In this document: positions 1-64,000 of the stretch, in pieces
Layout: every line of letters starts with the position of its first letter
Position numbering within the stretch: the stretch's first letter is position 1
Made by a program: the position numbers and the translations under genes
From: a virus
Strand: one strand, 5' to 3'
Virus record (IMG/VR): IMGVR_UViG_3300045988_159421
Length of the DNA: 64,000 bases
Notes under the pieces: generated by a model
Databases searched by the model: none
Told to the model about the DNA's origin: nothing
What the model saw: the letters and a program-made list of their open reading frames with translations, nothing else

Positions 1-236
1 ATTTTTTTTGATATCTTCCCGCTTATACCACTGTTTATTAACTCTATACTATCATCATAAAGTTTATGATATTTTGAAAAAAGTTTTAATGTTTCACTAT
101 CACTTAATACTTGATTTTCTTCAATATTAGAATTTTCTATAGCAACACTACTTTTTTTATTAGTTATTGCACTAATTGCAGCAATTATTATAGCAATACT
201 TAAAAAAGCTATTATTACAATAAAAATGTTTTTCAT
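1..236 (-). CDS. partial ORF running off the left edge; small protein with an N-terminal hydrophobic anchor or signal-like segment
   Basis: ATG at 236-234. My translation MKNIFIVIIAFLSIAIIIAAISAITNKKSSVAIENS... stays open to position 1. Absent from the supplied track because it is truncated. Confidence 0.35.
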   Translation of the reverse strand, partial: MKNIFIVIIAFLSIAIIIAAISAITNKKSSVAIENSNIEENQVLSDSETLKLFSKYHKLYDDSIELINSGISGKISKK

Positions 237-302
237 ATTGGACCCCGAGTTTCTTCTCATGCTATATTCCCCCCTATAATAATATTATAGTACAAAACAT
301 AA

Positions 303-947
303 CTATTGTCTTAATAATTCTCTAGGATCTTCACCTTTCAATAGCATTTCTGTTATTAATGCTTGTTTTTCCTTTTCCTCTAATGACTGAGGTAAAGCAT
401 AAAGTTTTTTCATTTTTCTATAGAAATTCTTTTGTTGTTTATCTTGTATCTCAGATAAATCAATACTTCTATATTCTAATATTTTTATGAATTTACAATC
501 ACTTGATAAAGAATTAAATAATGCTTTAAATTTCCACCAGTGTAATCCTTCAATATCTTGTAAATCAATGTGATAATCATGCATAAATGCACTATAAATA
601 TAAAAATCATCATGTTCAAAGCTATAGATAGTTTCATTTTTACTAGAGTTTCCACTTTCTTCTGAATCTTCGTTAGTACTAATAATTTCTTTTCCACACT
701 TATAAAATAATAACATTTCTTCAACAAATTGATTAATATTATTATTATTAATATATTTAATTGTATCTATTTCATAACCATAATATAGTTGTAGAGCTTC
801 ATTTGATTTTTCTTTTTCACTAATATTATTATTTAGCATTAGTTGTTCAAATAAAATAGAAGTGCGAAAATCCCAGTTAATTGGATATCGCACTCCTTCT
901 ATTTCAACTTCAATAGGTAAAAAATCGGTTAAAATATTTATACTCAT
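303..947 (-). CDS. tail-assembly region protein (second chaperone-like ORF downstream of the tail tube gene)
   Basis: 214-aa ORF. Its start abuts the stop of the upstream ORF at 947. It sits where siphovirus tail chaperones lie. Call is by position only. Confidence 0.4.
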   Translation of the reverse strand: MSINILTDFLPIEVEIEGVRYPINWDFRTSILFEQLMLNNNISEKEKSNEALQLYYGYEIDTIKYINNNNINQFVEEMLLFYKCGKEIISTNEDSEESGNSSKNETIYSFEHDDFYIYSAFMHDYHIDLQDIEGLHWWKFKALFNSLSSDCKFIKILEYRSIDLSEIQDKQQKNFYRKMKKLYALPQSLEEKEKQALITEMLLKGEDPRELLRQ

Positions 948-1375
948 TAGTTATATTTTTTCTTATTTCTTTCAATAGCTCTACGTTGTTGTCTATTAAG
1001 AGAAATTTCTTCCTCTCCGAATACTTCTTCAGAAATAGTAGTAACAGATTTTAATTCTGTTGCAAATGCTTTATCTTGTTCTAATTTAGCTTTTGTTAAT
1101 TCTTTTATAGCTGCGGTACATTTCATTAAATTGCATTTACCTGAAAAAATATCATAGGTTTTTTCATCTCCGAACAATTCTTCAAATAAGCTAATTATAC
1201 TTTCACAGTATTTTCTAGCACTTTCAACAGAAAAATCTTTATCATCTTTAAATATTTCTGATATTTTATTGTTTGTTTCTGAAAAAACTGATTCAAAAAA
1301 TTCTTTTTCATCTAAATCTAAAAAATCAAATTCTAATTCCACACCTAATATATTAAATTTTGTATAATCGTTCAT
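947..1375 (-). CDS. tail assembly chaperone-like protein
   Basis: Acidic 142-aa ORF immediately downstream of the putative major tail gene. Call is by gene order. Confidence 0.4.
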   Translation of the reverse strand: MNDYTKFNILGVELEFDFLDLDEKEFFESVFSETNNKISEIFKDDKDFSVESARKYCESIISLFEELFGDEKTYDIFSGKCNLMKCTAAIKELTKAKLEQDKAFATELKSVTTISEEVFGEEEISLNRQQRRAIERNKKKYN

Positions 1376-1397
1376 ATTTTAACCTCCCTAATTTTAA

Positions 1398-1925
1398 TTA
1401 ATTTACAGTATTTTCTTTAGCAGTATTACTTTGAGTTGCTGCTTGAGTTGCTGTAAAAGTCTTTGTTTTAACATTAAAAGTTCCTTGTACAATTTTCCCT
1501 TTTGCATTTAAACTACCTTCGACTTTTAATTTTTCCCCACCGTCACCACTGAATTTAGAAACTTCATTTGAAACTCTAAATTTTCTTGCTTGATAAGTTC
1601 CTTCACTTCCTGAGACAGGATCATACATATCTACACGAACGAAATCTCTTTCTGCAGCTGTTCCTACTTCATGATTTCTACCAGTTGACCATAAATTTTT
1701 AATTCCTTTTTCATCTGGTATCATTTCAGAGACATAAGGGAATTTTGTTTCATATTTTGTTACAGAAGAAGATGTAGTTTCATCGTTTATGTAACAAGTT
1801 GTATCAATTTGTGCACCAGGTTCTTCATCTAAACTTTCAAATCCATATCCTAGCAATACCCATTCTTCCTCTTCGCTAGTACTGATGTTTAAATAATCTG
1901 CAACATCTTTTCTAATTAATGCCAT
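1398..1925 (-). CDS. major tail (tube) protein
   Basis: 175 aa, follows four small neck ORFs after the capsid gene, with a good RBS. Size and position are typical of a siphovirus tube protein. Confidence 0.55.
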   Translation of the reverse strand: MALIRKDVADYLNISTSEEEEWVLLGYGFESLDEEPGAQIDTTCYINDETTSSSVTKYETKFPYVSEMIPDEKGIKNLWSTGRNHEVGTAAERDFVRVDMYDPVSGSEGTYQARKFRVSNEVSKFSGDGGEKLKVEGSLNAKGKIVQGTFNVKTKTFTATQAATQSNTAKENTVN

Positions 1926-1938
1926 AATATCAAACCTC

Positions 1939-2388
1939 CTATTCTGCTCTTTTTTCGTAAACCAATTTCATTTGAATAACATAAATTGCTTTATTTGCAC
2001 TCATTTGCTCAACGTAACCATGAGTCAATACTTTTATTTCTTTCGCCTTTAATGGATAATTTAATTCCGGTAAGATTCCTTCATTATTCTTCATTTCTAC
2101 CCATTCAGCTAATTTTTCATAAAAACTGATGTTTTTCTCGTTGTTATATGCTTCAACACTTTCTCTACTAGTAAAATCAAAAATTAATTGCCTTTCTGTA
2201 GAACCATCAATATAAGATTTTAAAATAGTTTCCGAAGGCGAACCATCTACTGAGTAAGTGCCTATTTCATCACCTATGTAATCAGCAGAAATAGGAGATT
2301 TATCGTCTATTAGAGGGCATTTTAAGAAAAAATCTATTATTTTATCTGTAATAGTTCTATTTTCTATTTTATCTAAACTAATTGTCAT
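1939..2388 (-). CDS. neck / tail-completion protein
   Basis: 149-aa ORF overlapping its upstream neighbour by 4 nt. Lies in the head-tail joining block. Confidence 0.4.
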   Translation of the reverse strand: MTISLDKIENRTITDKIIDFFLKCPLIDDKSPISADYIGDEIGTYSVDGSPSETILKSYIDGSTERQLIFDFTSRESVEAYNNEKNISFYEKLAEWVEMKNNEGILPELNYPLKAKEIKVLTHGYVEQMSANKAIYVIQMKLVYEKRAE

Positions 2389-2756
2389 TTACTTACTTTC
2401 CCTCCTATTGTATTTGCAATTTCATTTACTATTGCATCTCCTTCATTAACCCACATACGATTTATCCATTGTTTACCTCTTTTTCCACCACGGTTTAAAC
2501 CCTCTCTACCCATACCTCTGTTAGTATAAAAGTTAATAGCGGCATATGATTTTGTTCCACCATGATAAGCAGCATATACAATGCTTTTTCTATTTTCTCG
2601 AGCAGTATTTTTTAAATCTCCTGATAAATAAGGTACGTATGGGTCAGCTTTTGTTCTTACTAGGTTTACGAGTTGTTTTTGTGCTCTATCTAATTTACTT
2701 TTGTCATAGTCTATATTAACAGTAACTTTTGCTTTTAAAGTTGCCATTTTACTCAC
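2385..2756 (-). CDS. head-tail joining (minor capsid/neck) protein
   Basis: 123 aa, translationally coupled on both sides. Basic C-terminus. Call is by position. Confidence 0.45.
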   Translation of the reverse strand: MSKMATLKAKVTVNIDYDKSKLDRAQKQLVNLVRTKADPYVPYLSGDLKNTARENRKSIVYAAYHGGTKSYAAINFYTNRGMGREGLNRGGKRGKQWINRMWVNEGDAIVNEIANTIGGKVSK

Positions 2757-3180
2757 ATCCTAGCTCAAAGTGTTTTGTTAATTCACACTTAGTAACATTG
2801 ATGATTTTAACTACATCATCATAGTTTTTTTGAATATCATTAAACTCTTGAGAATTTGTAATTTCAATGTCATGTATTCCTTTTAAGAGAATATCTTCTC
2901 CTTCGTTGAATGTATAATAATTACTTTTATCTTCAAGTTTACTAAATTTTTTAGGACCTATGTAAGTTTTACCTTCATAAGTCCCATAATTTACAAAAAC
3001 TAATATTTTATTATCTATATCCGCAGATGAACCGGTTGTCTTTAAAAATTTCACTCCTGTAGCTTGTTGCCAATCGATACCCGTTAAATAAGTTCGGTGA
3101 TAAATGGGTTTTCGATTTTCATCTAAAGATATATTGAATAAAGTTGCACTGTCTTCGTTATATCCGAACACATTTACCAC
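2749..3180 (-). CDS. head closure / neck protein
   Basis: 143-aa ORF in the connector block, overlapping its neighbour. Confidence 0.4.
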   Translation of the reverse strand: MVNVFGYNEDSATLFNISLDENRKPIYHRTYLTGIDWQQATGVKFLKTTGSSADIDNKILVFVNYGTYEGKTYIGPKKFSKLEDKSNYYTFNEGEDILLKGIHDIEITNSQEFNDIQKNYDDVVKIINVTKCELTKHFELGCE

Positions 3181-3522
3181 CTAACCTCTCAATTTAACTA
3201 CTGCTACAGGTAAAAGTTCCTTGATCTCGTTAGTTATATCATAAGCACCGCTAGAACTAACACTTTCATCAAATGTAGTTTTCTTATTTCCTTGAGAAAT
3301 TGATTTGACACCTCTCACACTTGAATAATTAACTGCATTAGAAATTAAAAGAAACAGAGCAGGTTGATACTCTGTTTCTAATTGTTCAGCTGTTATAGTT
3401 CTATTAAGTCTATTCTTAAAATAAAGTAATAGCTTTTGAGTAGCAAGTTGTTTATGAATGACTAAACTTGATTCGCTTTCGTTAGGAAACTTTTCTTGTA
3501 ATATAAAATCCAAGTTAGCCAT
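3181..3522 (-). CDS. head-tail connector (adaptor) protein
   Basis: 113 aa, first neck gene after the capsid region, directly abutting its neighbours. Confidence 0.45.
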   Translation of the reverse strand: MANLDFILQEKFPNESESSLVIHKQLATQKLLLYFKNRLNRTITAEQLETEYQPALFLLISNAVNYSSVRGVKSISQGNKKTTFDESVSSSGAYDITNEIKELLPVAVVKLRG

Positions 3523-3768
3523 TTAAAACAACTCCTTTAAAATTTTAACTAAATCTGATTTTGTCAGTGTTGTATAGCCTTTAACTTTTTTTTCTTTAGC
3601 TAAATTCTTTAACTCATTATATTTTAAAGAATCTAAATCTATTATTTCGGATTTTTCCTCTGAGTTGTCGATATTTTGAACTAATTCATAACCTTCAGCA
3701 ATATATTTTTTTGCCTGTTCTATGGTTTCTACTGTTCTATGAACATTTTCTTTTTTTATTTCAAACAT
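3523..3768 (-). CDS. small protein with a Rho-N/SAP-like C-terminal motif
   Basis: C-terminus LKYNELKNLAKEKKVKGYTTLTKSDLVKILKE resembles the Rho N-terminal/SAP helix-extended-helix motif often found after phage capsid genes. Confidence 0.45.
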   Translation of the reverse strand: MFEIKKENVHRTVETIEQAKKYIAEGYELVQNIDNSEEKSEIIDLDSLKYNELKNLAKEKKVKGYTTLTKSDLVKILKELF

Positions 3769-3780
3769 GAAAGAATCAAA

Positions 3781-4740
3781 CTAACGACTTTCAGATTGAG
3801 TAGGTTTTGCATCTTTTATATTAGCATATACCCCCTCTTTTTTGCTTTCTAATACCCATAAATCATGGTATCTTCTGTAGTCCATAGCCCATGCATTTGC
3901 ACTTTGGTTAGTTTCAGGGTCAAATATTCTCATGATATCTTGTTTAGTTACTGCTAAAGGTAAATCTAAAGGCATGATTAAAAAGTTAACATCTAATCCA
4001 GAAGTTGCTTTAATGTATCCGCCAGTAGTTTGACCACTAGTCGAACCATCATATAATTGTATTGCACTGTATAATCTATTTTGTGGAACTGGTATAATTG
4101 GGCATCCATCAATAGCTGGAACTTTAGTGTTTATTCCACCTTGAGAAAAAGATACAGATGCTAATTTACCTAATGCAGCTTCTTCTATAGCTAGTTGTGT
4201 ATCATAGTTACACATAATAACTAGTGTTCCATTATGACATTTTTCTCTTAATGTTTTTATACCTTTTTTAATTTTAGCTATAACAGTTGAATTTGCTACA
4301 GTATATCCATATTCTACATTTTCATCATTAGCTACACCCATAGCAGTTGTTGCTAATTTACTTAATCTATAAGCATCTACTTCAGGTATAACTTTAGTTC
4401 TTTGAAATTCACCCATGATTGTTGTTGCTGTTAATACAAAGTTAGTTTCATCAACATCTTGAGAATCTATTTGGAATTTACGTCCTCTATCTTGTGTCAT
4501 TGTGTAAGTTTTGTATTCGTATTTGATAGATCCTTTAGTATATCCGCTATCAGCTTGTCTGTCATAGTTAGCAAGTCCGTCCATTGATAATTGAGGTATT
4601 TTAACTTCTTTACCACCTTTATATTTAACTTGACCTGCATTGGCATCCATCCAGCCTGTCAATGATTCATGTACCATTTGTTTGTCTAATGCATTTTGTA
4701 AAATTTGAGCATATGATATTGTGTTAGCCATGCTAAACAC
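3781..4740 (-). CDS. major capsid protein
   Basis: 319 aa, directly downstream of a coiled-coil scaffold-like ORF and upstream of the neck genes. Confidence 0.65.
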   Translation of the reverse strand: MFSMANTISYAQILQNALDKQMVHESLTGWMDANAGQVKYKGGKEVKIPQLSMDGLANYDRQADSGYTKGSIKYEYKTYTMTQDRGRKFQIDSQDVDETNFVLTATTIMGEFQRTKVIPEVDAYRLSKLATTAMGVANDENVEYGYTVANSTVIAKIKKGIKTLREKCHNGTLVIMCNYDTQLAIEEAALGKLASVSFSQGGINTKVPAIDGCPIIPVPQNRLYSAIQLYDGSTSGQTTGGYIKATSGLDVNFLIMPLDLPLAVTKQDIMRIFDPETNQSANAWAMDYRRYHDLWVLESKKEGVYANIKDAKPTQSESR

Positions 4741-4758
4741 CTCCTAATTAATTTATTT

Positions 4759-5445
4759 TTATGACAAGCCTAAAATTTGATTTACTTGAGCTTGAACAGG
4801 ATCAACAGAATCTCCATTTCCACCACCGCTAGGATTAAACGGATTATTTGTCATATCAGTTTTAAGGACTTCTTGTCCGTATTCACTAAATGCATTAGCT
4901 AATTTATCTATATTCTGTTTACTGATATCCATATCTTCACCAACTACAAACTCTAAGAAATTTTCGACTTGTTTTGGATATTTCATTTCTGCTAGATAAG
5001 TACGACTTTCTTTGATTCTACCTTCATGAGCTAACTTAGCTTCATTCTCTGCATTTTTCTTTTCTGTTGCAGCATTTTTTTCTTCCATCTCTTTAAGTCT
5101 TGTTTCCATAGCTTCCATTTGTTCTCTTTGAGCCTTTTGTTCAGGAGTTTCGTGTTTTGGAGCAGTTGCCTTTTTTATTTCACTTTCTATAATTCCTGGC
5201 ATCTTTTTAGTTTTAAAACTTTCAACTCCTTTAGATACTGCACTGTCTAATTGAGATTGGTTATATCCTTGTATTGCTTTATTTGTTTCAAGAATATTTT
5301 TATAATCTTCAACAGTTAATTTATTTACATCAAAAGGTATTTCTTTAACTTCTGCTATTCCATCAATCCCTTTTAAAATTTCAGTAACATCGGCAGTTTC
5401 ATCTATATCGTTTAATTTTTCTAACAAATCTTTTTTGATTATCAT
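4759..5445 (-). CDS. capsid scaffolding protein
   Basis: 228 aa, charged with a helical/coiled-coil middle (EQKAQREQMEAMETRLKEMEEKNAATEKKNAENEAK). Immediately precedes the capsid gene. Confidence 0.6.
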   Translation of the reverse strand: MIIKKDLLEKLNDIDETADVTEILKGIDGIAEVKEIPFDVNKLTVEDYKNILETNKAIQGYNQSQLDSAVSKGVESFKTKKMPGIIESEIKKATAPKHETPEQKAQREQMEAMETRLKEMEEKNAATEKKNAENEAKLAHEGRIKESRTYLAEMKYPKQVENFLEFVVGEDMDISKQNIDKLANAFSEYGQEVLKTDMTNNPFNPSGGGNGDSVDPVQAQVNQILGLS

Positions 5446-5552
5446 TGTTTACCTCTTTCCCCATGAAGTACTAGCCCTCATAGTATTTAAATAAGAATTT
5501 AGTCCCTCGGAGTACTAGCCCCCAAAGTACTTAGTTTACCCTCGTTTCGGAG

Positions 5553-5578
5553 CATAAAAATAAGCCCTCTCGGGCTTT
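5553..5578 (-). terminator. intrinsic terminator after ORF 5581..5934
   Basis: Minus-strand AAGCCC-GAGA-GGGCTT hairpin followed by ATTTTTAT. Confidence 0.6.
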
Positions 5579-5580
5579 TA

Positions 5581-5934
5581 TTATCTTGTTAATTTATATA
5601 TTTCAGTCAATATTGTATCTGTGATATATTGACTATGCACATAAGATTTGTGATTATACTCATTTATCTTATCGTTGTATAATTGAGCTAACTCAAACCA
5701 ATCTGCATTTTTACACTTTGCTTTGTTGAATATACTGGCTGCTACTTGGCTTTTTGCTTTATCCTTAGTGAAACTTTTATATATGAAAGTATAATAATTT
5801 TCATCATCTTCAGATAAATAATAAGTAGTACCATTTAATTTTAGTTTCTTTAAAGGTTTCTGTTTTGGTCTTTTTATTACTTTAACTTCTATAGCATCAC
5901 AAGGTAATGATACAAAATCAAATAATTTTTTCAT
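5581..5934 (-). CDS. hypothetical phage protein
   Basis: 117-aa ORF followed by a terminator. No recognisable motif. Confidence 0.45.
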   Translation of the reverse strand: MKKLFDFVSLPCDAIEVKVIKRPKQKPLKKLKLNGTTYYLSEDDENYYTFIYKSFTKDKAKSQVAASIFNKAKCKNADWFELAQLYNDKINEYNHKSYVHSQYITDTILTEIYKLTR

Positions 5935-6194
5935 TTAATCATTCTTTATGTAATTTCTATTTATTTCCAAAGATATAAACTATCAAGGGACTTTTTACAA
6001 GTACCTTAGAATTGATTTTAGAAGGTTGAATTATGTAAACCTATCTTCTATTTCTTTTCCATTTAGTCTTTTTACTTATTCCTTGCATTCTTCTTACATA
6101 ATTGCTAAAACTTTCTGACATCCAATCAAACGGAATCATGTAATTCACCTCCCCTGCTTTAGATAGTCCTAATAATTGTTTTATATCAAACATA

Positions 6195-6461
6195 CTATTC
6201 CTTCTTTCTTTCTATCAATTCTGCTCTTTTTATATTCAATCTTACTACATAAACAATACTAAGTATTGATAGAACAATACTTGCTATCCAGTCTATAGCA
6301 TTTGATAGATGTATATGAAGTATTGCTAATACTATTGAAAATATTGTGTATGCTAGAGCGTATACTCCTACAAAGGCATATATGCCTAAAAGGAAATCAT
6401 AATCTTCTTTTCCATACTTATTTTTGCTCAACTTTGTAATTCTCCCATTTCTTATAAGCAT
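6195..6461 (-). CDS. small membrane protein
   Basis: 88 aa with two hydrophobic helices (LLGIYAFVGVYALAYTIFSIVLAIL and IASIVLSILSIVYVV). Confidence 0.4.
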   Translation of the reverse strand: MLIRNGRITKLSKNKYGKEDYDFLLGIYAFVGVYALAYTIFSIVLAILHIHLSNAIDWIASIVLSILSIVYVVRLNIKRAELIERKKE

Positions 6462-6684
6462 CTATGTACATTTCTTTTTTATCTCCATTGTATGTACATT
6501 CATAATACATTCCGTCAAATAAAGTTGTACTTAATAATGCTTTGTTATTTTGTAAAACTTTAGCACACCAAACCATAAACACGTCATCTTTTGTTATTTG
6601 CTTGTTATCTGATTTATCTAAATGATTATTCGTATATTTTACAACTTCATCTTTACACCAATCTAAAAATTGTTGTTCGTTCAT
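6418..6684 (-). CDS. hypothetical phage protein
   Basis: 88-aa ORF, co-directional with neighbours. Confidence 0.4.
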   Translation of the reverse strand: MNEQQFLDWCKDEVVKYTNNHLDKSDNKQITKDDVFMVWCAKVLQNNKALLSTTLFDGMYYECTYNGDKKEMYIDAYKKWENYKVEQK

Positions 6685-6848
6685 AAATTTCTCCTTTTAT
6701 CTCTTTTTAGGTATTTCTTATAATATCTTTTGTAATAAGGTGAGTTTTCACCATATGTTGCTAAATTAAATAAGATGTTTGGACTTATAACCCAGCCCAT
6801 TCTTACTCCTATTTTAAGTAATAAATCTTTCATGTTGCTCCTTCAATT

Positions 6849-7106
6849 CTATAGCTTAACTATTTTCCCATCTTTTAATGTATATCCTGTTTTACCTGAA
6901 TTTCTAAAATCATATATTTTATAAGCTTCTATGTAAACTTCGTCACATATACCAAGTTTAACAGCTAAATCTTTTATAACTAATGCATGGTCTGTACAAT
7001 AAGCAGCCATATCTTTGTCATTTTGTTTATAATAAAATTTATCTGCTTTCTTTTGTGTTTTAGCCATTTCTTGAGCAAATATATTTATAACTTCTTGTCT
7101 ATCCAT
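6849..7106 (-). CDS. hypothetical phage protein
   Basis: 85-aa ORF, co-directional with neighbours. Confidence 0.4.
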   Translation of the reverse strand: MDRQEVINIFAQEMAKTQKKADKFYYKQNDKDMAAYCTDHALVIKDLAVKLGICDEVYIEAYKIYDFRNSGKTGYTLKDGKIVKL

Positions 7107-7115
7107 ATTATCCTC

Positions 7116-7430
7116 CTAACAACCTATTATATTTATTCCGTATGCTTTTGCTATTTCATATTCTATTTTACATCCTCTTGCTTTATCCCAACCTTCTCCG
7201 AGATATATCATATCTGCTTGAGATAATAGTTGTATTGATTTACCTAAGTACCAAACTGGTATATGTTTATTAATTTCTCCAGGATAATCTTGTAAAAACG
7301 AATCTATAAATTCTATTTCTTCGTTTATTTTGGTTTCTATATCTTTTTTTATTTCACTTCTTTTTTCTAATATTTCTTCATCGGTTAATCCTCTCATTGG
7401 TTGAGATATAAATACTTTTTTCATTAACAT
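7116..7430 (-). CDS. DUF4406 / nucleoside 2-deoxyribosyltransferase-like protein
   Basis: N-terminus KKVFISQPMRGLTDEEI and C-terminal GWDKARGCKIEYEIAKAYGI resemble that fold family. Recognised from memory only. Confidence 0.35.
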   Translation of the reverse strand: MLMKKVFISQPMRGLTDEEILEKRSEIKKDIETKINEEIEFIDSFLQDYPGEINKHIPVWYLGKSIQLLSQADMIYLGEGWDKARGCKIEYEIAKAYGINIIGC

Positions 7431-7437
7431 TCTCCTA

Positions 7438-8193
7438 TCATCTTATAACTATAAAGTAACATTTACAGAAGTTGTGCTGTGGTATTAAATCATAAGCTTC
7501 TTCAGCAGTTAAAATAGTACCATGCATACTTTCACAATCACTGCATGTTCTTTCTTCTAAAACTGAACAATACATAAATTTTTTATCTTTATTACAATAA
7601 ATAAAAATATCATTTGCTATTCTACTAAGCTCAGATATCAATATTCCTCTTGCTCTTTTTCTACTCATCTTTTGTCTTTGTGTTAGCCATGATGCAATAT
7701 TGTATAAATTCTTCTTGTTATAAGCTATTTTCAATCTTTTTTTAGTTCGATTATTTATTTTAGCCATATTGCTTTGTATTCTTTGCTTATACGTTTTACC
7801 TTCGTATTTTCTATTTAATATTTTCTGCTTTTCTTCATTGTCTACAAAATATCCAAAATACTCTACAATTTCTTCAAACATTTCATCAAAGAAGTTATCT
7901 ATTAAATCTTCAAGCCATTCATCTTCGTTATTAAGCATTGATAGAACTGATATAACAAGAAATCTTTCAGCGCTTTCGTAATCTTTTGATGTTTTTTCTA
8001 TTTGATAAGCAAAATTAGCAGTTTCCATTAACTCTCTAATCTGCTTATCTGTTTTATTCATCTTTTTAAGATATTTTTCAAGTTCCTGTTCGGCCTGATT
8101 ATATGCTTTTTCCATGAAACTTTTAGTTTCTTCAGCATTTCTATTCTTCGATGTTTGTTTCTGTGTGTTGGTGTTTATCGCCATACAATTCAC
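7438..8193 (-). CDS. head morphogenesis protein (SPP1 gp7 / Mu F-like)
   Basis: Directly downstream of the portal gene. C-terminal Cys/His-rich CSDCESMHG...PQHNFCKCY is typical of this family. The true start is probably internal, since the 5' end overlaps the portal ORF. Confidence 0.6.
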   Translation of the reverse strand: MNCMAINTNTQKQTSKNRNAEETKSFMEKAYNQAEQELEKYLKKMNKTDKQIRELMETANFAYQIEKTSKDYESAERFLVISVLSMLNNEDEWLEDLIDNFFDEMFEEIVEYFGYFVDNEEKQKILNRKYEGKTYKQRIQSNMAKINNRTKKRLKIAYNKKNLYNIASWLTQRQKMSRKRARGILISELSRIANDIFIYCNKDKKFMYCSVLEERTCSDCESMHGTILTAEEAYDLIPQHNFCKCYFIVIR

Positions 8194-9553
8194 CTAAACT
8201 TTCATCTTCCCTCTTCATTTCTTCTTCATATTCTCTTGCAATTTGTCTTTGTTCAGCATCTAAATCTACTATAAATCCAAATCTACTTGATGCTGTTCTC
8301 TTAGAAATAACTCCAGGAGGAACTTGACTAAGCATTTGAGCTGTAGCTAAATCATCTTGAGGAATATTTGCAGTATAAATAATTTTTATTTTTTTCCAAT
8401 CAAAATTCTTTGCTTTAAAGTAATTTATATAATTACACCAAAATTTCAATCTATTTGTAACTATATTTGAGTGAGCATTTATTTGAAGGGCACATTTATT
8501 TTCCAGTGCTATTAATCTACTTCTAAGTGTAATTCCGCTTAAATTTGATTGTAATCTTTCGTTATGATTTATATGACAACTTATTTGATACATATCGTCT
8601 TTATATCTATCCAGTGTATTTTGCACAAAAGTATCGTTAATTTGCTTAATTAACCATTGAATTTTACCTTCTTTACCTACCATTAAGATGCCTTTTTTCT
8701 TCATTTCTAAAATTGGATCTATTTTCGTTTCTTCTCCAGTTTCTTCATCAACAACTATTTTTTCTTCTTCAAATTCACAATCTGTCATAACCATATATGC
8801 GTTTCTAAAGTCTGAAATTTCATTTCCTAAGTCAGATAAATTAGTTTCATAAGCATCTTGTAATCCCTTTAAGTCTTTATATAAACTATCTTCTGTCAAT
8901 TCTTCAGTTAATTTTCCTACAGAAACAGGTATTATACCAAATCTATGGTTTGTTGGAGGTTCAACTTGGTTAAACTCTCTGTCTAAATGATAAATACATT
9001 TTTTTGTATAAACATCTATATGATAAACATCTACATCTAAATGTTCTACTTTCACATCCATATAAAATAAAATATTATCATATTCATCTTGATATGCATA
9101 TCCTGTTAAAGGAGTCGAAATAATGCTTTTAAATCCTTCTTCATCATATCGATAAATTTCAAACACTTTTGTAAATATAACCATGTATTTCATTAAGTCA
9201 CTGTCATGATTTTTATTCCATAAAGCCATAGTTGATGTTAATTCATCCAATAAACCTGGTTGTTCTTTACTTTCATAAGTAATAGGATTTCCTACAGTAT
9301 AAGAGACCTCTTCCTTTACAAATTTTTTGAAAAAATTTGTATTTACTTTTAAATTCGACCTTTGTGTAATTGTTTTGTAGTCGGCCATAGCATCTGTATT
9401 GCCTTTATAATAGTCATACATTTTTTGATATTTATGTAAATCAGACTCGAAACATTGATACATATATCTGACAAAATTTAAATGATCAGGGATATTCAAA
9501 TCTAAAGTCATTCCTTTTTTTAGACCATCTACGATTTCTGCTATAGTCTGCAT
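8141..9553 (-). CDS. portal protein
   Basis: 470 aa, located between the terminase and head-morphogenesis genes, with an acidic C-terminus. Confidence 0.65.
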   Translation of the reverse strand: MQTIAEIVDGLKKGMTLDLNIPDHLNFVRYMYQCFESDLHKYQKMYDYYKGNTDAMADYKTITQRSNLKVNTNFFKKFVKEEVSYTVGNPITYESKEQPGLLDELTSTMALWNKNHDSDLMKYMVIFTKVFEIYRYDEEGFKSIISTPLTGYAYQDEYDNILFYMDVKVEHLDVDVYHIDVYTKKCIYHLDREFNQVEPPTNHRFGIIPVSVGKLTEELTEDSLYKDLKGLQDAYETNLSDLGNEISDFRNAYMVMTDCEFEEEKIVVDEETGEETKIDPILEMKKKGILMVGKEGKIQWLIKQINDTFVQNTLDRYKDDMYQISCHINHNERLQSNLSGITLRSRLIALENKCALQINAHSNIVTNRLKFWCNYINYFKAKNFDWKKIKIIYTANIPQDDLATAQMLSQVPPGVISKRTASSRFGFIVDLDAEQRQIAREYEEEMKREDESLGELYGDKHQHTETNIEE

Positions 9554-9990
9554 TATTTTCGGCCTCCTTTTTTATTTATATAATTATTCTTAGTTTTACT
9601 TTTTTTAACTTTTATTAAATCTTCAATAAATTTTATATATTTTTCATCATTTGAAACTCTTGCATGACTTTTAAGTATATATAAGTTATTCGTTTTAGGT
9701 TTTCTTTTGTAAATTACATTTTTTATTACTATTTCTGCAATAGTTCTAGAATTTAAATGAGAATGACCATTTTCCCATTCTTTTTTCGTATTATATACAA
9801 TAAATCCAATCTTTTTGTTACTTTTTACTTTCAGTATAATAAATTCCTTATTTTGGTATATTTTTTCCGACTCGGTATAATTTGTTTTATTCCAGTTCGG
9901 TTTTTCTTTCATTAAACTTTCAGATTCCCATAATTCTTTAGGAACATCATAAACACTTATAACTTCATCGATAGGCTTATATTTTTTCAT
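9553..9990 (-). CDS. hypothetical protein inserted between terL and the portal gene
   Basis: Basic 145-aa ORF abutting both neighbours. No motif recognised. Confidence 0.4.
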   Translation of the reverse strand: MKKYKPIDEVISVYDVPKELWESESLMKEKPNWNKTNYTESEKIYQNKEFIILKVKSNKKIGFIVYNTKKEWENGHSHLNSRTIAEIVIKNVIYKRKPKTNNLYILKSHARVSNDEKYIKFIEDLIKVKKSKTKNNYINKKGGRK

Positions 9991-11100
9991 TTACACACCC
10001 AATCTCCTTCTATCCATGAACCTAATTATATTTTTTGTTTTTATTTTTAGTATTTTATTTGCAAAATCAGAAACAACATCTGCAGCATCATCATGTAGTG
10101 TATATGCTGTTCCTTGAAAGTCTAATATCTGTTCTGTAAATGCTTTATTATTATCTGCAAATATTATTTGGCCATTATTAACTGGATCTTGTATAGTTGC
10201 AATACGATTATCTTTATTTTTATTATTCATATCATTAATAAATATTAAATTTCTTTTCTTTAGTTCAGGTATCTTTTCAATCATTTGTTGTATAGTAGTT
10301 ACATCTGAACCTAAGTAGGTATTTCTTTCTATAGATATATGAGTTATATCTGTAAATTCTAATAAAATATCAATAATTGTATTACAATACTCTGTGAAAC
10401 TCATTTTTTCAAGTACCATTCTTCTGATATATTTAAAGTCATTTTCTCCTAATGAACCTACTATCATTGCAAATGAGTCAGTTTTCTTTTTCTTATTAGA
10501 AGAATTATCTCCCGCTGGGTCAACACAAAGCATTGTTTTTAAAAAAATATGGTCCTCTATTTCCTCTACTGATTGAGTTCTTATAGATTTAAACCATTTT
10601 TCACCTATACTACTAGCATCATTCATTTTTTCTGACATAAATGATTTTCTATTACTCCAGTATTTAACTGCTATATCTATAAAAAAATCCCATTTTTCTT
10701 CCCATAAAACAGGATATTTCATTTCTTCTTTATGTTTTTCATAAAATTTTCTAGCTTGTATTTGAGGATCTTCTATTTTATCGTCAAAATAAATCTTTTT
10801 ACATTTAATCCATAAATCACTTTCAAATATATCATCTATTGTTTGGCCATCTTCTAATAAAACAGCTCTATTCATAATAGTATGATAATCTCTATTTCTG
10901 CTAAGTTTACTTATTAAGCAATCAATATGTAAAACAGTTCCTATACTTACAAACTTAGTTGCTGATTTAACTTTTTTACCTTTTCTAAATACTGCAGTAT
11001 CTCCAACTTCCTCTACTTCTTTACACCATCTATTCCATTTCTTTTCTCTAGCATCTTCAGTTATAACATCAACTTCGGATTGATAATCCATTTTGTTATC
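9991..11100 (-). CDS. terL: terminase large subunit, exon 2 (nuclease half)
   Basis: The reading frame is open from GAT at 11100-11098, just after an in-frame TAG at 11103-11101. The 366-aa track ORF is C-terminal TerL-like, with acidic residues such as VDPAGD and DDAADV. Confidence 0.65.
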   Translation of the reverse strand, partial: DNKMDYQSEVDVITEDAREKKWNRWCKEVEEVGDTAVFRKGKKVKSATKFVSIGTVLHIDCLISKLSRNRDYHTIMNRAVLLEDGQTIDDIFESDLWIKCKKIYFDDKIEDPQIQARKFYEKHKEEMKYPVLWEEKWDFFIDIAVKYWSNRKSFMSEKMNDASSIGEKWFKSIRTQSVEEIEDHIFLKTMLCVDPAGDNSSNKKKKTDSFAMIVGSLGENDFKYIRRMVLEKMSFTEYCNTIIDILLEFTDITHISIERNTYLGSDVTTIQQMIEKIPELKKRNLIFINDMNNKNKDNRIATIQDPVNNGQIIFADNNKAFTEQILDFQGTAYTLHDDAADVVSDFANKILKIKTKNIIRFMDRRRLGV

Positions 11101-12231
11101 CTAGTGGCTTTTTATCCTCTAGTTCTATATGTTTCCATATAGCTCGGCATACATTTTCACCCTCGTTTAACGTTAGGTTCTCAGATTACTCTATAAATAA
11201 TCGTGTCGGTGGCTCGTGGGCATATTATATTCTATACTTTTACATAATAATAAAAGCATAGGTTCAATGCCTATGCTCTGCGTGTGTTATCAGCTTTTAA
11301 ACTGTAACTTCCCCTAGTATTACCTTGTTTAATATATTGATATATGTAAAGTTTTTATCATCTGTAAAAAATGGAATTTCTATATATTTAATATTATTTT
11401 TTTTACAAAATTCAATTTTAATAGCATCATGTTTTTTAGTAGTTATTAATTTTTTCTCTGCTTCTTCTTCAGTACATCCTCCAAAATAAGCTTTTTCGTA
11501 ATGTTGTCTACCATTAACTTCAATAACCATTTTTAGTGATGGTATGTAGAAATCAAAAGGCAGAGGTCTTTTATTTTTGCAATTATCAAATTTATACTCT
11601 CTAATATATTCAATATTATTTTCAATAAGGTATTTTTCAACCTTTTGTGATAGTCTAGAATTTTGTTTATTATATTCGTTACATTGAGGACAACATCTTC
11701 TTTTTTCTAGATTAGTCCAAAATACTTTCTGTAAACCATGGTAAGGACATTCAAATTCAACTATAGTACTTCTTGTTCCTTTTTTTGTATATCTTCTTAT
11801 ATACTTACAGCCTATTTCTTCAACTATTTTAATTACTTCTTCTAATGGTTTCTTAGCAATCCCTTTAGTTATATATTGAGAAGGTACTCCTTTTACCTCT
11901 ACAGTATTAGAACATGATTTACATAAATGAAATTTATCCCTTTTAAAAGAATCCCAAGTTCTTTCAAATTCTTTACCACATTTACATTTAAATTTTAATT
12001 TTGTTTTAGCATTTTTATATTCAGTTGATAACAAAATACATTCAGAATTGTTTTCAACCCATTCTTTTACATATTCAAAAGTTAATCTCTTCATAACAAT
12101 CACCTCTTAATTATATTATATCATAATCAGATTGAAAGTTATATCATTATCAATATTAAATTTAGGCTTCTACATTAATTCCACCGATTCTATAAGTTAT
12201 ATTTCTATAACCTACGGACAATTATATTTTT
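11101..12231 (-). mobile_element. probable group I intron interrupting terL, carrying a homing-endonuclease ORF
   Basis: It separates two TerL halves in the same orientation. Proposed exon 1 ends ...GCGGAT (a U before the 5' splice site). The insert ends ...CTAG (a terminal G). Joining gives in-frame VVIAD-DNKMDYQ. The flanking non-ORF parts are G+C-enriched and hairpin-rich. Exact boundaries are inferred. Confidence 0.5.
11297..12094 (-). CDS. intron-encoded homing endonuclease (Zn-ribbon N-terminus plus PD-(D/E)XK/Vsr-like C-terminus)
   Basis: RBS AAGAGGTG precedes ATG 12094. Repeated CxxC pairs are present (CKCG, CKSC, CPYH, CPQC). The C-terminal PFDFYIPSLKMVIEVNGRQH resembles the DUF559/EDxHD-type nuclease core. 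Confidence 0.5.
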   Translation of the reverse strand: MKRLTFEYVKEWVENNSECILLSTEYKNAKTKLKFKCKCGKEFERTWDSFKRDKFHLCKSCSNTVEVKGVPSQYITKGIAKKPLEEVIKIVEEIGCKYIRRYTKKGTRSTIVEFECPYHGLQKVFWTNLEKRRCCPQCNEYNKQNSRLSQKVEKYLIENNIEYIREYKFDNCKNKRPLPFDFYIPSLKMVIEVNGRQHYEKAYFGGCTEEEAEKKLITTKKHDAIKIEFCKKNNIKYIEIPFFTDDKNFTYINILNKVILGEVTV

Positions 12232-12885
12232 ATCCGCTATAACAACAGTAGGCCTTACACCTCCCCAGTTAGCACCACGAACAGAAGTGGTTGACCCTAC
12301 TGCCCTTATATATGTGTCATTAGTAAACTCAATTTCACCTGAGTTAACCTTGTAATAATCTTTCGAATTAGGCTTTTTACCTTTTAAATCTATTAAGTTT
12401 CCAAATACATCTTTTATAAGCTCATTTTCTAAAAACTCTTTCTTTATAGAATTTAAGAATTGCTCGGCATCATCTGCAGTTTTGGCTCCTAATAGAGTAA
12501 ACTTTGATTTTTTATAGCAATGTAACCATATTGCAAGTGTTTTATCGCATATGGTTGACTTAGCAAGTCCTCGAGGCTCTACTATATTAAGTTTGTCGTA
12601 TAAATCCTGTACAAAGGCCTCTGAAAGAACTCTCCATATCTTATAATGTTCCTCACATAATTCCCTTGCACTGTTGTCATCACTTGGTACGAAAGTCGTT
12701 CTAAGAAAATATAAACTAAAAAATGTTATATCCTTTTCTCCGATTACCTTTGCAACCTCGTTAGGAGTGTATTTCCTTCTAATATTATCCTGATTTTTAG
12801 GAAAATATTTCTTTAGATATTTATCAATCAAATATAAAGAGTATTTATTATCATTAGGAAACTCTATATCATCAAAATAAATCAT
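12232..12885 (-). CDS. terL: terminase large subunit, exon 1 (ATPase half)
   Basis: Walker-A-like EPRGLAKST and Walker-B-like RPTVVIAD. The track ORF continues for only 8 more codons (KNIIVRRL) into the proposed intron before a stop. Confidence 0.65.
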
Positions 12886-12935
12886 CTAACCTCTCCTTTC
12901 TGAATTTATTTACATAAAAAAGAGCAGCTAATTAA

Positions 12936-13109
12936 CTACTCCTTTATATTTTTCTTATTTACATATTTTCTCTTTGATTTATTTTTCTTCTTTTTAGGAA
13001 AAATCTTTTCTAGTTTGCTTTTAGTCATTGCTCTACCATTTAAGTAGCAAATAACTTCTTCTTTTTCTTTTTTATTTCTGAAATTTTTACCTTTTTCGTT
13101 TTCTTTCAT
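12936..13109 (-). CDS. small basic protein (57 aa)
   Basis: RBS GGGGAA precedes ATG 13109. Translation MKENEKGKNFRNKKEKEEVICYLNGRAMTKSKLEKIF.... Below the track size cutoff. Confidence 0.3.
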   Translation of the reverse strand: MKENEKGKNFRNKKEKEEVICYLNGRAMTKSKLEKIFPKKKKNKSKRKYVNKKNIKE

Positions 13110-13132
13110 AGATATTCCCCTTTATTTATTAA

Positions 13133-13218
13133 TGGCGGAAAGGATAGGATTTGAACCTATGCACCTTACGGTCTAGAAGTTTAGCAAACTCCCCTCTTAA
13201 CCACTTGAGTACCTTTTC
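13133..13218 (-). tRNA. tRNA-Ser (anticodon GCU), long variable arm, encoded CCA
   Basis: Hand-folded cloverleaf. Anticodon stem GGAGT/ACTTC with loop TTGCTAA. T-arm ATAGG-TTCAAAT-CCTAT. One A:C mismatch in the acceptor stem. Confidence 0.75.
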
Positions 13219-13226
13219 TTATAAAA

Positions 13227-13303
13227 TGGTAGTAATAGTTGGACTTGAACCAACGACCTTGCGCTTATCAGACGCACGTTCTAACCATCTGAACTATATT
13301 ACT
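13227..13303 (-). tRNA. tRNA-Ile (anticodon GAU), encoded CCA
   Basis: Acceptor AGTAATA/TATTACT. Anticodon stem TGCGT/GCGCA with loop CTGATAA. T-arm GTTGG-TTCAAGT-CCAAC. 77 nt. Confidence 0.85.
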
Positions 13304-13312
13304 ATAATGTTT

Positions 13313-13390
13313 TGGCTGGCCTAGTGAGATTCGAACTCACAACAAACCATGGTCCGTAGCCATGTGCTCTATCCGTTGAGCTATAAGCCA
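13313..13390 (-). tRNA. tRNA-Arg (anticodon ACG), encoded CCA
   Basis: Acceptor TGGCTTA/TAGGCCA. Anticodon stem CATGG/CCATG with loop CTACGGA. T-arm GTGAG-TTCGAAT-CTCAC. Confidence 0.8.
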
Positions 13391-13399
13391 ATATTCTAT

Positions 13400-14262
13400 T
13401 TAGAAGGCTCGAGATTAAAGCCTTCTGTAGACACCTTTCGCAGCATTATTTATTCTCTGCTTATCCACGTACCTAATACGTATTGTCCATGACTGGTTGT
13501 ATTTTTATAGTGCCACAAAACCCTAACACGAGGCACTCTACTATAGTACTACTCAACACTTCGTATTCTGTCTGCCTTGCGAGCAACAAAGGTTTGCAAA
13601 ACCACCATGCAACTTCATGTTAAACGATTCACCCTTGGGAGGTGTCACGCACTAGATTATATCATGCAAGGATATTCTAGTATTAAGCCACTTTCATACT
13701 ATAAGGGAACAGACTTTTCCTTTTATTGTTTTGTTATCATAGACAATTTATCATCCAAAATTAATATTCTCTATGCCTGTATAAATCTGAATTAAATTTG
13801 ACAGACGTTGTGCTGTTCCTGAAGATTCGTTTCCTTTTGAGACACGAAATACTTCACAACATCAGTGTGTTTCATTGAATTCTTACTCCACGTTGTTAAT
13901 ACATACTCCAGCCCTTTCACTGTTTCACTATTAACAATGGTTAGTGCCCTTTGTTATCAGCATCGGACTATATAACCTCCTGATTATGTCTCGCTACATG
14001 ACCAATTTGGCGTGAGGTAAATTATTCAGTGCCACCTGAAAATCTTCGATATACGGTTCGCCTTTTCGAAAACTGTCCCTCTTGGGTTACGTAGTTATCT
14101 CCACTACTATCAATTCATGAAGACGTTGGACATTCAGTTCTGCTTAGATGGACTAGTTTAACTAGCGACATGTAGTCAGCATGCCTTTACACTGCTCACA
14201 CAATGCTATCCTAAAGATACTAAGCTACCTAAAATAGATTTAGATTTATTTTTTAAAACACA
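13400..14262 (-). ncRNA. candidate giant structured ncRNA (GOLLD/ROOL-class) between tRNA genes
   Basis: About 860 nt with no credible ORF, visibly more G+C-rich than surrounding DNA, and many local hairpins (for example AGAAGGCT/AGCCTTCT at 13402-13426). Flanked by co-oriented tRNAs and downstream of a box promoter. Strand is inferred from context. Confidence 0.5.
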
Positions 14263-14266
14263 TACA

Positions 14267-14340
14267 TGGCTGGGCGTAATAGATTCGAACTATTATTCCA
14301 GGAATCAAAATCCTGTGTCCTACCTTTGAACGAACACCCA
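14267..14340 (-). tRNA. tRNA-Gln (anticodon UUG), encoded CCA
   Basis: Acceptor TGGGTGT/ACGCCCA. Anticodon stem CAGGA/TCCTG with loop TTTTGAT. T-arm AATAG-TTCGAAT-CTATT. Confidence 0.8.
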
Positions 14341-14359
14341 ATATTTAACTGATAATTAT

Positions 14360-14403
14360 ATTCTAATCTCCCAACAATACTTTTTCAATCGGAACATATT
14401 CCT
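14360..14403 (-). promoter_or_regulatory. box-A promoter: 17-nt conserved box fused to -35 TTGAAA, 17-nt spacer, -10 TAGAAT
   Basis: Minus strand AGGAATATGTTCCGATTGAAA-N17-TAGAAT, about 20 nt upstream of tRNA-Gln. The box is identical to four other copies. Confidence 0.6.
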
Positions 14404-14405
14404 AA

Positions 14406-14430
14406 TAAAAAAAGCCAGATTTCTCTGACT
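14406..14430 (-). terminator. intrinsic terminator after the recombinase gene
   Basis: Minus-strand hairpin AGTCAGA-GAAA-TCTGGCT followed by TTTTTTT. Confidence 0.6.
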
Positions 14431-14453
14431 TTTAAAATGTATTATTTATTTTC

Positions 14454-15035
14454 TTATTGATATTCTTTCATTCTTCTAATTAGTGTAGCTTTGCTTATTC
14501 CTGTTACTTCTGTAACTTGCTTATAACTCATGCCACTTTGCTTTAGATCAATGGCATGCTTAATTTGTTTGTTTGAATACTTTTGCGGTCTACCTTCTGT
14601 AAAATCTTCTCTTTGTTTTGCTATCGCCTTACCTTCTTTTGTTCTTTCAACTATCATATCTCTTTCAAATTCAGCAAATGCAAGGAAAATAGTTCTTGTT
14701 AATTTTCCATTAGGTGTATTATCCATTAATCCTAAGTTTACTATATGAACTTTTATATCTTGTTCTAGTAACTTATCTATTATGCTTAATCCGTGTATTG
14801 TACTTCTAGCAAATCTGTCTAATTTAGTTACTACTAATGTGTCTCCTGGTTTTAATTGTTTAAGAAGTTTATCGAAATTTTTTCTATCTTCTTGTTTCTT
14901 TGTTCCAGTAAAAGAATCAACTACGATATTTTCTTTTAAACATCCATTTGCTAATAGTATTTCTGTTTGGCCTTCTAATGAGTTACCATCTTTCTTTTGT
15001 GAATAAGTACTAACTCTTGCATATCCGTATTTCAT
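14454..15035 (-). CDS. small serine recombinase (resolvase/invertase family)
   Basis: N-terminal [13 protein letters not shown] catalytic-serine motif, 193 aa, C-terminal HTH ([22 protein letters not shown]). Confidence 0.85.
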
Positions 15036-15071
15036 ATTTACAACCCCCTATGATTTATCTTTTATACTTAT

Positions 15072-15100
15072 ATTGTATCATAAGTCTTAAGAGTTGTAAA
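15072..15100 (-). promoter_or_regulatory. sigma-A-type promoter for the recombinase gene
   Basis: Minus strand TTTACA-N17-TACAAT with a TG extended -10. Confidence 0.5.
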
Positions 15101-15135
15101 CCTAATTATAAAAATTTAACTTTTATTTTTAACGT

Positions 15136-16401
15136 TTAAATATACGCAAATGTATATCCATAAGTTGTTTTTTGTTTTCCTTGTAACACTTTTTCTATGC
15201 TTTTTCTTGGAATATCAAGTTTTCTTGCACAAACTCCTATTCCTTCAATAATTTCTTCTGAATTATCTTTTAAATTTGTTGCTTTAATAGTTTTCTTAGG
15301 AGTAACTTTTTTACTATATTTAGCTTTTATTGCTAATATAGAAGTATAATCCTTACTTTCTATATATGGAATTAACTGTTGTTTTACATTTATAGCATCT
15401 TCTTCTGTTTTAAAATGACCTATTGGTATCTGATTTCCATTAAAGGTTATTCTTAAAAACCAGCTTTTAGCTTTAACATCATAATTAATGCCTTTTACAT
15501 CAGATTTATACATAGTAGTATTTTTCTTGTTTCGCATATTATGTAAAAAAGAATAATCTATTTTCTGTCTTTCACGCATTTTTTCATATGTTTTTCTGCA
15601 ACAATCCATATATTTTTCCATTTCAATATGTGTTGTTATTCCTATTTGTTTACCTTTTAAAAACTTTTCTTTATTTCGCAAATCATTAACTTCTTTAAAA
15701 ATCAAAGAAAAATCTTTAACATTGCTTTTTTTTAAAATTCTTTTAATTGTATCTTGAGAAAGTTTATATTTTTCACTAATTTCATTAAGTAAGTATTTTT
15801 TAGAATATAAATCTTTAACTATATTTTCATTTCTAGTTTCTTTATTATTTATAATTTTAAGTTTTTCATTTAAATCAGATCTAACATCTACCCATGAATT
15901 AAGATATTTAACATTATAAATAACTTTTTCTCTTACTCCAGTTAATCTAGCTATTTTCTTTATAGAGATTGGATTATTTTCTAGTTCCGATAACATTTCT
16001 TTAACTTTAGCAATTTGATGTTCTGTATAATCACTTCTTTCTCTAGTTACCTTCTTTAAATTTTCTAATCTTTTCTTTCGTATTTCCTCTGGAATCTCAT
16101 TTAAAAAATAATCTCCACCTTCTGTCATATTAAATCCATTATTATAAGTATCATATTTTTTTATATAATACTTTTCTAAATCATTTAAAATGTCAAGTTC
16201 ATCACAATAATGTATAGCTTTAAACTTAAAAGCACCTTCTCCATATTTATTCCAACTTCTTTGAAGATATTCATTGTCATGATTTCCTCTGTTCAAAGCA
16301 CTTATATGACTTTTCCATCTTTTTTCAAAATCTTGAATTGTTTGCCCTATATACATATCGCCTGTTACTACATTTGTTATTGAGTAAATTCCAAAAGGCA
16401 T
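15136..16401 (-). CDS. free-standing GIY-YIG homing endonuclease with an AP2-like DNA-binding C-terminus
   Basis: N-terminus GIYSITNVVTGDMYIGQT (GIY...YIG), followed by R..H and N motifs. Repeated HTH-like modules. C-terminal GINYDVKAKSWFLRITFNGNQIPIGHFKTEEDA is AP2-like. Confidence 0.8.
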   Translation of the reverse strand: MPFGIYSITNVVTGDMYIGQTIQDFEKRWKSHISALNRGNHDNEYLQRSWNKYGEGAFKFKAIHYCDELDILNDLEKYYIKKYDTYNNGFNMTEGGDYFLNEIPEEIRKKRLENLKKVTRERSDYTEHQIAKVKEMLSELENNPISIKKIARLTGVREKVIYNVKYLNSWVDVRSDLNEKLKIINNKETRNENIVKDLYSKKYLLNEISEKYKLSQDTIKRILKKSNVKDFSLIFKEVNDLRNKEKFLKGKQIGITTHIEMEKYMDCCRKTYEKMRERQKIDYSFLHNMRNKKNTTMYKSDVKGINYDVKAKSWFLRITFNGNQIPIGHFKTEEDAINVKQQLIPYIESKDYTSILAIKAKYSKKVTPKKTIKATNLKDNSEEIIEGIGVCARKLDIPRKSIEKVLQGKQKTTYGYTFAYI

Positions 16402-16940
16402 TCTCTTACCCCCTTATCGAAAGTTTTAAAAAAATTTTTGTGGAATTTTTTGAGATTTTGTTTTACTTGTTATCCCTCAGGTTTCAAAAAATATATTGCA
16501 ACACTATAGCCCTTGGCGCACGCGTTGAAAATACTGGGGTATAGAATGCACCGCCCTCTTACCTGGAGTACCCTACCCCACCGAGAGACCCTTGTTTTGC
16601 CTTGTTACTTATGACACTAAGTTATAAGACAAGTAAACATATTGATATTACTTACTGTGTCAAAGTGTATCATAACTTATAAGTATTGATACCTTATAGA
16701 GTACTATTAATGCTGTTGTCTTTTACTATACTGGTCTTACTGTTCACTCTATTGTCTTATACCCTCTGTGCGCCCCTCTAAGACGTTGCGCTTTGTCTTG
16801 TTTGTCCTTATTCTATTGGTAATATATTCCTTGTCTTAATAGTTGTTATAGCTTAATACTATTAAAATGACTATTCCAACAGATTTTCAACAGCGACACC
16901 TCTTAAATACGGACCGCGATAAGCGCCCACATATAATCCC

Positions 16941-17408
16941 CTACGATATTTCACTATCTTTTATATCTATTACATTCCCTTCTATAACATCTGAATCATT
17001 AAAGTCATCCCAAGAAGGTTCATTATTATTTTCTTTTTCAGTTTCAGGAGTAATAACTGTTTTAGTTTCCACTTTTGAAATTGGAGCGCCAGCCAATCTA
17101 TTAAGTAAGTATATGCTTGCATCTAGTCTAACCTTCTCGCTCTTAGCTGATCTTGATAGGTCGAGAATATTTTGTAAAAGTTGATTAGAGAATTTCATTA
17201 TACGATTGTCAACTTTATTTTTAGCAACTTCATATTGTCTATCAAGTTCTTCCATGAATTCTGGTCTTTTCTTCCAGCGCATTATAGTTTTTTCACAAAC
17301 ATCTAATTGGTCTGCTACTTCTTTATTAGTTGCACCATACACTAATAATTCTGCTGCAATTAATTGGTCTTCTGTTAACCTAGAATCTTTTTCTCGTGGC
17401 ATAATCAA
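16941..17408 (-). CDS. HTH protein, possible terminase small subunit
   Basis: N-terminal HTH (TNKEVADQLDVCEKTIMRWKKR), 155 aa, acidic tail. It is the first gene of the packaging-side block, but is separated from terL by about 4 kb of insertions. Confidence 0.35.
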   Translation of the reverse strand: MIMPREKDSRLTEDQLIAAELLVYGATNKEVADQLDVCEKTIMRWKKRPEFMEELDRQYEVAKNKVDNRIMKFSNQLLQNILDLSRSAKSEKVRLDASIYLLNRLAGAPISKVETKTVITPETEKENNNEPSWDDFNDSDVIEGNVIDIKDSEIS

Positions 17409-17914
17409 TTACCCTCCTTCCTTTTTATTTCTTCTCTTAAGTGATAATATAAAATTTTATGGACCATTGAAGGTGATTCTTTTCTATCACATGCAATAAT
17501 ATGAAGATTATCGAATTTGGCCATTAATGAAATTACCATAGCCGCGCTAGCGTTAGGATGAACATGGCTTATATATTCACCTTTTAAAAGTTTGATATAA
17601 TAATCCTTGTCTTGTATAAGCAAGAATAATTTAACTCCTGCTTTTTTTGCTCTTTTTAGTTCTCTTATAAAACGGTTATCTTTATTTTCGTCTTTTATTG
17701 GATCCATTAAGTTTCCTAGCAGTTCATCTAATCCTGCTTTTCTTTCTATTAAAATATTAGGTATATATTCTCCTTGATATCTAATAGCATAATCTCCAGT
17801 ATCTAATTTTTCTCTAGTGGCCTGTATTCCATTTTTTATAAGAGTGTCTTGGATTAATGTATCTTGTTCTCTTGTATCGCATATAATTTCGTAATCTTCA
17901 TTTTTTATTTTCAT
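17405..17914 (-). CDS. ERCC4-type nuclease-like protein
   Basis: DTREQ near the N-terminus and GDY...ERKAGLDEL match the ERCC4 GDxnERKxxxD signature. Confidence 0.5.
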   Translation of the reverse strand: MKIKNEDYEIICDTREQDTLIQDTLIKNGIQATREKLDTGDYAIRYQGEYIPNILIERKAGLDELLGNLMDPIKDENKDNRFIRELKRAKKAGVKLFLLIQDKDYYIKLLKGEYISHVHPNASAAMVISLMAKFDNLHIIACDRKESPSMVHKILYYHLREEIKRKEGN

Positions 17915-18178
17915 ATTATCCCCTTCTATAAGCTAAACATATTGAATTTGCAACATTTATAGAGGTTTATGCCGTAGGCAATTAAGAGAAATTCTGTTCT
18001 GTATATAATATATAAGAGTTAAGCACCTTTAAAAGTCTTATAATTATTAGAAAATCAATATTTTAAAGTTTTTTTATACTATCGGTTCGAGTTAGGTTTT
18101 TGGATTAATTTTGTCGGTTCGAGCTGGGTTTTTTATAATACTTATAAGCATAAAAAAATAAGGGTTAACTAATTTCCC

Positions 18179-19093
18179 TTATTTAAAAAAACAATAATTT
18201 ATTATTTCTCTTATTTCTTCTGTGTTGTTTCCTCCCCAAATTACGAGAGGATTTATTATATAATAATCTTTTGTTTTTTCTCCTGCATATACTTTTGAGT
18301 ATGCAAATAAATAATATTTATGCCCATCTACCTTTATATGAAATTTTCTCAAACTGTCTCTAAAAAGATACATTGAATTTTGTTTTGTACTTAACCCTAA
18401 TAATTCACAAATATCTTTTAAACTTAATTTATCTAGCCTTCCAATATCAACTTCCAAAGGATTTTTACATAATATATTTAATTTCCAATTTGCATAAGGT
18501 ATTAATTGAAATACATAGGATAAAGTTTTATGCTGCCTAATTGTAGTATGTTCATACAAATATCTAGTTGTATTAATCATTATTCTTACATACTCTTTAT
18601 TTTTATAAAAATTTTCACCTTTACTAAAATACTTAGGATTTAGATAAAACTTTTCTTCTACTTCAAAAATAAGATTGTGTTTTTTCATATCACTTAAAAA
18701 AGCTAAAAAAGCATCTCTTTTTAATCCTAGTTTTTGTTGAATCTCTTTCTTTGTCATATGCTCTACTTTATTGTTTTTTTTATGTAATATAAGCAAATTT
18801 TCTTTTCTGTCATTATAATCAATATATGTAGCTAAATAAATTATTCTTGCTATATTAGCTCTGTCAATATCCAAATCGTAGAAAAGTAACTTTTTATTTA
18901 CATAAAACATATGAACAAAGCCTCCTTGCTTGTTGCAATACTTCTTTAAATCATTTTTTCTATTAATTAATCTTTTCTGTTTCGGAGTTAACTTTTTAGA
19001 TTGTTTCTGAATAACTAACTCTTCATCATTTTCTATTTTAAAATTATCTAGGAGATCTTCTGTTTCTGAGTTTACTATTAAAACATCTTTCAT
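18179..19093 (-). CDS. hypothetical winged-helix-like protein, divergent from the csf operon
   Basis: The likely start is ATG 19093 with RBS AAAAGGAGAT (track ORF starts further upstream at 19159). No firm motif. Followed by a terminator at about 18153-18185. Confidence 0.4.
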   Translation of the reverse strand: MKDVLIVNSETEDLLDNFKIENDEELVIQKQSKKLTPKQKRLINRKNDLKKYCNKQGGFVHMFYVNKKLLFYDLDIDRANIARIIYLATYIDYNDRKENLLILHKKNNKVEHMTKKEIQQKLGLKRDAFLAFLSDMKKHNLIFEVEEKFYLNPKYFSKGENFYKNKEYVRIMINTTRYLYEHTTIRQHKTLSYVFQLIPYANWKLNILCKNPLEVDIGRLDKLSLKDICELLGLSTKQNSMYLFRDSLRKFHIKVDGHKYYLFAYSKVYAGEKTKDYYIINPLVIWGGNNTEEIREIINYCFFK

Positions 19094-19275
19094 TTCACAT
19101 ATCTCCTTTTTCAAAATAAAAAAGACAGTCCTGAAAAGACTGCCTTTACTTTGATACAATTAATGCATCTTAATATAATTATAGCATACTTTTTTTAAGT
19201 TTTAAATGAATTTTAAATACAATGTTTTAATTTAATCAAGTTTTAATAAATAGCAAATTTTTGGTAATTTAAGCA

Positions 19276-19284
19276 TGTTATAAT
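19276..19284 (+). promoter_or_regulatory. extended -10 element (TGTTATAAT) upstream of the csf operon
   Basis: TGTTATAAT lies about 26 nt upstream of the GTG start. RBS AAAGGAGGTG at 19291-19300. The -35 is weak. Confidence 0.4.
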
Positions 19285-19309
19285 TGAAATAAAGGAGGTG
19301 TAACATTAA

Positions 19310-20044
19310 GTGAATAATACACAAATATTAGCTAAACACTGTAAAAAAGTTGAAGTAAAAGAACTTAAAGAAAAAGATAATTGTTTTTTGTGTGGTTGTG
19401 AAATAAAAAAAGGTATTCCTGTAAAAAAAGTTATCAGTAGTAATTTTACAAACTTTGAATTCTGTAAAAATATAAATGGTAATAATTGCTGTCAAGATTG
19501 TGCATCAACTATAAAAAATGCTGATTTAAGAAAAAATAGCTTTGTTGCGGATAAAGATAATCTGTATTTGCTAAAGAAAAACGATATAGAGAATTATTTA
19601 TTTGACTTAGACAAATATGTAAAAGGTGAATTCGTAGTAGGCATTACTGTATCATTTAAAAAACATAATTCTTTTAGATGCAGAGTCAATCAAGACACTT
19701 TGAAGTATTATATAAGACAAGAAGACAAAGAATTTCTGTTTGATGTAAAAGAAATGAAATATTTGTATAGCAAACTTAATGAGGCTTATTTGCAATTTTC
19801 AAAAGATGAAATATTATCAGGAAACTATTCAACTATTGCTATTGAACAATTTGGATTAGATAAATTTATCGAATATGAAACTTTATTTAGAAAATACAGA
19901 AAATCATATCAATTTGAGCTACTTGTATATATTCTAAATTCAGAACGTAGAAATGAATATATAAAACAAAAACAGAAAGAACAAAAAGAACAAGCAGCTA
20001 AATTAAAAGCTATTAAAAAGCAATCTAAAAAAGGGGGAAAATAA
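19310..20044 (+). CDS. csf1: Csf1-like type IV large subunit (Zn-finger protein)
   Basis: 244 aa, GTG start after a strong RBS. Cys clusters CFLCGC and CCQDC about 35 aa apart. First gene of an operon with Cas11-, Cas7- and Cas5-like genes. Confidence 0.55.
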   Translation: MNNTQILAKHCKKVEVKELKEKDNCFLCGCEIKKGIPVKKVISSNFTNFEFCKNINGNNCCQDCASTIKNADLRKNSFVADKDNLYLLKKNDIENYLFDLDKYVKGEFVVGITVSFKKHNSFRCRVNQDTLKYYIRQEDKEFLFDVKEMKYLYSKLNEAYLQFSKDEILSGNYSTIAIEQFGLDKFIEYETLFRKYRKSYQFELLVYILNSERRNEYIKQKQKEQKEQAAKLKAIKKQSKKGGK

Positions 20045-20045
20045 T

Positions 20046-20420
20046 ATGGATAAAAACATACAACAATATTGTGTTTCAACATTATCTGAAATTTGGGCGC
20101 AAATAGATTGGGATAAAGTAAAAGGTAGCAGAGCACTTGGTATTTGGGATGAATTTACAGCTAAAGTAAAATCTACTGCTATGACTACTACTAGTTATGA
20201 AACTTTTGTAGAAAAACTTTGTAGAAAAATGGACGTAAGAAGTTTAAGATTTGCTATGATTAGTGAAATTTCAGAATTGAGCGAAGATATAAAAAAACAA
20301 ATATTAAAATGTTTTAGATCAGAAACTCAAATTATAATTTTGAAACTTAGACTTCAAAATCAAATAAGAAAAGAACAAATGCAAAGAGAAAAAGAAGCAG
20401 CTGCAAATAAGGAGGATTAG
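20046..20420 (+). CDS. cas11: Cas11-like small subunit
   Basis: 124 aa, predicted all-helical and charged. Starts 1 nt after the csf1 stop. Position matches type IV cas11. Confidence 0.45.
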   Translation: MDKNIQQYCVSTLSEIWAQIDWDKVKGSRALGIWDEFTAKVKSTAMTTTSYETFVEKLCRKMDVRSLRFAMISEISELSEDIKKQILKCFRSETQIIILKLRLQNQIRKEQMQREKEAAANKED

Positions 20421-20423
20421 AGA

Positions 20424-21254
20424 ATGAAAAAAGATATAACATTAAAATTGTTAAGCCCGCTTATGCATTATGGGGACGAAAGAATGGGTACTATGCAAGT
20501 AGCTAGATGTATGAAATTTGAATATAACGGAGAATTTATAGATATACCAGTTTATAGTGGAAATGCTTTTAGAGGAATTATGAGACGTATTGCAATGAGA
20601 GATTTCTTAGAAAAAATAGACATAGCAGAAGAAGGCATAAGTCCTAAATTATATTATTTACTTTTCACAGGTGGAACTCTTACAGGAGGCGGGCGCTTTT
20701 GTGAAATAGGTGAAAAAAGAGAAATGAGACGTTTATGTATTCCACTTAGTTTATTTGGAAGTGCAATTGGAGATCAAATTCCAGAAGGTAAAATGAAAGT
20801 CGGAATTTTCAAACCTATTTGCCAAGAAACAGCTGAGTATACAGGGAAACCTAGTAATGTATCTTTTTATGACATGTTAGATGAAATATTCTATACTAGA
20901 CACGATGATCTAAAATGCACTAATTATGATTTAATAAAAGATTCAGAAGATAAAAAGGATAAAAAAGATAATCCTGTTCAAATGAAATATGAAATGCAAG
21001 CATTAAGTGCTGGAACTAACTTAGTTTCTTCAATTGTAATAGAAAATTCTAATGACATAGAAGAATCTTGCTTAGAATCTATAATAGAAAAATTCAAAGA
21101 AATGCCTTTTATAGGTGGTAAAAGTGCTACAGGACATGGTGAAGTTGAAGTATTTTATGAAGGTAAAAAAGGTTCTGAGTTATATTATAATCATCTAGAA
21201 CAAAACAAAGATGAAATAAGGGAATGGCTTAGAAATTTAGAAGGGAAATTATAA
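20424..21254 (+). CDS. csf2: Csf2 (type IV Cas7) RAMP backbone protein
   Basis: N-terminal strand ITLKLLSPLMHYG, motif IPVYSGNAFRGIMRR, and C-terminal glycine-rich loop FIGGKSATGHGEVEV. These are classic RAMP/Cas7 signatures. Confidence 0.65.
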   Translation: MKKDITLKLLSPLMHYGDERMGTMQVARCMKFEYNGEFIDIPVYSGNAFRGIMRRIAMRDFLEKIDIAEEGISPKLYYLLFTGGTLTGGGRFCEIGEKREMRRLCIPLSLFGSAIGDQIPEGKMKVGIFKPICQETAEYTGKPSNVSFYDMLDEIFYTRHDDLKCTNYDLIKDSEDKKDKKDNPVQMKYEMQALSAGTNLVSSIVIENSNDIEESCLESIIEKFKEMPFIGGKSATGHGEVEVFYEGKKGSELYYNHLEQNKDEIREWLRNLEGKL

Positions 21255-21256
21255 AA

Positions 21257-22045
21257 ATGACACTTGATAATTTCTTAGAAATAGGTTCAATATGGTCTGC
21301 CTCTAATCAATTTCTCAGAAAATTACAAAACTCAAAAGAAATTGTTAAAGAACAACTATTAAAATATGATAAACCGTATATTTGTTTAAGTGGTGGTAAA
21401 GATAGTGTTGTAATGGCCTTTTTAATTGCTGATGTAATACAACATGATATAAAAGATTATAAAGGAGATATTATATTGTGGGGGCATGTTAGTGATGCAT
21501 CTTATCCAGGAACAATTGAAACTATGGAAAAAGTATCTAGTCAAACTGGAATAAAACTTGTTCTAGATACTTCTCCAGTATCTGCTTTTGAAGTTTTGGA
21601 CGATTCTGTTGTAAAGCAATTCGGTAAACAAGGTTATTTCTTTGATGCTATAGAAAATTGTATAAATACTTACGAAAGAAATTTAAGTTTTATAGGTGTA
21701 AGAGCATATGAAAGTAGAAGAAGGATGAGAGCAGTAAAAGCTCATGGTATGACTTTTACTTCTAATGTACCTACATTCTGTAATATATGCTATCCTCTTG
21801 CTTGGTATAAACTAGAGGACGTTGCAGCATTAACTTATATGTATAATACTCCTATTCACCCTGTTTACTCAAAAGTAGATACTAGATTAAAATATAGTTG
21901 CACAGATGAAGGCTGGATAAGACTAGGTTATTTAACTGCTAAAGATTTGTTAAATCAAGGTTCTGCAGTATTTATAAAAAGAAATTATCCTGAGCAGTTT
22001 GAAAAGTTAGCTCAACATTATCCTGAAATAAGGAACTATATTTAA
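21257..22045 (+). CDS. cysH: CysH-like PAPS reductase/PP-loop ATP pyrophosphatase family protein
   Basis: PP-loop motif CLSGGKDSVV near residue 44. 262 aa. Embedded between the cas7-like and cas5-like genes. Confidence 0.7.
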   Translation: MTLDNFLEIGSIWSASNQFLRKLQNSKEIVKEQLLKYDKPYICLSGGKDSVVMAFLIADVIQHDIKDYKGDIILWGHVSDASYPGTIETMEKVSSQTGIKLVLDTSPVSAFEVLDDSVVKQFGKQGYFFDAIENCINTYERNLSFIGVRAYESRRRMRAVKAHGMTFTSNVPTFCNICYPLAWYKLEDVAALTYMYNTPIHPVYSKVDTRLKYSCTDEGWIRLGYLTAKDLLNQGSAVFIKRNYPEQFEKLAQHYPEIRNYI

Positions 22046-22062
22046 AAGGGGGTTGAAAATAT

Positions 22063-22764
22063 ATGTTTAAAAACTTCAAAGTAATAGCACATTTAGGAAG
22101 CCCTCTTTGTGCTATAGATGATATCATATTAGATTCTGTTATAAGTGCTGCAATGTACAAAGATTTACTTAAAGATGACTATTATTTTGGTTCAAATAAG
22201 TACGGAACAAAAGAACAAATAGATAGTATGCTATCAACAATATTAGATAAGCAATATGGCATTTATTGTACAAGTTATGGTTTTGGAAATGACAGAGAAA
22301 CTATTTCTAGTTGGTCCAAAAGGTTTGATGTAAAGAATGATGATCTAATAAAATTTACTGGAAAAGCTAAACATAGAGTTGACTTAGGAGCTGGATACTT
22401 TAAAAATTATCATATACCTATAGTTTTAAAGTCAGTAAAGACTTTGACTTTCTATGTTAGAGGTGATATGGAAAGAATTAAATATTTATTAGAAAATTAT
22501 ATTTTTTACCTTGGCAAAAAACCTTCACAAGGTTACGGAGAAATTAGATATTGGGAATTTGAAGAAATTAAAGATAATATAAGTGTATTAAATAAAGAAA
22601 ATAAAAATATGAGAAATATTCCTTTTGATGAAATTAGTGATATACTCGAACAAAATGCTAGTACGAGTAAAAACAAATCAGAAGATTTTACATTTAATCT
22701 AAAAAAAATGCCAGTAATCCCACCTTATTGGAGACCAGATTGTAAAAAAGTTTGTGTGGTATAA
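22063..22764 (+). CDS. csf3: Csf3 (type IV Cas5) RAMP protein
   Basis: N-terminus VIAHLGSPLCAIDDIILDSVISAAM (the xPLxLDxxLxxA pattern of Csf3/Cas5) and glycine-rich loop LGKKPSQGYGEI. Confidence 0.6.
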   Translation: MFKNFKVIAHLGSPLCAIDDIILDSVISAAMYKDLLKDDYYFGSNKYGTKEQIDSMLSTILDKQYGIYCTSYGFGNDRETISSWSKRFDVKNDDLIKFTGKAKHRVDLGAGYFKNYHIPIVLKSVKTLTFYVRGDMERIKYLLENYIFYLGKKPSQGYGEIRYWEFEEIKDNISVLNKENKNMRNIPFDEISDILEQNASTSKNKSEDFTFNLKKMPVIPPYWRPDCKKVCVV

Positions 22765-22772
22765 AATAAAAA

Positions 22773-22801
22773 GCTAGGAGACTTAAAGCCTCTTAGCTTT
22801 C
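22773..22801. terminator. hairpin terminator between convergent csf3 and ORF 22793..23035
   Basis: AAGCTAGGAG...CCTCTTAGCTT imperfect hairpin followed by TCTTT. Confidence 0.4.
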
Positions 22802-23035
22802 TTTACATTCATTTTCAATTATTCTATAAATATGTTCAGCCAACATTCTTTTACTTGGCTTACTAAGAAAAGTATCATATCTGTATAGAACTTTCTTACT
22901 TTTTAATAAATCAGAAATAACCATTCCTATTTCTATATTTCCGTTATTATAAATAATTCCCATTAAATAATCATCTTCTAAATCACAAAATTCTTTTGCA
23001 ATTTCATAGCATTTTCTTTTTGATATTTTTTTCAT
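22793..23035 (-). CDS. hypothetical protein
   Basis: 80-aa ORF with an RBS. Confidence 0.4.
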   Translation of the reverse strand: MKKISKRKCYEIAKEFCDLEDDYLMGIIYNNGNIEIGMVISDLLKSKKVLYRYDTFLSKPSKRMLAEHIYRIIENECKES

Positions 23036-23047
23036 ACTATTTCTCCT

Positions 23048-23500
23048 TTACTCTGATTCAACACAATCGAAATGTCTAAACATTTCAGTTGCTTTTTCTT
23101 TGTTTTCTTCACTTTCTTTTACAAATCTTAATAAACCACCTACAAAGTAATCAAAATCTCTCCAACCATCTTCGTCATGGTAACAATGTAAAAATGTATG
23201 TTTTTTACTTTCATCTAAATAAAATCTTACTTCATATATATTTTTTCCTACGTCTGCTGAATGATGTGTAATTTCTTTTGTAAAGTTATTTTCTAGATAT
23301 TTATATATATCCCATTTGTTAACTTCGTTAAAGAATTTTTTTCTATTTATTACTGTCATTTTCTTTTCCCCTTCCTTTTTACCTTCTTGAGCTAAGAAAG
23401 ATAAACATAAACCTAATTGAGCTTGATAATCTACTTCTGGATATTGTTCTTTTATTTCCTTTGTCATTTTATGAGCTTCTTTCATTAAATTTCTTTTCAT
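23048..23500 (-). CDS. hypothetical protein
   Basis: 150-aa ORF downstream of a strong promoter (23538-23575). Confidence 0.45.
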   Translation of the reverse strand: MKRNLMKEAHKMTKEIKEQYPEVDYQAQLGLCLSFLAQEGKKEGEKKMTVINRKKFFNEVNKWDIYKYLENNFTKEITHHSADVGKNIYEVRFYLDESKKHTFLHCYHDEDGWRDFDYFVGGLLRFVKESEENKEKATEMFRHFDCVESE

Positions 23501-23537
23501 CTTTCTTACCCCTTTTCTTATTATTTATTATACTTAT

Positions 23538-23575
23538 ATTGTATATTAACCCCCGTTTATTGTCAACCTTATTTT
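23538..23575 (-). promoter_or_regulatory. strong sigma-A promoter (TTGACA-N17-TACAAT), copy 1 of a duplicated 25-nt promoter block
   Basis: Minus strand AAAATAAGGTTGACAATAAACGGGG... shared with 26095-26119. Confidence 0.55.
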
Positions 23576-23595
23576 TAATTTTTTATTTTTCTCAT

Positions 23596-23637
23596 AAAAA
23601 TAGACTAGAACTATCAGTTTTACTCTAATTCTAGTCT
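23596..23637 (-). terminator. intrinsic terminator after ORF 23648..23992
   Basis: AGACTAGAA...TTCTAGTCT hairpin followed by ATTTTT on the minus strand. Confidence 0.55.
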
Positions 23638-23647
23638 TATATTGATT

Positions 23648-23992
23648 TTAATTTTCCATTTTTCTTATAATTATTCTATCTCTATCAAATGATAACTCTA
23701 TCTTTCTGTTTTCTTCATTGATTCCTAATTCATTTAACCAACTTTTAGGAATTGATGATACTCTAGCAGATGTATTTTTAAACTCTGCTAATACGACTTT
23801 GTTTTTTATTAATTCAAAGAGTTTAACTCCTAGAATTTCCTCCAGTTGTTTTAAAGTTTCTGGTCTTGGAGTTCTATCTCCTCTTTCATATTTTTTTATA
23901 GTATCTACAGATACTTCTAACAACTCAGCAAGTCCTTTTTGAGTTAATCCCTTTTCTTTTCTTGCTGTTTTTATTTTTTCACCCATTGTCAT
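23648..23992 (-). CDS. XRE-family HTH fused to an AbrB/SpoVT-like C-terminal domain
   Basis: N-terminus MGEKIKTARKEKGLTQKGLAELLEVSVDTIKKYERG. C-terminus IPKSWLNELGINEENRKIELSFDRDRIIIRK is swapped-hairpin-like. Confidence 0.55.
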   Translation of the reverse strand: MTMGEKIKTARKEKGLTQKGLAELLEVSVDTIKKYERGDRTPRPETLKQLEEILGVKLFELIKNKVVLAEFKNTSARVSSIPKSWLNELGINEENRKIELSFDRDRIIIRKMEN

Positions 23993-25440
23993 TGTTCTAT
24001 CTCCTTTTCTATTTCTCTTAGAATTCTATCTCTATTTGTAGTATTTATATATCTTATTTTACTGTTTTTATCCTTATTTTCTATAACTTTATAGTACATA
24101 CCATGAGAATTTACTTTTGTATTTATGAATATGTAATTTTTACCTTTAAGTAAAGCAACATCAAAGTTTTCTACACCTGCAGCAATAAAGGTCCAATTAG
24201 GTAAAACTTCCTTCATTGTATTGATCCAGTTATTAGTTCCACCAAAACAAATAGCATTCAAATTATTTAACTTATCTATATCGACCTCATTATTAGTAGG
24301 CGGAGTATCTTCACAATTAGATAAATTAAACATTAAATTTCGTAACTGATGTAATTCATCTTCTACATCTGGTTGATTTTCGATAGATTTTAATAAGTGA
24401 TTATTTTTCTTTTCTAATCGAGTATTTTCTTCAACTAGTTTCTTAATCTCTTCGTCTAATTGTTTTTTTAGACGGGCATTTTCTTGTTTTAAGTCGTTAT
24501 TTTCTTTTCTTACTCGACTTAATTCAGATTCTTTTTTCTCTATTAATTCTTTTAAATCCTCATTTAAATTAGAAAAACAATATCTTTTAGCTTCTTTATA
24601 TGCTTTAAGTAAATATCTAATTTGTAAAGCAGGACCTAAAAATTTATATAATTCTTTATAGTCCATTTCTTTATGTGTTAAATTCCAACAACAAATTAAT
24701 TCTTGAATTTCTTTATCTTTTAGTTCGTTATTTATCAAAGAAGGTAATGCTATATCCTCTAGATCATAAATATATTCAAACGAAACATTAAATATTTGTT
24801 CTTCTGTCATTTTTTCAAGCATAATTTTACCTTCTTCTAAAATTACATAAGTAAATCCGTTAAAATTAAATTCTGGATATATGTTTTTAAATTTAAGTTC
24901 GATATCTTTTAACTCTTTTTTATCTTCTTTACTTATATTTTTATATAAAATTGGATAATCTTTTGCAAGATATTCATTTCTGACTAATAGTGAATTACAA
25001 AAGTCTTGGTATAATCCATCATGAAAATTAATTTCTTTACCTTCTAATTGTGCTAAAACAAGTACCGCTAATAAAAATCCATCTATTTCGTTATTTTTAA
25101 AAAATTTAGGATTATTTTGCTTTAAAAAATCACTCAAATTGACAATATTAGAGTTTTTAACTAATTGATTTGACTTTTTATAAGTCATTCTTAAAAGCCA
25201 TGATGTGTTTTTTACATCATCATCTAAAATAATTCCCAATGCTTTTTTAAAATAAAACTCTTGTTCAATCGTTCCATCAAGCTCGATTTTGTAATATTTA
25301 TGATTTCTAGCTAATTTAAGGTATTTCTCTTTATTTTGACTATATAGCTTATCTATATGTTTATAAGCTATTTTACTTGTTGCTAAAACTTCACATAAAA
25401 AATACGTGATATCTAATTCCATTCCCTTTCCTTCTTGCAT
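23989..25440 (-). CDS. large coiled-coil protein with a DUF2325-like C-terminus
   Basis: 483 aa. Long heptad region (ELSRVRKENNDLKQENARLKKQLDEEIKKLVEENTRLEKK). C-terminus ICFGGTNNW...IFINTKVNSHGMYYKV. The stop overlaps the start of the next gene. Confidence 0.45.
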   Translation of the reverse strand: MQEGKGMELDITYFLCEVLATSKIAYKHIDKLYSQNKEKYLKLARNHKYYKIELDGTIEQEFYFKKALGIILDDDVKNTSWLLRMTYKKSNQLVKNSNIVNLSDFLKQNNPKFFKNNEIDGFLLAVLVLAQLEGKEINFHDGLYQDFCNSLLVRNEYLAKDYPILYKNISKEDKKELKDIELKFKNIYPEFNFNGFTYVILEEGKIMLEKMTEEQIFNVSFEYIYDLEDIALPSLINNELKDKEIQELICCWNLTHKEMDYKELYKFLGPALQIRYLLKAYKEAKRYCFSNLNEDLKELIEKKESELSRVRKENNDLKQENARLKKQLDEEIKKLVEENTRLEKKNNHLLKSIENQPDVEDELHQLRNLMFNLSNCEDTPPTNNEVDIDKLNNLNAICFGGTNNWINTMKEVLPNWTFIAAGVENFDVALLKGKNYIFINTKVNSHGMYYKVIENKDKNSKIRYINTTNRDRILREIEKEIEQ

Positions 25441-25817
25441 GTTTTATACCTCCAGTCTCCTTATAGATGCTAAAAGCCCAGCTTTCGCTAGGCTACATTC
25501 TTTTTGTAAAACAACTACAACCTCCAGGAACTAAAGTTCCTTTCTTTGTGCATTTTGCACTTAACATAGATGCTAAATAATAATACTTACATATAAAACA
25601 TTTACTGTATTTACTCATATAAATCTCCTTTCCTCCCACCCTTATATTAAGACGAGTATTATAGTGGGTTCGCCTTTATATTATTTATTTTACTTTCATA
25701 ACACAATTAAATCATGTCAGAAAGTGTGCCTTTTCTCCTATCGCCAATTTACAAGGGCTTTAGACCTTTACCTTTCGGTAGCTGGTTTAGAGAAGGAGCA
25801 AATGCTCCTTGTTGTTA

Positions 25818-26042
25818 TTATGCTAAATATTCATCAACTGTTGCTGGAAAGTCATATCCATATGGTCTTTCTACTATGTTATCAAGTATTTCTTGTTCTA
25901 CATCATCTGCTACAACTCCAAATAAATCTCCATCTTCGTCATAAACTAAATCGTATTCGATTTCTCCTGATACCCAATCATACGTTTTTATGTTTTCTTC
26001 CATTTCTACTATACTTCCATTCATTTTTTGTACTTTCATCAT
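25818..26042 (-). CDS. small acidic hypothetical protein
   Basis: 74-aa ORF downstream of the promoter at 26082-26119. Confidence 0.4.
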   Translation of the reverse strand: MMKVQKMNGSIVEMEENIKTYDWVSGEIEYDLVYDEDGDLFGVVADDVEQEILDNIVERPYGYDFPATVDEYLA

Positions 26043-26081
26043 TTTCTTAACCCCTTTCGTTTATCTTTATCTTATATTTAT

Positions 26082-26119
26082 ATAATATATCAAACCCCGT
26101 TTATTGTCAACCTTATTTT
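26082..26119 (-). promoter_or_regulatory. sigma-A promoter (TTGACA-N17-TATTAT), copy 2 of the duplicated promoter block
   Basis: Shares the 25-nt CCCCGTTTATTGTCAACCTTATTTT (plus strand) with 23551-23575. Confidence 0.5.
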
Positions 26120-26224
26120 AAAACTTTTTCAAATTTATTTTTCGACAATAAAAAACAGGCTAGAATTAACTAACCTGTTTTCGTGAATGGGCGTTTACAT
26201 CCCTATTTTTTAAATTCATTCATA

Positions 26225-26569
26225 TTACACACCTTCAAAGCTCCAACCATTTTCTCCAACTACCTCTAAAATCTCTTTTAAAGTATAGTTCTCAAATGGA
26301 TGTCTATCATAAATCCCATGTGATATATCTTCACTATCAAAAGTGTAATTATATACAGACCAATCATAATCTTTTGCTTCTGCTTTGCTCATGCAATCTG
26401 TATCTTCTATATTTTCAAAACTTATAAAATCCCAGCAACATGGATGTACTAAGTCATGTCTAAATCCTTTCACCTTATTATATGTTATATATATTCCACT
26501 CTTAAAAAATTTAGATGATTCATACATTTCCATCAAATATTCATCACTTAGAAATTTTAATTTATCCAT
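26225..26569 (-). CDS. hypothetical protein
   Basis: 114-aa ORF overlapping the end of the dCMP deaminase gene. Confidence 0.45.
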
Positions 26570-27023
26570 AGTATCCCCCTTTTATATCAAAATTAACTAA
26601 TTCAATTTCTGCTTCTTCTAATATTTCACTTGATAATTCATCAGGATAATCTCCTAAATAAACTATTTTTTCTATTCCTGCATTTATACACATCTTTGCA
26701 CATAATACACAAGGTTTTGTAGTTACATATAACGTAGAATGATTTATATTAACTCCATTGTAAGCTGCTTGAATTATAGCATTTTGTTCAGCATGTAAAG
26801 CTCTACAAAGTTCATGTCTTTGTCCTGATGGTATTTTTAGTTGTTCTCTTTTGCATCCTATTTCTTCACAATGTTTTAATTTTTTAGGTGCTCCATTATA
26901 ACCAGTCGCTAGAATTTGTTTATCTTTTACAATAACTGCTCCTACTTGTCTTCTAATACAAGTTGAACGTTTCTTTACTATTTCAGCAATTTCCATAAAA
27001 TACTCATCCCATGTTGGTCTCAT
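26562..27023 (-). CDS. dCMP deaminase (ComEB/CDA family)
   Basis: Zinc motifs HAEQNAI and PCVLCAKM. 153 aa. Confidence 0.85.
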
Positions 27024-27034
27024 AATTATTTCTC

Positions 27035-28915
27035 CTAATCATATCCATGTTCTTTTTTAAATTCAATAAACCATTTTCTTAAAGCTAAGTATTTTTCTTC
27101 TCTAGTATCCACTTCTTCTTTTGTAGGTTTTCTACCACAACTATGCTTATTACCTTCGGGACAATATCCTAATTTTTCACAGTTAGGAACTAAATATGTT
27201 TTGTATCTCGGCTCTATTTCTACTACTTGTTTGACCATTTCTTTTACTATTGTTCTAATTGGCAACTCTGCTCGTGTGCAAAGTCGTATATTTGCTAGAT
27301 GCATTAAACATTCTAGGTTAACTGCTATATTACATTCTGTTGCTACTCCAATAGGTAATATTGTTCTAGCTATCTCATTAGCTTTTTCTCCTGTTATACC
27401 ACCATCTTCTAAGAAAGTTTGTATATAGTTATATTGGGCATTAACTATATCTTCTTGGTCTTTTATTGTCTTAACCATATATGGACTATCTAGTAACTCT
27501 GGAGCTATATATATACTTACCTTTCCATCTTTATTACAATATCTTAAGCTTTGTACATTAGTTACAAATCCTTGTGTATGTCTTACTATCTGATCTACGC
27601 AATTTCCACACCAAACTGCTTTCCCATTTCTTCTTACAAATATTATATGGTTAGGAACATTTACACAATAAACTTGGCCTTCGTAATGTTTAACCGTTTT
27701 ATGTTTTTTCAATGATACATGAGGGTATTTATTTCTAGTGTTGAAACTTACATTGATAACATATCCTACATAATTACATTTTACTGTTTTGTTGCATATT
27801 TGTATTTTCTCACCAACCAAATTTTCATTTCTAGTGTATATCATTGCAGACCATCCTGCTAAAAAGCATAATTGTTGCAATTGATTAGCCAATATTTCGG
27901 AACAAGTATAAAATTTGCCACATCCATTTTTGTCTAAATGCCCATCTCCTCTGAAATATTCATTTAAGAAAATCTGAGCATATTCTTTATTAAATTCATC
28001 ATATATATTTAATGGTATATATTTGTTAGATGCAGTCCCTAATTGTTTTAAAAATTTGCCTAATGTTAAACTATTAAATCTTATATCTCTATCTGTTACA
28101 GTTGGTGCAAATCCTAATTTTATTATTATGTCTTGTATATCTTCTTTTGTATGATTTTCTATATTTTTTTTACAATTTGTTTGTGATATTGAAATAACAT
28201 ATTTATTTTCTTTTTCGTTATAATATGTTGATCCATCAGATAAATACCATGCTAAAAATTTATAAAATGTTTTTCTATCTAATTCTAAATCTCCAGTATA
28301 CATATTACAATCTCCACCATTATTTGTTTTTTTCTTATATGTATAACCTTTAATTTTATATATATTCGGTAAATTATTTATACCTTTATATTCAAATTCC
28401 TTTGTAAGTTTTATTCTATTTACATTTATATCCTTTATAGGTGTTAAATAAGTTTTATCCTTGTCTTTTCTAACATCATATTTTTTATAATATATATTAT
28501 GGTTCTCAGTTATTGCAAGGTCGACATTTTCACTTTTAATAAAAAACATATTCCCATTATAGTTTTCCACTATTTTTTCTTTTATTTTATGAAATTCCAC
28601 CTTTTTAGTTGTATCATTTAAAGTTGCTACTATTTCATCTTCTTTTATGTCTTTGATAAACTTCCAGCCTTCTAAGGTTAATATTTCAGTTTCTTCATCG
28701 TAACAACTTCTAGGTATATTTCTAAGAGTAAACCAAGCATATAAATGTCTACTTCCACTTAGATGTCCACTCTTAAGACAGCTTTCTCCAACTTTCTCTG
28801 CATATTTTGGATCAGTGTTATAACATACTGTAGCCATAAGGCCATGCTTTTTAACAAACTCTTTTACTTCTTCTGGGTTTTGTAGTTCTATTTTAAAATC
28901 ATTTAGTGTAAACAT
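27035..28915 (-). CDS. thyX: FAD-dependent thymidylate synthase ThyX interrupted by an intein
   Basis: The exteins (70 + 188 aa) rejoin as ...[30 protein letters not shown], recreating the ThyX RHR...S..RY signature region. 626 aa in total. Confidence 0.8.
27602..28705 (-). mobile_element. LAGLIDADG-type intein within thyX (368 aa)
   Basis: Starts with Cys71 ([10 protein letters not shown]) and ends ...VWCGN, followed by a +1 Cys. Two LAGLIDADG-like blocks: [10 protein letters not shown] and NEYFRGDGH. Confidence 0.7.
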
Positions 28916-28916
28916 A

Positions 28917-29240
28917 TTATTTTTCCTCCCATTCTTCTAATTCTTTTCTCAAATGATTTAATTTTGCCCATGCATAGTTAAATTTTTCTGTTCTTTCAAA
29001 TACATAATTTCCTTGATAATCTCTTGTGAATTTAATTTTTAACCATGATAAAGCTAATGCTAAATATGTACTTTTTACAATTTTCTTTTCCTTTGTATCT
29101 ACAGGTTTAGTTTGTTTTATAGGTCCTTGGCCATTAAGTTGTCTACATTTCTTTTCATCAGGATCTAAAAACATACATAAGTCATTAATTTTAGAACATT
29201 TTATTTGTTTCCCCACTTTTGTTGCATGTTTGCATTTCAT
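28917..29240 (-). CDS. small Cys-containing hypothetical protein
   Basis: 107-aa ORF. Confidence 0.4.
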   Translation of the reverse strand: MKCKHATKVGKQIKCSKINDLCMFLDPDEKKCRQLNGQGPIKQTKPVDTKEKKIVKSTYLALALSWLKIKFTRDYQGNYVFERTEKFNYAWAKLNHLRKELEEWEEK

Positions 29241-29388
29241 AAATTTTAACTTCCTCCCTCATTTTACCTTTAGTTAGACAGCCACAATCTTTGCATTGAC
29301 TGACTACTCCATAATCTATTTCCAAGAAGAACACCATACCCCCACAAAGAGGGCAGGCATTCTCTTTTCCTCCTAAGATTTTTCTCAT
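29191..29388 (-). CDS. zinc-ribbon mini-protein
   Basis: CPLCGG...CKDCGC in 65 aa. Confidence 0.35.
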   Translation of the reverse strand: MRKILGGKENACPLCGGMVFFLEIDYGVVSQCKDCGCLTKGKMREEVKIYEMQTCNKSGETNKMF

Positions 29389-29677
29389 GTTTTCACCACT
29401 TTATAGATTCTATTATCTCGGGTATTGAAGTTTTAGAGTGGTATGGTTTAATATCTAACCAACTCTAAACTCCTACCTAATATGTGGTTTATAAAACATT
29501 TTCAAAAAATTCTTGATTTAATTTATCATACAAATTTTCTAAAGTTTCTAATTCTATTTGCTTATCTTGAAAATCTTTTAATGAACCATGTTTATGTAAA
29601 TAACCACATTCATCATTAACTCTTTCTATCTCTAATTCTATAAAACTCATTATATTTGAATCATTCATATTGTCCTC

Positions 29678-30985
29678 CTATAATATAAGTTTAAAATCAT
29701 CTAAATCAACTTCAAAGCCTTCTAGTTCAATACTTCTAGGTTTATCAATTAAATCAGGTGTCATAAAGAATGAAGTCATTTTCATATCCTTAGTAAATTT
29801 AGGTCTTTTAGTAGCATTTGTACCATATAATACTTTAGCTCTTAGTACTTCATAACTATAACCTTTGCCAGCCTTTTCAACACTTTTAATAACGTTATTT
29901 ATAGACTCTGTATAAGCGTTTGTATAAGGCTGTAAGAAATAATTGAATATTTCATGCTTATTATTGTTGTAAGTTCTTTGAAGGTCTTTAAAAGCTTTAA
30001 AATCATCTGGTATTCTACATTCCCATTCATAGTATCTTTGAAACGCTTCATATCTATCTTCTGATGTATAAATATCTCTTATTGTTTCTTTTAACCAATA
30101 TGCTACACCAAGCTCTGGGAACTCCTCAAACCAAGTATCTCTAAGTATTATGTCTTTTTCTTTTAGGTCTTCTTTATTTTTTAATAATACCCATCTGTCA
30201 TTTGTTAAAATTCGTTTCCTATCATTAGGCAAATTAGATTTAACTTGTTTTCTAACAGTATCTAAAGCTCTTTGAGCATATTGGATAACGTGAAATTTAT
30301 CAACTACTACAGTAGCACTAGGTATTAATTCTCTACAAGCATATCTATAACCACTCCACATATCTATTGTAACTACTTCTATATCCTTATAACCTTCCAT
30401 GCTCTGAATTGTATTTTTAACAGTTTTTTTAAGATTGTCTTCGGTTATTTCAAGTAATTTATTATTTTCTGTGTCTGTGAATACACCTCTCATTTTCTTA
30501 TTTAAATGAGCCTCATCTATTCCTAATACTCTAGGTGCTTTTATAATTCTATCTGCATCTAATCTAGCTATTTCTTCTTTAAAATATTTTCTTACTGAAG
30601 TATGAGATAGTCCACAATCATATCCTACTTCTAAAAATGGCTTCCTAAGGCTTTGTTGTTGAATATATTGCTTTAGTCTAAGAGTAACTTTATCATTTCT
30701 CTCAATACTGTAGAAAGGCTGATAAAAGGTTTTACCACAACAAGGACATTTATATCTGATATGTTTTAAAACTAATATAACTGGTTTTCCATGAATAGGT
30801 ATATCTTGAATTTCTCTTTCCTTACTACTATGTATCGTAAAATTCCTTGTATCTCCCATAACAGGTGCTTCATCCCATAAACATTGGGTACATACTATTG
30901 GTCTTTCTTTTGCTACGATTGTAAACTTATAATAATATTCATTTTCTTCTTTTTTAATTACTTCAAATTCTGGTAAATTTAACAT
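29678..30985 (-). CDS. ISL3-family transposase
   Basis: 435 aa. N-terminal Zn-finger (CTQC...CPCCGK), central DDE region (GIDEAH...VVTIDMW...DKFHV). Paralogous to ORF 48825..50138. Confidence 0.75.
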   Translation of the reverse strand: MLNLPEFEVIKKEENEYYYKFTIVAKERPIVCTQCLWDEAPVMGDTRNFTIHSSKEREIQDIPIHGKPVILVLKHIRYKCPCCGKTFYQPFYSIERNDKVTLRLKQYIQQQSLRKPFLEVGYDCGLSHTSVRKYFKEEIARLDADRIIKAPRVLGIDEAHLNKKMRGVFTDTENNKLLEITEDNLKKTVKNTIQSMEGYKDIEVVTIDMWSGYRYACRELIPSATVVVDKFHVIQYAQRALDTVRKQVKSNLPNDRKRILTNDRWVLLKNKEDLKEKDIILRDTWFEEFPELGVAYWLKETIRDIYTSEDRYEAFQRYYEWECRIPDDFKAFKDLQRTYNNNKHEIFNYFLQPYTNAYTESINNVIKSVEKAGKGYSYEVLRAKVLYGTNATKRPKFTKDMKMTSFFMTPDLIDKPRSIELEGFEVDLDDFKLIL

Positions 30986-31052
30986 TCTCCCACCTCTTTA
31001 TTTAAAATATTACTAGATTGTAACAAATTTCAAGGTGGGTGTAAATAGATTT

Positions 31053-31808
31053 TTATGAAATGTTTTCAATTCTATCTTTTGCTATATTAAAATAATTTTC
31101 ATCTAATTCAATTCCTACAAACCTTCTATTTGTATTCATACAAGCCACACCCGTACTACCACTACCCATTGTAAAATCTAATACTAAATCATTTTCATTG
31201 GTATAAGATTTAATTATCCATTCCATTAATTCTATAGGTTTCTCTGTAGGATGTAAGGGCTTCTTACCGCCAGCACTAACTCTATTTATTTTTCTTATAG
31301 TTGTAGGAGTTCTTTTTCCTTCATTTATCCAAGTTCCACTATTATCTGATTTAAAATTTGTATCATTTTTCCCATTAGTTCTGTTATTTTTTCTTATATA
31401 TGGATTTCCTTCATCACATATTCTATTATAGTTAGGTTGTTTTTCGTAAAAAACACTTATATTTTCATGGATATTAAGTGGTTTTCTATTTGCATTTCCA
31501 AAATCAGTACCCTTATCTTTTTGCCATATTATCTCATATCTAAAATCTTTCAAATTACTCATATTTAAAGCACTTGTAAATGGTTGATTTCCAAATAAAA
31601 TAATAGGAGTATTTTTCTTTTTTAATTTATTTAATCTTTTCCACATTTCATCAAAAGGTATTATTTTATCCCATTCACAAGTTTTAGTTATTTTTCCATA
31701 AGGTGGGTCTGTAATTATAGCATCAAACTTTACTCCCAAGCTAATTAATCCATCCATTACTTCTAAACAATCTCCTTGATATAATCTATATCTTCCATTT
31801 TCAATCAT
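31053..31808 (-). CDS. DNA methyltransferase (beta-class N6-adenine/N4-cytosine)
   Basis: Catalytic ITDPPYGK near the N-terminus and SAM-binding FTMGSGSTG near the C-terminus. Confidence 0.85.
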   Translation of the reverse strand: MIENGRYRLYQGDCLEVMDGLISLGVKFDAIITDPPYGKITKTCEWDKIIPFDEMWKRLNKLKKKNTPIILFGNQPFTSALNMSNLKDFRYEIIWQKDKGTDFGNANRKPLNIHENISVFYEKQPNYNRICDEGNPYIRKNNRTNGKNDTNFKSDNSGTWINEGKRTPTTIRKINRVSAGGKKPLHPTEKPIELMEWIIKSYTNENDLVLDFTMGSGSTGVACMNTNRRFVGIELDENYFNIAKDRIENIS

Positions 31809-31895
31809 TCAATCACTCCTATTCAACCACTCTAATATTTCAAGAAAGTATATATTATTTATTATTAATTGTTTATCTATAACCACCTTTAAGTT

Positions 31896-32084
31896 TCAAT
31901 ACCCTTCATGTTCTTCTCCTATATACCAATCTTCTGGAATATCCTCTAAAGTGCAACTCCCTAGTATATCATATATAGGGCAGTTACCTGATTCATACAT
32001 ATCATCACATTGTTTACCTGTAACAGATTTACAAGTTTGTTGAATTACTCTAAGTGCTTTTATTAACTCTTTTCTATCTTCCAT
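31896..32084 (-). CDS. small hypothetical protein
   Basis: 62-aa ORF. Confidence 0.35.
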   Translation of the reverse strand: MEDRKELIKALRVIQQTCKSVTGKQCDDMYESGNCPIYDILGSCTLEDIPEDWYIGEEHEGY

Positions 32085-32466
32085 TAATCTGTCTCCTTAT
32101 TTAATCTTTCTATCTCTCTATTTAAATACCATGATGCTTTTTTAAGGTCCTCTAATTCTTTATTTGAGTCTTTTTTACCAGCTCTAGAAACATATTTAAT
32201 TACATTACCTCTAGCAAAATTTAGTTGTTTATCTTCAATAAAATCCATTACCTCTATATTTCCATCAGTATAATGTGATGGATGGTTAACTGGGTCATTT
32301 ATTTATTCTATTTCTTTTTTAGAATTTTCACATACTTCTTTTATTGTATATATTTTTTCTTCCCAATGTTCACAAGCTTGGTGTATGTTTGTTAGTAAAA
32401 AGATTTTACATTCATTATTTACGTAATTTTTACAGTTTTCACATTTTTTTAAAAAATCATTACTCA

Positions 32467-32859
32467 TTATTTCACCTCCAATAGCTCTGGATTTTCAAAC
32501 TTATTTCCTATTATTTCAGATACAGTCCATATACTTGGTGACATAAAATTACTTTTATCACTATTTAATGCATCAAAACAAGCATCTTCCTTATCCCAAA
32601 CTACTAAATAATTTTCATATTTGCCATTATGCAGTTTGCATTTTACTATATCTCCCTCATATATTTCATTTCCGTTAGCATCTTTACAACCTGTATATTG
32701 TCCGGCACTTTCCTTATCTACAATAAATACTTCTCTAATACCAGCTGTTACATATGCATTAGATGAACCATCTATAAAAATTGATTGATGTAATCCATAA
32801 CCATAAACCCATCTTTTATCGAATTTGTCATACCCTCTGAATTTTATTTCTCTATTCAT
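32467..32859 (-). CDS. YopX-family phage protein
   Basis: N-terminus REIKFRGYDKFDKRWVYG and C-terminus IIGNKFENPELL are typical of YopX. Confidence 0.65.
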   Translation of the reverse strand: MNREIKFRGYDKFDKRWVYGYGLHQSIFIDGSSNAYVTAGIREVFIVDKESAGQYTGCKDANGNEIYEGDIVKCKLHNGKYENYLVVWDKEDACFDALNSDKSNFMSPSIWTVSEIIGNKFENPELLEVK

Positions 32860-32983
32860 AATCTTCCTCCAATTCCTTTTCAGCTAATTTAATAGCATCA
32901 ATAGGTTTATATCCCTTTTCTATGTATTTCTTAGCCAGTTCGACTAATTCTTCGTATCTTGCTAATATCGTTCTAATCACCTC

Positions 32984-33973
32984 CTAAAAGAAACTAAGTT
33001 GATTATATTGAACTTTTGCTTTTACCCAAGGTCCATATTCTTCAAAATTTGTACACTTTTTATAAATTCTGCTATTAACCCATCTAGCAAAATGTTTAAG
33101 TCTTAAATCTGGTATTTGATTATAAATCATTACAAAAGGGTCTACCTTTAAGGAAGTTAACGTTCTAAATCTGTACATATCTTCCTCGAAAGTAGTGTTA
33201 TATCCAACTAGCATAAAACACATATGTTTATACTTCTTCACATGCTTACTAAGTGTTTCAATACCTTCTAGGACTTTTCTTTCGTGTCCCATTAAATCCC
33301 AAGCATAGTGTAAACTTCTTAAATGTTTTACTTGTCCTAACCAGTAAGCCTTTTCATCTGTCATAAGCCTTACATCGCAGCCTTGATTTATATCGACTTT
33401 TAATTTTCGTTCTTTTATTTCTTTTAACTTGTCGATACAATACGGATCGGCAGTAAAGTTGTTATCATGCAAGATTAATACATTACTTTTAGGATTAAGT
33501 AAATCACTTATTTCAGCTACATCATGAAACTCACCTTCTTTTTCTGGTACAAAGCAAAATCCACAATTTCTTACACAACCTCTAGATGTATATCCCATAC
33601 CAGCCTCTACAATTTCTTTTGCCTTTTTTCTTTTATGTTCCTTCGTTCCAATACCTTTCATTCTGCTAGCTATTTCTTCGATGCTATATAGCTCATAATC
33701 TGGTCTAAGTTTTTCAATTTCATCAGGCAAAGTCTTTTTTATATCCCAGCCTGTTCCACCGATTTCTATTTTATCTTCATATTTGTTTGCTAAATCTTCA
33801 CAAATTAATTTACTTCTAGTAAAGATTGCACTAGCAAATATTTTTTCATATTCTTTTCCTTCTTGCACAAACTCGACTGTTTCTCCGATTGATTTGTAAT
33901 AAGTTGAAAGTTTCATAAGTGCAAGATTAGGAATTTTACTATCTACATCTATTAATCCAATCATTTTATTCAC
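32984..33973 (-). CDS. radical SAM enzyme
   Basis: CxxxCxxC cluster motif CVRNCGFC. N-terminal Rossmann-like LIDVDSKIPNLALMKLSTYY. Confidence 0.6.
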   Translation of the reverse strand: MNKMIGLIDVDSKIPNLALMKLSTYYKSIGETVEFVQEGKEYEKIFASAIFTRSKLICEDLANKYEDKIEIGGTGWDIKKTLPDEIEKLRPDYELYSIEEIASRMKGIGTKEHKRKKAKEIVEAGMGYTSRGCVRNCGFCFVPEKEGEFHDVAEISDLLNPKSNVLILHDNNFTADPYCIDKLKEIKERKLKVDINQGCDVRLMTDEKAYWLGQVKHLRSLHYAWDLMGHERKVLEGIETLSKHVKKYKHMCFMLVGYNTTFEEDMYRFRTLTSLKVDPFVMIYNQIPDLRLKHFARWVNSRIYKKCTNFEEYGPWVKAKVQYNQLSFF

Positions 33974-34303
33974 CTACAATATTTCTAATAAAATATCCAT
34001 TATATTATTTATATACTCTTCTTCGCTTATATTGTAATTATCTAGATGTTCTTTTATATCAAATTCGCAATCAAGTCTTTCATGTATAGTTTCAGCTATA
34101 TTTTGGTAGTCTAATCCTTTTATGCTTTCTTTTTCCTCTTTAGTGAAAGCTAGTATTTTACCTCTGCCTTCTCCGTTAATTATTCTATAACCTCTCTTAG
34201 TAACTATAGCTGAATCTCCTTTAGCTACTTTTAATTTCTTATTACTAAGTTCGCTAGTTATTTCAAATGTTTTATCAAAATCGATTTTTTGCCCTAATTT
34301 CAT
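33974..34303 (-). CDS. hypothetical protein
   Basis: 109-aa ORF abutting the radical SAM gene. Confidence 0.4.
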   Translation of the reverse strand: MKLGQKIDFDKTFEITSELSNKKLKVAKGDSAIVTKRGYRIINGEGRGKILAFTKEEKESIKGLDYQNIAETIHERLDCEFDIKEHLDNYNISEEEYINNIMDILLEIL

Positions 34304-34323
34304 ATTTTACCCCCTTAAATTTT

Positions 34324-35328
34324 TTATTTTTCCTCATAAAAAGTTATATTTTTTAATACTATGTCGAATGTTCCATTTTCGTTTTTTCTAAAGCTGTATT
34401 TCATTGGATCTTCAAAATCTGTTAACTTTCCTTTTATACTAAAACCAGTATCAGTTTTTATATTTCTGTTTTTAAGTTTCTTTTCAATCCATTTCTTGTC
34501 TATTTCAAAGTTTTCAGTTAAACCTCTATCCTCCATATGTTCATTAAAGCTTTCTTGTAATTCTTTATCTTGAATACTATTTTCAGCAAATTTTTTAACA
34601 TCTAGAGTTTCTTTTTCTTTTAAAGTATAATTAAGCATACTTCTTATATCTTCGGCCATTTTCAAATCTTCTGATATTGCATTTGTTATCCAGTTATCTG
34701 CAGTTTTCTTAAATACTTTTGTTTTATATTTATCATCTTCTATCTTTTCAGCATTTAGAAACTCTGTTAAAAATTTAGTTTCTAGTTGGTCCTTTTCTGC
34801 ATCTTTGTCTAATAATCTAAAGTGATAATAATCATTCACTCCATTAGGTCCAACTATTACACATTGCTTTTGTCGGCCTGTTTCAGGTATACCTATCTCA
34901 TTTGATGCGATTTGTATGTTAAATTTATCTTCTACATATTCTATTGAATGAGTATAAAGTTTTTTATAATCAAGTTTTATAATTGCTACATTTTTTTCAT
35001 CTTTAACACTGTATAAACATATTGCTAAATCACAAGAATCTATTTCATTATTTCGTTGCATTACTTCAAATAAATATGCTGCTATCTCTTTTGAGTTTTG
35101 TAAGAATGTCTTTTCATCGTAAATTATTTGTTCACAGCAATTTTTTACGATATTATCGTTGTAATCTTTGAATTTTGCTTTTCTTAGATCATCATCTTTT
35201 AAAACTCTAGTTATTATCTTTTGGAAAAACTTATCTACTTCTAAACTATTTTTACATTCATAGTCATTTAATATTGGAGCATCACTATTTGTATCTAGTA
35301 CATGTATTATTGATTTATGTATTATCAT
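34324..35328 (-). CDS. nucleoid-associated protein (NdpA/YejK-like)
   Basis: 334 aa. The N-terminus IIHKSIIHVLD resembles the family N-terminus. Recognised from memory only. Confidence 0.4.
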   Translation of the reverse strand: MIIHKSIIHVLDTNSDAPILNDYECKNSLEVDKFFQKIITRVLKDDDLRKAKFKDYNDNIVKNCCEQIIYDEKTFLQNSKEIAAYLFEVMQRNNEIDSCDLAICLYSVKDEKNVAIIKLDYKKLYTHSIEYVEDKFNIQIASNEIGIPETGRQKQCVIVGPNGVNDYYHFRLLDKDAEKDQLETKFLTEFLNAEKIEDDKYKTKVFKKTADNWITNAISEDLKMAEDIRSMLNYTLKEKETLDVKKFAENSIQDKELQESFNEHMEDRGLTENFEIDKKWIEKKLKNRNIKTDTGFSIKGKLTDFEDPMKYSFRKNENGTFDIVLKNITFYEEK

Positions 35329-35798
35329 TTTTCTTCCCCTTTCAATGCATCTTGGCCAAATAAGGCTACTGCCATTTTTTCGATTATTTTCTTTTTAATG
35401 TAATGTACATTTGCTATTGTACAATCAAACTCCTCGGCAATATCTTTAAGAGTTTTTTCTTCAAAGTAAATATATTTAAATATCTTTCTTTGTTTTTCAC
35501 TCATGCTTTTAAACACTTCTGATATCACCTTTCTGTTTTTTTTATGTTCAAATATATCTCCCTCAACTTTTGCAATTAAATCATCTATTCTTATAACTTC
35601 ATTTTCTATAGGTCTATTAATTGCATGAGTTGGAGAAGATTTAACCATATCATTACAAACTGCCTTTATCGCCCCCCTATCTCCGTCCTTTATCTTTTTT
35701 ATATGTTCTTCCTTTTGCTGTATATAGATAGTTATAAATTTCATGTTTTTTAAAATCATTTCTGTTTCTTCCATAACATCTTTATTCAAACATTCCAC
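35325..35798 (-). CDS. sigma-70-family (region 4) transcription factor
   Basis: C-terminus SEKQRKIFKYIYFEEKTLKDIAEEFDCTIANVHYIKKKIIEKM is a region-4 HTH. Confidence 0.55.
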   Translation of the reverse strand: MECLNKDVMEETEMILKNMKFITIYIQQKEEHIKKIKDGDRGAIKAVCNDMVKSSPTHAINRPIENEVIRIDDLIAKVEGDIFEHKKNRKVISEVFKSMSEKQRKIFKYIYFEEKTLKDIAEEFDCTIANVHYIKKKIIEKMAVALFGQDALKGEEK

Positions 35799-35841
35799 CT
35801 CATTATTTTAATTTTGTAGATAAAATAATTTTCTTGAATGT

Positions 35842-36246
35842 TTATATCATTTTCTTGAACTCCCAACCTCTTTCGATTAACTTTGCCATATGTTTTATTC
35901 GACCTTCTTCTAAGAGATTGATTAATCCCATTTTGTCTAAAAGTCCTAAAGATGCTTGAACCATATCAAAGAATTCTTCGATTATATGTTCTTTTTCTTC
36001 ATTTGTTCCACTTTCTGCTTCGAATTTTGCTACTGCTCCAATAAATTCAGCTTGTTCTTCTGTTACTTTCATCATTTGTTCTATAGTAGAAATATAATTT
36101 TCAGCTAGAAGAGGCATTATGTATTTGTTGTATTCTATTTTTTTGTATTCTTCTTTATAACACTCATCACATATTCCAAAGAAGTCTCCAACAGTTTGAG
36201 GATCTTCATATTCTCTATTGCATTCTTTGCACTTCTTCATAATCAA
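35842..36246 (-). CDS. MazG-like all-alpha NTP pyrophosphohydrolase with an N-terminal Zn-ribbon
   Basis: CKEC...CDEC, then EEQAEFIGAV...EEFFDMVQA acidic helices. Confidence 0.35.
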   Translation of the reverse strand: MIMKKCKECNREYEDPQTVGDFFGICDECYKEEYKKIEYNKYIMPLLAENYISTIEQMMKVTEEQAEFIGAVAKFEAESGTNEEKEHIIEEFFDMVQASLGLLDKMGLINLLEEGRIKHMAKLIERGWEFKKMI

Positions 36247-36490
36247 CCTCCCAGTCTAAAAAGTAATTTAAACAATCTTTGCAACTTTTAAATTTTGTAC
36301 AATTTTTTATATAAAAATCACTTTTACATAAGTCTATTTGTATTAAATCAGTTATAACATCACAAGAGCTTTTTAAGTTTTCAACTAAATATTTAAATAC
36401 CTGGTCTTTATCACTCTCTATTCTGCCTTTACTCATAAGAGCTACGTATTGAAAAACTTTCACTTTATCACCATCCTCTAACTCCAGCAT
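36215..36490 (-). CDS. hypothetical protein
   Basis: 91-aa ORF. Confidence 0.35.
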   Translation of the reverse strand: MLELEDGDKVKVFQYVALMSKGRIESDKDQVFKYLVENLKSSCDVITDLIQIDLCKSDFYIKNCTKFKSCKDCLNYFLDWEVDYEEVQRMQ

Positions 36491-36857
36491 ATTGAACTTC
36501 TTTCGTCTTTAACTCTTTTAAATATGCATCTAGTTCATTTGGATTAAGTTTATAAACCTTAATTGTATTTCCATTAGTTTTTTCTAATTTTTGTACTTTT
36601 GGTACAAATGCATTTTTAATATTTTTACTTGTTCTTAAGCATCCACAACTTTTTACTTTCTTTTTTAGTAAACTAGATCTAACTACTAATTTTTCATTTC
36701 CACACTCACATTTACATAAGTAATAATCGTATTTTATTTTTCCTCTATTTCTTTTTCCAGCATACTCTACAACTGTAAGCTTTCCTATTTTCTTTCCTAC
36801 TAAATCTTGTTTGTCAACTTTTCCAAAAGGTCTTCCCATTATATTAACCCCCTTCAA
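36468..36857 (-). CDS. hypothetical Cys-rich basic protein
   Basis: 129-aa ORF with CKCECGN...CGC. Confidence 0.4.
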   Translation of the reverse strand: MKGVNIMGRPFGKVDKQDLVGKKIGKLTVVEYAGKRNRGKIKYDYYLCKCECGNEKLVVRSSLLKKKVKSCGCLRTSKNIKNAFVPKVQKLEKTNGNTIKVYKLNPNELDAYLKELKTKEVQYAGVRGW

Positions 36858-37070
36858 GATTTTACTATTTTTTATTTTCTATTTTCTTTATATATTTTTT
36901 TACAAAGGAAACAGGTCTGTTTATGTTGTAAGCTATTTCTAATGCACTATAACCTTTTTTATACAATCTTTTTAACTTTCTTATTTCTAAATCAGTTGTT
37001 ATTTTGCCTCCCATATTCATCACCTTTTCATAGCCCCAGGAGGTTTTACGCCTCCTAGGATATTTATTAG

Positions 37071-37238
37071 TTAATTTTCTTCTTTTAAAGGTATAATTCT
37101 TATTTCTTTTAAAATTGAATCATACTCTACTGTCAGAAGAGTTTCTCTATTTATGTGTAACAATCTTCTTAATTCTGCAGGTATAGATACTCTTCCTAAT
37201 TTATCTATCTTTCTTATATTTCCTACTCTTTCTTTCAT
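37071..37238 (-). CDS. AbrB/SpoVT-family small regulator (55 aa)
   Basis: My translation is MKERVGNIRKIDKLGRVSIPAELRRLLHINRETLLTVEYD..., containing the D.LGRV.IP.ELR AbrB signature. Below the track cutoff. Confidence 0.6.
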   Translation of the reverse strand: MKERVGNIRKIDKLGRVSIPAELRRLLHINRETLLTVEYDSILKEIRIIPLKEEN

Positions 37239-37240
37239 AG

Positions 37241-37543
37241 TTACTCCTTATCTTTTAATAACTCTGCAAGTTTTTCTATAGCACTTTTAAGAACATCTTC
37301 TATATCTATTTCTTCTGTTTCAGTATGTGATTTAATTATTGTATCTTTACTTCTTAGTTGTATTATTTTTTCTGTTGCTCTAGTTAAAATTTTTAATAAC
37401 TTTGTTTCGTCTGCATTACATTCATCTGCTATTCCTTTTAAAGCTCCATAGTTTAAATATGCTAATTCAGTTAATATTTCTGCTCTATTTTCACTTACTA
37501 TATCCATCTCTACTTTTCCATCATTTACTATTGCTTTTATCAT
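37241..37543 (-). CDS. hypothetical protein
   Basis: 100-aa ORF. Confidence 0.4.
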   Translation of the reverse strand: MIKAIVNDGKVEMDIVSENRAEILTELAYLNYGALKGIADECNADETKLLKILTRATEKIIQLRSKDTIIKSHTETEEIDIEDVLKSAIEKLAELLKDKE

Positions 37544-37553
37544 CTTTTACCCC

Positions 37554-38267
37554 CTAAAATATAATTTCTGTGCTTTTTTCTGCTATTAAAACAGGTATTC
37601 CAGTAGCTTCTTCTACCTTTTCTTTCATTATTTGACTATCTCCGTGTTTGTCACTTAAATGTAATAACATCAAATTTCTTGTCTTACTTAAATCACTAGC
37701 TTTTAGAAAGTCAATTACATTTTCAAGTTCAAAATGTGATTCTTTTATACGAACGCTTAAACTTGTTTCTATGCAATATTCTTCTAAATTTTCTTTGATA
37801 TAGTTACATTCAACCAAGATACTATTTACATTCTTGAAGTTGTATTCACAGTAGCAAGTATCAGTTATAAATAACAAAGTTCCTATGTCCTGATGTTTTA
37901 TAAGAAATCCTAAAGGTTCTTCTGCATCATGAATAACATCAAACGGTAAAATAGTAAAATTTCCTATTTGTTGCCTTTTGTTAGCTTTTACTATTTTAGT
38001 CCTATAGTTTTTTATGTTTAACTTTTCAAAAGTCCCCTTAGCTGAATATACATCTATTTCATTTTCTGTTAAGTCTTTAATTGATTTAGAGTGATCTTTA
38101 TGTTCATGAGTAACTAAACATCCAACAACTTTGTCAATTTTGTAATTAAGACCTTTTAAAATTTCTTTATATTTGATACCTGCTTCAATTATTAGAGTTT
38201 CATCAGGAGTAATAAGTAAATAGCAATTACCCCTGCTCCCACTTGCTAAAACTTTTAAAACGGACAA
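37554..38267 (-). CDS. metallo-beta-lactamase-fold hydrolase (likely nuclease partner of RecT)
   Basis: HxHxDH motif THEHKDHS. Adjacent to the RecT-like gene. Confidence 0.65.
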   Translation of the reverse strand: MSVLKVLASGSRGNCYLLITPDETLIIEAGIKYKEILKGLNYKIDKVVGCLVTHEHKDHSKSIKDLTENEIDVYSAKGTFEKLNIKNYRTKIVKANKRQQIGNFTILPFDVIHDAEEPLGFLIKHQDIGTLLFITDTCYCEYNFKNVNSILVECNYIKENLEEYCIETSLSVRIKESHFELENVIDFLKASDLSKTRNLMLLHLSDKHGDSQIMKEKVEEATGIPVLIAEKSTEIIF

Positions 38268-39166
38268 TCTTCTTCCTCTTGAGTTTCTTCTACAACTTCA
38301 GCATCTATTTTCGTATCTTCATCAATTATTTCTGCTTCCATTTGCTCTACTTCATCTATATCTATTGTTTTTTTATTAGCTTTTTCTGTTATTTCACTTT
38401 CAAAAGCTTCATTTTGGAATGTCACAACATCTTCATCATCTGAATAAGGGCTTCTATTAAATGCACTTGCAAATAACTCACTATCATCTGATGTATTTAT
38501 ATATAATTTACAAGCTCTATTTATAACAGTTCTTTTAGCCATTTGATCTGGGAAATTTATATGTGAAGGACTTTTACCTTTTGTTGGTCCTTGCGCCCAT
38601 GATGTTTTTATTTGTGGCATACTCATATATTCCGTATGTAAAACCCCTTCTTCTCCTATAACAACAGCAAATGCTCCTATTATCTTTGAGTTATCTATAT
38701 TTTTTAAATCAGGTTTATAATCTATTACATTTATATTTCCATTTTTATACTCAAACTCAACTTCATCACCTTCATAGATACAATAAGCTTTCACATCTTT
38801 TATATATTTACTTCTTTTCGCTGCAGCTATAGTTCCCATATAGCTTTTAGTTAGTTGGAGTTTATTTCCATGTGGAATAAAGTAACATTGCTTTTTCGAA
38901 GGACTTAATCCTTGAATAATCATATCTAAAAGAGAATTTGCTATACTTACTTTTGTACAAGTTTCTAATACACATCTTTTATTTTTATCTTTTGTTTCTT
39001 GTAAGATTAGATAAGCTGATTTTAAAGCGTTTTGTGCTGCATAATTCTCTGGTATTACTAATTCTTTACTTGCTTGTAACTCTCTTACCCTTTCTAAAAC
39101 TTCGTCTGTAACAGTTTTAGGTTTTTCTGCAATATTTTGAGATTGTTTAATTATTTGATTTTTCAA
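38255..39166 (-). CDS. recT: RecT-family single-strand annealing protein
   Basis: Core IIQGLSPSKKQCYFIPHGNKLQLTKSYMGTIAAAKRS matches the RecT pattern. Acidic C-terminal tail. TTG start after AGGAGAG. Confidence 0.65.
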   Translation of the reverse strand: MKNQIIKQSQNIAEKPKTVTDEVLERVRELQASKELVIPENYAAQNALKSAYLILQETKDKNKRCVLETCTKVSIANSLLDMIIQGLSPSKKQCYFIPHGNKLQLTKSYMGTIAAAKRSKYIKDVKAYCIYEGDEVEFEYKNGNINVIDYKPDLKNIDNSKIIGAFAVVIGEEGVLHTEYMSMPQIKTSWAQGPTKGKSPSHINFPDQMAKRTVINRACKLYINTSDDSELFASAFNRSPYSDDEDVVTFQNEAFESEITEKANKKTIDIDEVEQMEAEIIDEDTKIDAEVVEETQEEEDCPF

Positions 39167-39225
39167 TACTCGTCACTCTCCTAACTTTTTAGTGTTTAAT
39201 TATGTTTAATTATAGACAAATGTGT

Positions 39226-40473
39226 TTATATCACACTATCTAACCAATAAATTTTATTATATTTCCAAAGTAATCTACATTTTCTTACATTTACTTTTTT
39301 GCAATGTTTTGTAGGACTTTGAAAATTTAATGCGTTCAAATGTGGATATAATGCTGTAACATATCCTTTATGAGTTTCTCCATTTCTGTAAGTATATTCA
39401 ACCAAATCTCTATGTTTAATTCCTAATACATTATCTGTTTTTGCTTTTGATTTTCTACGCATCGGTTTAATCATCCATTCTTTTATATTGCAAGTATCTG
39501 GAAAACAATTTGTTATACAAATAGCATCGTTTGAATGAGATTTTTCTATATTCCATTCAATTCTTTTATTTGCAGTATCTCCACCTGTTGTAAGATGTAA
39601 TATTCCTAATTGTTTAATATTTTCTCTAAGATAATTTTTACCTTGCATGACATGCATTGCATAATCAAATCTTTTTGGCTTACTTTTTATTTTGGTGAAA
39701 TATCTCTCTTCAAATTCTCGTTCTTTCCCTTCTGTCTTTTGATGACAAGAAGAACAAAGAGTAATGAGATTCCCAATAGTATTTGCTCCACCAAATCTCT
39801 TTGCTCGAATATGATGAACCTCAAGTACAGTATTTGTTTTTCCACATTCTTGACATTTACAACTATCTCTTAATATTGTCGCTTTTCTAAGATTTTCATC
39901 TAATCTATTATTCTTCTGATATTGCCAATTATAAGGTTTATATCCATCGGTCATTGCTCTTATATCTATTGCTACATCTTCAAGATAATATTCTTTAATA
40001 TTTATCCATTTATTTAATTGATATAAAACTCTAAGAATAGAATCTTTCTTTTGTTTAATACTTGGCGCTAATCTATTAGTTTTTTTTGAAGATGCTCTAT
40101 TATTGAATCTAGGTTTACGATATCTTTTATGATATCTACGGTATTGTCTATATCCTCTACGAACATCCATTAAGTGTTTTACATCTTGTCTTTGTTCAAT
40201 AGTTCCTTTAAATACAACTTTATTTTTACTTGGACATTTTTGAACAATTGCTATTCCAACATGAGAACTACCATCGTCAATTCCACAAACCATATGACTT
40301 TCATCTTCGTCATCAGGTTCAACTTCTTTTTCTAACTGAATTACCATAGGATATTTACTTTTTAATTTTGCTCGACCTTTTCTAATCAAATACCAACCTT
40401 TATTTACTTTAGTTGGAGCTAAAGGTCTATTGTTTTTATCTACAACAAAACAATATTCAATTTTATTTTCCAT
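39226..40473 (-). CDS. iscB: IscB (OMEGA-class RNA-guided RuvC/HNH nuclease)
   Basis: PLMP-like N-terminus ([23 protein letters not shown]). Ruv[15 protein letters not shown]. Arg-rich bridge helix [25 protein letters not shown] insert CQECGK...LEVHHI...[10 protein letters not shown]. RuvC-III HSNDAI. 415 aa. Confidence 0.75.
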
Positions 40474-40775
40474 CTCTGGACACCTTCCTTTCGGAGAATT
40501 TTTCGTCTTGGGAATGTCAAGTAGAGGATATGTGTTTCCCTGTTATCAATACAGGACATTAGCATTGTTTCTTGGTTAGCACTCACAGAGTTTCAGACTG
40601 ACGATTACATCTAAAAGTGTGTGTTTACCTTACTACTCAACATAGTTCATATCTGCAATATATGTTTCCATAAAAGCAGTCACTAACCCTTGAAACCTCT
40701 TGTTAAGCCATATACAAAAGACTAATGTGTCCACTTTTCTATATGTTTGACTATATATTTCTATGTATATAGTCA
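40474..40775 (-). ncRNA. candidate omega-RNA (HEARO-type) upstream of iscB
   Basis: About 300-nt ORF-free, comparatively G+C-rich leader directly 5' of iscB. A perfect 9-bp hairpin GACTATATA/TATATAGTC sits at its distal end (40749-40774). Exact extent is inferred. Confidence 0.5.
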
Positions 40776-41015
40776 CTTAACAATTAGTCCTGTTGCTAGT
40801 AACAATATGCGTTTAACTTTTTCTTTCCTTTGTTCTTCTGTTAGATAGTTATTTTTCTTAGTCAATCTATCTTGTTTATGTCTCTTAGCTTTTTCAAAAT
40901 TAACCTTTCCTCTAACTGAAGATAATGTTCGCCCTAAATATTTTGCTATTTCTTCATCTGATATTAATTTATAATTTTCTTCTAAAAACTTTTCTTCTTC
41001 TATGCTCCATTTCAT
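40773..41015 (-). CDS. small SANT/Myb-like protein
   Basis: WSIEEEKFLEENYKLISDEEIAKYLGRTLSSVRGK. Confidence 0.4.
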   Translation of the reverse strand: MKWSIEEEKFLEENYKLISDEEIAKYLGRTLSSVRGKVNFEKAKRHKQDRLTKKNNYLTEEQRKEKVKRILLLATGLIVK

Positions 41016-41023
41016 TTTTACAC

Positions 41024-42973
41024 CTATTCATTTATTTTTATTTCTTTATCCTCTGTGACTACCAACTTAATCAATTGACCTTTAGTATCTGCTATTTTAT
41101 TTACACATTCACTATTATCAATGAATATAGGTGCGACTAATTCGAAATACTCGGATAAAGTGTTTATTATATCTATACCAGCATTTATTTGACCTGCAGT
41201 ATTTGCATTAGAAAATGGTACTCCATTTATAGTTGCCTCACAGGTTTCTGCAATAGCTCCGTTAACTTGAGTAGAGAATAATTTAAAGCTTACGTTCTTA
41301 AAATGCTTATTTATATTTTTTTCTAAAAGTTCTACTCTCTTAGTAATAAACTTTTCATATAGCATTATAAGACCTTCTTGTCTTGCTATTTCTACTCCGA
41401 TTTGTTTTTCCTCTGCTTTTAGATCTTCTATTCTTTGATTTACTTTCTTGTTATTTTTAACTGCTCCTAATTGACTATATAACCCTTTTAGTTGTGTATT
41501 AATTTCTCCTTTTTCAATTAAAAGTCCTGATTTATCTGGATATGTATCATCTTCTTGTAAACTTTCTAAAAGCTTGTTGTTTTCTCTTTTAAGTTTTAAT
41601 ATTTTTTCTTTCGTTGCATCATTAGGCGTATAAGAAATACCTCCTATTTGGCTTTCTAGCTGATTTATTTTTTCTTTCTTGATGTTTATATTATTTTCTA
41701 TCTCAGAAAGCTTTAAAGTATAATTTTCGATATCTTCTTGAATATCTTCTTGTTCTTTAACTTTTATTTTGCCTTTTTCTATTACTTCTTCTTTTCTTCT
41801 AGCTTTATCAAGATTGAAGTTTTTCTCTAATTCTGCTTGTTTTTCTTCTATGTCTGATTCATCAAAAGGTCGTTTACAAGTAGGACACTCTGTTTTTATA
41901 CTACTAAAATCAACTTTCTCAGCTTGAATTCCACTAAATTCTTCTCTTAATTTAGCAGCTTCATTTTTTAGCATTTCAAACTTTCTAGTTAATCCATCTA
42001 TTTTATATTCACATTCATTTTTCTTTTGTTGTTGTGAATATAAATCTTTTTCTTCTTTTCTTCTTTCTTCTTCTAATATTCTTACTTTATTGTCATAATC
42101 TTTTCTGTCAGCTTGTCTTTCTTCTTCGATTAAGTTTTCATTTTCACTTATTTTTTTCATTACTTCATTTCTTTTAGCTAATAATTCTTTACTACTATTA
42201 GCTATATCGCTTATTTTATTGTCTATATCTTTTAACTTACTTTCTTTAAATGCTATTTCTTTTTCAACTTCTTTTACATCTAAATCAACTACTGTTTCCA
42301 TTAATTCCTCGATTTTATAAGGAATTGACTTTTTATTTTCTCTTAGTTTTTTAATGCTACCTTTTTTACTATCTATTAGCTTTGATACATCTTCTTTTTC
42401 TAGATCTTGTTTTACTAAATTTAAATCTTTATCAGTTTTTACAACATCATCTACTGATATATTCCCTCCAGCAACTTCTAAGATGACTTTTCTTTGTTCT
42501 TTCCAACCAAGAGAATGAAAATGGAAAGGGTTAGTTAATAATTTAAATGTTTCTTCGTCTGCTATTTCATTTATTTGCTTGTTATAATCTGATTTTTTAA
42601 CTGGAATATCATCAATTTCATATTTTGTTGTATTCCCATCAAATACTTTTTCGCTTTCTCCTCTTCTAGAGGTCCATTTTTCTTTATATTCTTTTGATAG
42701 TTTTACTTCTAATCCATCTACTTCTAAGATGCCTGTTACATGAGGATTTAAACCTCTTATATATTCGTTATTTTCATCTAAAGGTTTTAACTCAAATTTG
42801 CTATCTCCTTTACTGTTTTTATCGAATAATAACCATGTAAAAGCATCAAATATACTTGATTTTCCAGTTGCATTTTGGCCTGATATTGTTGTGATATCTT
42901 TGAAATTTATGTCTAATTTTGATATGCCTTTAAAATTGCTTATTGATAGTTGTTTTAATTTTATCTCTTTCAT
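41024..42973 (-). CDS. SbcC/Rad50-like SMC-type ATPase
   Basis: Walker A GQNATGKSS, a long coiled coil with a CPTCKRP zinc hook, and C-terminal Walker B IFIDNSE. Confidence 0.75.
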   Translation of the reverse strand: MKEIKLKQLSISNFKGISKLDINFKDITTISGQNATGKSSIFDAFTWLLFDKNSKGDSKFELKPLDENNEYIRGLNPHVTGILEVDGLEVKLSKEYKEKWTSRRGESEKVFDGNTTKYEIDDIPVKKSDYNKQINEIADEETFKLLTNPFHFHSLGWKEQRKVILEVAGGNISVDDVVKTDKDLNLVKQDLEKEDVSKLIDSKKGSIKKLRENKKSIPYKIEELMETVVDLDVKEVEKEIAFKESKLKDIDNKISDIANSSKELLAKRNEVMKKISENENLIEEERQADRKDYDNKVRILEEERRKEEKDLYSQQQKKNECEYKIDGLTRKFEMLKNEAAKLREEFSGIQAEKVDFSSIKTECPTCKRPFDESDIEEKQAELEKNFNLDKARRKEEVIEKGKIKVKEQEDIQEDIENYTLKLSEIENNINIKKEKINQLESQIGGISYTPNDATKEKILKLKRENNKLLESLQEDDTYPDKSGLLIEKGEINTQLKGLYSQLGAVKNNKKVNQRIEDLKAEEKQIGVEIARQEGLIMLYEKFITKRVELLEKNINKHFKNVSFKLFSTQVNGAIAETCEATINGVPFSNANTAGQINAGIDIINTLSEYFELVAPIFIDNSECVNKIADTKGQLIKLVVTEDKEIKINE

Positions 42974-42982
42974 TTTCTCCCC

Positions 42983-43138
42983 CTATTTAAAAAACTCTAA
43001 TGGTGATACATTTAAAGCTTTCGAAAGTCCTTTTAGCACTACTAGAGTAGGATTTGTTATAACCCCATTCTCTAGTTTTGCTATATAGCTTTCTGTAACA
43101 CCAACTGCGTTTGCTAATTCTGTTCGGCTTTTTTTCAT
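42983..43138 (-). CDS. XRE-family HTH mini-regulator (51 aa)
   Basis: My translation is MKKSRTELANAVGVTESYIAKLENGVITNPTLVVLKGLSKALNVSPLEFFK. Below the track cutoff. Confidence 0.5.
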   Translation of the reverse strand: MKKSRTELANAVGVTESYIAKLENGVITNPTLVVLKGLSKALNVSPLEFFK

Positions 43139-43385
43139 ATTTAGCCTTTTACTCCTAACATAACCCCCCTATGTTCATTTGATTACCCCCTTATAAGTTT
43201 CTATAAATTCTAAAATTGTAAGTGTCGGATACTTTTCTGCTATTTTTTTTAAGGTTTCTATTTTGCAAATCAATTTAATCATCTCCTTCTGCATTAGCAC
43301 ACCACCATGCTCCAACCACAAAACCTATACAGAAAATTAAACTTATTTCTAAAAATTTAATTATCATTTATACTCCCCATTTAAA

Positions 43386-43796
43386 TTAAAAAGGTATGTC
43401 ATCATCATCTATAGCTTGAAATCCATTTGGATCTAACCCTGGATTTGTTATATTATTTGTTCCTTGTTGATTATCTTTCGGATAATCTAATGCTTGTACA
43501 CTTCTACCACTAACCTTAGTAAAAGTTCTATTTTCTCCATCTTGAGTTTGATATCTATCAACTCTAAGATTTCCTTGAATAGCAACTAATCTACCTTTTG
43601 TTATATAATTAGCACAAAATTCAGCTGCTTTCCCTATAACTTCTATTGGTATAAAGTCTGTTTCTTTTGTCCCATCTTTTTTCTTATAGTCTCTGTCTAT
43701 TGCCATCGTAAAAGTAGCAACAGGTGTTCCAGAATTAGGTATGTATCTTAACTCTGGGTCTTTTGTTAATCGTCCTACTAAAACTACATTATTCAT
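43386..43796 (-). CDS. ssb: single-stranded DNA-binding protein
   Basis: MNNVVLVGRLTKDPELRY OB-fold N-terminus and acidic DDDIPF tail. The likely start is the internal ATG 43796, after GGAAAGG. Confidence 0.85.
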   Translation of the reverse strand: MNNVVLVGRLTKDPELRYIPNSGTPVATFTMAIDRDYKKKDGTKETDFIPIEVIGKAAEFCANYITKGRLVAIQGNLRVDRYQTQDGENRTFTKVSGRSVQALDYPKDNQQGTNNITNPGLDPNGFQAIDDDDIPF

Positions 43797-44388
43797 CTTT
43801 ACCTTTCCTTTCACTAACTTTCATTATTAATTTAGCTATATTTGAACCCGTTTTCGTCAATTCTTTATCATGAAAAATTAATTTTTCATGGTTCATTCTT
43901 AGTAATTGACTTTTATTAATTAATATTAAATTATCTTTTTCTAAGTTCAATTTGTTTTGATCAGCAAATATAACTACATCATCTTGTGTTAATTTGATAT
44001 TATGATATTTTTCATATAGAATCCTATGCTTCAACTTCCACACATTAGGTTCTTTTACTTTCATTAGAATATATCCATTACTATCAATTCTTTCACTACC
44101 AATTTCTTTTTTATTCCAAGGTTTACAACCTTTTTGAAAAGAAGTTTTATTTGGACCAGTAAGTCCTTTAGTTCCTTTATTCCACGTTTTATGTCCCTTT
44201 TGAAACTGGCCATCAAACTCTGTGTTATATCCATATCTTTTAATTGCACTTGTTATTTGACTTAGTTTGAATTTATACTCAAATTTTTCGTTCATTAAGT
44301 CTAATATTTCCTTACGATGTTTCCCTGGAGTAATTTCTCCAAGATACTTTTTTTCTTCTTCACTCCATTTATGTGGTTTTTCGCTCAT
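43789..44388 (-). CDS. HNH homing endonuclease
   Basis: NGYILMKV...HRILYEKYHNIKLTQDDVVIFADQNKLNLEKDNLILI is an HNH_3-like pattern. Confidence 0.6.
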   Translation of the reverse strand: MSEKPHKWSEEEKKYLGEITPGKHRKEILDLMNEKFEYKFKLSQITSAIKRYGYNTEFDGQFQKGHKTWNKGTKGLTGPNKTSFQKGCKPWNKKEIGSERIDSNGYILMKVKEPNVWKLKHRILYEKYHNIKLTQDDVVIFADQNKLNLEKDNLILINKSQLLRMNHEKLIFHDKELTKTGSNIAKLIMKVSERKGKDE

Positions 44389-44630
44389 TATTCACCACCT
44401 TCTAGCATTTTAGGCATTTCTTTTTCATTGTTTTTACCATATTCTAATTCTATGGATTTTGCTTTTAATACAACATTTGCATTGGCAATAATTTGTTTTG
44501 AAACTCCTATAACTGCTTTACTTCTTATAATTTCATCTTCTAATTTTTCTCCTGTTATCTCTTCGTCATTTAAACGTTCTAATTGAGCGAATAAATGATT
44601 GTTTAGATCACCCAAAGTATTCCTAGGCAC
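44388..44630 (-). CDS. hypothetical protein
   Basis: 80-aa ORF. Confidence 0.4.
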   Translation of the reverse strand: MPRNTLGDLNNHLFAQLERLNDEEITGEKLEDEIIRSKAVIGVSKQIIANANVVLKAKSIELEYGKNNEKEMPKMLEGGE

Positions 44631-44633
44631 TTT

Positions 44634-45317
44634 TTAAACCCCCTTAGTTATTCTCATATTCGGTACATTTTTAAACTCGATTATATTTTCTCTACACATT
44701 TCTATGATTCTACTAGTTATAGCAGCATCATAATTCATCAATTCATCTAGTGATTTTTCTGTACTTACTATAATCGGTTTTTCTGTCATGTAACGATAAT
44801 TTATTATTTCATAGATATACTTTCTATCAGCTTCGCTTGTTTGACCTTTGAGTAAATCATCAACGAATAGCACAGTGCAATTCTTATACTGGTCTATTTC
44901 TTTGTTGTAATTAATTGGATCCATACAACATTGTTTTAGTTTCATAATTAAGCTAACATATTCAGCATATCTACATCCTACATTTTGATTTACGAGTTGC
45001 ATCATCATTGCAATTCCTAAATGGGTTTTTCCCGTTCCTGGTTTTCCAGTTAATAAGAAACTACCCTTTTCCTCTTTAAACTTCTTACAGTAGCTCATGG
45101 CTCGTAATTTTGCCTGTTTCTGATGCTCTGTATCTGTTTTGAAGTTTAAAAAAGTTTTCTTTTTAAAAGAATCCGTTAGGCCACATCTTTCTAACTTTTC
45201 TTTTATGTGTCTTTTCTTGATACATTCACAAGGAACGGCTTGAGTATAGCCTTCTTTATCTTCTTGTAAAGTGTACCCTAAATCTCTACACTTCTCACAT
45301 TGATATTCTATAGCCAT
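44634..45317 (-). CDS. DnaC/IstB-like helicase loader ATPase
   Basis: Walker A GKPGTGKTHL, Walker B VLFVDDL, N-terminal Zn-ribbon CEKC...CEC. Confidence 0.75.
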   Translation of the reverse strand: MAIEYQCEKCRDLGYTLQEDKEGYTQAVPCECIKKRHIKEKLERCGLTDSFKKKTFLNFKTDTEHQKQAKLRAMSYCKKFKEEKGSFLLTGKPGTGKTHLGIAMMMQLVNQNVGCRYAEYVSLIMKLKQCCMDPINYNKEIDQYKNCTVLFVDDLLKGQTSEADRKYIYEIINYRYMTEKPIIVSTEKSLDELMNYDAAITSRIIEMCRENIIEFKNVPNMRITKGV

Positions 45318-46255
45318 TTTTCTATGCTGCCGCCTCCCATTTCATCTAATTCTTTTTGTAATTCGTCTATTTCATCTAAGTCATCTTGACTTACTGGTTT
45401 CATTTTCTCGGGATCTATATAACCTTGATATTTTTGTAAGTCCTCTAATATGTTTGAATTGTTATTGTCTTGATGTTTATTTGAGTTGTAGTTACTGAAG
45501 TTGTCTTTTAGTGGAAAAACTCCTTGCCAACAATTTTCAATCGAGTTTTCCAGTATTTTTATTTTGATATCATCTGTTGTTGCTAACTTATCTAGTTTAT
45601 TTAGTATTCCTTTTAAGGCTCTTTCTGTAACAGGCTTTTTAATGCTCTTTCGCATTTTCATAAAATCTATTATTGTTTCCTGTAAGAAAGAGTTAGAAGT
45701 ATACTCATTTATAAGAACATCTAAATCAGTTCTTTTTTTCTTTTTTTCTTTTTTATTAAGACTGTTATTATTAACACTATTAATATTTAAACTGTTATTA
45801 TTAAGACTGTTAATATTAGTGTATTCGTTTTCGAGATATTCATTTTCGATATCTTTATTTTCGTGATATTCATTTTCGATATCTTTATTTTCGTGATATT
45901 CATTTTCGATATCTCTAAAATTAATACATCGGTCTCTTTCATCCATTATGATTTCATATATATTTTTTGCTTTTAAATTACCTGATTTTATTCTTTCTAC
46001 TTTTATGTACCCGGATTCTTTTAATGTTTTTAAGTGTTTAGTAAATCTATTGATTGAGATTCCTAATTCTTCACACATTAAATCTCTACTTGGATAACAT
46101 GTTTTTTTATCTCCAGCGAAGGCTATTAAATATGCATAAATTGCTTTTGCCTCAATTGAAAGATTCTTATCTCTCATAACTATCTTAGGTATTATTCCAT
46201 ACCCATCACGTAAAATACTATTTTTGTTGTATTTTACCTCCATTGAATCTGTCAT
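45308..46255 (-). CDS. replisome organiser (wHTH N-terminus plus DnaD-like C-terminus) with internal repeats
   Basis: N-terminal GIIPKIVMRDKNLSIEAKAIYAYLIAFAG...GISINRFTKHLKTLKESGYI. C-terminal DnaD-like LQETIIDFMKMRKSIKKPVTERALKGILNKL. Tandem ENEYHENKDI repeats. Confidence 0.6.
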   Translation of the reverse strand: MTDSMEVKYNKNSILRDGYGIIPKIVMRDKNLSIEAKAIYAYLIAFAGDKKTCYPSRDLMCEELGISINRFTKHLKTLKESGYIKVERIKSGNLKAKNIYEIIMDERDRCINFRDIENEYHENKDIENEYHENKDIENEYLENEYTNINSLNNNSLNINSVNNNSLNKKEKKKKRTDLDVLINEYTSNSFLQETIIDFMKMRKSIKKPVTERALKGILNKLDKLATTDDIKIKILENSIENCWQGVFPLKDNFSNYNSNKHQDNNNSNILEDLQKYQGYIDPEKMKPVSQDDLDEIDELQKELDEMGGGSIEKWL

Positions 46256-46268
46256 TTAATCACCTCGT

Positions 46269-46451
46269 TTAAACTTGCTGGCTTTCCTTCTCTTTTACTA
46301 ATTCAGAAAGTTTAGAAGGGTCTATTCCTAAAATTTTTGCTGATTCAGAAACTTGAAAAGCTTTTATAATTTTAAGAACCGTGTTGTAATTTTCTTTATT
46401 AAGTCCTTGTAAATCTGATGCTATTTTTAGTCTTTCTTCATATCTAGTCAT
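46269..46451 (-). CDS. small Cro/Excisionase-position protein
   Basis: 60-aa ORF divergent from the CI-like gene. Confidence 0.35.
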   Translation of the reverse strand: MTRYEERLKIASDLQGLNKENYNTVLKIIKAFQVSESAKILGIDPSKLSELVKEKESQQV

Positions 46452-46682
46452 CTAATTACCTCCTTCGTTGTTTTTCGTTTATATATACATTATATTCCAT
46501 TTTTTTACGTTAGTCAACGAATTTTTAAACATTTTTAATTATTATTTCTCGTTTTGTGTCGTTGGTATTTTTATCCCATTAACGACTTTTTACAATTTTC
46601 TCGTTTATTTTTTTCTATTAATATGTTACAATTATTGTATATTAATAAAATAAAAACTTTTAAATATAATTGGAGGCAAGAT

Positions 46683-47069
46683 ATGAATGGTGTAAATGAA
46701 AAAGATATTGGTAAAAGAATTGAATTCATAAGAAAGAAAGAAAAGCTTTCAAGACGAGAGTTTGGAAAAATAGTAAATAAAAGCGAAGATGCTGTATATA
46801 ATATTGAGAAAGCTAGAGCTAAAATAAGTGATGATATTATTTATAGCATATGTAATATTTTCCACATTAATAAAAATTGGCTGCTTAATGGAGAGGATGG
46901 TATGTATGAAACTAATTCCAAACATATTAGACTTGCAAATATAGTTGGAAATTTAGAAAAAGAAGAAAATCTATTTGAATTAACAGAAATGCTTCTAGAT
47001 CTAAATGATAGACAAATTGAGGTAATTAAAGATTTAATAGATGTGTTTAAAGAATCAGAAAAAAAATAG
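46683..47069 (+). CDS. CI-like XRE-family repressor
   Basis: ATG 46683 after GGAGG. MNGVNEKDIGKRIEFIRKKEKLSRREFGKIVNKSEDAVYNIEKA HTH. The track ORF start at 46554 is probably too far upstream. Confidence 0.6.
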   Translation: MNGVNEKDIGKRIEFIRKKEKLSRREFGKIVNKSEDAVYNIEKARAKISDDIIYSICNIFHINKNWLLNGEDGMYETNSKHIRLANIVGNLEKEENLFELTEMLLDLNDRQIEVIKDLIDVFKESEKK

Positions 47070-47098
47070 GTGCTATGCACCTACTTTTTATTTTCCTC
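47068..47098 (+). terminator. intrinsic terminator after the CI-like gene
   Basis: GGTGC-TAT-GCACC hairpin followed by TACTTTTTATTTT. Confidence 0.5.
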
Positions 47099-47359
47099 GT
47101 TTTTTTTATTTTTCTTTGTTAAATATTGATAAACTAACCCCAGTGTATCAATATCTTTATTTTGTTTTAACAAAATTATTATTTCTTCTTTTAATTTTGT
47201 TATATAGTCCATAGCATCTCCCCCAAAACAGCTTAATAATATCGAACTTACGTTCTATGTAGATATATTATAATACTAATTTTCATAAAATTCTATACCT
47301 TATTTATATTATACTTCCATTTATTGCCATTTTGTCTATTTGTCCCATATTGCGGGACA

Positions 47360-47560
47360 CTATTTGTATTCAGAATCAAATAAGTCAGTTATTCTACAAC
47401 CTAAAGCTATCGCTATTTTTTCTAGCTTTACTAGATCCAGTACTGTATCGTTATTCTCCAGTCTAAAGAGAGTACTTTTACTTAGTTTAGTTTTGTATGC
47501 TAACTTTCTAAGACTATGATTTTTCTCGTTTCTTACCTTTGAAATATTGTTAATTATCAT
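47360..47560 (-). CDS. XRE-family HTH regulator (66 aa)
   Basis: NHSLRKLAYKTKLSKSTLFRLENN HTH. Confidence 0.55.
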   Translation of the reverse strand: MIINNISKVRNEKNHSLRKLAYKTKLSKSTLFRLENNDTVLDLVKLEKIAIALGCRITDLFDSEYK

Positions 47561-47637
47561 AAAATTTATTCTAAAATAACTGCTTTTTCTCGTAAATGTA
47601 AAATATTTGGTTAATATTCCACAAAAACACTAGAAAA

Positions 47638-47718
47638 GAAAAAAAATCCACCTTCCGCAAGATGGATTTTCTTCTAAATAATCATAGGTCATATATAAGA
47701 TACAGAAATACTTTTAAC
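47638..47718 (-). ncRNA. candidate sRNA 1 (box-B promoter to intrinsic terminator, about 80 nt)
   Basis: Box plus TTTTCA-N17-TATAAT at 47725-47768. Terminator hairpin ATCCATCTT-GCGG-AAGGTGGAT plus T8 at 47638-47667. Confidence 0.55.
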
Positions 47719-47724
47719 AATTTA

Positions 47725-47768
47725 ATTATAACATTCCAATACTTATTTGAAAATCGGAACATATTCCT
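47725..47768 (-). promoter_or_regulatory. box-B promoter
   Basis: AGGAATATGTTCCGATTTTCA-N17-TATAAT on the minus strand. Confidence 0.6.
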
Positions 47769-47777
47769 AACTTTTAC

Positions 47778-47906
47778 AAAAAAACAACCGCTCTTGATGA
47801 GGGTTAAGAGCGGTTAGGGAGTATTGTTTCATACCATAAATTCTAATGATAAACAATATACTAGAAATATTTTAGGAATAAAAAAATATAATCTTAGATA
47901 ACTATA
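47778..47906 (-). ncRNA. candidate sRNA 2 (box-C promoter to terminator, about 130 nt)
   Basis: Terminator AACCGCTCTT-N10-AAGAGCGGTT plus GTTTTTTT at 47778-47815. Contains the CU-rich ACTCCC. Confidence 0.55.
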
Positions 47907-47912
47907 TTATTA

Positions 47913-47956
47913 ATGATACTACTGTTTTTTCAAAACTTCAATCGGAACATATTCCT
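47913..47956 (-). promoter_or_regulatory. box-C promoter
   Basis: AGGAATATGTTCCGATTGAAG-N17-TATCAT on the minus strand. Confidence 0.6.
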
Positions 47957-47965
47957 AATTAACAA

Positions 47966-48058
47966 TAAAAAATAACTACCTCACAGATGGAAAGGTAGTT
48001 ATTCTTTAAGAAAGGAGTACTTATATTAGTAATATAGCTAAAACTTTAAGTCTTATAC
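47966..48058 (-). ncRNA. candidate sRNA 3 (box-D promoter to terminator, about 90 nt)
   Basis: Terminator AATAACTACCT...AGGTAGTTATT plus TTTTT at 47966-48002. Contains the anti-SD-like ACTCCTTTCTT. Confidence 0.55.
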
Positions 48059-48064
48059 AATATA

Positions 48065-48108
48065 AGATTAACACCTTTCATTTCCAATTACAATCGGAAC
48101 ATATTCCT
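48065..48108 (-). promoter_or_regulatory. box-D promoter
   Basis: AGGAATATGTTCCGATTGTAA-N17-TAATCT on the minus strand. Confidence 0.6.
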
Positions 48109-48268
48109 ATATATTTTTAGGGTATGAAACTATAACTGTAGATTAATAAGAAAACGTACTTTGACAAGTGAATATAAAATTTATTACTTAAAATAACTTT
48201 AACTGTGGAAATTATAACTTTAATTGTGGTATAATAAGGTATATTTATTAAAGGAGGAAGATTCTTTT

Positions 48269-48823
48269 ATGGATAAAAAAAGTATAGAATTTTTAAAAGA
48301 ATTACAAAGTGAAATGCTAACACAAAATGAAATACTAACACAAGGTACTAGTAATCTTAGATTTTGGGTGGTAACAGACGAAAGAAAAATATATAGTGAA
48401 GATGATTATGACGGTCAAGAAATAATATTTGAGGGGGACGTAATAGGAGAAAACCTAAAAGATTTATGTGATTTTTTAGTTGATTATGATGATAAAATTA
48501 GAATATCATACAATAAAGAAAATGACTATGTAGAATTTTTAGACAAAGATGGGCATAAAACTACATTATTTGAAGTAGAAGGACTTGTAGATTATTTAAA
48601 TAATGAATTAGATTATGATATACATTTAAATAATTATAAAATAGAAGAAATTATAGTACCAAATACAATGTTTTTAACTTTGAGAGAATGCAGAGAACAT
48701 ATTAAATCAAACGAACATCATTATAACAAACCATCTGCTTATGGGATGTCAGCAGAGAAAAGCTCTCAAGCAAAACAATTATATAATATACTATTAAAAA
48801 CTAATTGGGATGAAGTAAAATAA
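48269..48823 (+). CDS. hypothetical acidic protein translationally coupled to a transposase gene
   Basis: ATG 48269 after AAGGAGGAAG. 184 aa. Stop is 1 nt before the transposase ATG. Preceded by TGGTATAAT and a direct repeat ATAACTTTAAYTGTGG x2. Confidence 0.5.
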   Translation: MDKKSIEFLKELQSEMLTQNEILTQGTSNLRFWVVTDERKIYSEDDYDGQEIIFEGDVIGENLKDLCDFLVDYDDKIRISYNKENDYVEFLDKDGHKTTLFEVEGLVDYLNNELDYDIHLNNYKIEEIIVPNTMFLTLRECREHIKSNEHHYNKPSAYGMSAEKSSQAKQLYNILLKTNWDEVK

Positions 48824-48824
48824 T

Positions 48825-50138
48825 ATGAATATACTAAATTTACCAGAATTTGAAGTTTTAGACACAATACAAGATGACCATGATATGACGGTAATAGTAA
48901 GACCAGTTAAAGCGCCTGTGGCTTGCCCAGAGTGTGGTGGAGTTGAATATTATAAGCATGGTAAATCCAAACGATTTGTAAGGGATTTAAATAGCTTTGG
49001 CAAACGAGTAGGGATTGAAATACATACACACAGATATAAATGCAGATACTGCGGTACTACATTTAGTCAACATTACAAAAGTATTGACGATAGAGATAAA
49101 ATCACTATTCGTTTAAGAGAGCAAATAGAAAAAGAATCCCTTAAAAAGCCATTCGCCAATATAGCAGAAGAATATAGTGTTTCTCCTACTACAGTAAAGA
49201 GAATATTTAATGCTTACATAGAAAGGTTAGAAAAGGATATGACATTCCTCACTCCAGTTATATTAGGTATAGACGAAGCACATCTAAATAAAAGCATGAG
49301 AGCCGTTTATACCGATATAATTGGACGTAAGGTATTGGATATCCAGCCAAGCCGTAAGAAGTCCGATGTAAAGGCTTTTCTGAGTAAATTGCCTAACAAG
49401 GAGAATATAGAAGTAGTAACCATAGACATGTGGAGATATTACAAAGAGGCAGTATATGAGGAGTTGCCAAAAGCTCAGGTAATAGTTGATAGATTCCATG
49501 TAATACAATTAGTTAACAATGCTTTAGAAGGTGAGAGAAAGTCATTTAAAGGCTCTTTAGACAGAAAGCAAAGGTCTAAGTTGTTAAAAGATAGATTCTT
49601 GCTACTGAGGAATAAAGAGGATTTAAATGCTAGACAGATTTGGGATATGCAACTAATGTTTTTAGACTTTCCACAGTTAAAGTTAGCCTATGAGTTAAAG
49701 GAACAATTTAGGGATATCTATAAACACGATAACCGAGAAGATGCTCTAAGGGCTTATGAGGACTGGAAGAAGGCAGTACCAAAGGATATGAAATACTATC
49801 AAGATGTTATTAAAACAGTTGATAACTGGCAGTATGAGATATTTAACTACTTTACTTGTAGAATCACAAATGCTTATACAGAGAGTTTAAACAACTTGAT
49901 TAAGAACATCGAGAAAGCTGGTAGAGGTTACTCTTTTGAGGTACTTAGAGCAAAGGTGCTATTTGGTACAAGTGCTACTAGAAAACCTAAATACACAAGA
50001 GCAAATACAAGTAACAAAACATATACATTTACTACGGCATTTAGTTGGAATGATTTCGTAGGAAGTACAAAATTAACAGAAGGATTTGGAGTAGATATTC
50101 CACAACTACTAGAGGTATTAGAGAGTGATAAGTTTTAA
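48825..50138 (+). CDS. ISL3-family transposase (second, divergent copy)
   Basis: 437 aa. LNLPEFEV N-terminus, CPECGG...CRYCGT zinc finger, GIDEAH...VVTIDMW...DRFHV DDE region. Confidence 0.75.
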   Translation: MNILNLPEFEVLDTIQDDHDMTVIVRPVKAPVACPECGGVEYYKHGKSKRFVRDLNSFGKRVGIEIHTHRYKCRYCGTTFSQHYKSIDDRDKITIRLREQIEKESLKKPFANIAEEYSVSPTTVKRIFNAYIERLEKDMTFLTPVILGIDEAHLNKSMRAVYTDIIGRKVLDIQPSRKKSDVKAFLSKLPNKENIEVVTIDMWRYYKEAVYEELPKAQVIVDRFHVIQLVNNALEGERKSFKGSLDRKQRSKLLKDRFLLLRNKEDLNARQIWDMQLMFLDFPQLKLAYELKEQFRDIYKHDNREDALRAYEDWKKAVPKDMKYYQDVIKTVDNWQYEIFNYFTCRITNAYTESLNNLIKNIEKAGRGYSFEVLRAKVLFGTSATRKPKYTRANTSNKTYTFTTAFSWNDFVGSTKLTEGFGVDIPQLLEVLESDKF

Positions 50139-50149
50139 TTCACTCTCTT

Positions 50150-50506
50150 TTATTTTCCACACTTAAAGTTGTATACCCTATTTTTATAAGTAAATTTTAC
50201 AAAAGTTCCGTTTTCAGTTTTAGCCTTAACTCTGGCAACTTCTGTTGTTTCATCTATTTCTAAACTTTTAATCGCTTGAATAACCATATTTGTTTTACAG
50301 TTTTTAGTTTTAAATTCAATAATATCATCTGTATATTTTACAGTTGCATTTGACATGCTAAAATCCACTCCAGAAATAGTTAATACATATACACTAACTT
50401 TTTCTCCTTCAAATGGCTCTAGAAATTTTTTAATTTCCCATTGTTCAACTAATTTTTTAATGTTATTATTTTTCATTTTTCTTACCCCTTCTCTAATTAA
50501 TATCAT
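50150..50506 (-). CDS. hypothetical protein
   Basis: 118-aa ORF. Confidence 0.4.
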   Translation of the reverse strand: MILIREGVRKMKNNNIKKLVEQWEIKKFLEPFEGEKVSVYVLTISGVDFSMSNATVKYTDDIIEFKTKNCKTNMVIQAIKSLEIDETTEVARVKAKTENGTFVKFTYKNRVYNFKCGK

Positions 50507-50647
50507 TCAACTTTAAAACCTAAATAGTCGGCAAAAATAGTCCCTGTCATGTCGATTGTCCCTGTCTCTCTTAAAAACTATTTTTTATTTAGAGTAGAGG
50601 CTTTAGCATTTTTTATATTGTTTTTAATCCACTAGGGTAGTGGAAAT

Positions 50648-51106
50648 TTACCCTAGTAATTCATATAATCGTTGTTGTCTTTCATACTCTTTTAAAGCCT
50701 TTTGAGATTTATTTCTAAACTCTAATCTTAGATTCGATCTTCTACAATTTTCAGGATTATTATCTTTGAATACTATTTTAAAAAATCTTGTATTATATGC
50801 TCCAAAGAATCCTTCGTAAACTAATTTATGAACTGGAATATTTTTTCTTTTACCATTTTGGACCAATGTTACAGTTTTATATCTATGAGTATAAAAAACT
50901 TTCAGCTCTTTCCAAACAACACTTCCATAATCAATTTTATCTAGTGTTTGATGCTCAAATCTTTTCTTGCTGCTAAATACTCTTCCAAAACTTGTTATGT
51001 AATAATCATCAAAGTTTGTAACTGGAACAGCATCTTCACCTATAAATAAATAATCTTTAATTGTATCTTTCATCAAGTTCTTCCAGTTGCTCTCTGTTAT
51101 ACTCAC
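50648..51106 (-). CDS. HNH homing endonuclease (NUMOD4 plus HNH_3-like)
   Basis: YYITSFGRVFS (NUMOD4-like) and PVHKLVYEGFFG. Confidence 0.55.
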   Translation of the reverse strand: MSITESNWKNLMKDTIKDYLFIGEDAVPVTNFDDYYITSFGRVFSSKKRFEHQTLDKIDYGSVVWKELKVFYTHRYKTVTLVQNGKRKNIPVHKLVYEGFFGAYNTRFFKIVFKDNNPENCRRSNLRLEFRNKSQKALKEYERQQRLYELLG

Positions 51107-51707
51107 GATAATCCTCCCCTCTTAAAACTCTATCTTCAATATATTTGTCAAATTCCTCTGTGCTTTCAAATTTATATCTAGTTTTCTTTGCAAATTTATA
51201 TCCTTCTGCATGTGCTTGTCTTTCTGCTTCTGTAATGATAATATCTATTCTTTTCATAATGTCTTTATATAGATCTTCGTTCATTTCCGCATCATGCTTT
51301 GCACAATTAGAAAGTAATTTATCTATTTTTAGATAGTTACGAGCAAATACTTTACTTCTAATAAACTCGTAGTTGTGTGAAGTTACTGCATGCGGTTTTG
51401 TGTTTCTTTTAATATAATCTTCTACTTTTTTATCTTGTTTTTCTTTATAAACATCACTAATAGGTTTAAAAGGTTCATAATCTCTTAAAAATAATCCCTC
51501 TATGACCTTTATAAGCATTTTTAAAAGATTAATAACTAAATATAAGCTAAATCTACAAAATTTTATTACAAGGGCAAATACAACCTCAAACCATGAATTA
51601 TATTCAGTTTTTTCTTTATATCCTTCTAAATGTTCTTCTTTGCTTAAAATATAAGTTGCTTTTGTTTTTTTATCTCTATCTAATATTTCTATACTATCAT
51701 TTTGCAT
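51057..51707 (-). CDS. membrane-associated hypothetical protein
   Basis: 216-aa ORF with one hydrophobic segment (WFEVVFALVIKFCRFSLYLVINLL). Confidence 0.4.
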   Translation of the reverse strand: MQNDSIEILDRDKKTKATYILSKEEHLEGYKEKTEYNSWFEVVFALVIKFCRFSLYLVINLLKMLIKVIEGLFLRDYEPFKPISDVYKEKQDKKVEDYIKRNTKPHAVTSHNYEFIRSKVFARNYLKIDKLLSNCAKHDAEMNEDLYKDIMKRIDIIITEAERQAHAEGYKFAKKTRYKFESTEEFDKYIEDRVLRGEDYREYNREQLEELDERYN

Positions 51708-51891
51708 TCCAACCCCTCCAATCTAAAATTTTAATTGCAAGTGATCTTAAAATTGGATTAGAATACAAAAAATCTTTTATTTCTTCCTCTTTTCTTTTTA
51801 TTGCCTTTTCTTCATCTGACAATACATCGACAAAAAATATTTTTTCTAAATTCATATTATCGTCGAACATTTTGACTTTATGTCTTCTCAT
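51697..51891 (-). CDS. small hypothetical protein
   Basis: 64-aa ORF with RBS GGAGGAAGGGG. Confidence 0.4.
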   Translation of the reverse strand: MRRHKVKMFDDNMNLEKIFFVDVLSDEEKAIKRKEEEIKDFLYSNPILRSLAIKILDWRGWNAK

Positions 51892-52186
51892 TATTCTTCC
51901 CCTTCCTCCTGGAGAAAAACTATGTTATAATTTACTTGCTACGGTTAGTTATAACATAGTTGTAACTTCCAGGGTCGCTCATCTTTGTGTGGGCGACTTT
52001 TTTATTTTATTTTTTCATTTCAACATCTAAATAGATGCTAGAATACTTACTTTTACCTCTACTTTTATAAGCCTGTGATTGACTTATAATTTCAAATTCC
52101 TTTTCTAACTTTTTAATAGCCTCTTCTAATTCTTCTGGTCTTTCATAGTTATATGTAATTCTTATCTTTAGCATATTATCACCCCC

Positions 52187-53314
52187 TTATTTTGGAATAT
52201 CTAAATTATTATTTAAAGCATAATTTATTACCCTTTCTTGAGAAAATTCACTTAAAGAATTTAAACCATTTTCAATTGCTGTTAAATATAATTTTCTTTC
52301 TATGTTACTACTGTTATTATTGTAATTATTAGATTTAGATTCTATATGTTCATTTTTAACTCTTCTAAGTTTGTTTTCTAATTCTTCTGGACTATAATTT
52401 TTATAATGTTCATTAAATGTATCATGATACTTTGTTAAAGGTTTTTTATTTTCTTTTCCAGTATCTTTTGTAACAGTTTTTCCTTTGTCTTTTTTATTTT
52501 GTTTTTTATTTTTAAATTCTGCTTGATCCTTTTGATAATCATCTAAAGTTACTATATTTTTTTTATCTAGATTTTCAAAAACTTGTTTCATATAAGCATA
52601 TTTTTTATTAACACTTTCTTCACTTGCTGCTATAAAAACTTGTTCAAATACATCTAAATCAAATTTATTTGCATATTCTAAAAGTAGTTTTTTAGTATGT
52701 GGCATAAATCTTTTTTCAATTTTAAAAGACTTATATAATTCTATAAGTTTTGTTTCTTTTTCAACACCAACAACAACTTCATTTTCTTTATTAATATAGT
52801 TGTTATTATTATTTTCTTTATTAGCGTATCGAAAATCGGTATCGCAGAAATTGGTATCCCTATTTTCGGTATCCCAGTTTTTAGGATTACGGTGAGATGT
52901 AGTGTTTTCAACGCTTTCATCGTTATTAGTTTTTTCGCTTACGTTCATATTTACGTTATCGTTTACGTTCGTAATATCTACGTTTTGTTTTTCGCTAAAA
53001 ACTTCGTATAAATAACCATTTGTAAGGTTACCGTTTTTTAGAGGTGTTCTTTTTATATAACCAACCTCTATAAGCTTATTTAAGCCATTAGATACTCTAG
53101 TTTTACTTACTCCTAATTGAGTAGCTAAGCCTTGTATACTTATTACGTGATTTGGATTAGATATATATTGTAAAATCTTTGCAAATACAAAAAATGCATT
53201 TGGGCCTAATAAATTCATATCGTTCATAATTTCATTTGGAATAACTGTAAAACCTTTGGCTAGTTCTGCGCTTGCTATAAATTTGGATTCATTGCTACTT
53301 TCGAACTTAGACAT
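52187..53314 (-). CDS. plasmid-type replication initiator (wHTH N-terminus, internal iterons, DnaD-like C-terminus)
   Basis: The likely start is ATG 53314 after AGGAGGG. FTVIPNEIMNDMNLLGPNAFFVFAKIL...GVSKTRVSNGLNKLIEVGYIK. Central DNA repeats GGTATC x3 and TTACGTT x4. C-terminal DnaD-like segment. Confidence 0.6.
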   Translation of the reverse strand: MSKFESSNESKFIASAELAKGFTVIPNEIMNDMNLLGPNAFFVFAKILQYISNPNHVISIQGLATQLGVSKTRVSNGLNKLIEVGYIKRTPLKNGNLTNGYLYEVFSEKQNVDITNVNDNVNMNVSEKTNNDESVENTTSHRNPKNWDTENRDTNFCDTDFRYANKENNNNNYINKENEVVVGVEKETKLIELYKSFKIEKRFMPHTKKLLLEYANKFDLDVFEQVFIAASEESVNKKYAYMKQVFENLDKKNIVTLDDYQKDQAEFKNKKQNKKDKGKTVTKDTGKENKKPLTKYHDTFNEHYKNYSPEELENKLRRVKNEHIESKSNNYNNNSSNIERKLYLTAIENGLNSLSEFSQERVINYALNNNLDIPK

Positions 53315-53507
53315 ATCTATTTCCCTCCTATGTTGAATTTTATCGATTTGTAGCAATTTTTATCTATCTTAAAGAATTGAAAATATAATAAATGCATGAT
53401 ATAATATAAATACAATATTGATATATGTGATACAAGATAGACCTACTTTGCTACAGTTTCTGTACAATTTGATTGTTGGCGCGATCAAAAAGTAGGTTTT
53501 TTTATGT

Positions 53508-53663
53508 TTATTTTTCTTTATTTTTCATGTAATTAATAAGGATATTCTCTGCAAATTTTGACATTGATTTATATCCTTCCTTTTCCATTAACTCTTTTAA
53601 AAGAGCCTTGTCTGCTTTTGAGAGTTTCACATTTATTCTTGTATTGTCTTTTGAAACAGCCAA
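53508..53663 (-). CDS. ribbon-helix-helix (CopG/Arc-like) mini-protein upstream of rep
   Basis: TTG start after GGAGG. Translation (M)AVSKDNTRINVKLSKADKALLKELMEKEGYKSMSKFAENILINYMKNKEK. Below the track cutoff. Confidence 0.45.
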   Translation of the reverse strand: MAVSKDNTRINVKLSKADKALLKELMEKEGYKSMSKFAENILINYMKNKEK

Positions 53664-53968
53664 ATAAAAAACCTCCTATCTGTAAAGTGTGTCACTTCTC
53701 TTTTTAAAAAGTGTATCACTTTAAAAAACAAAAATCAATATATAATTCTAAAATAATAATATTGGTTAAGATATTAACATTATTTTAACTATAAACAACA
53801 TTTTAATAAAATATTAACTAAAATATATATTAATATATTAACAAAATTTAAACAATAATTAAGATGTTATTAATATTTAAACTATTTTATTGACTTTTGT
53901 ATTTTTTTATCATATACTTTAATTAAGATATTATTAAAATATCAACTAACATTAGGAGGGATTTATAT

Positions 53969-54892
53969 ATGGCTAAAAAAGATGTTCAATTTATAGGCTT
54001 TGATGGTGGTAGAGGTTACATTAAGGCTTATACAGAAGTAGATGGAGAGGCAAAACAAACAATATTTAAGTCAGTATATGGTGATGGACGTTCAGGTAAA
54101 GTTGACTTTGAAAATTACGAAAAACCTAAATACTTAAATATAGAAGGTGAAGACTATTTCGTTGGTTTATTAGCAGAAAGAGAATCTTATTCTTCTATAA
54201 GAAATTCACAAGATTCAAAAACAAGTGATACTATGAAGATATTATTTGCATCAGCATTAAACGATATAGCAGTAAAAGATACTGTAAAAGTGGTATTTGG
54301 AGTTCCATATAAAAACTATAAGAAATCAGTATTAGCTGACATAGTAAATACATATAAAGGCGAAACAATCACTATAAAAGACAATATAACAAATGCAACT
54401 AAGAAAATATTTATAGAAGATGTAACAATCGCTAGAGAGGGCGATGCGGCTTTATACTATGCTATTAATGGAAAGGTAAATAAAGATAAGCCAGTAGGAC
54501 TTGTTAACGTTGGTTTCAGAACTATGGAACTATCATATTTTGATAAAGGTTTCCAATTTAATGACAGATTATCTAATACTGTTGAATACGGAAATAGTAC
54601 AATGCTAAAAATAATACAAGATAATTTAATGGCAAGTGGAATTGCAAAAAGTGTAAACGAAATAGATAGTTCTGATGATTATGATCTACTTAAAAAGAAA
54701 GCATATAAATTAGGTTCTGAAAAAGTAAATCAAATAGTAGAAGAAAATTGGATAAACAAAGATGAAATGAAGTTATATTTAGCAGGTGGAACTTCTTTAA
54801 ATCTTGAACCTTCTGATGACTTTGATAGAGTTGATAATTCTCAAATGGCTACTGCAATTGGATTATTTAAGTTTGCAAAATTAAAATTTTAA
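53969..54892 (+). CDS. parM: ParM-like actin-family plasmid segregation ATPase
   Basis: FIGFDGGRGYIK phosphate-1 motif, VNVGFRTMEL, and C-terminal YLAGGTSL. 307 aa. Confidence 0.7.
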   Translation: MAKKDVQFIGFDGGRGYIKAYTEVDGEAKQTIFKSVYGDGRSGKVDFENYEKPKYLNIEGEDYFVGLLAERESYSSIRNSQDSKTSDTMKILFASALNDIAVKDTVKVVFGVPYKNYKKSVLADIVNTYKGETITIKDNITNATKKIFIEDVTIAREGDAALYYAINGKVNKDKPVGLVNVGFRTMELSYFDKGFQFNDRLSNTVEYGNSTMLKIIQDNLMASGIAKSVNEIDSSDDYDLLKKKAYKLGSEKVNQIVEENWINKDEMKLYLAGGTSLNLEPSDDFDRVDNSQMATAIGLFKFAKLKF

Positions 54893-54904
54893 AGGTGATT
54901 AATT

Positions 54905-55198
54905 ATGGCAAAAAAATCAAGTACAGTATATATAGAAGAAAATTTTTGGGATATGATAAGCAAGTTTCAAGCAGAAAGAGATTTATCAAGCAGAAATGAT
55001 GCAATACAAGTAATATTAAGTGAGTGGAATATCCTAAAACAAATTGACTTCAACAATATACAAGTTAATGTAAATATCGGTGATGTTTCACAAGTTGTTA
55101 GACAAATAGAAAATACAGAACTAACAAAAGAAGAAAATGAAGACCAAAGAATTATAAAAGAAACTCTTCTTAAAATGGAAGAAGAAATGCCTGATTAA
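54905..55198 (+). CDS. parR: ParR-like RHH centromere-binding adaptor
   Basis: 97 aa immediately downstream of parM. N-terminal RHH-like STVYIEENFWDMISKFQAERDLSSRNDAIQVILSEW. Confidence 0.5.
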   Translation: MAKKSSTVYIEENFWDMISKFQAERDLSSRNDAIQVILSEWNILKQIDFNNIQVNVNIGDVSQVVRQIENTELTKEENEDQRIIKETLLKMEEEMPD

Positions 55199-55204
55199 AA
55201 AGAT

Positions 55205-55237
55205 AAGCTAAGGTTTCAGATAGCCTTAGCTTTTTTG
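55205..55237 (+). terminator. intrinsic terminator after parR
   Basis: AAGCTAAGG...CCTTAGCTT hairpin plus TTTTTTG. Confidence 0.6.
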
Positions 55238-55340
55238 TTTATTCTCAACCGAATCAAGTAGCCTACTAATAGGTCATATGAGTGGTTTTTTCTTGTCTAA
55301 AATAAAAAAGCTAGAGGAGAGTATCCCCTAGCTTTTAATA

Positions 55341-55384
55341 TTATCGGTCGCTTATCGGTCGCTTATCGGTCGCTTATCGGTCGC
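55341..55384. repeat. four perfect tandem 11-bp repeats TTATCGGTCGC
   Basis: Read directly. The last unit forms the inverted repeat TATCGG/CCGATA with 55387-55392. Confidence 0.95.
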
Positions 55385-55395
55385 GTCCGATAGAA

Positions 55396-56274
55396 TTATT
55401 TTTCAAATACTTCTACATATTTTGGGCTGGCAGTGATATATACTCCTGATTTTAATTTATACATATCTGTTCCAGTTCTTTTAATTTTTTCTGTAATTGT
55501 ATAAACTCCACCAGCAGTAACTTTACCAATAGTATTTTCTTCTGTAAAGTCAGCTTTGCTATGTATATTTACATCCTTTAGTATTTTAACGTACTCAACT
55601 TTAGTAGCTTCTTCTTGCTTTTCTGCTATATAAGTTACTCCGAAGTATTCGCATACCGCCTTACAAACGGCCTCAGCACATTTTTCTTGATGTTTTTTAT
55701 CAAGCATAAGTTTTGCTTCATTCCAATAATCCATAAAACCATACTCGATTAATATTGCTGGCATTGTTGTTTGTCTAAGTATAGCTAATGTAAATCCACT
55801 CATATCTACATCTTTCATAAGTCCGTAGCTATATTCATAATCTATGTCCTTTTCAAGATGCTTAACTGCTAAATTACCTAATTTAATAGAGTTAGAAGAA
55901 GAATTTTTAGTATGCATAACTAATAACCCTTTAACTCGAGTTTGCCATTTAGCACAGCTTCCTATTGCATTATAGTGATTTGAAATTAATATATCTGCTT
56001 TAGCTTTATTAGCTTTACTTGCTCTAGTAGACAAGGCAATATCTGTTTTACCTGTCATATCTGCAGTAAACATTGTATCTATACCACATCTCTTTAGCGC
56101 AGCAGCTAGATATTCACTTACACCTCTGTTCCATTCATTTTCTTTTATGATCTTTCCTTTTGCTCTTACTAATTCATTATCTATATACAAATTTTTTGAC
56201 ATTGGTACTGATTGTTTACCTTCTGTATGCATACCATGTCCTGCATCTATAGCTACTAAATATTTTTTACTCAT
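55396..56274 (-). CDS. endolysin: N-acetylmuramoyl-L-alanine amidase (Amidase_3) with a C-terminal binding domain
   Basis: VAIDAGHG and ISNHYNA motifs. 292 aa. Lies downstream of the holin genes. Confidence 0.85.
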   Translation of the reverse strand: MSKKYLVAIDAGHGMHTEGKQSVPMSKNLYIDNELVRAKGKIIKENEWNRGVSEYLAAALKRCGIDTMFTADMTGKTDIALSTRASKANKAKADILISNHYNAIGSCAKWQTRVKGLLVMHTKNSSSNSIKLGNLAVKHLEKDIDYEYSYGLMKDVDMSGFTLAILRQTTMPAILIEYGFMDYWNEAKLMLDKKHQEKCAEAVCKAVCEYFGVTYIAEKQEEATKVEYVKILKDVNIHSKADFTEENTIGKVTAGGVYTITEKIKRTGTDMYKLKSGVYITASPKYVEVFEK

Positions 56275-56369
56275 AATAACACTTCCTTTTCTAAAAATAA
56301 AAGATGCTTAAAAAAATCTACATTTATATCGAATTTCTAAGCACCTTACAGTTTATAAAATATTTATAT

Positions 56370-56627
56370 CTATTGTTCTATTAAATTCTTAAATGCCTGA
56401 TGTAATCCCGTAGATGCTAGTCCACTTAAAAGCCCTCCTAAGAAAATATTCATATCAAATGATTTAGATATTGATATGTTTAATACAACACCTAATACAG
56501 CCATTATGAAAGGAATATACTTATTAGGAATAAAATCAAAGCTAGTTTTTATAACATATCCTATTCCACAACAACCTAATACAACTCCAATGACTAAATA
56601 ACTATTAATAACATTTAAATCTATCAT
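56370..56627 (-). CDS. holin
   Basis: 85 aa with three hydrophobic helices, immediately upstream of the endolysin gene. Confidence 0.6.
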   Translation of the reverse strand: MIDLNVINSYLVIGVVLGCCGIGYVIKTSFDFIPNKYIPFIMAVLGVVLNISISKSFDMNIFLGGLLSGLASTGLHQAFKNLIEQ

Positions 56628-56637
56628 AATTAACCTC

Positions 56638-56871
56638 CTATTCTTCTAAGTGATCTATTCTGTGATGTGCAGACTTTGTTGAATCTTCTACTTTTGCCAT
56701 TCTTTCTACTAAATTATTATGTTTATCTACTCTAGTTGATAAAGTTTTTATATCTTCTTTTATACCTTTGATTTGTTCTTGCATTACTGCAGTAGTTTTA
56801 CTATTTGCAAAATAAGAACCAGCTAAAGTCCCTATAAATGCTATAATAGCAACAATTATTTCTGTTTGCAT
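56638..56871 (-). CDS. XhlA-like haemolysin/holin-accessory protein
   Basis: One N-terminal TM (IIVAIIAFIGTLAGSYF) plus a coiled coil ending HHRIDHLEE. The likely start is ATG 56871. Confidence 0.55.
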   Translation of the reverse strand: MQTEIIVAIIAFIGTLAGSYFANSKTTAVMQEQIKGIKEDIKTLSTRVDKHNNLVERMAKVEDSTKSAHHRIDHLEE

Positions 56872-56891
56872 ATTAATACCTCTCAATTTTC

Positions 56892-57161
56892 TTAAGTATG
56901 TTTTACTCTATCTCTAAGTTCTCCTTTTTTACCATCGTTAAATTGTCGAACCTCACTTAAATAACCTGTGATTCTTCTGATTCTTTCAAATGAAACAGGA
57001 ACAAGTTTATATTCTAAATCTACATATCCTTTATCATCTATTGTTATATTTAGATATTCAATTTCTCGATTTGGATATTTTTTATGAATATGTTTTATGT
57101 AAGCTTCGATTTCTCTTTGTTCAGCATGAACTCCTTCTGGAGTTTTTATATTTATTTTCAT
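56892..57161 (-). CDS. stand-alone NrdD C-terminal glycyl-radical-domain-like mini-protein
   Basis: The C-terminus RIRRITGYLSEVRQFNDGKKGELRDRVKH matches the class III RNR glycyl radical tail (R..GYL...FN.GK..E...RVKH). Only 89 aa. Confidence 0.55.
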   Translation of the reverse strand: MKINIKTPEGVHAEQREIEAYIKHIHKKYPNREIEYLNITIDDKGYVDLEYKLVPVSFERIRRITGYLSEVRQFNDGKKGELRDRVKHT

Positions 57162-57181
57162 CTTTTCAAACTCCTTTTTAC

Positions 57182-57448
57182 AAAATAAAAAGGATTACAA
57201 ATTAGTAACCCCCTTAGAAAAAATGGTAAGTGCCTCTAAATACTATATACACATATAACTTTTAAAATTAAAATTCGATTAAAATATAAATGTTTTTTTA
57301 TTAAGTCCACATTGGAATCACCCTCTTTCATAGCCAATAAGCAAAAGAAGGACCCACTCTAAAAGTAAGTCCTTTCCGGAAAAGGTTATTAAACCGATTC
57401 CTTTGCTCGTTGGGGTTTCAAATGAGAAATTATTTTATCTACAATTAT
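57182..57448 (-). promoter_or_regulatory. structured 5' leader with a terminal weak terminator ahead of the lysis cassette (candidate riboswitch/attenuator)
   Basis: A long-range helix AGCAAAGGAA/TTCTTTTGCT encloses the hairpins CCTTT-TCCGG-AAAGG and GGAC...GTCC. Then ATTGG...CCAAT. Then GGTTAC-TAATTT-GTAATC plus CTTTTTATTTT just before the RBS. Confidence 0.4.
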
Positions 57449-57492
57449 AGTGTAAATTCCCAATAACAAATTTGCAATCGGAACATATTCCT
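57449..57492 (-). promoter_or_regulatory. box-E promoter
   Basis: AGGAATATGTTCCGATTGCAA-N17-TACACT on the minus strand. Confidence 0.5.
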
Positions 57493-57690
57493 AATAATTA
57501 TAATTTAAGTGTTAAAACTTTGTTAATTAGTAATATTTATATATATATTTTGCATATGCTATGATATGCGAAGCGTTTATGAAGTAGCGACAGCGACCGT
57601 AATAAATGCAAAGCGGTTATATCAAGGTTATAGCAATTTGGATAGACTATATTCATTTTTATCTAGTATATAAAATTATATAAATTTATA

Positions 57691-57716
57691 TAAAAATAAG
57701 GAGGAATAACCTCCTT
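57691..57716 (-). terminator. intrinsic terminator after the 736-aa ATPase gene
   Basis: AAGGAGG-TTATT-CCTCCTT hairpin followed by ATTTTTA on the minus strand. Confidence 0.6.
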
Positions 57717-59927
57717 TTATTTTGGCAATTTTACCACAAATGCAGAATAAACATTGTCTTCATTTCTGATTAAACAAAGAGCATGATATCTTTTAAGCTC
57801 TAATAAATCTGTTTCTGTATAACCTTCCTTATTAAACAGTTCCTTAAGTTCAATAAAACACTTTACATCTGCTCCAGCAAGTAATAAAAAGTTGCATCCA
57901 CTGCTTAAAATAGCATTCTTACATTTTTTACTGCATTGATCTAAAAAATGTAAACTTATAGTAGGAATAAAAGAATATTTTCTACATTCTGTAAGAATAT
58001 CTTGTAAGATAATTTGTGCTGTAGGAAATAAATTGATTTCATCTATAAATATTTCTGTGCGTGTATTTGCTTTTATTTGTTTTGCTAGCCATACTTTAGA
58101 AAGATAAAATGTAGCTATTAAATCTCTAATATTTCTATTTGTAAAATCTTCTTCTCTAGCTTTTATAATAATCACTTTATTTTGATCTAATGCTTTTACA
58201 AAGTCTATATTATTATTTCCTTGTGTATTATATGCTAGTTTTGTATATAGATTAGTTTTTAACATGCTTATTCTATCTATTATACCGTCTATTTTACTAT
58301 CATAATTTTCTATTGTTCCATTCTTATTAACTTTATCTAAGTCACATAAATCTTTAATTTCGTCTGATAATAATTTAATTTCGCTTTCTGAAAGTCTTTC
58401 TAAAATATTCTTACGAATATCAGGATATATTAGCACCTCTATTATCTCTTTAAAACTAGCATTAATATTCTTATAAAATACTACGGTACAAGCAGCATAA
58501 AAATAACGTAACATTCTAGGAGTTAATTTAGTATCAGAATTAATAGTGTTAAGTAAAATGTGTAATTGTGTACCTTTTTCCATACATTTAGCTAATTTTC
58601 TATACTTATCACTACTATTACATATCAATTCGTTATAGCAAAATCCTTGTAATTGTGTATGGTTACTACAATCTATTTCTATTAATCTGTCTTTCGGAGT
58701 TACTTGTTTAATAGATTCTGCTAAATTGCAATCTCTTATTATATCTAATACGACAAGGCCATCTCCTTTTGCTATTATAGATTTAGCTAGATTTTGCATA
58801 TAATGTGTTTTACCACATCCCATACCTCCAATTAATACTCTTCCAAGTCTACTTATTTCTTTGTCCGTAGAGTAATATACAGGCATATTTTTTATAGAAT
58901 TTCCAATTAATATATCCCCTGTAGCTAGACATTTAGGAAAATCTTTATTATACACTCTATTATGGTTAATTTGTGGAAACTGTTGTATTATATCAGCTCC
59001 TGGAAGTGCTATAAAATTACCGCATTCATATATAGATGTATTTAAGTTTCTTATGTTATGTTTGATTTTCTTACATATAAATTTATTGTCATCTTCTATA
59101 ACTGAATAGGAATTTGATATTGTATCTATAATAGATTTTTCCCTATTGGTTGTTTTAGCCTTACTAGATAGTATAATTTGTGTTTTACATATATCAGAAG
59201 TAGCCTTTTTATTTGTATTGTTACTTAGTTTATTAAAGTTAATTTGTTTATCCACTTGTTTTACATCAAATAAAAAATTTAAAGTCGAATTAATAAAATC
59301 TATACTATAAGATAATATTTTAATAATTAAATTAGATATTGCATTTGATGTGTATTTTACATTTGTGTTTTTATATTCTCTAATAAATTTCTGACAAGTG
59401 GATTTAAAATAATTGCATTGTTTTTCTGAAGTAGGAAGAAAATTATATAATATTCCAGCTTCTTCTCCATCTTGTAATAATTCTACAGCAGACAAGTTAG
59501 CTGACAACAAATCGTTATTTCTCATATCTGTAGAAGTAGATAGAAAATCTTTATTTTTATAGATTAATTGATATTGTGATCCAGTTATAATTGGTATAGA
59601 ATTAACTTCTTTTATTTCTACTGATTTCCAAATTTCTTTAAATTTTACTCTAAATTTAGAATAAAATAATTTAGGAACGATAAAGTAAAAATTAATTTTT
59701 TCTTTTGTTATGTGAATATAATAACTTGCCTTTAATTGTGTTTTTATAATTAATTTATTATCTTCTATCTTTATGAGCTTATTAATGTTGAGATACATTT
59801 TATTTACAAGATCCAATATAGAATAAGTCCTATTATTCCTAATTGATTTACTTGGTATTAATTTAAGATATACATATTCTTGACTTTGTATCTCAAAATA
59901 TTTTGCTATAGGAATGCTTTTAAGCAT
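57717..59927 (-). CDS. HerA/FtsK/VirB4-superfamily P-loop ATPase
   Basis: Walker A GGMGCGKTH followed by GLVVLDIIRD, with a distant Walker B IFIDEINLF. 736 aa with a roughly 350-aa non-ATPase N-terminal domain. Confidence 0.5.
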   Translation of the reverse strand: MLKSIPIAKYFEIQSQEYVYLKLIPSKSIRNNRTYSILDLVNKMYLNINKLIKIEDNKLIIKTQLKASYYIHITKEKINFYFIVPKLFYSKFRVKFKEIWKSVEIKEVNSIPIITGSQYQLIYKNKDFLSTSTDMRNNDLLSANLSAVELLQDGEEAGILYNFLPTSEKQCNYFKSTCQKFIREYKNTNVKYTSNAISNLIIKILSYSIDFINSTLNFLFDVKQVDKQINFNKLSNNTNKKATSDICKTQIILSSKAKTTNREKSIIDTISNSYSVIEDDNKFICKKIKHNIRNLNTSIYECGNFIALPGADIIQQFPQINHNRVYNKDFPKCLATGDILIGNSIKNMPVYYSTDKEISRLGRVLIGGMGCGKTHYMQNLAKSIIAKGDGLVVLDIIRDCNLAESIKQVTPKDRLIEIDCSNHTQLQGFCYNELICNSSDKYRKLAKCMEKGTQLHILLNTINSDTKLTPRMLRYFYAACTVVFYKNINASFKEIIEVLIYPDIRKNILERLSESEIKLLSDEIKDLCDLDKVNKNGTIENYDSKIDGIIDRISMLKTNLYTKLAYNTQGNNNIDFVKALDQNKVIIIKAREEDFTNRNIRDLIATFYLSKVWLAKQIKANTRTEIFIDEINLFPTAQIILQDILTECRKYSFIPTISLHFLDQCSKKCKNAILSSGCNFLLLAGADVKCFIELKELFNKEGYTETDLLELKRYHALCLIRNEDNVYSAFVVKLPK

Positions 59928-60171
59928 GTGTAATCGCTCCTATAACTATATTAAGGATAATATATATACAAGGTATCATAAATGCCCATCTCTTGCCGTT
60001 TTTATATCCAAATACATATAATAAAAGTGCTATAAAACCTGCTACAAGACATATATCAAAAGATAGATTTTGTATAGCAACTAAAAGCTCATATCCAGTT
60101 TCTTTAAAATATTCTATCGGATGTAAAATATTATCTAAAATATTTATAACTTGATTTAATTTTTCTTCCAT
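59920..60171 (-). CDS. small two-TM membrane protein
   Basis: 83 aa. The stop overlaps the ATPase start. Confidence 0.45.
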   Translation of the reverse strand: MEEKLNQVINILDNILHPIEYFKETGYELLVAIQNLSFDICLVAGFIALLLYVFGYKNGKRWAFMIPCIYIILNIVIGAITHA

Positions 60172-60182
60172 ATCAATACCTC

Positions 60183-60563
60183 CTAAAATTTAATCATAGA
60201 AAAAAGTTTTGGATAAAAACTTAATAATATATAAATTAGGAAATATTGCATTCCAGATGTTGTTGCTTGCTTAAAATCTGCCCCTTGAAGCGCATTTTCT
60301 ATTATGCTTTTAATTCCCATACACATACAACCATACTTAGCAAATACCATTAATAAGCTAAGAATTTGAGTAGCTACATTTGATATTTCAGTTTCTGTAG
60401 TCATACAATAGGAAATTAAATTTTTATTCATAAAAATAGTTATTAAAATAATGATTTTCTTGTATTCTTTTTTATTTATCTTTAAGTTATTAAGAAATTT
60501 TTCAATTAAAGTATAATCATTTTCTGATATTAATTTATATTCCTTAAAACTATAAGATTTCAT
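60183..60563 (-). CDS. small polytopic membrane protein
   Basis: 126 aa with 3 hydrophobic segments. Confidence 0.45.
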   Translation of the reverse strand: MKSYSFKEYKLISENDYTLIEKFLNNLKINKKEYKKIIILITIFMNKNLISYCMTTETEISNVATQILSLLMVFAKYGCMCMGIKSIIENALQGADFKQATTSGMQYFLIYILLSFYPKLFSMIKF

Positions 60564-61009
60564 GTATAAAAATCTCCCTTCTGTTTAAAATAATAATTAA
60601 ATATGAATTAACTGAGGTGATAAAAATGGGCGAAGCATTATTCTGGTTCGGACTTGCCTTTTTATTTGACTTTTTGAGTAAACTTATTTGATTCTTTTAA
60701 CATTTCTTTTCTAAGAATGTATTTTATATAATTACTCTTATTACCATATTCTGCAAATTTGTCTTCTAGCCAAGATAACAAAAGTTTATCATCCATGTTA
60801 TTTTTAAAACTCAATTGGATTACGGTTTTATTATTTTTCATAATCTCAACCTCCTTTTACTTAATTCTATGCAAAAGTATGGAAAAGATTACACTTTTAT
60901 AATTTTTTAATAAAAAAGAGCAGCTAATTAATAACTGCTCTATGATCTTACTTGGTATTTACTTGGTATTTACTTGGTAAATTAGTACACAATATTTTTA
61001 AATTGCGAA

Positions 61010-63607
61010 CTAAGTTGTTGTATATCCAAAATCTTTAGTTAATATAGATTCTATATCTTCTCTACTATTCAAATAAACAGCTGTTTCAAGATTTGTTAAG
61101 AATGAAATCACATTATTTTTATTAGTTTCATAGGCCATAACTCCATTATCGCTTATACGAAGTCCATATATATCATATAAAGAACCTGCATTAGTACCTG
61201 AGCCACCTTGACCAACTATTGTTCCATCTATCCATAAATAATAACCAGTACTATCATGTCCAATAACGATTATATCAGGAATAGTAGCAGAAGAATAAAC
61301 ATTAATAGAGCCATATCTTATTTGTATAGTAGAATCAGATGTTTTATAAAAAATATTAGGTGCATTATTATCATTTGTAGTATCATTTAATTTTACCCTA
61401 CAAAGATTATTGCACACTTTTGGATTATATCCTTTTACAACAAATAACCATGTATTAGCTTTAGGAATTGCTATATTTGTGTTATTAGGCATTATAGACA
61501 TTACAGGTAAATTACTTGATGATGATATTTTTAAATTAATATTTCCAACTTCACCCAATGTTCCTATATTTTGAATTTCATATGTTCCGTCAGTTTTATC
61601 ATTACTCCAATTATTAAATCTTTCATTTATTTTTGAAATTGCAGTAGATAAATCGTATTTTAAAGCAGGTTCATTTTGAGCAACTACAGTAACAGAAATA
61701 GAATCTGTTTTTGTTCCACAAGTTACAATTATATTACAAGTTCCTGCTCCTTTTGCAGTTATTTTGCCTGTATTATCCACAACAGCAACATCATTATTAC
61801 TTGAATTATAAGAAATCGTATCAGTTGTAAATTTAGGGTATTTATAAGAAGTTAATGTATTCTCATCACCTGTATTTAAATTTAAATTACTTGTTGTTAT
61901 TAAAACTTTAGAACAAGGAATATTTTTATTTGTGTTATTTACAATTAAATCATAACTAGCTGTTTTATTCCCGTTTCTAGCAGTTATAGTTGTATTACCT
62001 TCTGCTATTGTAGTTACATAACCTTGCACTACTTTTGCAACATTAAGATTACTAGATTCCCAAGTACACGCTTTATTTGAAACATTAGAAGGTGTAAAAG
62101 TTTTGTCTAAAAAAATTTCTGCATTAGTTGGGAATATTAACGAAGTATTTTTTGCCCACATTTGAGGGTGTATTTCAAAACTTGTACATTCTATATTTTC
62201 ATCTTCATATACTTTAAAATTCTTAACTTCAAAATCATAAGAATTATTAGTATCAGAAGAATTATGACAAGAACCATCTATATAAAACGCTTGTGGTTTT
62301 AAAAACGGTTTATAATCACACATGTAATTATTATTTACAACACATTCTGAAAAATCTTTCTCAGCAATAAAAGTATCATCTATCCAGCTTTTTACAATTC
62401 CATTAGATAATTGAAATTTAAATTTATGCCATTGGTTTGGAGTAAAAGTTGTACTAACACCTTCTATAGATAATGAGTTATCAGGATAACCACTTTCAGT
62501 TCCTCCACCCCAATGTGCAGTAGGTGTTTTAAAATAATTTGGGTTATCTGAATATCCACCTGCTTGCTCAAATACATCTATTTCTCCACTTGCTGGCCAT
62601 TTTACACCAACAGAATAATATTGATCAGTCCAAATTGTACCAGTTCCATAAGTTATAACATTTTGCCAACTTCCTGCTGTTCCGCTAAATTTTGCTTCAA
62701 ATTCACAAATAAAATTATCTGTTTCAAATAAACCAACAGTACTCATCATTTGCTTTAACCATCTTGAATTTGCACTATCATATGTAGATGTTAAATGAAG
62801 TGTATTATTTTCACATCGAATGTTTGATAGTGCATCATAAATAGAATTACCATAAATTCTATTTTCCCAAGTGTTAAATTGACTTGATAATGGAGTAGAA
62901 CCACTAAAATCTGCATTAAAAATTTCAACGCCATTTTGATTAATAGTAGTTACAGTTATTATTATATCTCCAGTAACATTTGGGATAGATATAACCCCAT
63001 TACTATATACAGTACTTGTTATATTTACACCACCCATTACTACGATAACATTAGATAATTTATATCCATTATTAGCACTTATATTAGCATCATAACTAGA
63101 ATTATCGTTTATTTCTAATGCTGTATTATTATTTGTTGCATTAGAAAGGTTATTAGTTACTGTGTGTTTAACTATAGTTGCAATTATATCTCCATCAGAA
63201 TTGGTGGATAGTTTATATTTTGTATTATTTACAGTTATTATTTTTCCTTCTATATTTATTTCACTACTAATTTTACCTATATTAGTTGCCATAGTCTGAA
63301 ATGTATCTGTAGCTAATGTGTTTACACCTTTGTCAGTAATAGCATTAGCTACAGATATTTTTCCATTACTGACATCTTGAAAAAGTTCCACTATCGCCCC
63401 TTTTACAGTTTTATCTGTTGTAGGTAATTCTATATCGGTCCCGTCCTCGTTCTTTCCTAAATCGTTTGCAATATCTTTAAATTGCGAATTAAGTGTTTCT
63501 ATATCTTCACGAGCTTTACTATCTTTAAAATATGCTATTTTGCCTGTATCTTCATCTTGAACTTTTGATATATATTCAGTTTGAACTTTTGATATATATT
63601 CAGTCAT
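61010..63607 (-). CDS. tail fibre / receptor-binding protein with a GH16-like glycanase domain and two Big_2-like Ig domains
   Basis: GH16 catalytic motif GEIDVFE. Ig-like segments NVAKVVQGYVTTIAEGNTTITA and DVAVVDNTGKITAKGAGTCNIIVT. 865 aa. Confidence 0.6.
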   Translation of the reverse strand: MTEYISKVQTEYISKVQDEDTGKIAYFKDSKAREDIETLNSQFKDIANDLGKNEDGTDIELPTTDKTVKGAIVELFQDVSNGKISVANAITDKGVNTLATDTFQTMATNIGKISSEINIEGKIITVNNTKYKLSTNSDGDIIATIVKHTVTNNLSNATNNNTALEINDNSSYDANISANNGYKLSNVIVVMGGVNITSTVYSNGVISIPNVTGDIIITVTTINQNGVEIFNADFSGSTPLSSQFNTWENRIYGNSIYDALSNIRCENNTLHLTSTYDSANSRWLKQMMSTVGLFETDNFICEFEAKFSGTAGSWQNVITYGTGTIWTDQYYSVGVKWPASGEIDVFEQAGGYSDNPNYFKTPTAHWGGGTESGYPDNSLSIEGVSTTFTPNQWHKFKFQLSNGIVKSWIDDTFIAEKDFSECVVNNNYMCDYKPFLKPQAFYIDGSCHNSSDTNNSYDFEVKNFKVYEDENIECTSFEIHPQMWAKNTSLIFPTNAEIFLDKTFTPSNVSNKACTWESSNLNVAKVVQGYVTTIAEGNTTITARNGNKTASYDLIVNNTNKNIPCSKVLITTSNLNLNTGDENTLTSYKYPKFTTDTISYNSSNNDVAVVDNTGKITAKGAGTCNIIVTCGTKTDSISVTVVAQNEPALKYDLSTAISKINERFNNWSNDKTDGTYEIQNIGTLGEVGNINLKISSSSNLPVMSIMPNNTNIAIPKANTWLFVVKGYNPKVCNNLCRVKLNDTTNDNNAPNIFYKTSDSTIQIRYGSINVYSSATIPDIIVIGHDSTGYYLWIDGTIVGQGGSGTNAGSLYDIYGLRISDNGVMAYETNKNNVISFLTNLETAVYLNSREDIESILTKDFGYTTT

Positions 63608-63624
63608 TTAAATCCACCTCCTGT

Positions 63625-64000
63625 TTATATGGTTGCAGTTTCAGTAGTTGTATTTAATTTTATACTACTGAAAGTCATAGTTTCTGTAGCTGTATTTAAT
63701 TTAACTGAACTTTGCTGAATTGGTTCTTCTGTTAAATCTTTCATACAACTTGCCTTTACCCTATATTGAAAAATATCACTTGTGGCTTTTTTACTCACTC
63801 CATTTTCTGTAAATGCATCTAATAATTCACCTATACAATCACCTGATTGATTTGTAAATTTAGAAGGCAAATCAAATCTAAATATAGCTACATCATCATC
63901 TTCTCCAGTTTGCAAGACTCCTACTTTATCTACTTTTTCGTGTGTTTTAGGTTTTTTGACTGTTAAGGTAAGATTATGATTAGTAGCTTCTGAAACCCTT
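63625..64000 (-). CDS. partial tail/baseplate protein (open to the right edge)
   Basis: The frame stays open upstream of the track's TTG start to position 64000 (...LTLTVKKPKTHEKVDKVGVLQTGEDDD...). Position is upstream of the fibre gene. Confidence 0.45.
   Translation of the reverse strand, partial: RVSEATNHNLTLTVKKPKTHEKVDKVGVLQTGEDDDVAIFRFDLPSKFTNQSGDCIGELLDAFTENGVSKKATSDIFQYRVKASCMKDLTEEPIQQSSVKLNTATETMTFSSIKLNTTTETATI

Follow-up and report, generated by a model that had tools for sequence, protein, structure and literature searches.

The minus strand of the window (the whole 64,000-nt stretch of phage DNA analysed here) encodes a full-length GOLLD RNA of 876 nt at positions 13391-14266, an ordinary member of a known family. 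An Infernal scan of the whole window aligned the Rfam GOLLD model RF02032 to positions 13406-13864 with 187.1 bits (E = 4.2e-51; gathering score 150), and the match spans model positions 1-416 of 416 and is not truncated. It was reproduced in a regional Rfam scan of 13380-14280, and all 16 related loci tested against RF02032 also scored above threshold. The original prediction had proposed a giant non-coding RNA of the GOLLD/ROOL class and had named a search with the two Rfam models as its test. This search bears out GOLLD, whereas ROOL is absent, with no match at the gathering threshold in the whole window and none at E <= 10 in 13380-14280. The further suggestion that the region could equally be a new large RNA finds no support. 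Size, strand and context are as claimed, namely 876 nt between co-oriented tRNAs. The coordinates of all features are compiled in Table 1. Naming the RNA is in itself routine annotation, achieved by the Rfam scan; taken as a whole, the full-length GOLLD identity together with the mechanism proposed below is very probably the best explanation of the locus.

Table 1. Features of the tRNA-GOLLD-tRNA cassette and its upstream flank (positions in the window).
Feature	Position	Strand	Basis
tRNA-Ser(GCU)	13133..13218	minus	ARAGORN and Rfam
tRNA-Ile(GAU)	13227..13303	minus	ARAGORN and Rfam; only some relatives have one
tRNA-Arg(ACG), 15 nt past the end of the Rfam match	13313..13390	minus	ARAGORN and Rfam
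Whole GOLLD gene, 876 nt	13391..14266	minus	Interval between tRNA-Gln and tRNA-Arg; ends predicted from tRNA processing
Terminal 3'-domain hairpin with conserved loop UUAAUCUCG; AGAAGGCT/AGCCTTCT of the original prediction	13402..13426	minus	Rfam model positions ~400-416
GOLLD 3' domain, the universally conserved half (P14-P27)	13406..13864	minus	RF02032 match, 459 nt
Single-stranded linker J13/15, 99 nt	13706..13804	minus	Rfam alignment, 23-nt insertion
First 3'-domain hairpin (model positions 1-60; P14 in published numbering)	13805..13864	minus	Rfam alignment
GOLLD 5' domain (window type), 402 nt, 13 covarying helices	13865..14266	minus	Homology and covariation; outside the Rfam model
5'-domain core junction: helices 2-5, invariant GUGA tetraloop, GAUAG and UAAAG joints	14138..14230	minus	Covariance model R1
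tRNA-Gln(UUG) with encoded CCA, directly 5' of GOLLD	14267..14340	minus	ARAGORN; Rfam tRNA 56.2 bits; CCA read from sequence
Promoter-like site of sigma-70 type (TTGAAA-17 nt-TAGAAT), which may drive the tRNA-GOLLD-tRNA transcript	14360..14388	minus	10 of 12 matches, best in region
Terminator-like hairpin (10-bp stem and T-run) ending the upstream serine-recombinase gene (14454-15035)	14410..14433	minus	Identical in 7 of 7 close relatives

It is barely conceivable that another known large RNA (ROOL, OLE, HEARO/omega RNA, or a group I or II intron) occupies the locus instead of GOLLD. A phage with adjacent tRNAs would suit ROOL equally, as the original prediction said, and an RRXRR+HNH mobile element is present elsewhere in the window, but the gathering-threshold scan of the whole window returned GOLLD and four tRNAs and no other family. 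At E <= 10, the interval 13380-14280 added to GOLLD only two chance-level matches, to the Rhizobiales sRNA Atu_L1 and the eukaryotic scaRNA SCARNA7. ROOL and intron were rejected, as the Rfam scans show GOLLD as the sole significant non-tRNA family. ROOL is likewise a large structured phage or prophage RNA that lies next to tRNAs and forms RNA-only cages, but its sequence and fold are unrelated.

The non-coding character of the region and its unusual composition, both part of the original prediction, were readily verified. Every frame of 13391-14266 contains 10-25 stop codons, and the longest listed open reading frame encodes 72 aa (TTG start, 13577-13795, plus strand); a coding or decayed-gene reading was rejected on the basis of the stops. 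The G+C content amounts to 37.3%, compared with a mean of 28.1% for 876-nt segments of the window (sd 2.8%) and 25.6-28.4% in the flanks, and ranks among the top 8 of 1263 such segments. The statement that the region is full of local helices holds for the helices that were named, which are backed by the family model or by covariation; thermodynamic support alone is weak. The single-sequence folding energy has a z-score of -1.64, and 2 of 20 shuffled sequences fold as well, so this measure was set aside as evidence. The decisive evidence for GOLLD is the combination of family match and covariation, not thermodynamics. Three outcomes that had been listed as refuting the prediction, namely a missing Rfam match, missing covariation and a decayed coding gene, are all contradicted.

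The plan of the 3' domain is present throughout, from the P14 hairpin, in which close relatives are nearly invariant, via the linker and the long-range P15 enclosing multi-stem junctions to the terminal hairpin with its conserved loop. All model helices form in the Infernal alignment, where non-canonical pairs are few and posterior probabilities high, and sister copies exhibit compensatory changes. Two helices named in the original prediction belong here. The one at 13402-13426 is real on the minus strand and corresponds to the hairpin that closes the Rfam GOLLD model at its 3' end; GTGCC/GGCAC (13510-13536) is a hairpin of variable length, with a compensatory GUGUC/GACAC in the relative L013. 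Hairpins of the P21a and P21b types are both present and have self-complementary loops (UGCA; CGCAA). These loops were read off the Infernal alignment, because around P20-P21 a MAFFT alignment that included all 3' domains was too uneven for counting covariation in the loops.

The variable part of the linker (~13725-13798) is A/U-rich with 23.5% G+C. At E <= 10, the scan of 13380-14280 detected neither a tRNA nor a tRNA remnant or other family in the linker of this copy; a tRNA occupies the same linker position in five relatives (L063, L068, L127, L132, and L133). What is a tRNA in sister copies is represented here by about 80 A/U-rich bases. Among near-identical sister phages, the linker is either empty or holds a single tRNA-like backbone with a varying anticodon loop (GAU, GUU, or loops of 8 nt read as GGUU or GGUA).

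Upstream of the Rfam match, the remaining 402 nt constitute a second domain. A search with nhmmer revealed its homology to the upstream halves of 24-25 other GOLLD loci, and a covariance model added five further loci, resulting in at least 30 in total. The homologues always lie directly upstream of the 3' domain. RNAalifold predicted 68 pairs on alignment A1, for which 97.7% of the cells are paired, compared with 35-42% when the partners are slid. Double changes occur at 41 pairs versus 1-8 when slid, and none of 500 shuffles reaches the observed value; this covariation draws on about 5-9 independent clades. Among near-identical sister copies, 16 of 18 varying pairs remain paired, including switches from GC to AU. 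One example from the original prediction is ACTAGTT/AACTAGT (14152-14166), which corresponds to helix 5 of this domain and shows double changes at four of six pairs.

The core junction of the 5' domain is recognised by covariance model R1 with 104 bits, and the same core is found in 12 other GOLLD loci. Across 11 distinct sequences, 95.7% of its cells are paired, compared with 27-40% when slid, and 16 of 24 pairs exhibit double changes. The core contains a pseudoknot in which the loop GCUUAG (14225-14220) of hairpin 14230-14215 pairs with CUAAGC (14147-14142); the stem of this hairpin was judged by eye to covary. The first ~36 nt of the RNA are A/U-rich and conserved only within the close relatives of the window clade.

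These data weigh heavily against the reading that the functional GOLLD element is confined to the 3' half and that the 400 nt up to tRNA-Gln are an unrelated spacer or a decayed gene, which is highly improbable. Such a reading could appeal to the extent of RF02032, which reaches 13406-13864 only, to the described variability of the 5' halves in the family (PMC12286853), and to the missing alignment of the window 5' half with that of env-38. It is opposed by the retention of the 5' half in at least 30 GOLLD loci, always abutting the 3' domain, by its 13 helices with 97.7% of cells paired and 41 doubly changed pairs, and by the lack of an open frame. The spacer reading was rejected by homology and covariation. 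The family match and the covariation show that the RNA folds in two domains: the 5' domain of 402 nt has 13 helices, and an A/U-rich single-stranded linker joins it to the conserved 3' domain of 459 nt.

The combination of a structured 5' half with a conserved 3' half matches the GOLLD layout (5' domain about 300-450 nt, family total about 700-850 nt). Expression as a discrete large RNA that rises during lytic growth would be expected of a family member, and the conserved promoter-like site gives the one hint of it here. The family was reportedly first described by Weinberg et al. in 2009 from lake metagenomes and a Lactobacillus brevis prophage. The window RNA has in common with it the full-length model match, two domains, a length of ~860 nt, non-coding character, a phage-borne location, flanking tRNAs and a variable linker that follows the opening hairpin of the 3' domain, and it differs in no family-defining trait. 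In the published alignment of 806 GOLLD sequences, a clostridial lineage is not among the names; the clostridial link of the window is provided by its closest portal proteins.

The comparison with env-38, a GOLLD of 833 nt from a marine metagenome that forms a 14-mer cage in cryo-EM (PDB 9MEE; PMC12286853), reveals a divided picture. Both RNAs have homologous 3' domains (same Rfam model), an upstream tRNA, the linker in the same place, and two P21-type hairpins with self-complementary loops, but no relationship to the window was detected for the 5' domain of env-38, which forms the cap and determines the number of subunits. The env-38 sequence used for comparison comprised 815 nt (published length 833, few bases lost) and aligns end to end with locus L029. 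HMM comparison of the 5' domains gave 0.5 bits and no significant match, and the window-type core covariance model gave only matches with E >= 1.4 in eight env-38-type loci with filters off and nothing significant with default filters. By HMM and covariance model, the window 5' domain appears to be of a different class from that of env-38. The two domains may still be distantly related, because two weak matches of the core model (9.5 bits) fall at the equivalent 5' start of env-38-type loci. The canonical, env-38-like consensus has a P1-P13 plan in its 5' domain, but variable 5' domains are allowed within the GOLLD family (PMC12286853; PMC12990946).

PMC12990946 describes the Firmicute-associated GOLLD of Streptococcus agalactiae as a 700-nt RNA that forms a 12-mer, with the 3' domain alone mainly yielding 10-mers (PDB 9L0R, 9LMF); differing 5' domains hence still form cages, with other subunit numbers. 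By this description, P21b and several helices of the 5' domain are missing from it; in the window RNA, both P21-type hairpins are present and the 5' domain is longer. The 5' domain fixes the subunit count in the solved members, and that of the window belongs to a class without a solved structure. Because the 5' domains of window and env-38 appear to differ in class, env-38 gives no basis for predicting how many subunits a cage of the window RNA would have, and because the window 5' domain is not alignable to env-38, cage geometry is transferred by analogy only. Tentatively, the window-type 5' domain might represent a separate cap architecture, combined with linker J13/15 as an exchangeable interior cargo slot. 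A large GOLLD subclass would then build cages of other subunit number or geometry, and the linker, if it is such a slot, would suggest that unusual tRNAs are presented or sequestered by the RNA.

The tRNA bracket is as originally predicted, with tRNA-Gln upstream and tRNA-Arg, tRNA-Ile, and tRNA-Ser downstream, all on the minus strand. A tRNA abuts the RNA on both sides with identical spacing in seven relatives. The promoter claim was also sustained, inasmuch as the candidate site at 14388-14360 is kept in seven of seven close relatives, with TATAAT in L063; the density of promoter-like sites around the cassette is not above that of shuffled sequence. Downstream of tRNA-Ser, no terminator-like site was found before a 57-aa ORF and terL.

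This arrangement suggests a pathway for the origin of the mature RNA. Host RNA polymerase would probably start at the candidate promoter and produce one precursor with tRNA-Gln, GOLLD, tRNA-Arg, tRNA-Ile, and tRNA-Ser. It is equally probable that tRNA maturation would free GOLLD, with RNase P cutting at 13390/13391, so that the 5' end of tRNA-Arg would set the GOLLD 3' end, and with 3' processing of the CCA-bearing tRNA-Gln trimming near 14266. The processing model builds on the established pathway of tRNA processing. The cryo-EM structures known for env-38 and for S. agalactiae GOLLD offer an analogy for the next step: it is reasonably likely, if somewhat less so, that about 10-14 copies would join as subunits of a closed RNA-only cage with dihedral symmetry, in which the linker points inward. 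Cages and an inward-facing linker have been reported for the family (PMC12286853, PMC12990946), and the P21a- and P21b-type hairpins with their self-complementary loops are indirect evidence for a cage in this copy.

The role of such a cage is a matter of more cautious proposals. To our knowledge, no biological function has been established for any GOLLD member since the first description. An accessory, non-essential function in tRNA supply or translation during lytic growth may be envisaged tentatively, with the linker as an interior slot that would hold a tRNA in sister phages and be empty in this copy. An alternative that we regard as unlikely is that the RNA is a cis-acting processing or "inhibited storage" scaffold of the tRNA operon that governs how neighbouring and embedded tRNAs mature or are released and does not act in trans as a cage. 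It would agree with the tight abutment of tRNAs on both sides of the RNA in all clades and with the tRNAs inside the linker of sister copies; the storage idea has been raised in PMC12990946, and the embedded pseudo-tRNA of a Mycobacterium member had no detectable expression (PMC6582537). However, this copy has no embedded tRNA, yet its whole 860-nt structure is under purifying selection, some GOLLD loci lack an adjacent tRNA in the stretch examined, and elaborate conserved quaternary contacts have been reported for the family (PMC12286853).

Embedded tRNAs are also known from the GOLLDs of mycobacterial tRNA arrays (PMC6582537; Morgado et al. 2020 via PMC12990946), which contain a tRNA-Phe or a pseudo-tRNA. 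The tRNA cluster that surrounds them is mobile by horizontal transfer and has an HNH endonuclease in its vicinity. These GOLLDs resemble the sister phages of the window in their linker tRNA, whereas the window itself has a linker without tRNA and four tRNAs in a phage packaging region rather than a chromosomal array of 30.

The cassette separates terS from terL in a tailed-phage genome and so lies in the packaging region. The source is an uncultured tailed gut phage common in metagenomes, and its exact portal protein was found in more than 400 metagenome assemblies. The terL gene is split, and Rfam gave no support for a group I or II intron as the origin of this split. Mobile genes, namely a serine recombinase and a GIY-YIG endonuclease, flank the cassette. 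Among the 10 phages with an identical portal, the cassette is absent in L130, and a mobile element interrupts the RNA in L134. The cassette is accordingly accessory, and it is dispensable because one phage does without it and another has a disrupted copy; this is compatible with a weak or conditional function.

Even less likely than the scaffold is that the cage acts as a device for counter-defence or host takeover independently of tRNA supply, for example by sequestering ribosomes or a nuclease of the host. Ribosome binding in pull-downs, as cited in PMC12286853, the behaviour of the cassette as an accessory insert between mobile genes, and known anti-defence genes elsewhere in the same module of sister phages would be in line with such a device, but those genes are not adjacent to the cassette. 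They comprise Acb2/Tad1-like, Tad2-like, and Sequestin genes. A tentative role in tRNA supply or translation stays our preferred proposal.

A remark of the original prediction on clostridial phage-plasmids stands in part. The genome is that of a tailed phage with an actin-like partition gene and replication initiators, and the closest portals belong to a Clostridium perfringens phage (47% identity) and a C. difficile phage (41%). Matches of the endolysin are distant and uninformative about the host. A distant-mode BLAST of the region matched GenBank phages in the tRNAs alone and plasmids not at all, and no phage was matched when 20 kb of the window were searched by megablast, so there is no annotated close relative. 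The ISL3 element likewise had no match among plasmids. The phage lineage itself provides a natural allelic series around one near-identical RNA, in which the cassette is present, absent (L130) or interrupted in its RNA (L134) and the linker is empty or carries tRNAs with varied anticodon loops, and which is suited to functional or competition experiments.

The whole-window Rfam scan at gathering threshold returned a single match other than tRNAs, namely GOLLD (RF02032) at 13406-13864 on the minus strand, with 187.1 bits (E 4.2e-51) against a curated cut-off of 150 bits. It spans the model untruncated (positions 1-416 of 416). A permissive scan of 13380-14280 (E <= 10) added two chance-level matches and detected no ROOL, OLE, HEARO, intron or tRNA remnant. 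The original prediction had favoured a GOLLD-like giant RNA, with ROOL as its sibling candidate, and had held that the segment could equally be a new large RNA. The Rfam comparison bears out the first reading; ROOL is rejected for want of any match at E <= 10 in 13380-14280; a new class is rejected as well. We regard the identity of the interval as GOLLD RNA as practically certain.

The context agrees with what had been described from the sequence. The 876-nt interval between tRNA-Gln and tRNA-Arg contains no credible ORF, with 10-25 stop codons in each frame and a 72-aa TTG-start frame (13577-13795) as the longest one listed. Its G+C content of 37.3% exceeds the window mean of 28.1% (sd 2.8%), and the interval is among the eight most G+C-rich of 1263 sliding windows. 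The four bracketing tRNA genes all lie on the minus strand. Folding energy by itself is not persuasive evidence for a structured RNA at 13391-14266 (z = -1.64; two of 20 shuffles fold equally well).

Features of the window and of related phage contigs (L-numbers)
Feature	Position	Strand	Remark
Major head protein	3781-4740
Portal	8141-9553
TerL, split	12205-12885 + 9991-11091	-
HNH endonuclease ORF	11297-12103		inside terL insertion
tRNA-Ser(GCU)	13133-13218	-	ARAGORN + Rfam
tRNA-Ile(GAU)	13227-13303	-	ARAGORN + Rfam
tRNA-Arg(ACG)	13313-13390	-	ARAGORN + Rfam
tRNA-Gln(UUG)	14267-14340	-	ARAGORN + Rfam
Promoter-like TTGAAA-17-TAGAAT	14388-14360	-	next after terminator-like hairpin
Terminator-like hairpin	14433-14410	-	ends serine-recombinase gene
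Serine recombinase (resolvase/invertase type)	14454-15035	-	immediately upstream of tRNA-GOLLD unit
GIY-YIG/NUMOD homing endonuclease	15136-16401	-	between terS and RNA cassette, with serine recombinase
TerS	16941-17408
ISL3-family DDE transposase	29678-30985	-
RRXRR+HNH mobile element	39195-40792	-	415-aa protein, ~320 nt upstream non-coding DNA
DnaD-like replication initiator	45308-46255	-
ISL3-family DDE transposase	48825-50138	+
DnaD-like replication initiator	52187-53356	-
Actin-like (ALP_N) partition protein	53969-54892	+
Linker tRNAs	L063 3092-3167; L068 2671-2747; L127 5737-5812; L132 6880-6955; L133 6976-7051		equivalent to window ~13725-13798
Small genes with anti-defence Pfam hits	L122/L128/L130 ~6562-6948 or 13562-13948; L134 13817-14332; L120/L126 5884-6129 or 12884-13129

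The Rfam model apparently represents the 3' domain, which leaves 13865-14266 as a candidate 5' domain. Scanning IMG/VR with a conserved 3'-domain motif yielded 119 loci; all 16 submitted to Rfam are GOLLD above threshold (169-199 bits). In nhmmer searches among the 119, the 3' half of the window's RNA matches 41 loci and the 5' half 24, in every case adjoining the 3' domain on its upstream side; a profile HMM of the 5' half added one more. Twenty 5' halves from five clades were aligned, with GAUAG, a GUGA tetraloop, UAAAG, AAUCAGGAGG, CCAUU and AGUGAA as invariant blocks. Covariation among homologues, proposed as a check in the original prediction, is pronounced. RNAalifold finds 13 helices with 68 pairs, 40 of which stay paired through double changes. 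In a controlled count, 97.7% of cells are paired; shifting the 3' partners by 1-3 columns lowers this to 35-42% and the number of double-change pairs from 41 to 1-8. None of 500 shuffles attains the observed pairing score. Of the 18 pairs that vary among the closely related phages, 16 remain paired in every copy, including GC-to-AU switches at 14104/14094 and 13935/13895. The 3' domain likewise shows compensatory changes (e.g. GCAG/CUGC to ACGG/CCGU). From the homology and covariation of its 5' half it follows that the whole 876-nt interval is a two-domain GOLLD RNA.

The best-supported core of the 5' domain comprises helices 2-5 (14138-14230). A covariance model of this junction scores 104 bits in the window and recovered the same core in five further G+C-rich GOLLD loci missed by sequence search. 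With the added lineages, 95.7% of cells are paired versus 27-40% after shifting the partners, and double changes occur at 16 of the 24 pairs. The loop GCUUAG of hairpin 14230-14215 pairs with CUAAGC (14147-14142) to form a pseudoknot; its stem covaries across clades in the alignment read by eye (AGGUA/UAUCU, GGUUG/CAACC, GGAG/CUCC).

The marine-metagenome GOLLD env-38, taken from the supplement of its structural paper (815 of 833 nt used), aligns end to end with L029, L009, L046, L015 and others, so the collection also holds env-38-type GOLLDs. The window-type 5'-domain HMM scores 0.5 bits against these 815 nt, and the junction model run with filters off on eight env-38-type loci gave E >= 1.4; neither links the two 5' classes. 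Two 9.5-bit junction matches sit right at the 5' start of L003 and L055, so the two 5' domains may share a distant common plan. According to a 2026 review, it is the 5' domain that determines the number of subunits: env-38 is a 14-mer and S. agalactiae GOLLD a 12-mer, while the S. agalactiae 3' domain by itself gives mostly 10-mers (PMC12990946). Hairpins of the P21a and P21b types are both present in the window RNA, with self-complementary loops (UUGCA, containing UGCA, and CGCAA), and would fit the symmetric kissing contacts reported for env-38. By analogy, the window GOLLD likely forms a cage. This GOLLD is ordinary by every testable criterion, and its interest lies mainly in a natural allelic series and a 5'-domain class without structural characterisation.

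A box promoter had been predicted ahead of the tRNA cluster, and a candidate was located. It is kept in seven close relatives together with the preceding terminator-like hairpin; the L063 copy reads a perfect TATAAT. No terminator-like site was found between tRNA-Ser and the 57-aa ORF/terL. CCA is encoded in the tRNA-Gln gene, and the 15 nt between the end of the Rfam match and tRNA-Arg recur in relatives. In the simplest model, a single precursor would be made and tRNA processing would release the GOLLD RNA. We favour an RNA cage tied to the tRNA operon, with a confidence that falls from identity to function, the functional part being less likely than not.

The cassette of tRNA-Gln, GOLLD and downstream tRNA occupies the same place in nine of ten contigs with an identical portal. 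The tenth, L130, lacks it entirely: ~214 bp (~6150-6364, equivalent to window 13110-14453) separate the recombinase gene from the small ORF preceding terL. The phage can thus do without the cassette, which behaves as an accessory insertion. Relatives differ in their downstream tRNAs (Arg alone, Arg-Ile-Ser or Asn-Ile-Ser). Within the RNA, variation is greatest in the linker of the 3' domain, an 80-nt A/U-rich stretch in the window and four relatives; five sister phages instead carry one tRNA-like backbone, GGGAAAUAGCUCA...UUUUCUCAAC, with differing anticodon arms. Their anticodons are GAU (Ile) and GUU (Asn), or 8-nt loops read by ARAGORN as 4-base GGUU and GGUA. The acceptor stems are weak, with G-U pairs and one mismatch; these tRNAs may be pseudo-tRNAs in decay, or decoders of an unusual kind. 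In the GOLLD family, tRNAs embedded in the RNA are already known (PMC12286853, PMC12990946, PMC6582537).

The mobile-element load is unusually high for a 64-kb stretch (two ISL3, RRXRR+HNH, terL HNH and GIY-YIG). In L134 a 1.6-kb RRXRR+HNH element (~5208-6801), 76% identical to window 39195-40792, interrupts the GOLLD 5' domain within the invariant AAUCAGGAGG motif. This Pfam pair is typical of IscB-like nucleases; HEARO was not detected anywhere in the window at gathering threshold. In the terL gene (9991-12885, minus strand), a clean 1143-bp insertion at 11089-12231 separates two fragments, providing the stop codon of the N-fragment and the start codon of the C-fragment; L120, L126 and L128 encode an uninterrupted 583-aa TerL. 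Rfam found no group I or group II intron in the insertion at E <= 1. The arrangement resembles fission of the gene by a homing endonuclease of the free-standing type, or else an intron that escapes recognition. Several sister phages carry a second resolvase-family gene in place of the GIY-YIG gene. Relatives also diverge in the 5' part of the recombinase HTH region, pointing to recombination at this spot.

The gene content is that of a tailed phage and also includes RecT, an SbcC-like protein and an endolysin. The partition protein, the two replication initiators and the lack of an integrase among the ORFs scanned in the window are consistent with plasmid-like maintenance, as of a putative phage-plasmid. 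Sister contigs encode a ParB_N protein. The nearest isolated-phage portals are those of a C. perfringens phage (47% identity) and a C. difficile phage (41%); over 400 metagenome assemblies contain the identical portal, and searches of annotated phages, plasmids and representative genomes gave no copy of the window's GOLLD clade. Sister phages have a variable region downstream of the portal in which small genes give Pfam hits to known anti-defence families (Acb2/Tad1 hairpin, Tad2-like, Sequestin); its counterpart in the window would be ~5500-8100.

Follow-up and report, generated by a model that had tools for sequence, protein, structure and literature searches.

The viral DNA analysed here, a stretch of 64,000 nt (the window) from an apparent gut phage-plasmid, contains five exact plus-strand copies of a 17-nt box, AATCGGAACATATTCCT, beginning at 14387, 47752, 47940, 48092 and 57476, each joined to a predicted promoter that reads along the minus strand. 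What the data show directly is the site itself, how it is arranged, how far it is conserved and where it occurs. In kind the box is an ordinary regulatory site, very probably a regulator-binding operator fused to sigma-A promoters, and it would tie the GOLLD/tRNA-structural operon, the small RNAs and the lysis genes together. The motif and its regulon, GOLLD included, appear so far undescribed. In our best reading, which is tentative, a dimeric HTH protein encoded by the element uses the box as its operator, preferably the small XRE-type protein HTH66, with a lean towards repression.

The box and its promoters

The boxes and their predicted promoters are as follows.

14387..14403, minus strand: box A, reading AGGAATATGTTCCGATT on this strand
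14383-14388 (-35, TTGAAA) and 14360-14365 (-10, TAGAAT), minus strand: box A promoter, start predicted near 14353
47752..47768, minus strand: box B, -35 TTTTCA, -10 TATAAT at 47725-47730 with TGn upstream
47940..47956, minus strand: box C, -35 TTGAAG, -10 TATCAT at 47913-47918
48092..48108, minus strand: box D, -35 TTGTAA, -10 TAATCT at 48065-48070 with TGn upstream
57476..57492, minus strand: box E, -35 TTGCAA, -10 TACACT at 57449-57454

An earlier note on this DNA had listed five perfect copies in the same orientation, and this is borne out by exact plus-strand matching: 0.22 matches with at most three mismatches are expected by chance, and six were reached in none of 100 shuffles. The sole near-copy in the window (27971, three mismatches) falls within an ORF and is no more than chance would give; a search across the window gave no degenerate copies, and within it the dyad GGAA-N4-TTCC is confined to the five boxes.

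The 17-nt box with its dyad is exact as first described, but the real site is longer. Two further nucleotides on the upstream side (TT) and usually one on the downstream side (G) are conserved as well, which makes the full site a 19-20 bp near-palindrome, TT-AGGAA-TATG-TTCCGATT, with the half-site TTCCGATT. In their extended form (ATTAGGAATATGTTCCGATT) copies A, C and E are a 20-bp imperfect palindrome with 7 of 10 symmetric pairs (counted by eye), and a natural A1->C variant is the almost perfect palindrome AATCGGAATATGTTCCGATT (9 of 10 pairs), in agreement with the dimeric DNA-binding protein that had been proposed from the dyad. The site covers about -53 to -34 with its centre near -43.5 and, like dimeric-HTH operators, it is a dyad within about 14-22 bp that is kept independently of its flanks. 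An UP element, i.e. an A/T-rich, non-palindromic tract at -40 to -60, does not describe the box, which is a dyad with G or C at 6 of its 17 positions.

The -35 and -10 hexamers reported at identical spacing were recovered for all five pairs. In every window copy the -35 hexamer on the minus strand opens with the last TT of the box, and the spacer to the -10 hexamer is 17 nt. In an unbiased scan of viral contigs, in which the box was the only query and no -10 was required, TAnnnT was found exactly 17 nt past the box TT in promoter classes A, B, C, D (three variants), E (two variants) and F and in the promoter of the satellite L044, the exception being one A variant with a 16-nt spacer. From 18 distinct contexts the consensus TT-box-G.aA...TA.AaT was obtained, the metagenome query behind part of these contexts itself having demanded TAnnnT. 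An A at position 6 of the -35 and TA...T in the -10 are hallmarks of sigma-A, and the predicted promoters conform to the sigma-A pattern of a TTGnnA-like -35, a 16-18 bp spacer and TAnnnT, directed at the downstream gene. Their cores are near consensus (e.g. TTGCAA-17-TATAAT), the -10 is often preceded by TGn, and an orthologous satellite promoter without the box (L243) retains the same core.

It is highly improbable that the box serves an alternative sigma factor of the phage as its -35 element, or that it is a site for recombination, partition or replication. The element does encode a sigma-region-4 protein and a serine recombinase (gene at 14454-15035, adjoining box A), and in L282, L073 and L317 the flanks differ on either side of the box, which suggests that these boxes are mosaic junctions. 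However, these mosaic contigs have low coverage and may be artificial chimeras of the assembly. The -10 elements on the minus strand are sigma-A-like (TAnnnT, TGn), the conserved block at -50 to -38 is too far upstream for a -35 element, and GGAAC on the plus strand has no conserved partner, as an ECF or other alternative-sigma promoter would need. Recombination-site and centromere readings, serine-invertase sites and iterons among them, are disfavoured because the copies are all direct and in promoter register, unlike the hix/gix sites of 26 bp, and because the partition and replication regions have repeats of their own (53766-53948 and 55341-55384).

Transcription units headed by the box

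The following features belong to the units downstream of the boxes.

14410..14433, minus strand: intrinsic terminator belonging to the serine-recombinase gene upstream, shielding unit A from transcription that arrives from there
13133..14340, minus strand: RNA cargo of unit A (tRNA-Gln, GOLLD, three tRNAs)
14267-14340, minus strand: tRNA-Gln
13406-13864, minus strand: Rfam match to GOLLD RNA (RF02032), within the tRNA-free 13391-14266
13133-13390, minus strand: tRNA-Arg/Ile/Ser
about 47963-48058, minus strand: predicted sRNA D, 96 nt, with unpaired ACUCCUUUCU and a terminator
about 47775-47906, minus strand: predicted sRNA C, 132 nt, with unpaired ACUCCCUAA and a terminator
about 47636-47718, minus strand: predicted sRNA B, 83 nt, terminator 47639-47674
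about 57338-57442, minus strand: predicted sRNA-like first leader segment of unit E, hairpin 57348-57374
57188-57215, minus strand: second, terminator-like leader hairpin
55396..57161, minus strand: lysis cassette downstream of box E
56892-57161, minus strand: NrdD C-terminal (glycyl-radical) fragment, 89 aa
within 55396..57161, minus strand: 82-aa ORF, listed between the NrdD fragment and the holin
56370-56627, minus strand: holin
55396-56274, minus strand: amidase

The arrangement given in the earlier note was found again. Box A heads tRNA-Gln, a giant ncRNA and three tRNAs, and the ncRNA is GOLLD (187 bits against a gathering threshold of 150 in Rfam). Boxes B-D head three short terminator-bounded RNAs, of the predicted lengths listed, and box E heads a structured leader, about 290 nt long and containing two terminator-like hairpins, which is followed by the NrdD-C-terminal-fragment/holin/amidase cassette. 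Among the box-headed RNAs the Rfam gathering threshold was passed only by GOLLD and the tRNAs, and sRNAs B-D and the E leader gave no Rfam family even at E<=1. The predicted sRNAs C, D and F have conserved unpaired C-rich motifs resembling anti-Shine-Dalgarno sequences, which are typical of free-standing sRNAs. Units A and E probably continue into coding genes, terL and the lysis genes, respectively, since no terminator was found between the unit A tRNAs and the 57-aa ORF and split terL (9991-12885), and the lysis genes of the window showed no promoter of their own.

The box in other elements

A search of related phage-plasmids, which the earlier note had recommended, revealed the box across a family of 62-78 kb. 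In public data the box geometry was seen in about 18 different promoter contexts from four sources: this family, a satellite-like 9.44-kb circular capsid/primase element, a third phage (L294) of about 50 % protein identity, and the chromosomal gene of the anti-phage defence kinase Stk2 in Intestinibacter bartlettii. In the third phage the box is exact and lies at the orthologous lysis-cassette promoter, although the holin and endolysin are 51-53 % identical and the DNA is not alignable, and the identical box promoter drives the lysis cassette directly. The box of the 9.44-kb circle is also exact and drives an XRE-scaffold-major capsid operon; the DNA this element has in common with the window is only about 70 nt of promoter, and only three proteins are common to both. 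Exact retention in such divergent surroundings points to selection on the box. The Stk2 gene belongs to a defence island on the chromosome, and phage genes are absent from its vicinity.

The dedicated RNA regulon that had been suggested thus holds in part: RNA genes lead the five units of the window, but in relatives the box drives protein operons. The box is not specific for RNA, since the lysis cassette, the capsid operon and the Stk2 gene are directly box-driven elsewhere and box A is retained in a family member (L276) despite the loss of GOLLD and three of its four tRNAs.

This distribution could also be explained if the box were a perfect site for a global or stress regulator of Intestinibacter/Peptostreptococcaceae, adopted by mobile elements in the way that prophages and SaPIs use LexA boxes for timing. 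The box is present in at least three unrelated mobile elements, which have almost nothing else in common, and in a defence island without phage genes, and its promoter-proximal half, ATATGTTCC, resembles half of the Firmicute LexA (Cheo) box when compared by eye with the consensus. Nevertheless, we consider a host factor quite unlikely. The representative I. bartlettii genome has one exact copy only, and the remaining matches among 185,579 species (83 stretches against roughly 69 expected by our own estimate) are close to chance. Degenerate copies, normal for host regulons, were not seen in searches short of a weight-matrix scan of host genomes. The full site is off the LexA register GAAC-N4-GTTC and off the other motifs known to us; of CGAAC-N4-GTTCG only the proximal half fits, the distal half reading TAGGA (by eye).

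By analogy with lambda pR'/6S RNA, the box promoters might instead be constitutive and normally give only short terminated RNAs, with a Q-like factor docking at the box and allowing RNA polymerase to pass the terminators and reach the lysis and structural genes. A short RNA ending in a strong terminator comes after each of the boxes B, C, D and E and after the first satellite box, the lysis genes lie behind two terminator-like hairpins with no recognised promoter of their own, and a very long late operon lies downstream of box A. The box of the third phage and the second satellite box, however, drive coding genes with no terminator between, sRNAs C, D and F have the motifs of free-standing sRNAs described above, and a Q-like protein was not recognised. 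Such antiterminator loading seems very unlikely.

Candidate regulators

Two proteins of the element were considered.

47360..47560, minus strand: HTH66, XRE-type HTH protein, 66 aa, candidate box binder
47591-47596 (TTTACG) and 47568-47573 (TAGAAT), 17 nt apart, minus strand: predicted promoter of HTH66
35325..35798, minus strand: sigma-70 region-4, weakly RinA-like protein, 157 aa, in the early leftward operon

That a protein binds the box, which protein this is and with what sign it would regulate, we infer. It is possible, at somewhat less than an even chance, that HTH66 is the binder. Its ATG is 7 nt past the -10, so that its transcript is predicted to be leaderless, and a half-box-like GGAATATTAACC is found near the gene at 47609-47620. 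The nearest PDB structures are CylR2 (66 aa, residues 1-62 aligned) and SinR, the similarity being weak (E 2e-4); both are small dimeric repressors whose operators, inverted repeats of about 20 bp, lie at the -35 of the repressed promoters or cover it. In phage-plasmid loci fetched via HTH66 with long enough upstream sequence, two or three boxes are located upstream in all but one, and the exceptional locus is rearranged, with two boxes about 2 kb further upstream. In IMG/VR the HTH66 clade is confined to box-bearing elements. The satellite homologue (61 % identity in L044, 53-64 % across variants) is the only DNA-binding protein and the most similar of the three that the satellite has in common with the window. 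The recognition helix SKST..R.EN is invariant between HTH66 and the satellite homologues, which is weak evidence because the helix is near the generic XRE consensus. No box was found near HTH66 homologues of at most 56 % identity in other phages, and the available 8-14 kb around the third-phage and host Stk2 boxes contained no HTH66 homologue. In the CI/early switch region the repeats are of another, CGTT type and the box is absent, which argues against an immunity operator.

In the mechanism we favour, the box would be the operator half of a composite promoter-operator cassette (TTGnnA -35, 17-bp spacer, TAnnnT -10), to which a dimeric HTH regulator from the mobile element would bind. Binding would bring four or five transcription units, insulated by terminators, under common control as one regulon: the tRNA-Gln/GOLLD/tRNA unit with its continuation into terL and the structural genes, the small RNAs (two or three), and the sRNA-like leader with the lysis cassette. 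As a repressor, HTH66, encoded immediately downstream of boxes B-D, would occlude sigma region 4 or alpha-CTD at otherwise strong promoters and silence the units in the plasmid-prophage state. Since the satellite has its own HTH66 copy and its capsid operon is preceded by this operator too, both elements would answer one signal. Repression and activation are roughly equally probable, the lean towards repression coming from the near-consensus cores and the box-less L243 core. Against an HTH66 repressor, an inactivation mechanism for a 66-aa protein is not obvious, and it is difficult to see why a host defence gene should have the operator of a phage repressor. All 17-19 positions are invariant, the central TATG among them, which exceeds the usual constraint of a simple HTH dimer, and the distal arm is asymmetric (TTAGGAA, not AATCGGAA). 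The fixed phase near -43.5 in unrelated spacers would fit a RinA/GerE-like protein at least as well.

The box could be a LuxR-type class II site for the 157-aa protein, through which the sRNAs, the lysis genes and the packaging and structural genes, together with GOLLD and the tRNAs, would be switched on late in infection, while the satellite capsid operon and the host Stk2 gene would eavesdrop. We regard this late activation as unlikely, although several observations agree with it. The register is fixed to the -35/-10, and a fixed phase overlapping the -35 is classic class II geometry. Box A precedes terL, and box E and the third-phage box precede lysis genes, a regulon of packaging plus lysis like that of the RinA/ArpU super-family. 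The protein, which the earlier note called a sigma factor, has a sigma70_r4/GerE-type HTH and a weak full-length RinA-family match, and nothing more than these; it is encoded in a long early leftward operon. The satellite has a boxed capsid operon and no 157-aa homologue, which is typical of helper dependence, and a phage-activated promoter on the abortive-infection kinase Stk2 would make defensive sense. On the other hand, the site, centred near -43.5, has the class II position (near -41.5) but not the weak -35 (TTGCAA/TTGAAA), promoters dependent on class II activation usually being without a good one, and the L243 core is box-less. The RinA match (21.4 bits) is under the family cut-off of 31.9. 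The 157-aa gene is 18 kb from terS (16941-17408), and as terS is upstream of box A and behind a terminator, the box is not the terS promoter. In RinA/ArpU systems the regulator is encoded beside terS and the target promoter is directly upstream of it.

Known systems resemble the present one in part. With RinA/ArpU/LtrC of Gram-positive phages it has in common a packaging/structural and lysis regulon and an encoded RinA-like sigma-r4 protein, and it differs in the points just given. HTH66 is a 66-aa XRE protein like CylR2, the cytolysin repressor of E. faecalis, which together with SinR is its best PDB match, but the operator sequence is unrelated, binding by HTH66 is only predicted, and no CylR1-like partner was identified. 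With lambda CI at OR2/PRM and LuxR-type class II sites the box, as a putative operator, has in common a dimeric HTH site of 17-20 bp at -42 to -43.5 that abuts or overlaps the -35 at fixed phase; those promoters have a poor -35 and depend on the activator, whereas the present -35 and -10 elements come close to consensus and one orthologue has no box. In P2 Ogr/P4 Delta the site is common to phage late promoters and satellite, and both answer the same regulator; here, too, one invariant dyad is found on the putative late (morphogenesis/lysis) promoters of the helper and on a satellite capsid-related operon. The P2/P4 site, however, is TGT-N12-ACA near -55 and is used by zinc-finger activators, no Ogr-like protein having been found in the present element, whereas the present GGAA-N4-TTCC is part of a 20-bp palindrome that has its centre near -43.5 and reaches into the -35. 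A further difference is that a Gram-positive anaerobe serves as host and that the helper resembles a phage-plasmid.

The box and its promoter register

The 17-mer reported in the earlier note is present in the window as five exact copies, all on one strand and at the positions claimed (A, 14387; B, 47752; C, 47940; D, 48092; E, 57476); a shuffled sequence yields 0.22 matches even at up to three mismatches. The proposed fusion to promoter hexamers at identical spacing also holds for every window copy: on the minus strand the terminal TT of the box starts a -35-like hexamer and TAnnnT lies exactly 17 nt further on, in five of five copies. No degenerate boxes were found in the window, where GGAA-N4-TTCC, GGAATAT-N3-CC and TGTTCCGATT (≤1 mismatch) recovered the five boxes and a half-like site at 47609-47620. 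One near-copy with three mismatches, at 27971, lies within an ORF and is at chance level.

The consensus from 18 distinct contexts is TT-AGGAATATGTTCCGATT-G.aA...(TTGGGAnAT)-TA.AaT, from which the site is a 19-20 bp imperfect palindrome. A natural variant with A1 replaced by C is a near-perfect palindrome (AATCGGAATATGTTCCGATT). Judged from sequence, the box is very probably an operator, bound by a regulator and fused to sigma-A promoters.

Several other readings were considered. A centromere or iteron was rejected, as the partition and replication regions carry separate repeats, and so was a CI operator, as the CI/early switch has different repeats. The earlier note's dismissal of a recombination site was borne out: unlike invertase sites, the copies share one orientation and keep the promoter register. 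An alternative-sigma -35 element was ruled out, given a sigma-A-like -10 and an invariant block situated too far upstream. Among known motifs compared by eye (SigH, SigE/F/G/K, ECF with GGAAC on the plus strand, LexA/Cheo, ARG box, NrdR, CodY, cre, Rex and the T4 MotA box) none fitted. To our knowledge the box fits no known motif, LexA in the correct register included. A literature search with the 12-mer and the half-sites found the 12-mer in none of the papers searched. That the box serves as a Q-like antiterminator-loading site is very unlikely.

Box-headed units of the phage-plasmid

The window has a GC content of 27 % and is transcribed largely leftward. It carries terS, a split terL, portal, tail, holin and amidase genes together with a DnaD/Rep-like initiator, a ParM-like partition pair and XRE-type regulators, and because of this combination of packaging, tail and lysis genes with Rep-like and ParM-like genes it is considered a siphovirus-like phage-plasmid. 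The features referred to here are:

9991-12885, minus strand: split terL (N-terminal part 12205-12885, C-terminal part 9991-11091)
11297-12103: HNH/homing-endonuclease gene interrupting terL
15136-16401: homing-endonuclease-like gene
36468-36857: homing-endonuclease-like gene
50648-51106: homing-endonuclease-like gene
48224-50138, plus strand: ISL3-family transposase and 199-aa ORF (phrog_3205), immediately upstream of box D
53766-53948: candidate plasmid site, degenerate 26-36-nt repeats and a 70-nt inverted repeat upstream of the ParM-like gene
55341-55384: candidate plasmid site, four tandem 11-bp repeats (TTATCGGTCGC) after the ParR-like gene
56892-57161, minus strand: first gene of the lysis cassette, 89-aa ORF

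The terL arrangement could reflect either an intron or a split gene. The ISL3 transposase is missing from several relatives, as judged from flanks read or annotated; contig L321 has the window arrangement, and the upstream flank of L014 matches that of the window.

Box A is preceded by terS, a homing endonuclease, a serine recombinase and a terminator, and is followed by an RNA cluster and terL, with no terminator found between the tRNAs and terL in the window. In the cluster Rfam detected GOLLD (187 bits), flanked by tRNA-Gln and tRNA-Arg/Ile/Ser. GOLLD is among the largest bacterial and phage non-coding RNAs and forms a 14-mer nanocage; it has no known function, and increased levels during phage lysis have been reported (PMC12286853). 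Boxes D, C and B form a tandem array directly upstream of the gene for HTH66 (a 66-aa XRE protein); behind each of them an RNA of 83-132 nt with an intrinsic terminator is predicted. Box E follows the tail-operon terminator and heads a leader of ~290 nt with two terminator-like hairpins ahead of the lysis cassette, for which no other promoter was found in the window. The 89-aa ORF opening this cassette matches solely the C-terminal glycyl-radical segment of the anaerobic ribonucleotide reductase NrdD, and can be likened to a spare-part glycyl-radical protein.

Small RNAs C (47775-47906) and D (47963-48058), and F from the related contig L013, share an unpaired AYACUCCY just 5' of the terminator. 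Since its form in sRNA D, CUCCUUUCU, resembles the 3' tail of 16S rRNA, the motif suggests that the three are regulators pairing with ribosome-binding sites. A BLAST seed-target search of the window and the 9.4-kb satellite-like element (see below) returned mainly the sRNAs' own loci, owing to the strand setting, and pointed to no target. Neither the B-D region nor the E leader gave a credible Rfam match at E ≤ 1.

The earlier note regarded these units as a dedicated RNA regulon. In the window the boxes do head RNA (the tRNA/GOLLD cluster, three sRNAs and, as first element at box E, an sRNA-like leader); the regulon is not dedicated to RNA, as the same promoter drives protein operons elsewhere. 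Further, in the family member L276 (295-700) box A is kept and is followed by two short hairpin units, tRNA-Arg alone and the terL region, with GOLLD, tRNA-Gln, tRNA-Ile and tRNA-Ser missing. GOLLD is therefore dispensable for the phage family while the promoter is retained. Because of both observations, 'late and accessory units' is the more apt description of the regulon; in the window phage these units start with RNA genes. The box provides a concrete, mutable handle on GOLLD transcription, and from it follows the prediction that GOLLD shares its regulation with the lysis cassette and the sRNA set.

Distribution among phages, a satellite-like element and a host kinase gene

The box, which the earlier note suggested seeking in related phage-plasmids, is indeed found there. 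An IMG/VR scan gave 78 loci; the ~35 contigs concerned measure 36-75 kb, and complete genomes have 4-5 boxes each, always at the same three places. The contexts comprise classes A, B and C, D in three variants, E in two, whose -10 is TACACT or TAAAAT, and F, which is new; the spacing is 17 nt in all classes, one A variant having 16 nt. As the query was the bare 17-mer and demanded no promoter, this is an unbiased confirmation of the geometry. The matches in L008, L011 and L037 were treated as chance. A metagenome scan, in which the promoter pattern was required (T+box+N21+TAnnnT), added human-gut contigs and new contexts. The scan of one genome per species gave 83 matches against ~69 expected by chance according to our own estimate, and only two look real: a fragment of the phage family (L146) and Intestinibacter bartlettii N19 (L153). 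In phage GenBank no close relative was found by megablast, and a distant search matched only tRNAs and the recombinase.

In a third phage (L277/L294) the exact box lies between a tail-fibre gene and the lysis cassette and drives mRNA directly. The holin and endolysin of this phage are merely 51-53 % identical to those of the window, and the exactness of the box at this orthologous promoter is thus the strongest sign of purifying selection on it.

In I. bartlettii N19 (L153, 5670-7281) and three gut metagenome contigs (L273, L281 and L295; one spans 183 kb) a chromosomal gene for a 509-aa kinase starts behind the exact box with TTTAAA-17-TAGAAT. The protein is a full-length Stk2 anti-phage defence kinase (PADLOC E 2.5e-189), and its gene adjoins a HicB-like gene and a GGACT-domain gene, with no phage genes found within 8-13 kb of the Stk2 loci. 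The box at the I. bartlettii locus points to a Peptostreptococcaceae host.

Two box promoters are also present in a family of circular contigs of ~9.4-9.7 kb (L044, L279, L249, L267, L286, L289, L297, L301, L308, L309 and L311). Circularity was deduced from overlapping contig ends; the overlaps measure 19-123 nt in most members, and 55-123 nt in those of ~9.44 kb. L044 has 9564 nt, with a unique circle of 9441 nt. The genes, all on one strand, include an sRNA, XRE, scaffold-like, HK97 major capsid and VapE-type primase genes, as well as RHH, membrane protein, HNH, a HTH66 homologue (61 % identical in L044, 53-64 % across variants) and a 179-aa ORF. One box promoter heads the sRNA and the other the XRE-scaffold-HK97 capsid operon. 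Since terminase, portal, tail and integrase were not found in it, the element looks like a capsid-encoding satellite of the phage-plasmid. Its DNA similarity to the window is limited to ~70 nt of promoter.

CRISPR arrays of 2-8 repeats with a 37-nt repeat (GTTTTAATCCTTGTTTAACTGGAATATATTCTGTTAC) lie downstream of the endolysin gene in relatives of the window, ~2.1 kb past box E in L012; none was found in the window itself, which encodes an effector operon without a detectable Cas6:

L012, 6647-6830: CRISPR array
L033, 1454-1676, plus strand: CRISPR array
L067, 6928-7510: CRISPR array
L250, 2525-2710: CRISPR array
L018, L027, L045, L049, L056, L293, L316 and L319: CRISPR arrays
Window 19310-22764, plus strand: type IV-B-like effector operon (Csf1/Cas8-like, Cas11, Csf2/Cas7, PAPS-reductase (CysH)-like, Csf3/Cas5)

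Of the 37 spacers, about 20 have their match in the 9.4-kb element, one of these on a satellite box promoter, and about 9 in sibling phage-plasmids. Two of the latter match the window, at 56494-56530 (holin) and 55068-55105, and a spacer of L067 matches the repeat set at 55341-55384. Spacers of phage-plasmid relatives aimed at a putative satellite resemble the ICP1-PLE arms race between phage and satellite. A tracrRNA-like pairing of the box-driven sRNAs with the family CRISPR repeat was rejected (z-scores -1.2 to +1.2).

Candidate regulators and the nature of the regulon

HTH66 (47360-47560, minus strand) is the favoured, though tentative, candidate for the protein binding the box. It is the sole DNA-binding protein common to the window and the satellite, with an invariant recognition helix, and its nearest solved structures are CylR2 and SinR. 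Its gene lies in the immunity region adjoining the box array in every family member sampled via HTH66 with enough upstream sequence, the boxes being further upstream in one rearranged locus. Distant homologues in unrelated phages (≤56 % identity, L185-L241) had neither the box nor shared repeats, and an alignment-seeded search gave one extra distant homologue (43 %) and no new box-bearing element. The HTH66 promoter (47560-47620, minus strand) is TTTACG-17-TAGAAT, preceded by the half-box-like GGAATATTAACCAAAT; the ATG follows 7 nt past the -10, with identical geometry in relatives, and the mRNA would therefore be leaderless.

In the first of two coherent models HTH66 would bind the box and repress the sigma-A promoters; we lean slightly towards repression. 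The core box promoters come close to consensus, and TTGCAA-17-TATAAT is retained by an orthologous satellite promoter that lacks the box. Activation has its own arguments: the 20-bp palindrome is centred near -43.5, as in LuxR-type class II geometry, the regulon comprises packaging and lysis, and both the dependence of a satellite and the wiring of an Stk2 gene to the box make sense with a phage late activator. The activator would be the 157-aa sigma-70 region-4/GerE/RinA-like protein (35325-35798, minus strand), encoded in the early operon; we consider this unlikely. The satellite 179-aa protein has no meaningful similarity to it. The box being a site for a host regulator is quite improbable.

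The kind of element is already known, a phage regulon operator, with its nearest parallel in the late-promoter site that P2 and P4 share. What appears undescribed is the motif with its exactness, the regulon of GOLLD, sRNAs and lysis genes that it marks, and its occurrence in a phage-plasmid, a satellite-like circle, a further phage and a host defence gene. With low confidence, we propose that the box may be a trans-acting code shared by genomes in conflict. One phage-plasmid regulator would at once control its own GOLLD/tRNA-structural operon, sRNAs and lysis genes, the capsid operon of a parasitic satellite that the phage family itself targets by CRISPR (with one spacer on the satellite box promoter), and a chromosomal Stk2 abortive-infection kinase using the phage operator as an infection sensor. 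By linking phage-plasmid, putative satellite, another phage and host defence kinase, the box could expose a helper-satellite-host conflict circuit in an anaerobe common in the human gut. Should it be no more than an ordinary repressor operator, it would be useful chiefly for annotation and for engineering, as a sharply delimited promoter-operator cassette for Peptostreptococcaceae.

Immediately 5' of the -10 there is a further conserved block, TTGGGA(A/G)AT, which reads TTGGAATGT in B:

14366-14374, minus strand: block in box promoter A
47731-47739, minus strand: block in box promoter B
57455-57463, minus strand: block in box promoter E

Within the window it is confined to these three box promoters, and in the satellite it is also found at promoters without a box.

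Follow-up and report, generated by a model that had tools for sequence, protein, structure and literature searches.

A probable non-autonomous IscB-omega RNA element upstream of recT in a gut Firmicutes phage

The window, that is the whole stretch of 64,000 nucleotides of viral DNA analyzed here, very probably carries an IS200/IS605-type (ISC/OMEGA) element, non-autonomous and coding for an IscB nuclease as well as for the omega RNA of this nuclease. Its insertion site is in an early/recombination operon, where recT is one neighbor and a small native ORF the other; the genome is that of a gut Firmicutes phage or phage-plasmid. The initial annotation had left a choice between a non-autonomous element and a domesticated nuclease serving the phage. 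The first reading is the one that stands, because the locus has discrete ends, occurs in at least 39 contexts, has empty sites and takes its guide from its own flank. The element is intact and an ordinary member of a known family.

Results

The 415-aa ORF encodes an IscB

The iscB gene occupies positions 39226-40473 on the minus strand. Motif reading, Pfam profiles, a PDB match and alignment to IscB structures confirm its 415-aa product as a bona fide IscB with a complete set of predicted catalytic residues. A PLMP-like N-terminus is followed by RuvC-I (D66), the bridge helix, RuvC-II (E165), the HNH domain (H220/H221/N235) and RuvC-III (H313/D316); a C-terminal TAM-interaction region ends the layout. 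An arginine-rich stretch, CxxC...HH...CxxCH and HSNDA are readable in the ORF, and Pfam recognizes RRXRR (PF14239, 7e-49, residues 9-187) and HNH (PF01844, 1e-12, residues 207-247). The full IscB domain order proposed in the initial annotation is thus borne out. Aligned with IscB structures, the window protein is covered from RuvC-I through RuvC-III and has no REC insertion. D66, E165, H220/H221, N235, H313 and D316 all match catalytic positions of OgeuIscB, so that a check for catalytic degeneracy found none.

The best relative in the PDB is HfmIscB (9k2z; E 7e-241, 81.5% identity over 410/415 residues), a protein of the compact IscB clade. It has the same length class and motifs as the window IscB, but it is a distinct allele from a distinct contig. 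The PDB chain reads VAHI, presumably as an engineered catalytic mutant, while the window protein reads VHHI; this difference indicates H220 as the catalytic histidine of the HNH domain. A literature search by the name HfmIscB found no publication for 9k2z, and the names TbaIscB and YnpsCas9 returned unrelated uses only.

The window protein also matched the OgeuIscB structures 7xht and 7utn. OgeuIscB (7xht, 7utn, 8csz) shares domain order and catalytic residues with it, albeit with distant sequence similarity (E about 1e-22), and with 496 aa and expanded WED/TI domains it is larger than the 415-aa window IscB. In both systems the guide is located 5' in a large omega RNA, which takes the place of the REC lobe, and the TAM lies 3' of the target; the motif is NWRRNA for OgeuIscB and, as judged from the junctions described below, RGGAG for the window IscB. 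CRISPR-Cas9 or a CRISPR-associated IscB is not indicated, since the window contains no array-like repeats.

The leader folds as a divergent HEARO-type omega RNA

The approximately 318 nt upstream of iscB contain no credible ORF and have a G+C content of 35.2%, compared with 28.1% for the window. This agrees with the ORF-free, G+C-richer leader of about 300 nt that had been noted before, and the omega RNA that had been suspected in it was recovered as well. An RNAalifold consensus from 40 non-redundant relatives places an omega RNA (HEARO-type) scaffold of about 318 nt at 40474-40791 on the minus strand. The consensus fold has 63 pairs, 37 of which show compensatory changes; in helix 2 these are seven of nine. 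In the alignment 97.8% of the cells are paired, as opposed to 30-45% when the partners are slid, and none of 500 shuffles reached the observed values. The window copy keeps 62 of the 63 pairs canonical, and its leader folded as a single sequence has a z of -2.9. This strong covariation confirms the leader as encoding a real omega RNA of the predicted HEARO type.

The leader also aligns to the Rfam model of HEARO (RF02033; Weinberg et al. 2009) over its full length (model positions 1-211; window 40496-40731, minus strand; E 4.5e-4). The score of 31.3 bits is below the Rfam gathering score of 83, and HEARO is not among the matches of a gathering-threshold Rfam scan of the window. The model check proposed in the initial annotation therefore gave a full-length match under the threshold, and it is the covariation that backs the fold. 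The low score arises because the window omega RNA is about 318 nt long with a larger insert in P1, and the 5' domain aligns poorly because it carries lineage-specific hairpins. Nevertheless the two RNAs have the same topology: P1 holds a pair of hairpins, there are a long-range helix and a multistem core, and a 3' tail leads up to the ORF. The leader works like a HEARO/omega RNA, yet by the Rfam criterion it belongs to a divergent subfamily.

The P1 domain spans 40693-40790 on the minus strand, where covariation and the MFE fold both pair the 5' strand (40775-40790) with 40693-40708. It encloses two hairpins, also read on the minus strand. The first, at 40749-40774, has a perfect 9-bp stem (GACTATATA-CATAGAAA-TATATAGTC). 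The second, at 40709-40745 (CATATAGAAAAG...CTTTTGTATATG), keeps its stem in other lineages despite changes. The perfect first hairpin had already been placed correctly, as a feature reminiscent of IS200/IS605 subterminal hairpins. We rejected it as a terminal hairpin apart from the RNA, since it sits within P1 and is not conserved as such in the family copy L002. Lineages differ in the sequence of this hairpin and in the length of its stem. At the other end of the scaffold a small terminal hairpin, UCC-GAAA-GGA (40483-40495, minus strand; helix 12 of the consensus), overlaps the iscB Shine-Dalgarno sequence GGAAGG, so that the 3' end of the omega RNA overlaps the ribosome-binding site. An analogous terminal hairpin containing the Shine-Dalgarno (SD) sequence has been described for the omega RNA of IsrB (PMC9581776).

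Conservation of the leader extends past the start of the Rfam match to 40791. A scaffold beginning at 40731, with a guide at about 40732-40747, was rejected, since this stretch is conserved among copies and forms hairpin B. The conserved GGACTAATTGTTAAG was likewise rejected as a shared target or guide; it pairs with 40693-40708 and covaries. A promoter and terminator scan gave no signal above chance.

Empty sites define the ends of the element

Comparison with insertion-free relatives, which had been recommended in the initial annotation, defined an element of 1609 bp at 39183-40791 on the minus strand. On this strand it consists of AGGAC, the omega RNA, iscB, a hairpin and an AT-rich tail. 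About 150 copies on unrelated contigs are homologous to it from 40791+/-3 to 39195-39203, with edges that recur at 40791 and about 39196; the junctions in the window are fixed by the empty sites of sister phages and of two further contexts. AGGAC (40787-40791, minus strand) forms the first bases of both the element and the omega RNA and is the 5' edge of nearly all copies; element and P1 stem start at the same base. The AT-rich 3' tail (39183-39212, minus strand) was delimited by comparison of copies and junctions. It is followed directly by AGGAG (39178-39182, minus strand), which is the Shine-Dalgarno sequence of recT (start codon TTG at 39166) and equals the putative TAM. AGGAC is TEM-like and differs by 1 nt from this flanking AGGAG, and empty and occupied alleles part at its fifth base.

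The junctions have the form X/AGGAC...tail/RGGAG (slashes mark the borders). They are clean in contexts A and B, and the same motifs occur in the window. Clean junctions show neither terminal inverted repeats nor a target-site duplication.

An imperfect hairpin, TAGAtagTGTG-atataaa-CACAtttgTCTA, can be read around the iscB stop codon (39213-39242, minus strand). Other lineages also have a hairpin at this position, and it is possibly the LE subterminal hairpin. It lies about 30 nt from the LE end, and the 9-bp hairpin lies 17 nt from the RE end. The two are dissimilar to each other and vary by lineage, and the one on the RE side doubles as a hairpin of the omega RNA. In this respect the element differs from IS608, in which the hairpins at the two ends are alike.

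Of the two neighbors named in the initial annotation, recT is indeed adjacent. The SbcC-like gene is separated from the element by an 80-aa ORF (40773-41015), which is native to the phage, has no Pfam match and reads five codons into the element. Phages with an empty site also have this ORF, and we therefore do not count it as belonging to the element.

Copies, contexts and element-free alleles

The search for viral loci found 77 by protein and 36 by RNA motif. The viral contigs contain at least 39 distinct insertion flanks, and one Eubacteriales MAG, which encodes a Y1 TnpA, has at least seven insertion sites. The hosts of the family are phages and Clostridia-type bacteria, and protein conservation across it is 57-100%. 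A copy identical to the window element is present in about 20 contigs. Copies L002, L078 and L260 are degenerate, and L002 and L260 are internally deleted. AGGA is found at both junctions in all copies, and AGGAG or GGGAG directly follows the tail in 32 of the 39 contexts as well as at seven sites in the bacterial MAG. A 12-nt direct repeat is present at both junctions in one group of copies (L088).

Empty sites were recovered for the window's own site (7), for context A (17) and for context B (72). The sister phages that lack the element are otherwise 98-100% identical, and we conclude from this sequence comparison that the element is polymorphic in the phage population. The occupied allele of the window is not clean, in that 11-17 nt of the empty allele are gone; its junctions lie at two different AGGAG motifs, 17 nt apart. 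The C. perfringens phages phiCp-D and BG3P, in which an NTPase gene and recT are adjacent, were discarded as too divergent (about 67% identity) for defining junctions.

The guide is read from the flank and the putative TAM is a Shine-Dalgarno core

Conservation stops exactly at AGGAC, and the sequences upstream of it are unrelated among the 39 contexts. The 16-mer TATTGTTACTAGCAAC immediately 5' of the omega RNA scaffold (40792-40807, minus strand) is phage DNA from the 3' end of the 80-aa ORF, and it would encode the guide, for which we adopt the 16 nt of published IscB systems. It occurs once in the window. A search for guide matches had been suggested, and it identified the same 16-mer followed by AGGAG in seven element-free sister contigs. 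The sequence at the self locus is AGGACTAA.

From these alignments we infer that the TAM is RGGAG. The evidence comes from junctions, and a Shine-Dalgarno sequence is expected before most genes regardless; hence what carries weight is that the spacing is constant and that empty sites were recovered in three sets.

A cognate transposase is missing, as in most iscB loci

A Y1 transposase had been reported as absent from the window. Profile searches agree: PF01797 matched none of the 94 window ORFs with 55 aa or more, and the Y1 profile found nothing in a six-frame translation of the window. Extending the search for a cognate TnpA to six-frame ORFs of the window and 267 loci (1.9 Mb) gave one match, which lies outside any IscB element. 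This match, the Y1 gene of locus L250 (6041-6454) in the MAG CM_BacCAG1528.41, was rejected as the cognate TnpA; it belongs to a separate tnpA-tnpB unit and a link is unproven. The missing TnpA is normal for iscB and no special feature of the window: only about 1.5% of iscB genes are linked to tnpA, i.e. about 98.5% of the loci are non-autonomous (PMC10055086). Residence in a virus is also common for IscB (more than 16% of loci; PMC9755519).

Discussion

A working model for the element

The data suggest the following scenario. Read-through from the phage operon would produce an omega RNA that begins with 16 nt of phage sequence from the flank (TATTGTTACTAGCAAC). With this RNA bound, IscB would recognize the 16-mer followed by the TAM RGGAG, as found in the empty allele or in the donor joint after excision. 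The element's own locus would be spared, since there the 16-mer is followed by AGGAC and not by RGGAG. If IscB breaks both strands of a co-infecting genome that lacks the element, or of a sister copy from which the element has been excised, recombination from an occupied copy could then repair the break and thereby copy or restore the element (homing). The neighboring RecT, SSB and SbcC-like protein could assist in this repair, which is a speculation. Colonization of new sites most likely needs a host Y1 TnpA in trans. The junctions fit this idea: the TAM CTCCT is next to LE, RE terminates in GTCCT, and neither a target duplication nor inverted repeats are present.

The closest parallel is provided by the IS605-family iscB elements of Geobacillus stearothermophilus (ISGst5; Meers et al., PMC10055086). 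In these, as in the window, the omega RNA is upstream of iscB and bounded by RE, the guide is the RE flank and the TAM is at LE. In the ISGst5 elements transposase and nuclease use one TAM and IscB targets the donor joint; like the window element, they are mostly non-autonomous. They differ from it in their AT-rich TAM (TTCAT, against the putative TAM CTCCT/AGGAG, the Shine-Dalgarno sequence, in the window) and in their chromosomal location, while the window element is in a phage in which the cognate TnpA was not found. A 2026 review (PMC13565253) gives AGGAG or GAGGG as the TAM of most IS607-family TnpB elements, which is also the motif proposed here. IS607 elements nevertheless differ: their nuclease is TnpB, which has RuvC only, their transposase is a serine recombinase, and their guide is located 3'. 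The serine resolvase of the window (14454-15035) is 24 kb from the element and nothing ties the two together.

Free-standing phage homing endonucleases (SegF, Mob, GIY-YIG/HNH HEGs) resemble the window element in being intergenic in a phage operon and polymorphic among related phages. Like them, the window element is expected to cut the element-free allele and then to be copied by recombination. The phage HEGs read their target by protein, whereas the window system would use a guide RNA and a TAM, with self and non-self set by the insertion itself.

Other explanations

We consider it unlikely that the same element colonizes new sites without a Y1 transposase, either through IscB breaks repaired by AGGA microhomology between the element's 5' end and the SD behind the tail, or through inter-phage recombination. 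The AGGA at both junctions of all copies, the 12-nt repeats of the L088 group and the absence of TnpA near any copy are consistent with such a route, and microhomology-mediated repair could give the two AGGAG motifs 17 nt apart in the window. However, IscB needs a 16-nt guide match, so naive sites would stay uncut. Furthermore, clean insertion exactly at a motif of 5 nt, when the opposite end of the element bears nearly the same motif, is the TAM/TEM signature of IS200/IS605 TnpA chemistry (PMC10055086), and the bacterial MAG with at least seven insertion sites encodes a Y1 TnpA.

Slightly less probable still is an inactive relic that was stranded without its transposase and whose nuclease and RNA are defunct. 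No TnpA is found in the window, 11-17 nt are deleted at the junction relative to the empty allele, and the family includes the degenerate copies L002, L078 and L260. Against this, the ORF is full length (415 aa) with all catalytic residues, the window copy of the omega RNA has 62/63 canonical pairs and an identical copy occurs in about 20 contigs. Moreover the compensatory evolution of the RNA and the protein conservation (57-100%) indicate selection, and a valid guide with an AGGAG target is present in sister phages.

A domesticated RNA-guided nuclease, i.e. a weapon or defence of the phage against competitors or host that has a selected guide and is no longer mobile, is improbable. An ALP_N partition protein makes the genome phage-plasmid-like, a transposase is absent, and the guide matches element-free sister phages, so that competitors could be cut as a by-product. 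Yet the guide is the element's own flank in 39/39 contexts, and presence and absence vary among otherwise identical phages. The junctions are transposon-like and discrete at many unrelated sites, bacterial chromosomes included, decayed copies exist, and there is no sign of a fixed locus or of a guide against a foreign essential gene.

Finally, a protein-only HNH homing endonuclease with a merely regulatory structured 5' UTR can be dismissed, even though Staphylococcus phage homologues are annotated as 'HNH endonuclease' in GenBank and the terminal hairpin overlaps the SD sequence: the profiles give RRXRR plus HNH and not a plain HNH protein, the RuvC-I/II/III motifs are present, so that the domain content refutes this view, the protein is 81.5% identical to HfmIscB, an IscB of the RNA-guided complex family, and the RNA matches HEARO, the established IscB guide (PMC9755519, PMC10055086).

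Implications for phage biology

The locus itself adds little to what is known, since IscB-omega RNA is well characterized, a homologue with 81.5% identity is structurally solved, and viral residence and absence of TnpA are already documented for the IscB family. What is added is the putative SD-like TAM and the natural pairs of occupied and empty alleles. For genome editing a compact 415-aa IscB whose putative TAM consists of five purines is of only minor interest in practice. More useful is the test bed: at three sites, gut phages that carry the element can be compared with nearly identical ones that lack it, and guide, target and candidate TAM can be read from the sequence. This makes homing of OMEGA nucleases between co-infecting phages, which the 2026 review treats as theoretical 'non-restorative homing', testable. 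The comparison also suggests how such elements spread in compact phage operons without harm.

We tentatively propose, with somewhat less than even confidence, that an IscB family with the Shine-Dalgarno core RGGAG as TAM acts as a transposase-less RNA-guided gene drive ('non-restorative homing') between co-infecting gut phages. If this is true, the SD-core TAM would be a ready landing pad before almost every gene of the dense genomes of Firmicutes phages, and a harmless one, because neither the stop codon before it nor the SD behind it is lost on insertion. The occupied and empty pairs in three phage lineages would then be natural snapshots of the drive, possibly together with escape alleles that carry guide mismatches.

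IscB protein

The iscB ORF (39226-40473, minus strand) encodes 415 aa, and its translation contains an arginine-rich segment and the motifs CKCQECG...VHHI...N...CSSCH and SHSNDA. Pfam detected RRXRR (PF14239; 7e-49, residues 9-187) together with HNH (PF01844; 1e-12, residues 207-247), which is the IscB architecture. The top match in the PDB was 'HfmIscB' (9k2z; E 7e-241, 81.5% identity over 410 residues), a close homologue with an already solved structure; TbaIscB, several OgeuIscB entries, IsrB and type II-D Cas9 followed. Alignments with OgeuIscB indicated that the catalytic positions of RuvC (D66 in RuvC-I, E165 in RuvC-II and H313/D316 in RuvC-III) and of HNH (H220/H221 and N235) are kept. 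The Pfam domains, the best PDB match and the conserved positions thus confirm the identification as IscB that the initial annotation had made; the catalytic residues are not degenerate, and the ORF is not a plain HNH endonuclease since RRXRR is present besides HNH.

Omega-RNA leader

About 318 nt upstream of iscB are without a credible ORF and have a G+C content of 35.2% versus 28.1% for the window; an ORF-free and relatively G+C-rich leader had been described here before. The Rfam HEARO model (RF02033) matches 40496-40731 (minus strand) over its entire length (1-211) with 31.3 bits and an E value of 4.5e-4 in a 2.4-kb search. The gathering score of this model, 83, is not reached, and a scan of the window at the gathering threshold does not list the match. 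Because the score was low and the 5' third of the alignment was poor, relatives of the leader were collected. IscB is encoded by 77 viral loci (57-100% identity), and a conserved leader 23-mer is present in 36 loci.

An alignment of 40 non-redundant leaders (mutual identity < 97%) yielded an RNAalifold consensus with 12 helices and 63 pairs, 37 of which exhibit compensatory double changes. Standard pairs were found in 97.8% of the cells; this value dropped to 30-45% when the 3' partners were slid by 1-3 columns, and after column shuffling none of 500 alignments attained any of five measures. The window copy retains 62 of the 63 pairs. Folded alone, it was better than 100 of 100 shuffles (z = -2.9), and the same P1 stem was recovered, in which the 5' strand (40775-40790) pairs with 40693-40708; seven of the nine pairs in the main helix are compensatory. 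Covariation, the slide and shuffle controls and the single-copy fold together establish that the leader is a genuine structured RNA of the HEARO/omega type; its subfamily is divergent, and the 5' domain is enlarged. The fold predicted for the leader is therefore supported by the full-length Rfam match and by covariation in 40 relatives, but not by the gathering score.

P1 encloses two hairpins, the first of which is the perfect 9-bp hairpin at 40749-40774. The initial annotation had placed it correctly and had likened it to the subterminal hairpins of IS200/IS605; it is rather an internal hairpin of the omega RNA, which lies within P1 and differs between lineages in sequence and length, with one locus (L002) having no hairpin there. 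The small terminal hairpin of the omega RNA overlaps the Shine-Dalgarno (SD) sequence of iscB, as has been described for the IsrB omega RNA (PMC9581776).

Ends of the element and empty sites

A BLAST search of the region against all loci revealed similarity edges in dozens of otherwise unrelated contigs, with starts at 40791+/-3 and ends at 39195-39203. At the 5' junction all copies start with (A)GGACTAATTGTTAAG, while the sequences upstream are unrelated. This conserved segment is the 5' strand of P1; therefore the scaffold starts at the first base of the element, and the guide must be the flanking DNA just upstream. Such a guide from the upstream flank is the canonical IscB arrangement. At the other end an imperfect hairpin (39213-39242) has the iscB stop codon in its loop and is followed by an AT-rich tail and then, with nearly fixed spacing, by an AGGAG-type SD and the start codon of the downstream gene.

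Viral contigs were then queried with the neighbouring RecT for empty sites. This search identified phages with both flanks 98-100% identical to the window phage, and in seven of them (L118, L120, L121, L123, L125, L128 and L129) the element is absent. The empty allele reads ...CGCATATTGTTACTAGCAAC AGGAG TTTTATTAGATT AGGAG AGTGACGAGTATTG(recT), and the occupied allele in the window ...CGCATATTGTTACTAGCAAC AGGAC TAATTG...AAAAAGTT AGGAG AGTGACG.... Both alleles were also found at two further insertion sites, context A (8 occupied, 17 empty; L164, a distant match at 34%, was left out) and context B (8 occupied, 72 empty). The junctions are clean in context A (...CGTAGTT|AGGAGAAG versus ...CGTAGTT|AGGAC...TTTTATAA|AGGAGAAG) and in context B (...CAATTAA|GGGAGAGT versus ...CAATTAA|AGGAC...AACTAA|GGGAGAGT); thus the inserted DNA extends from AGGAC to the tail. 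The insertions generate no target duplication, have no inverted repeats and are placed exactly 5' of RGGAG. This comparison with relatives lacking the insertion, which the initial annotation had proposed, fixed the element at 39183-40791 (minus strand, 1609 bp).

Relative to a clean insertion, 11-17 nt of the empty allele are missing in the window. Most simply, the stretch from one AGGAG repeat to the other would have been deleted, so that the element now adjoins the SD of recT. The upstream 80-aa ORF is native to the phage; it ends with ...ATGVLLD-stop in the empty allele and with ...ATGLIVK-stop in the window, where the element supplies five of its codons and its stop codon. In four close relatives of the window phage (L026, L027, L115 and L126) an additional insertion of ~280 bp separates the SbcC-like gene from the 80-aa ORF, at a position corresponding to 41029-41035 in the window, which is without it.

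AGGAG or GGGAG directly follows the tail in 32 of 39 independent contexts, and the same rule holds at seven distinct sites of a single bacterial MAG. In one copy (L080, ~4600-4640) the tail is followed by AGGAC and not AGGAG, so that the candidate TAM there has changed into the motif with which the element itself begins. In a group of four loci (L085/L088/L082/L110) each of the two junctions has the directly repeated 12-nt sequence TTTTAAGAAGGA, which is longer than the AGGA that the junctions share elsewhere. A 497-bp miniature derivative in a human faecal phage (L002, 4001-4497; GenBank MT835533) retains the omega RNA in full, ~20 codons from the start and ~30 from the end of iscB, and the tail; such a copy has the guide RNA but lacks the nuclease. 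L260 and L078 have comparable internal deletions.

Guide, TAM and a possible mechanism

With the usual length of 16 nt assumed, the flank directly upstream of the scaffold provides the predicted guide TATTGTTACTAGCAAC (40792-40807, minus strand), a 16-mer which is unique in the window. In IscB-bearing elements of the IS605 family the TAM borders the left end; TnpA excises the element without a scar and so brings the TAM next to the flank of the omega-RNA end (RE), IscB cuts this donor joint, and both proteins read the same TAM (Meers et al., PMC10055086). When this published layout, with a TAM flanking the tail end (LE) and a guide in the RE flank, is mapped onto the window element, we infer as TAM the motif RGGAG, located 3' of the target when the iscB strand is read (CTCCT next to LE on the other strand). 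AGGAC, the first five bases of the element (RE ends ...GTCCT), is its TEM-like counterpart. In all three contexts the guide-matching sequence is followed by RGGAG in empty alleles and by AGGAC in occupied alleles. This difference suggests that the RNP would cut empty alleles, originating from excision or from a co-infecting sister phage, and would spare its own locus; recombinational repair of the cut allele would then copy the element in. Such a cut-and-copy mechanism is suggested by the anatomy of the element and by the published behaviour of the family. In several empty alleles of context A (among L142-L162) 1-2 bases of the 16-mer that matches the guide are substituted, at a distance of 6-7 nt from the TAM (AAAATTGTAGTT or AAAATTTTAGTT in place of AAAATCGTAGTT); such differences could represent escape variants or neutral polymorphism.

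Promoter-like signals around the element are not above chance (8 sites versus 11.8 expected), terminator-like signals number zero, and the element is co-oriented with the neighbouring genes. Thus read-through from the operon probably delivers the guide, in agreement with a bias in orientation that Meers et al. noted (PMC10055086).

Search for a transposase

In agreement with the initial annotation, the window contains no Y1 transposase detectable by Pfam scans for Y1_Tnp (94 ORFs of >= 55 aa) or by a Y1 profile, built from four PDB-verified TnpA sequences, in six-frame ORFs. The same profile search over the window and 267 loci (1.9 Mb) resulted in a single match, L250 6041-6454, from the Eubacteriales MAG CM_BacCAG1528.41. 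In L250 (4309-4936 and 6041-7245) an IscB copy precedes a PIN-type toxin-antitoxin pair, beyond which lie the Y1 tnpA and a tnpB-like ORF. This tnpA is part of a separate tnpA-tnpB unit; 1.7 kb, with the toxin-antitoxin pair, lie between it and the IscB copy. Since the IscB family occupies at least seven insertion sites in this MAG, a host TnpA acting in trans, with the L250 tnpA as a candidate, is plausible albeit unproven. The absence of TnpA beside iscB is the rule: linkage is ~1.5% (PMC10055086), and 'only a few' iscB genes are linked to tnpA (PMC9755519).

The other mobile genes of the window do not adjoin the element. Two ISL3-family DDE transposase genes (29678-30985, minus strand, and 48825-50138, plus strand; Zn_ribbon_ISL3 and DDE_Tnp_ISL3, E 2e-53 and 6e-62) are further mobile elements unrelated to it. 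A small serine resolvase (14454-15035, minus strand; Resolvase and HTH_7), also not linked to the IscB element, adjoins a GIY-YIG/NUMOD endonuclease (15136-16401, minus strand), possibly another homing-type cassette.

The phage and its relatives

The tailed-phage genome of the window includes structural genes as well as a holin and an amidase, and its replication/recombination module comprises SSB, a DnaC-like loader, an SbcC-like ATPase, RecT and an MBL nuclease. An actin-like ALP_N partition protein (53969-54892, plus strand) has HTH_36 Rep-like proteins close by and supports a lifestyle as an extrachromosomal phage-plasmid. Tandem 15/30-nt repeats with up to 98% matches (45753-45914) within an HTH_36 Rep-like ORF are either iteron-like or coding for a DIENEYHENK peptide repeat. 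A GOLLD RNA (Rfam RF02032; 13406-13864, minus strand; 187 bits, above the gathering score) adjoins four tRNA genes (13136-13390 and 14270-14340, minus strand). Both GOLLD and HEARO, which here occur in one window, were reportedly first described in a single paper of 2009. A 626-aa ORF (27035-28915, minus strand) matches ThyX (Thy1; profile positions 70-190) in its C-terminal part only and has a long internal insert beginning with a Cys-containing motif; for these reasons the insert looks like an intein or a homing-endonuclease insertion in thyX. No CRISPR array was found in the window.

Modules related to the replication/recombination module occur in C. perfringens phages, and the genome matches of the IscB family are to Clostridia-type gut Firmicutes MAGs. 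Staphylococcus myoviruses contain more distant homologues of iscB and its leader with ~67-68% DNA identity (e.g. LC557520, PV017447), for which the records use the labels 'HNH endonuclease', 'hypothetical protein' or 'HEARO'. These records indicate that the family is widespread in cultured phages and inconsistently annotated.

Conclusions

The element has the defining features of an IscB/omega-RNA system, with cleavage being predicted, and it fits a non-autonomous IS200/IS605-type element except for an encoded TnpA and the Rfam score threshold. The finding is correct but ordinary: the IscB family is already known, a close homologue has a solved structure, and residence of IscB/HEARO systems in phages is documented (> 16% of loci; PMC9755519). 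The inferred SD-type TAM would explain the precise insertions between stop codon and SD. The natural pairs of occupied and empty alleles make phage-to-phage RNA-guided homing, for which the term 'non-restorative homing' exists (PMC13565253), directly testable.
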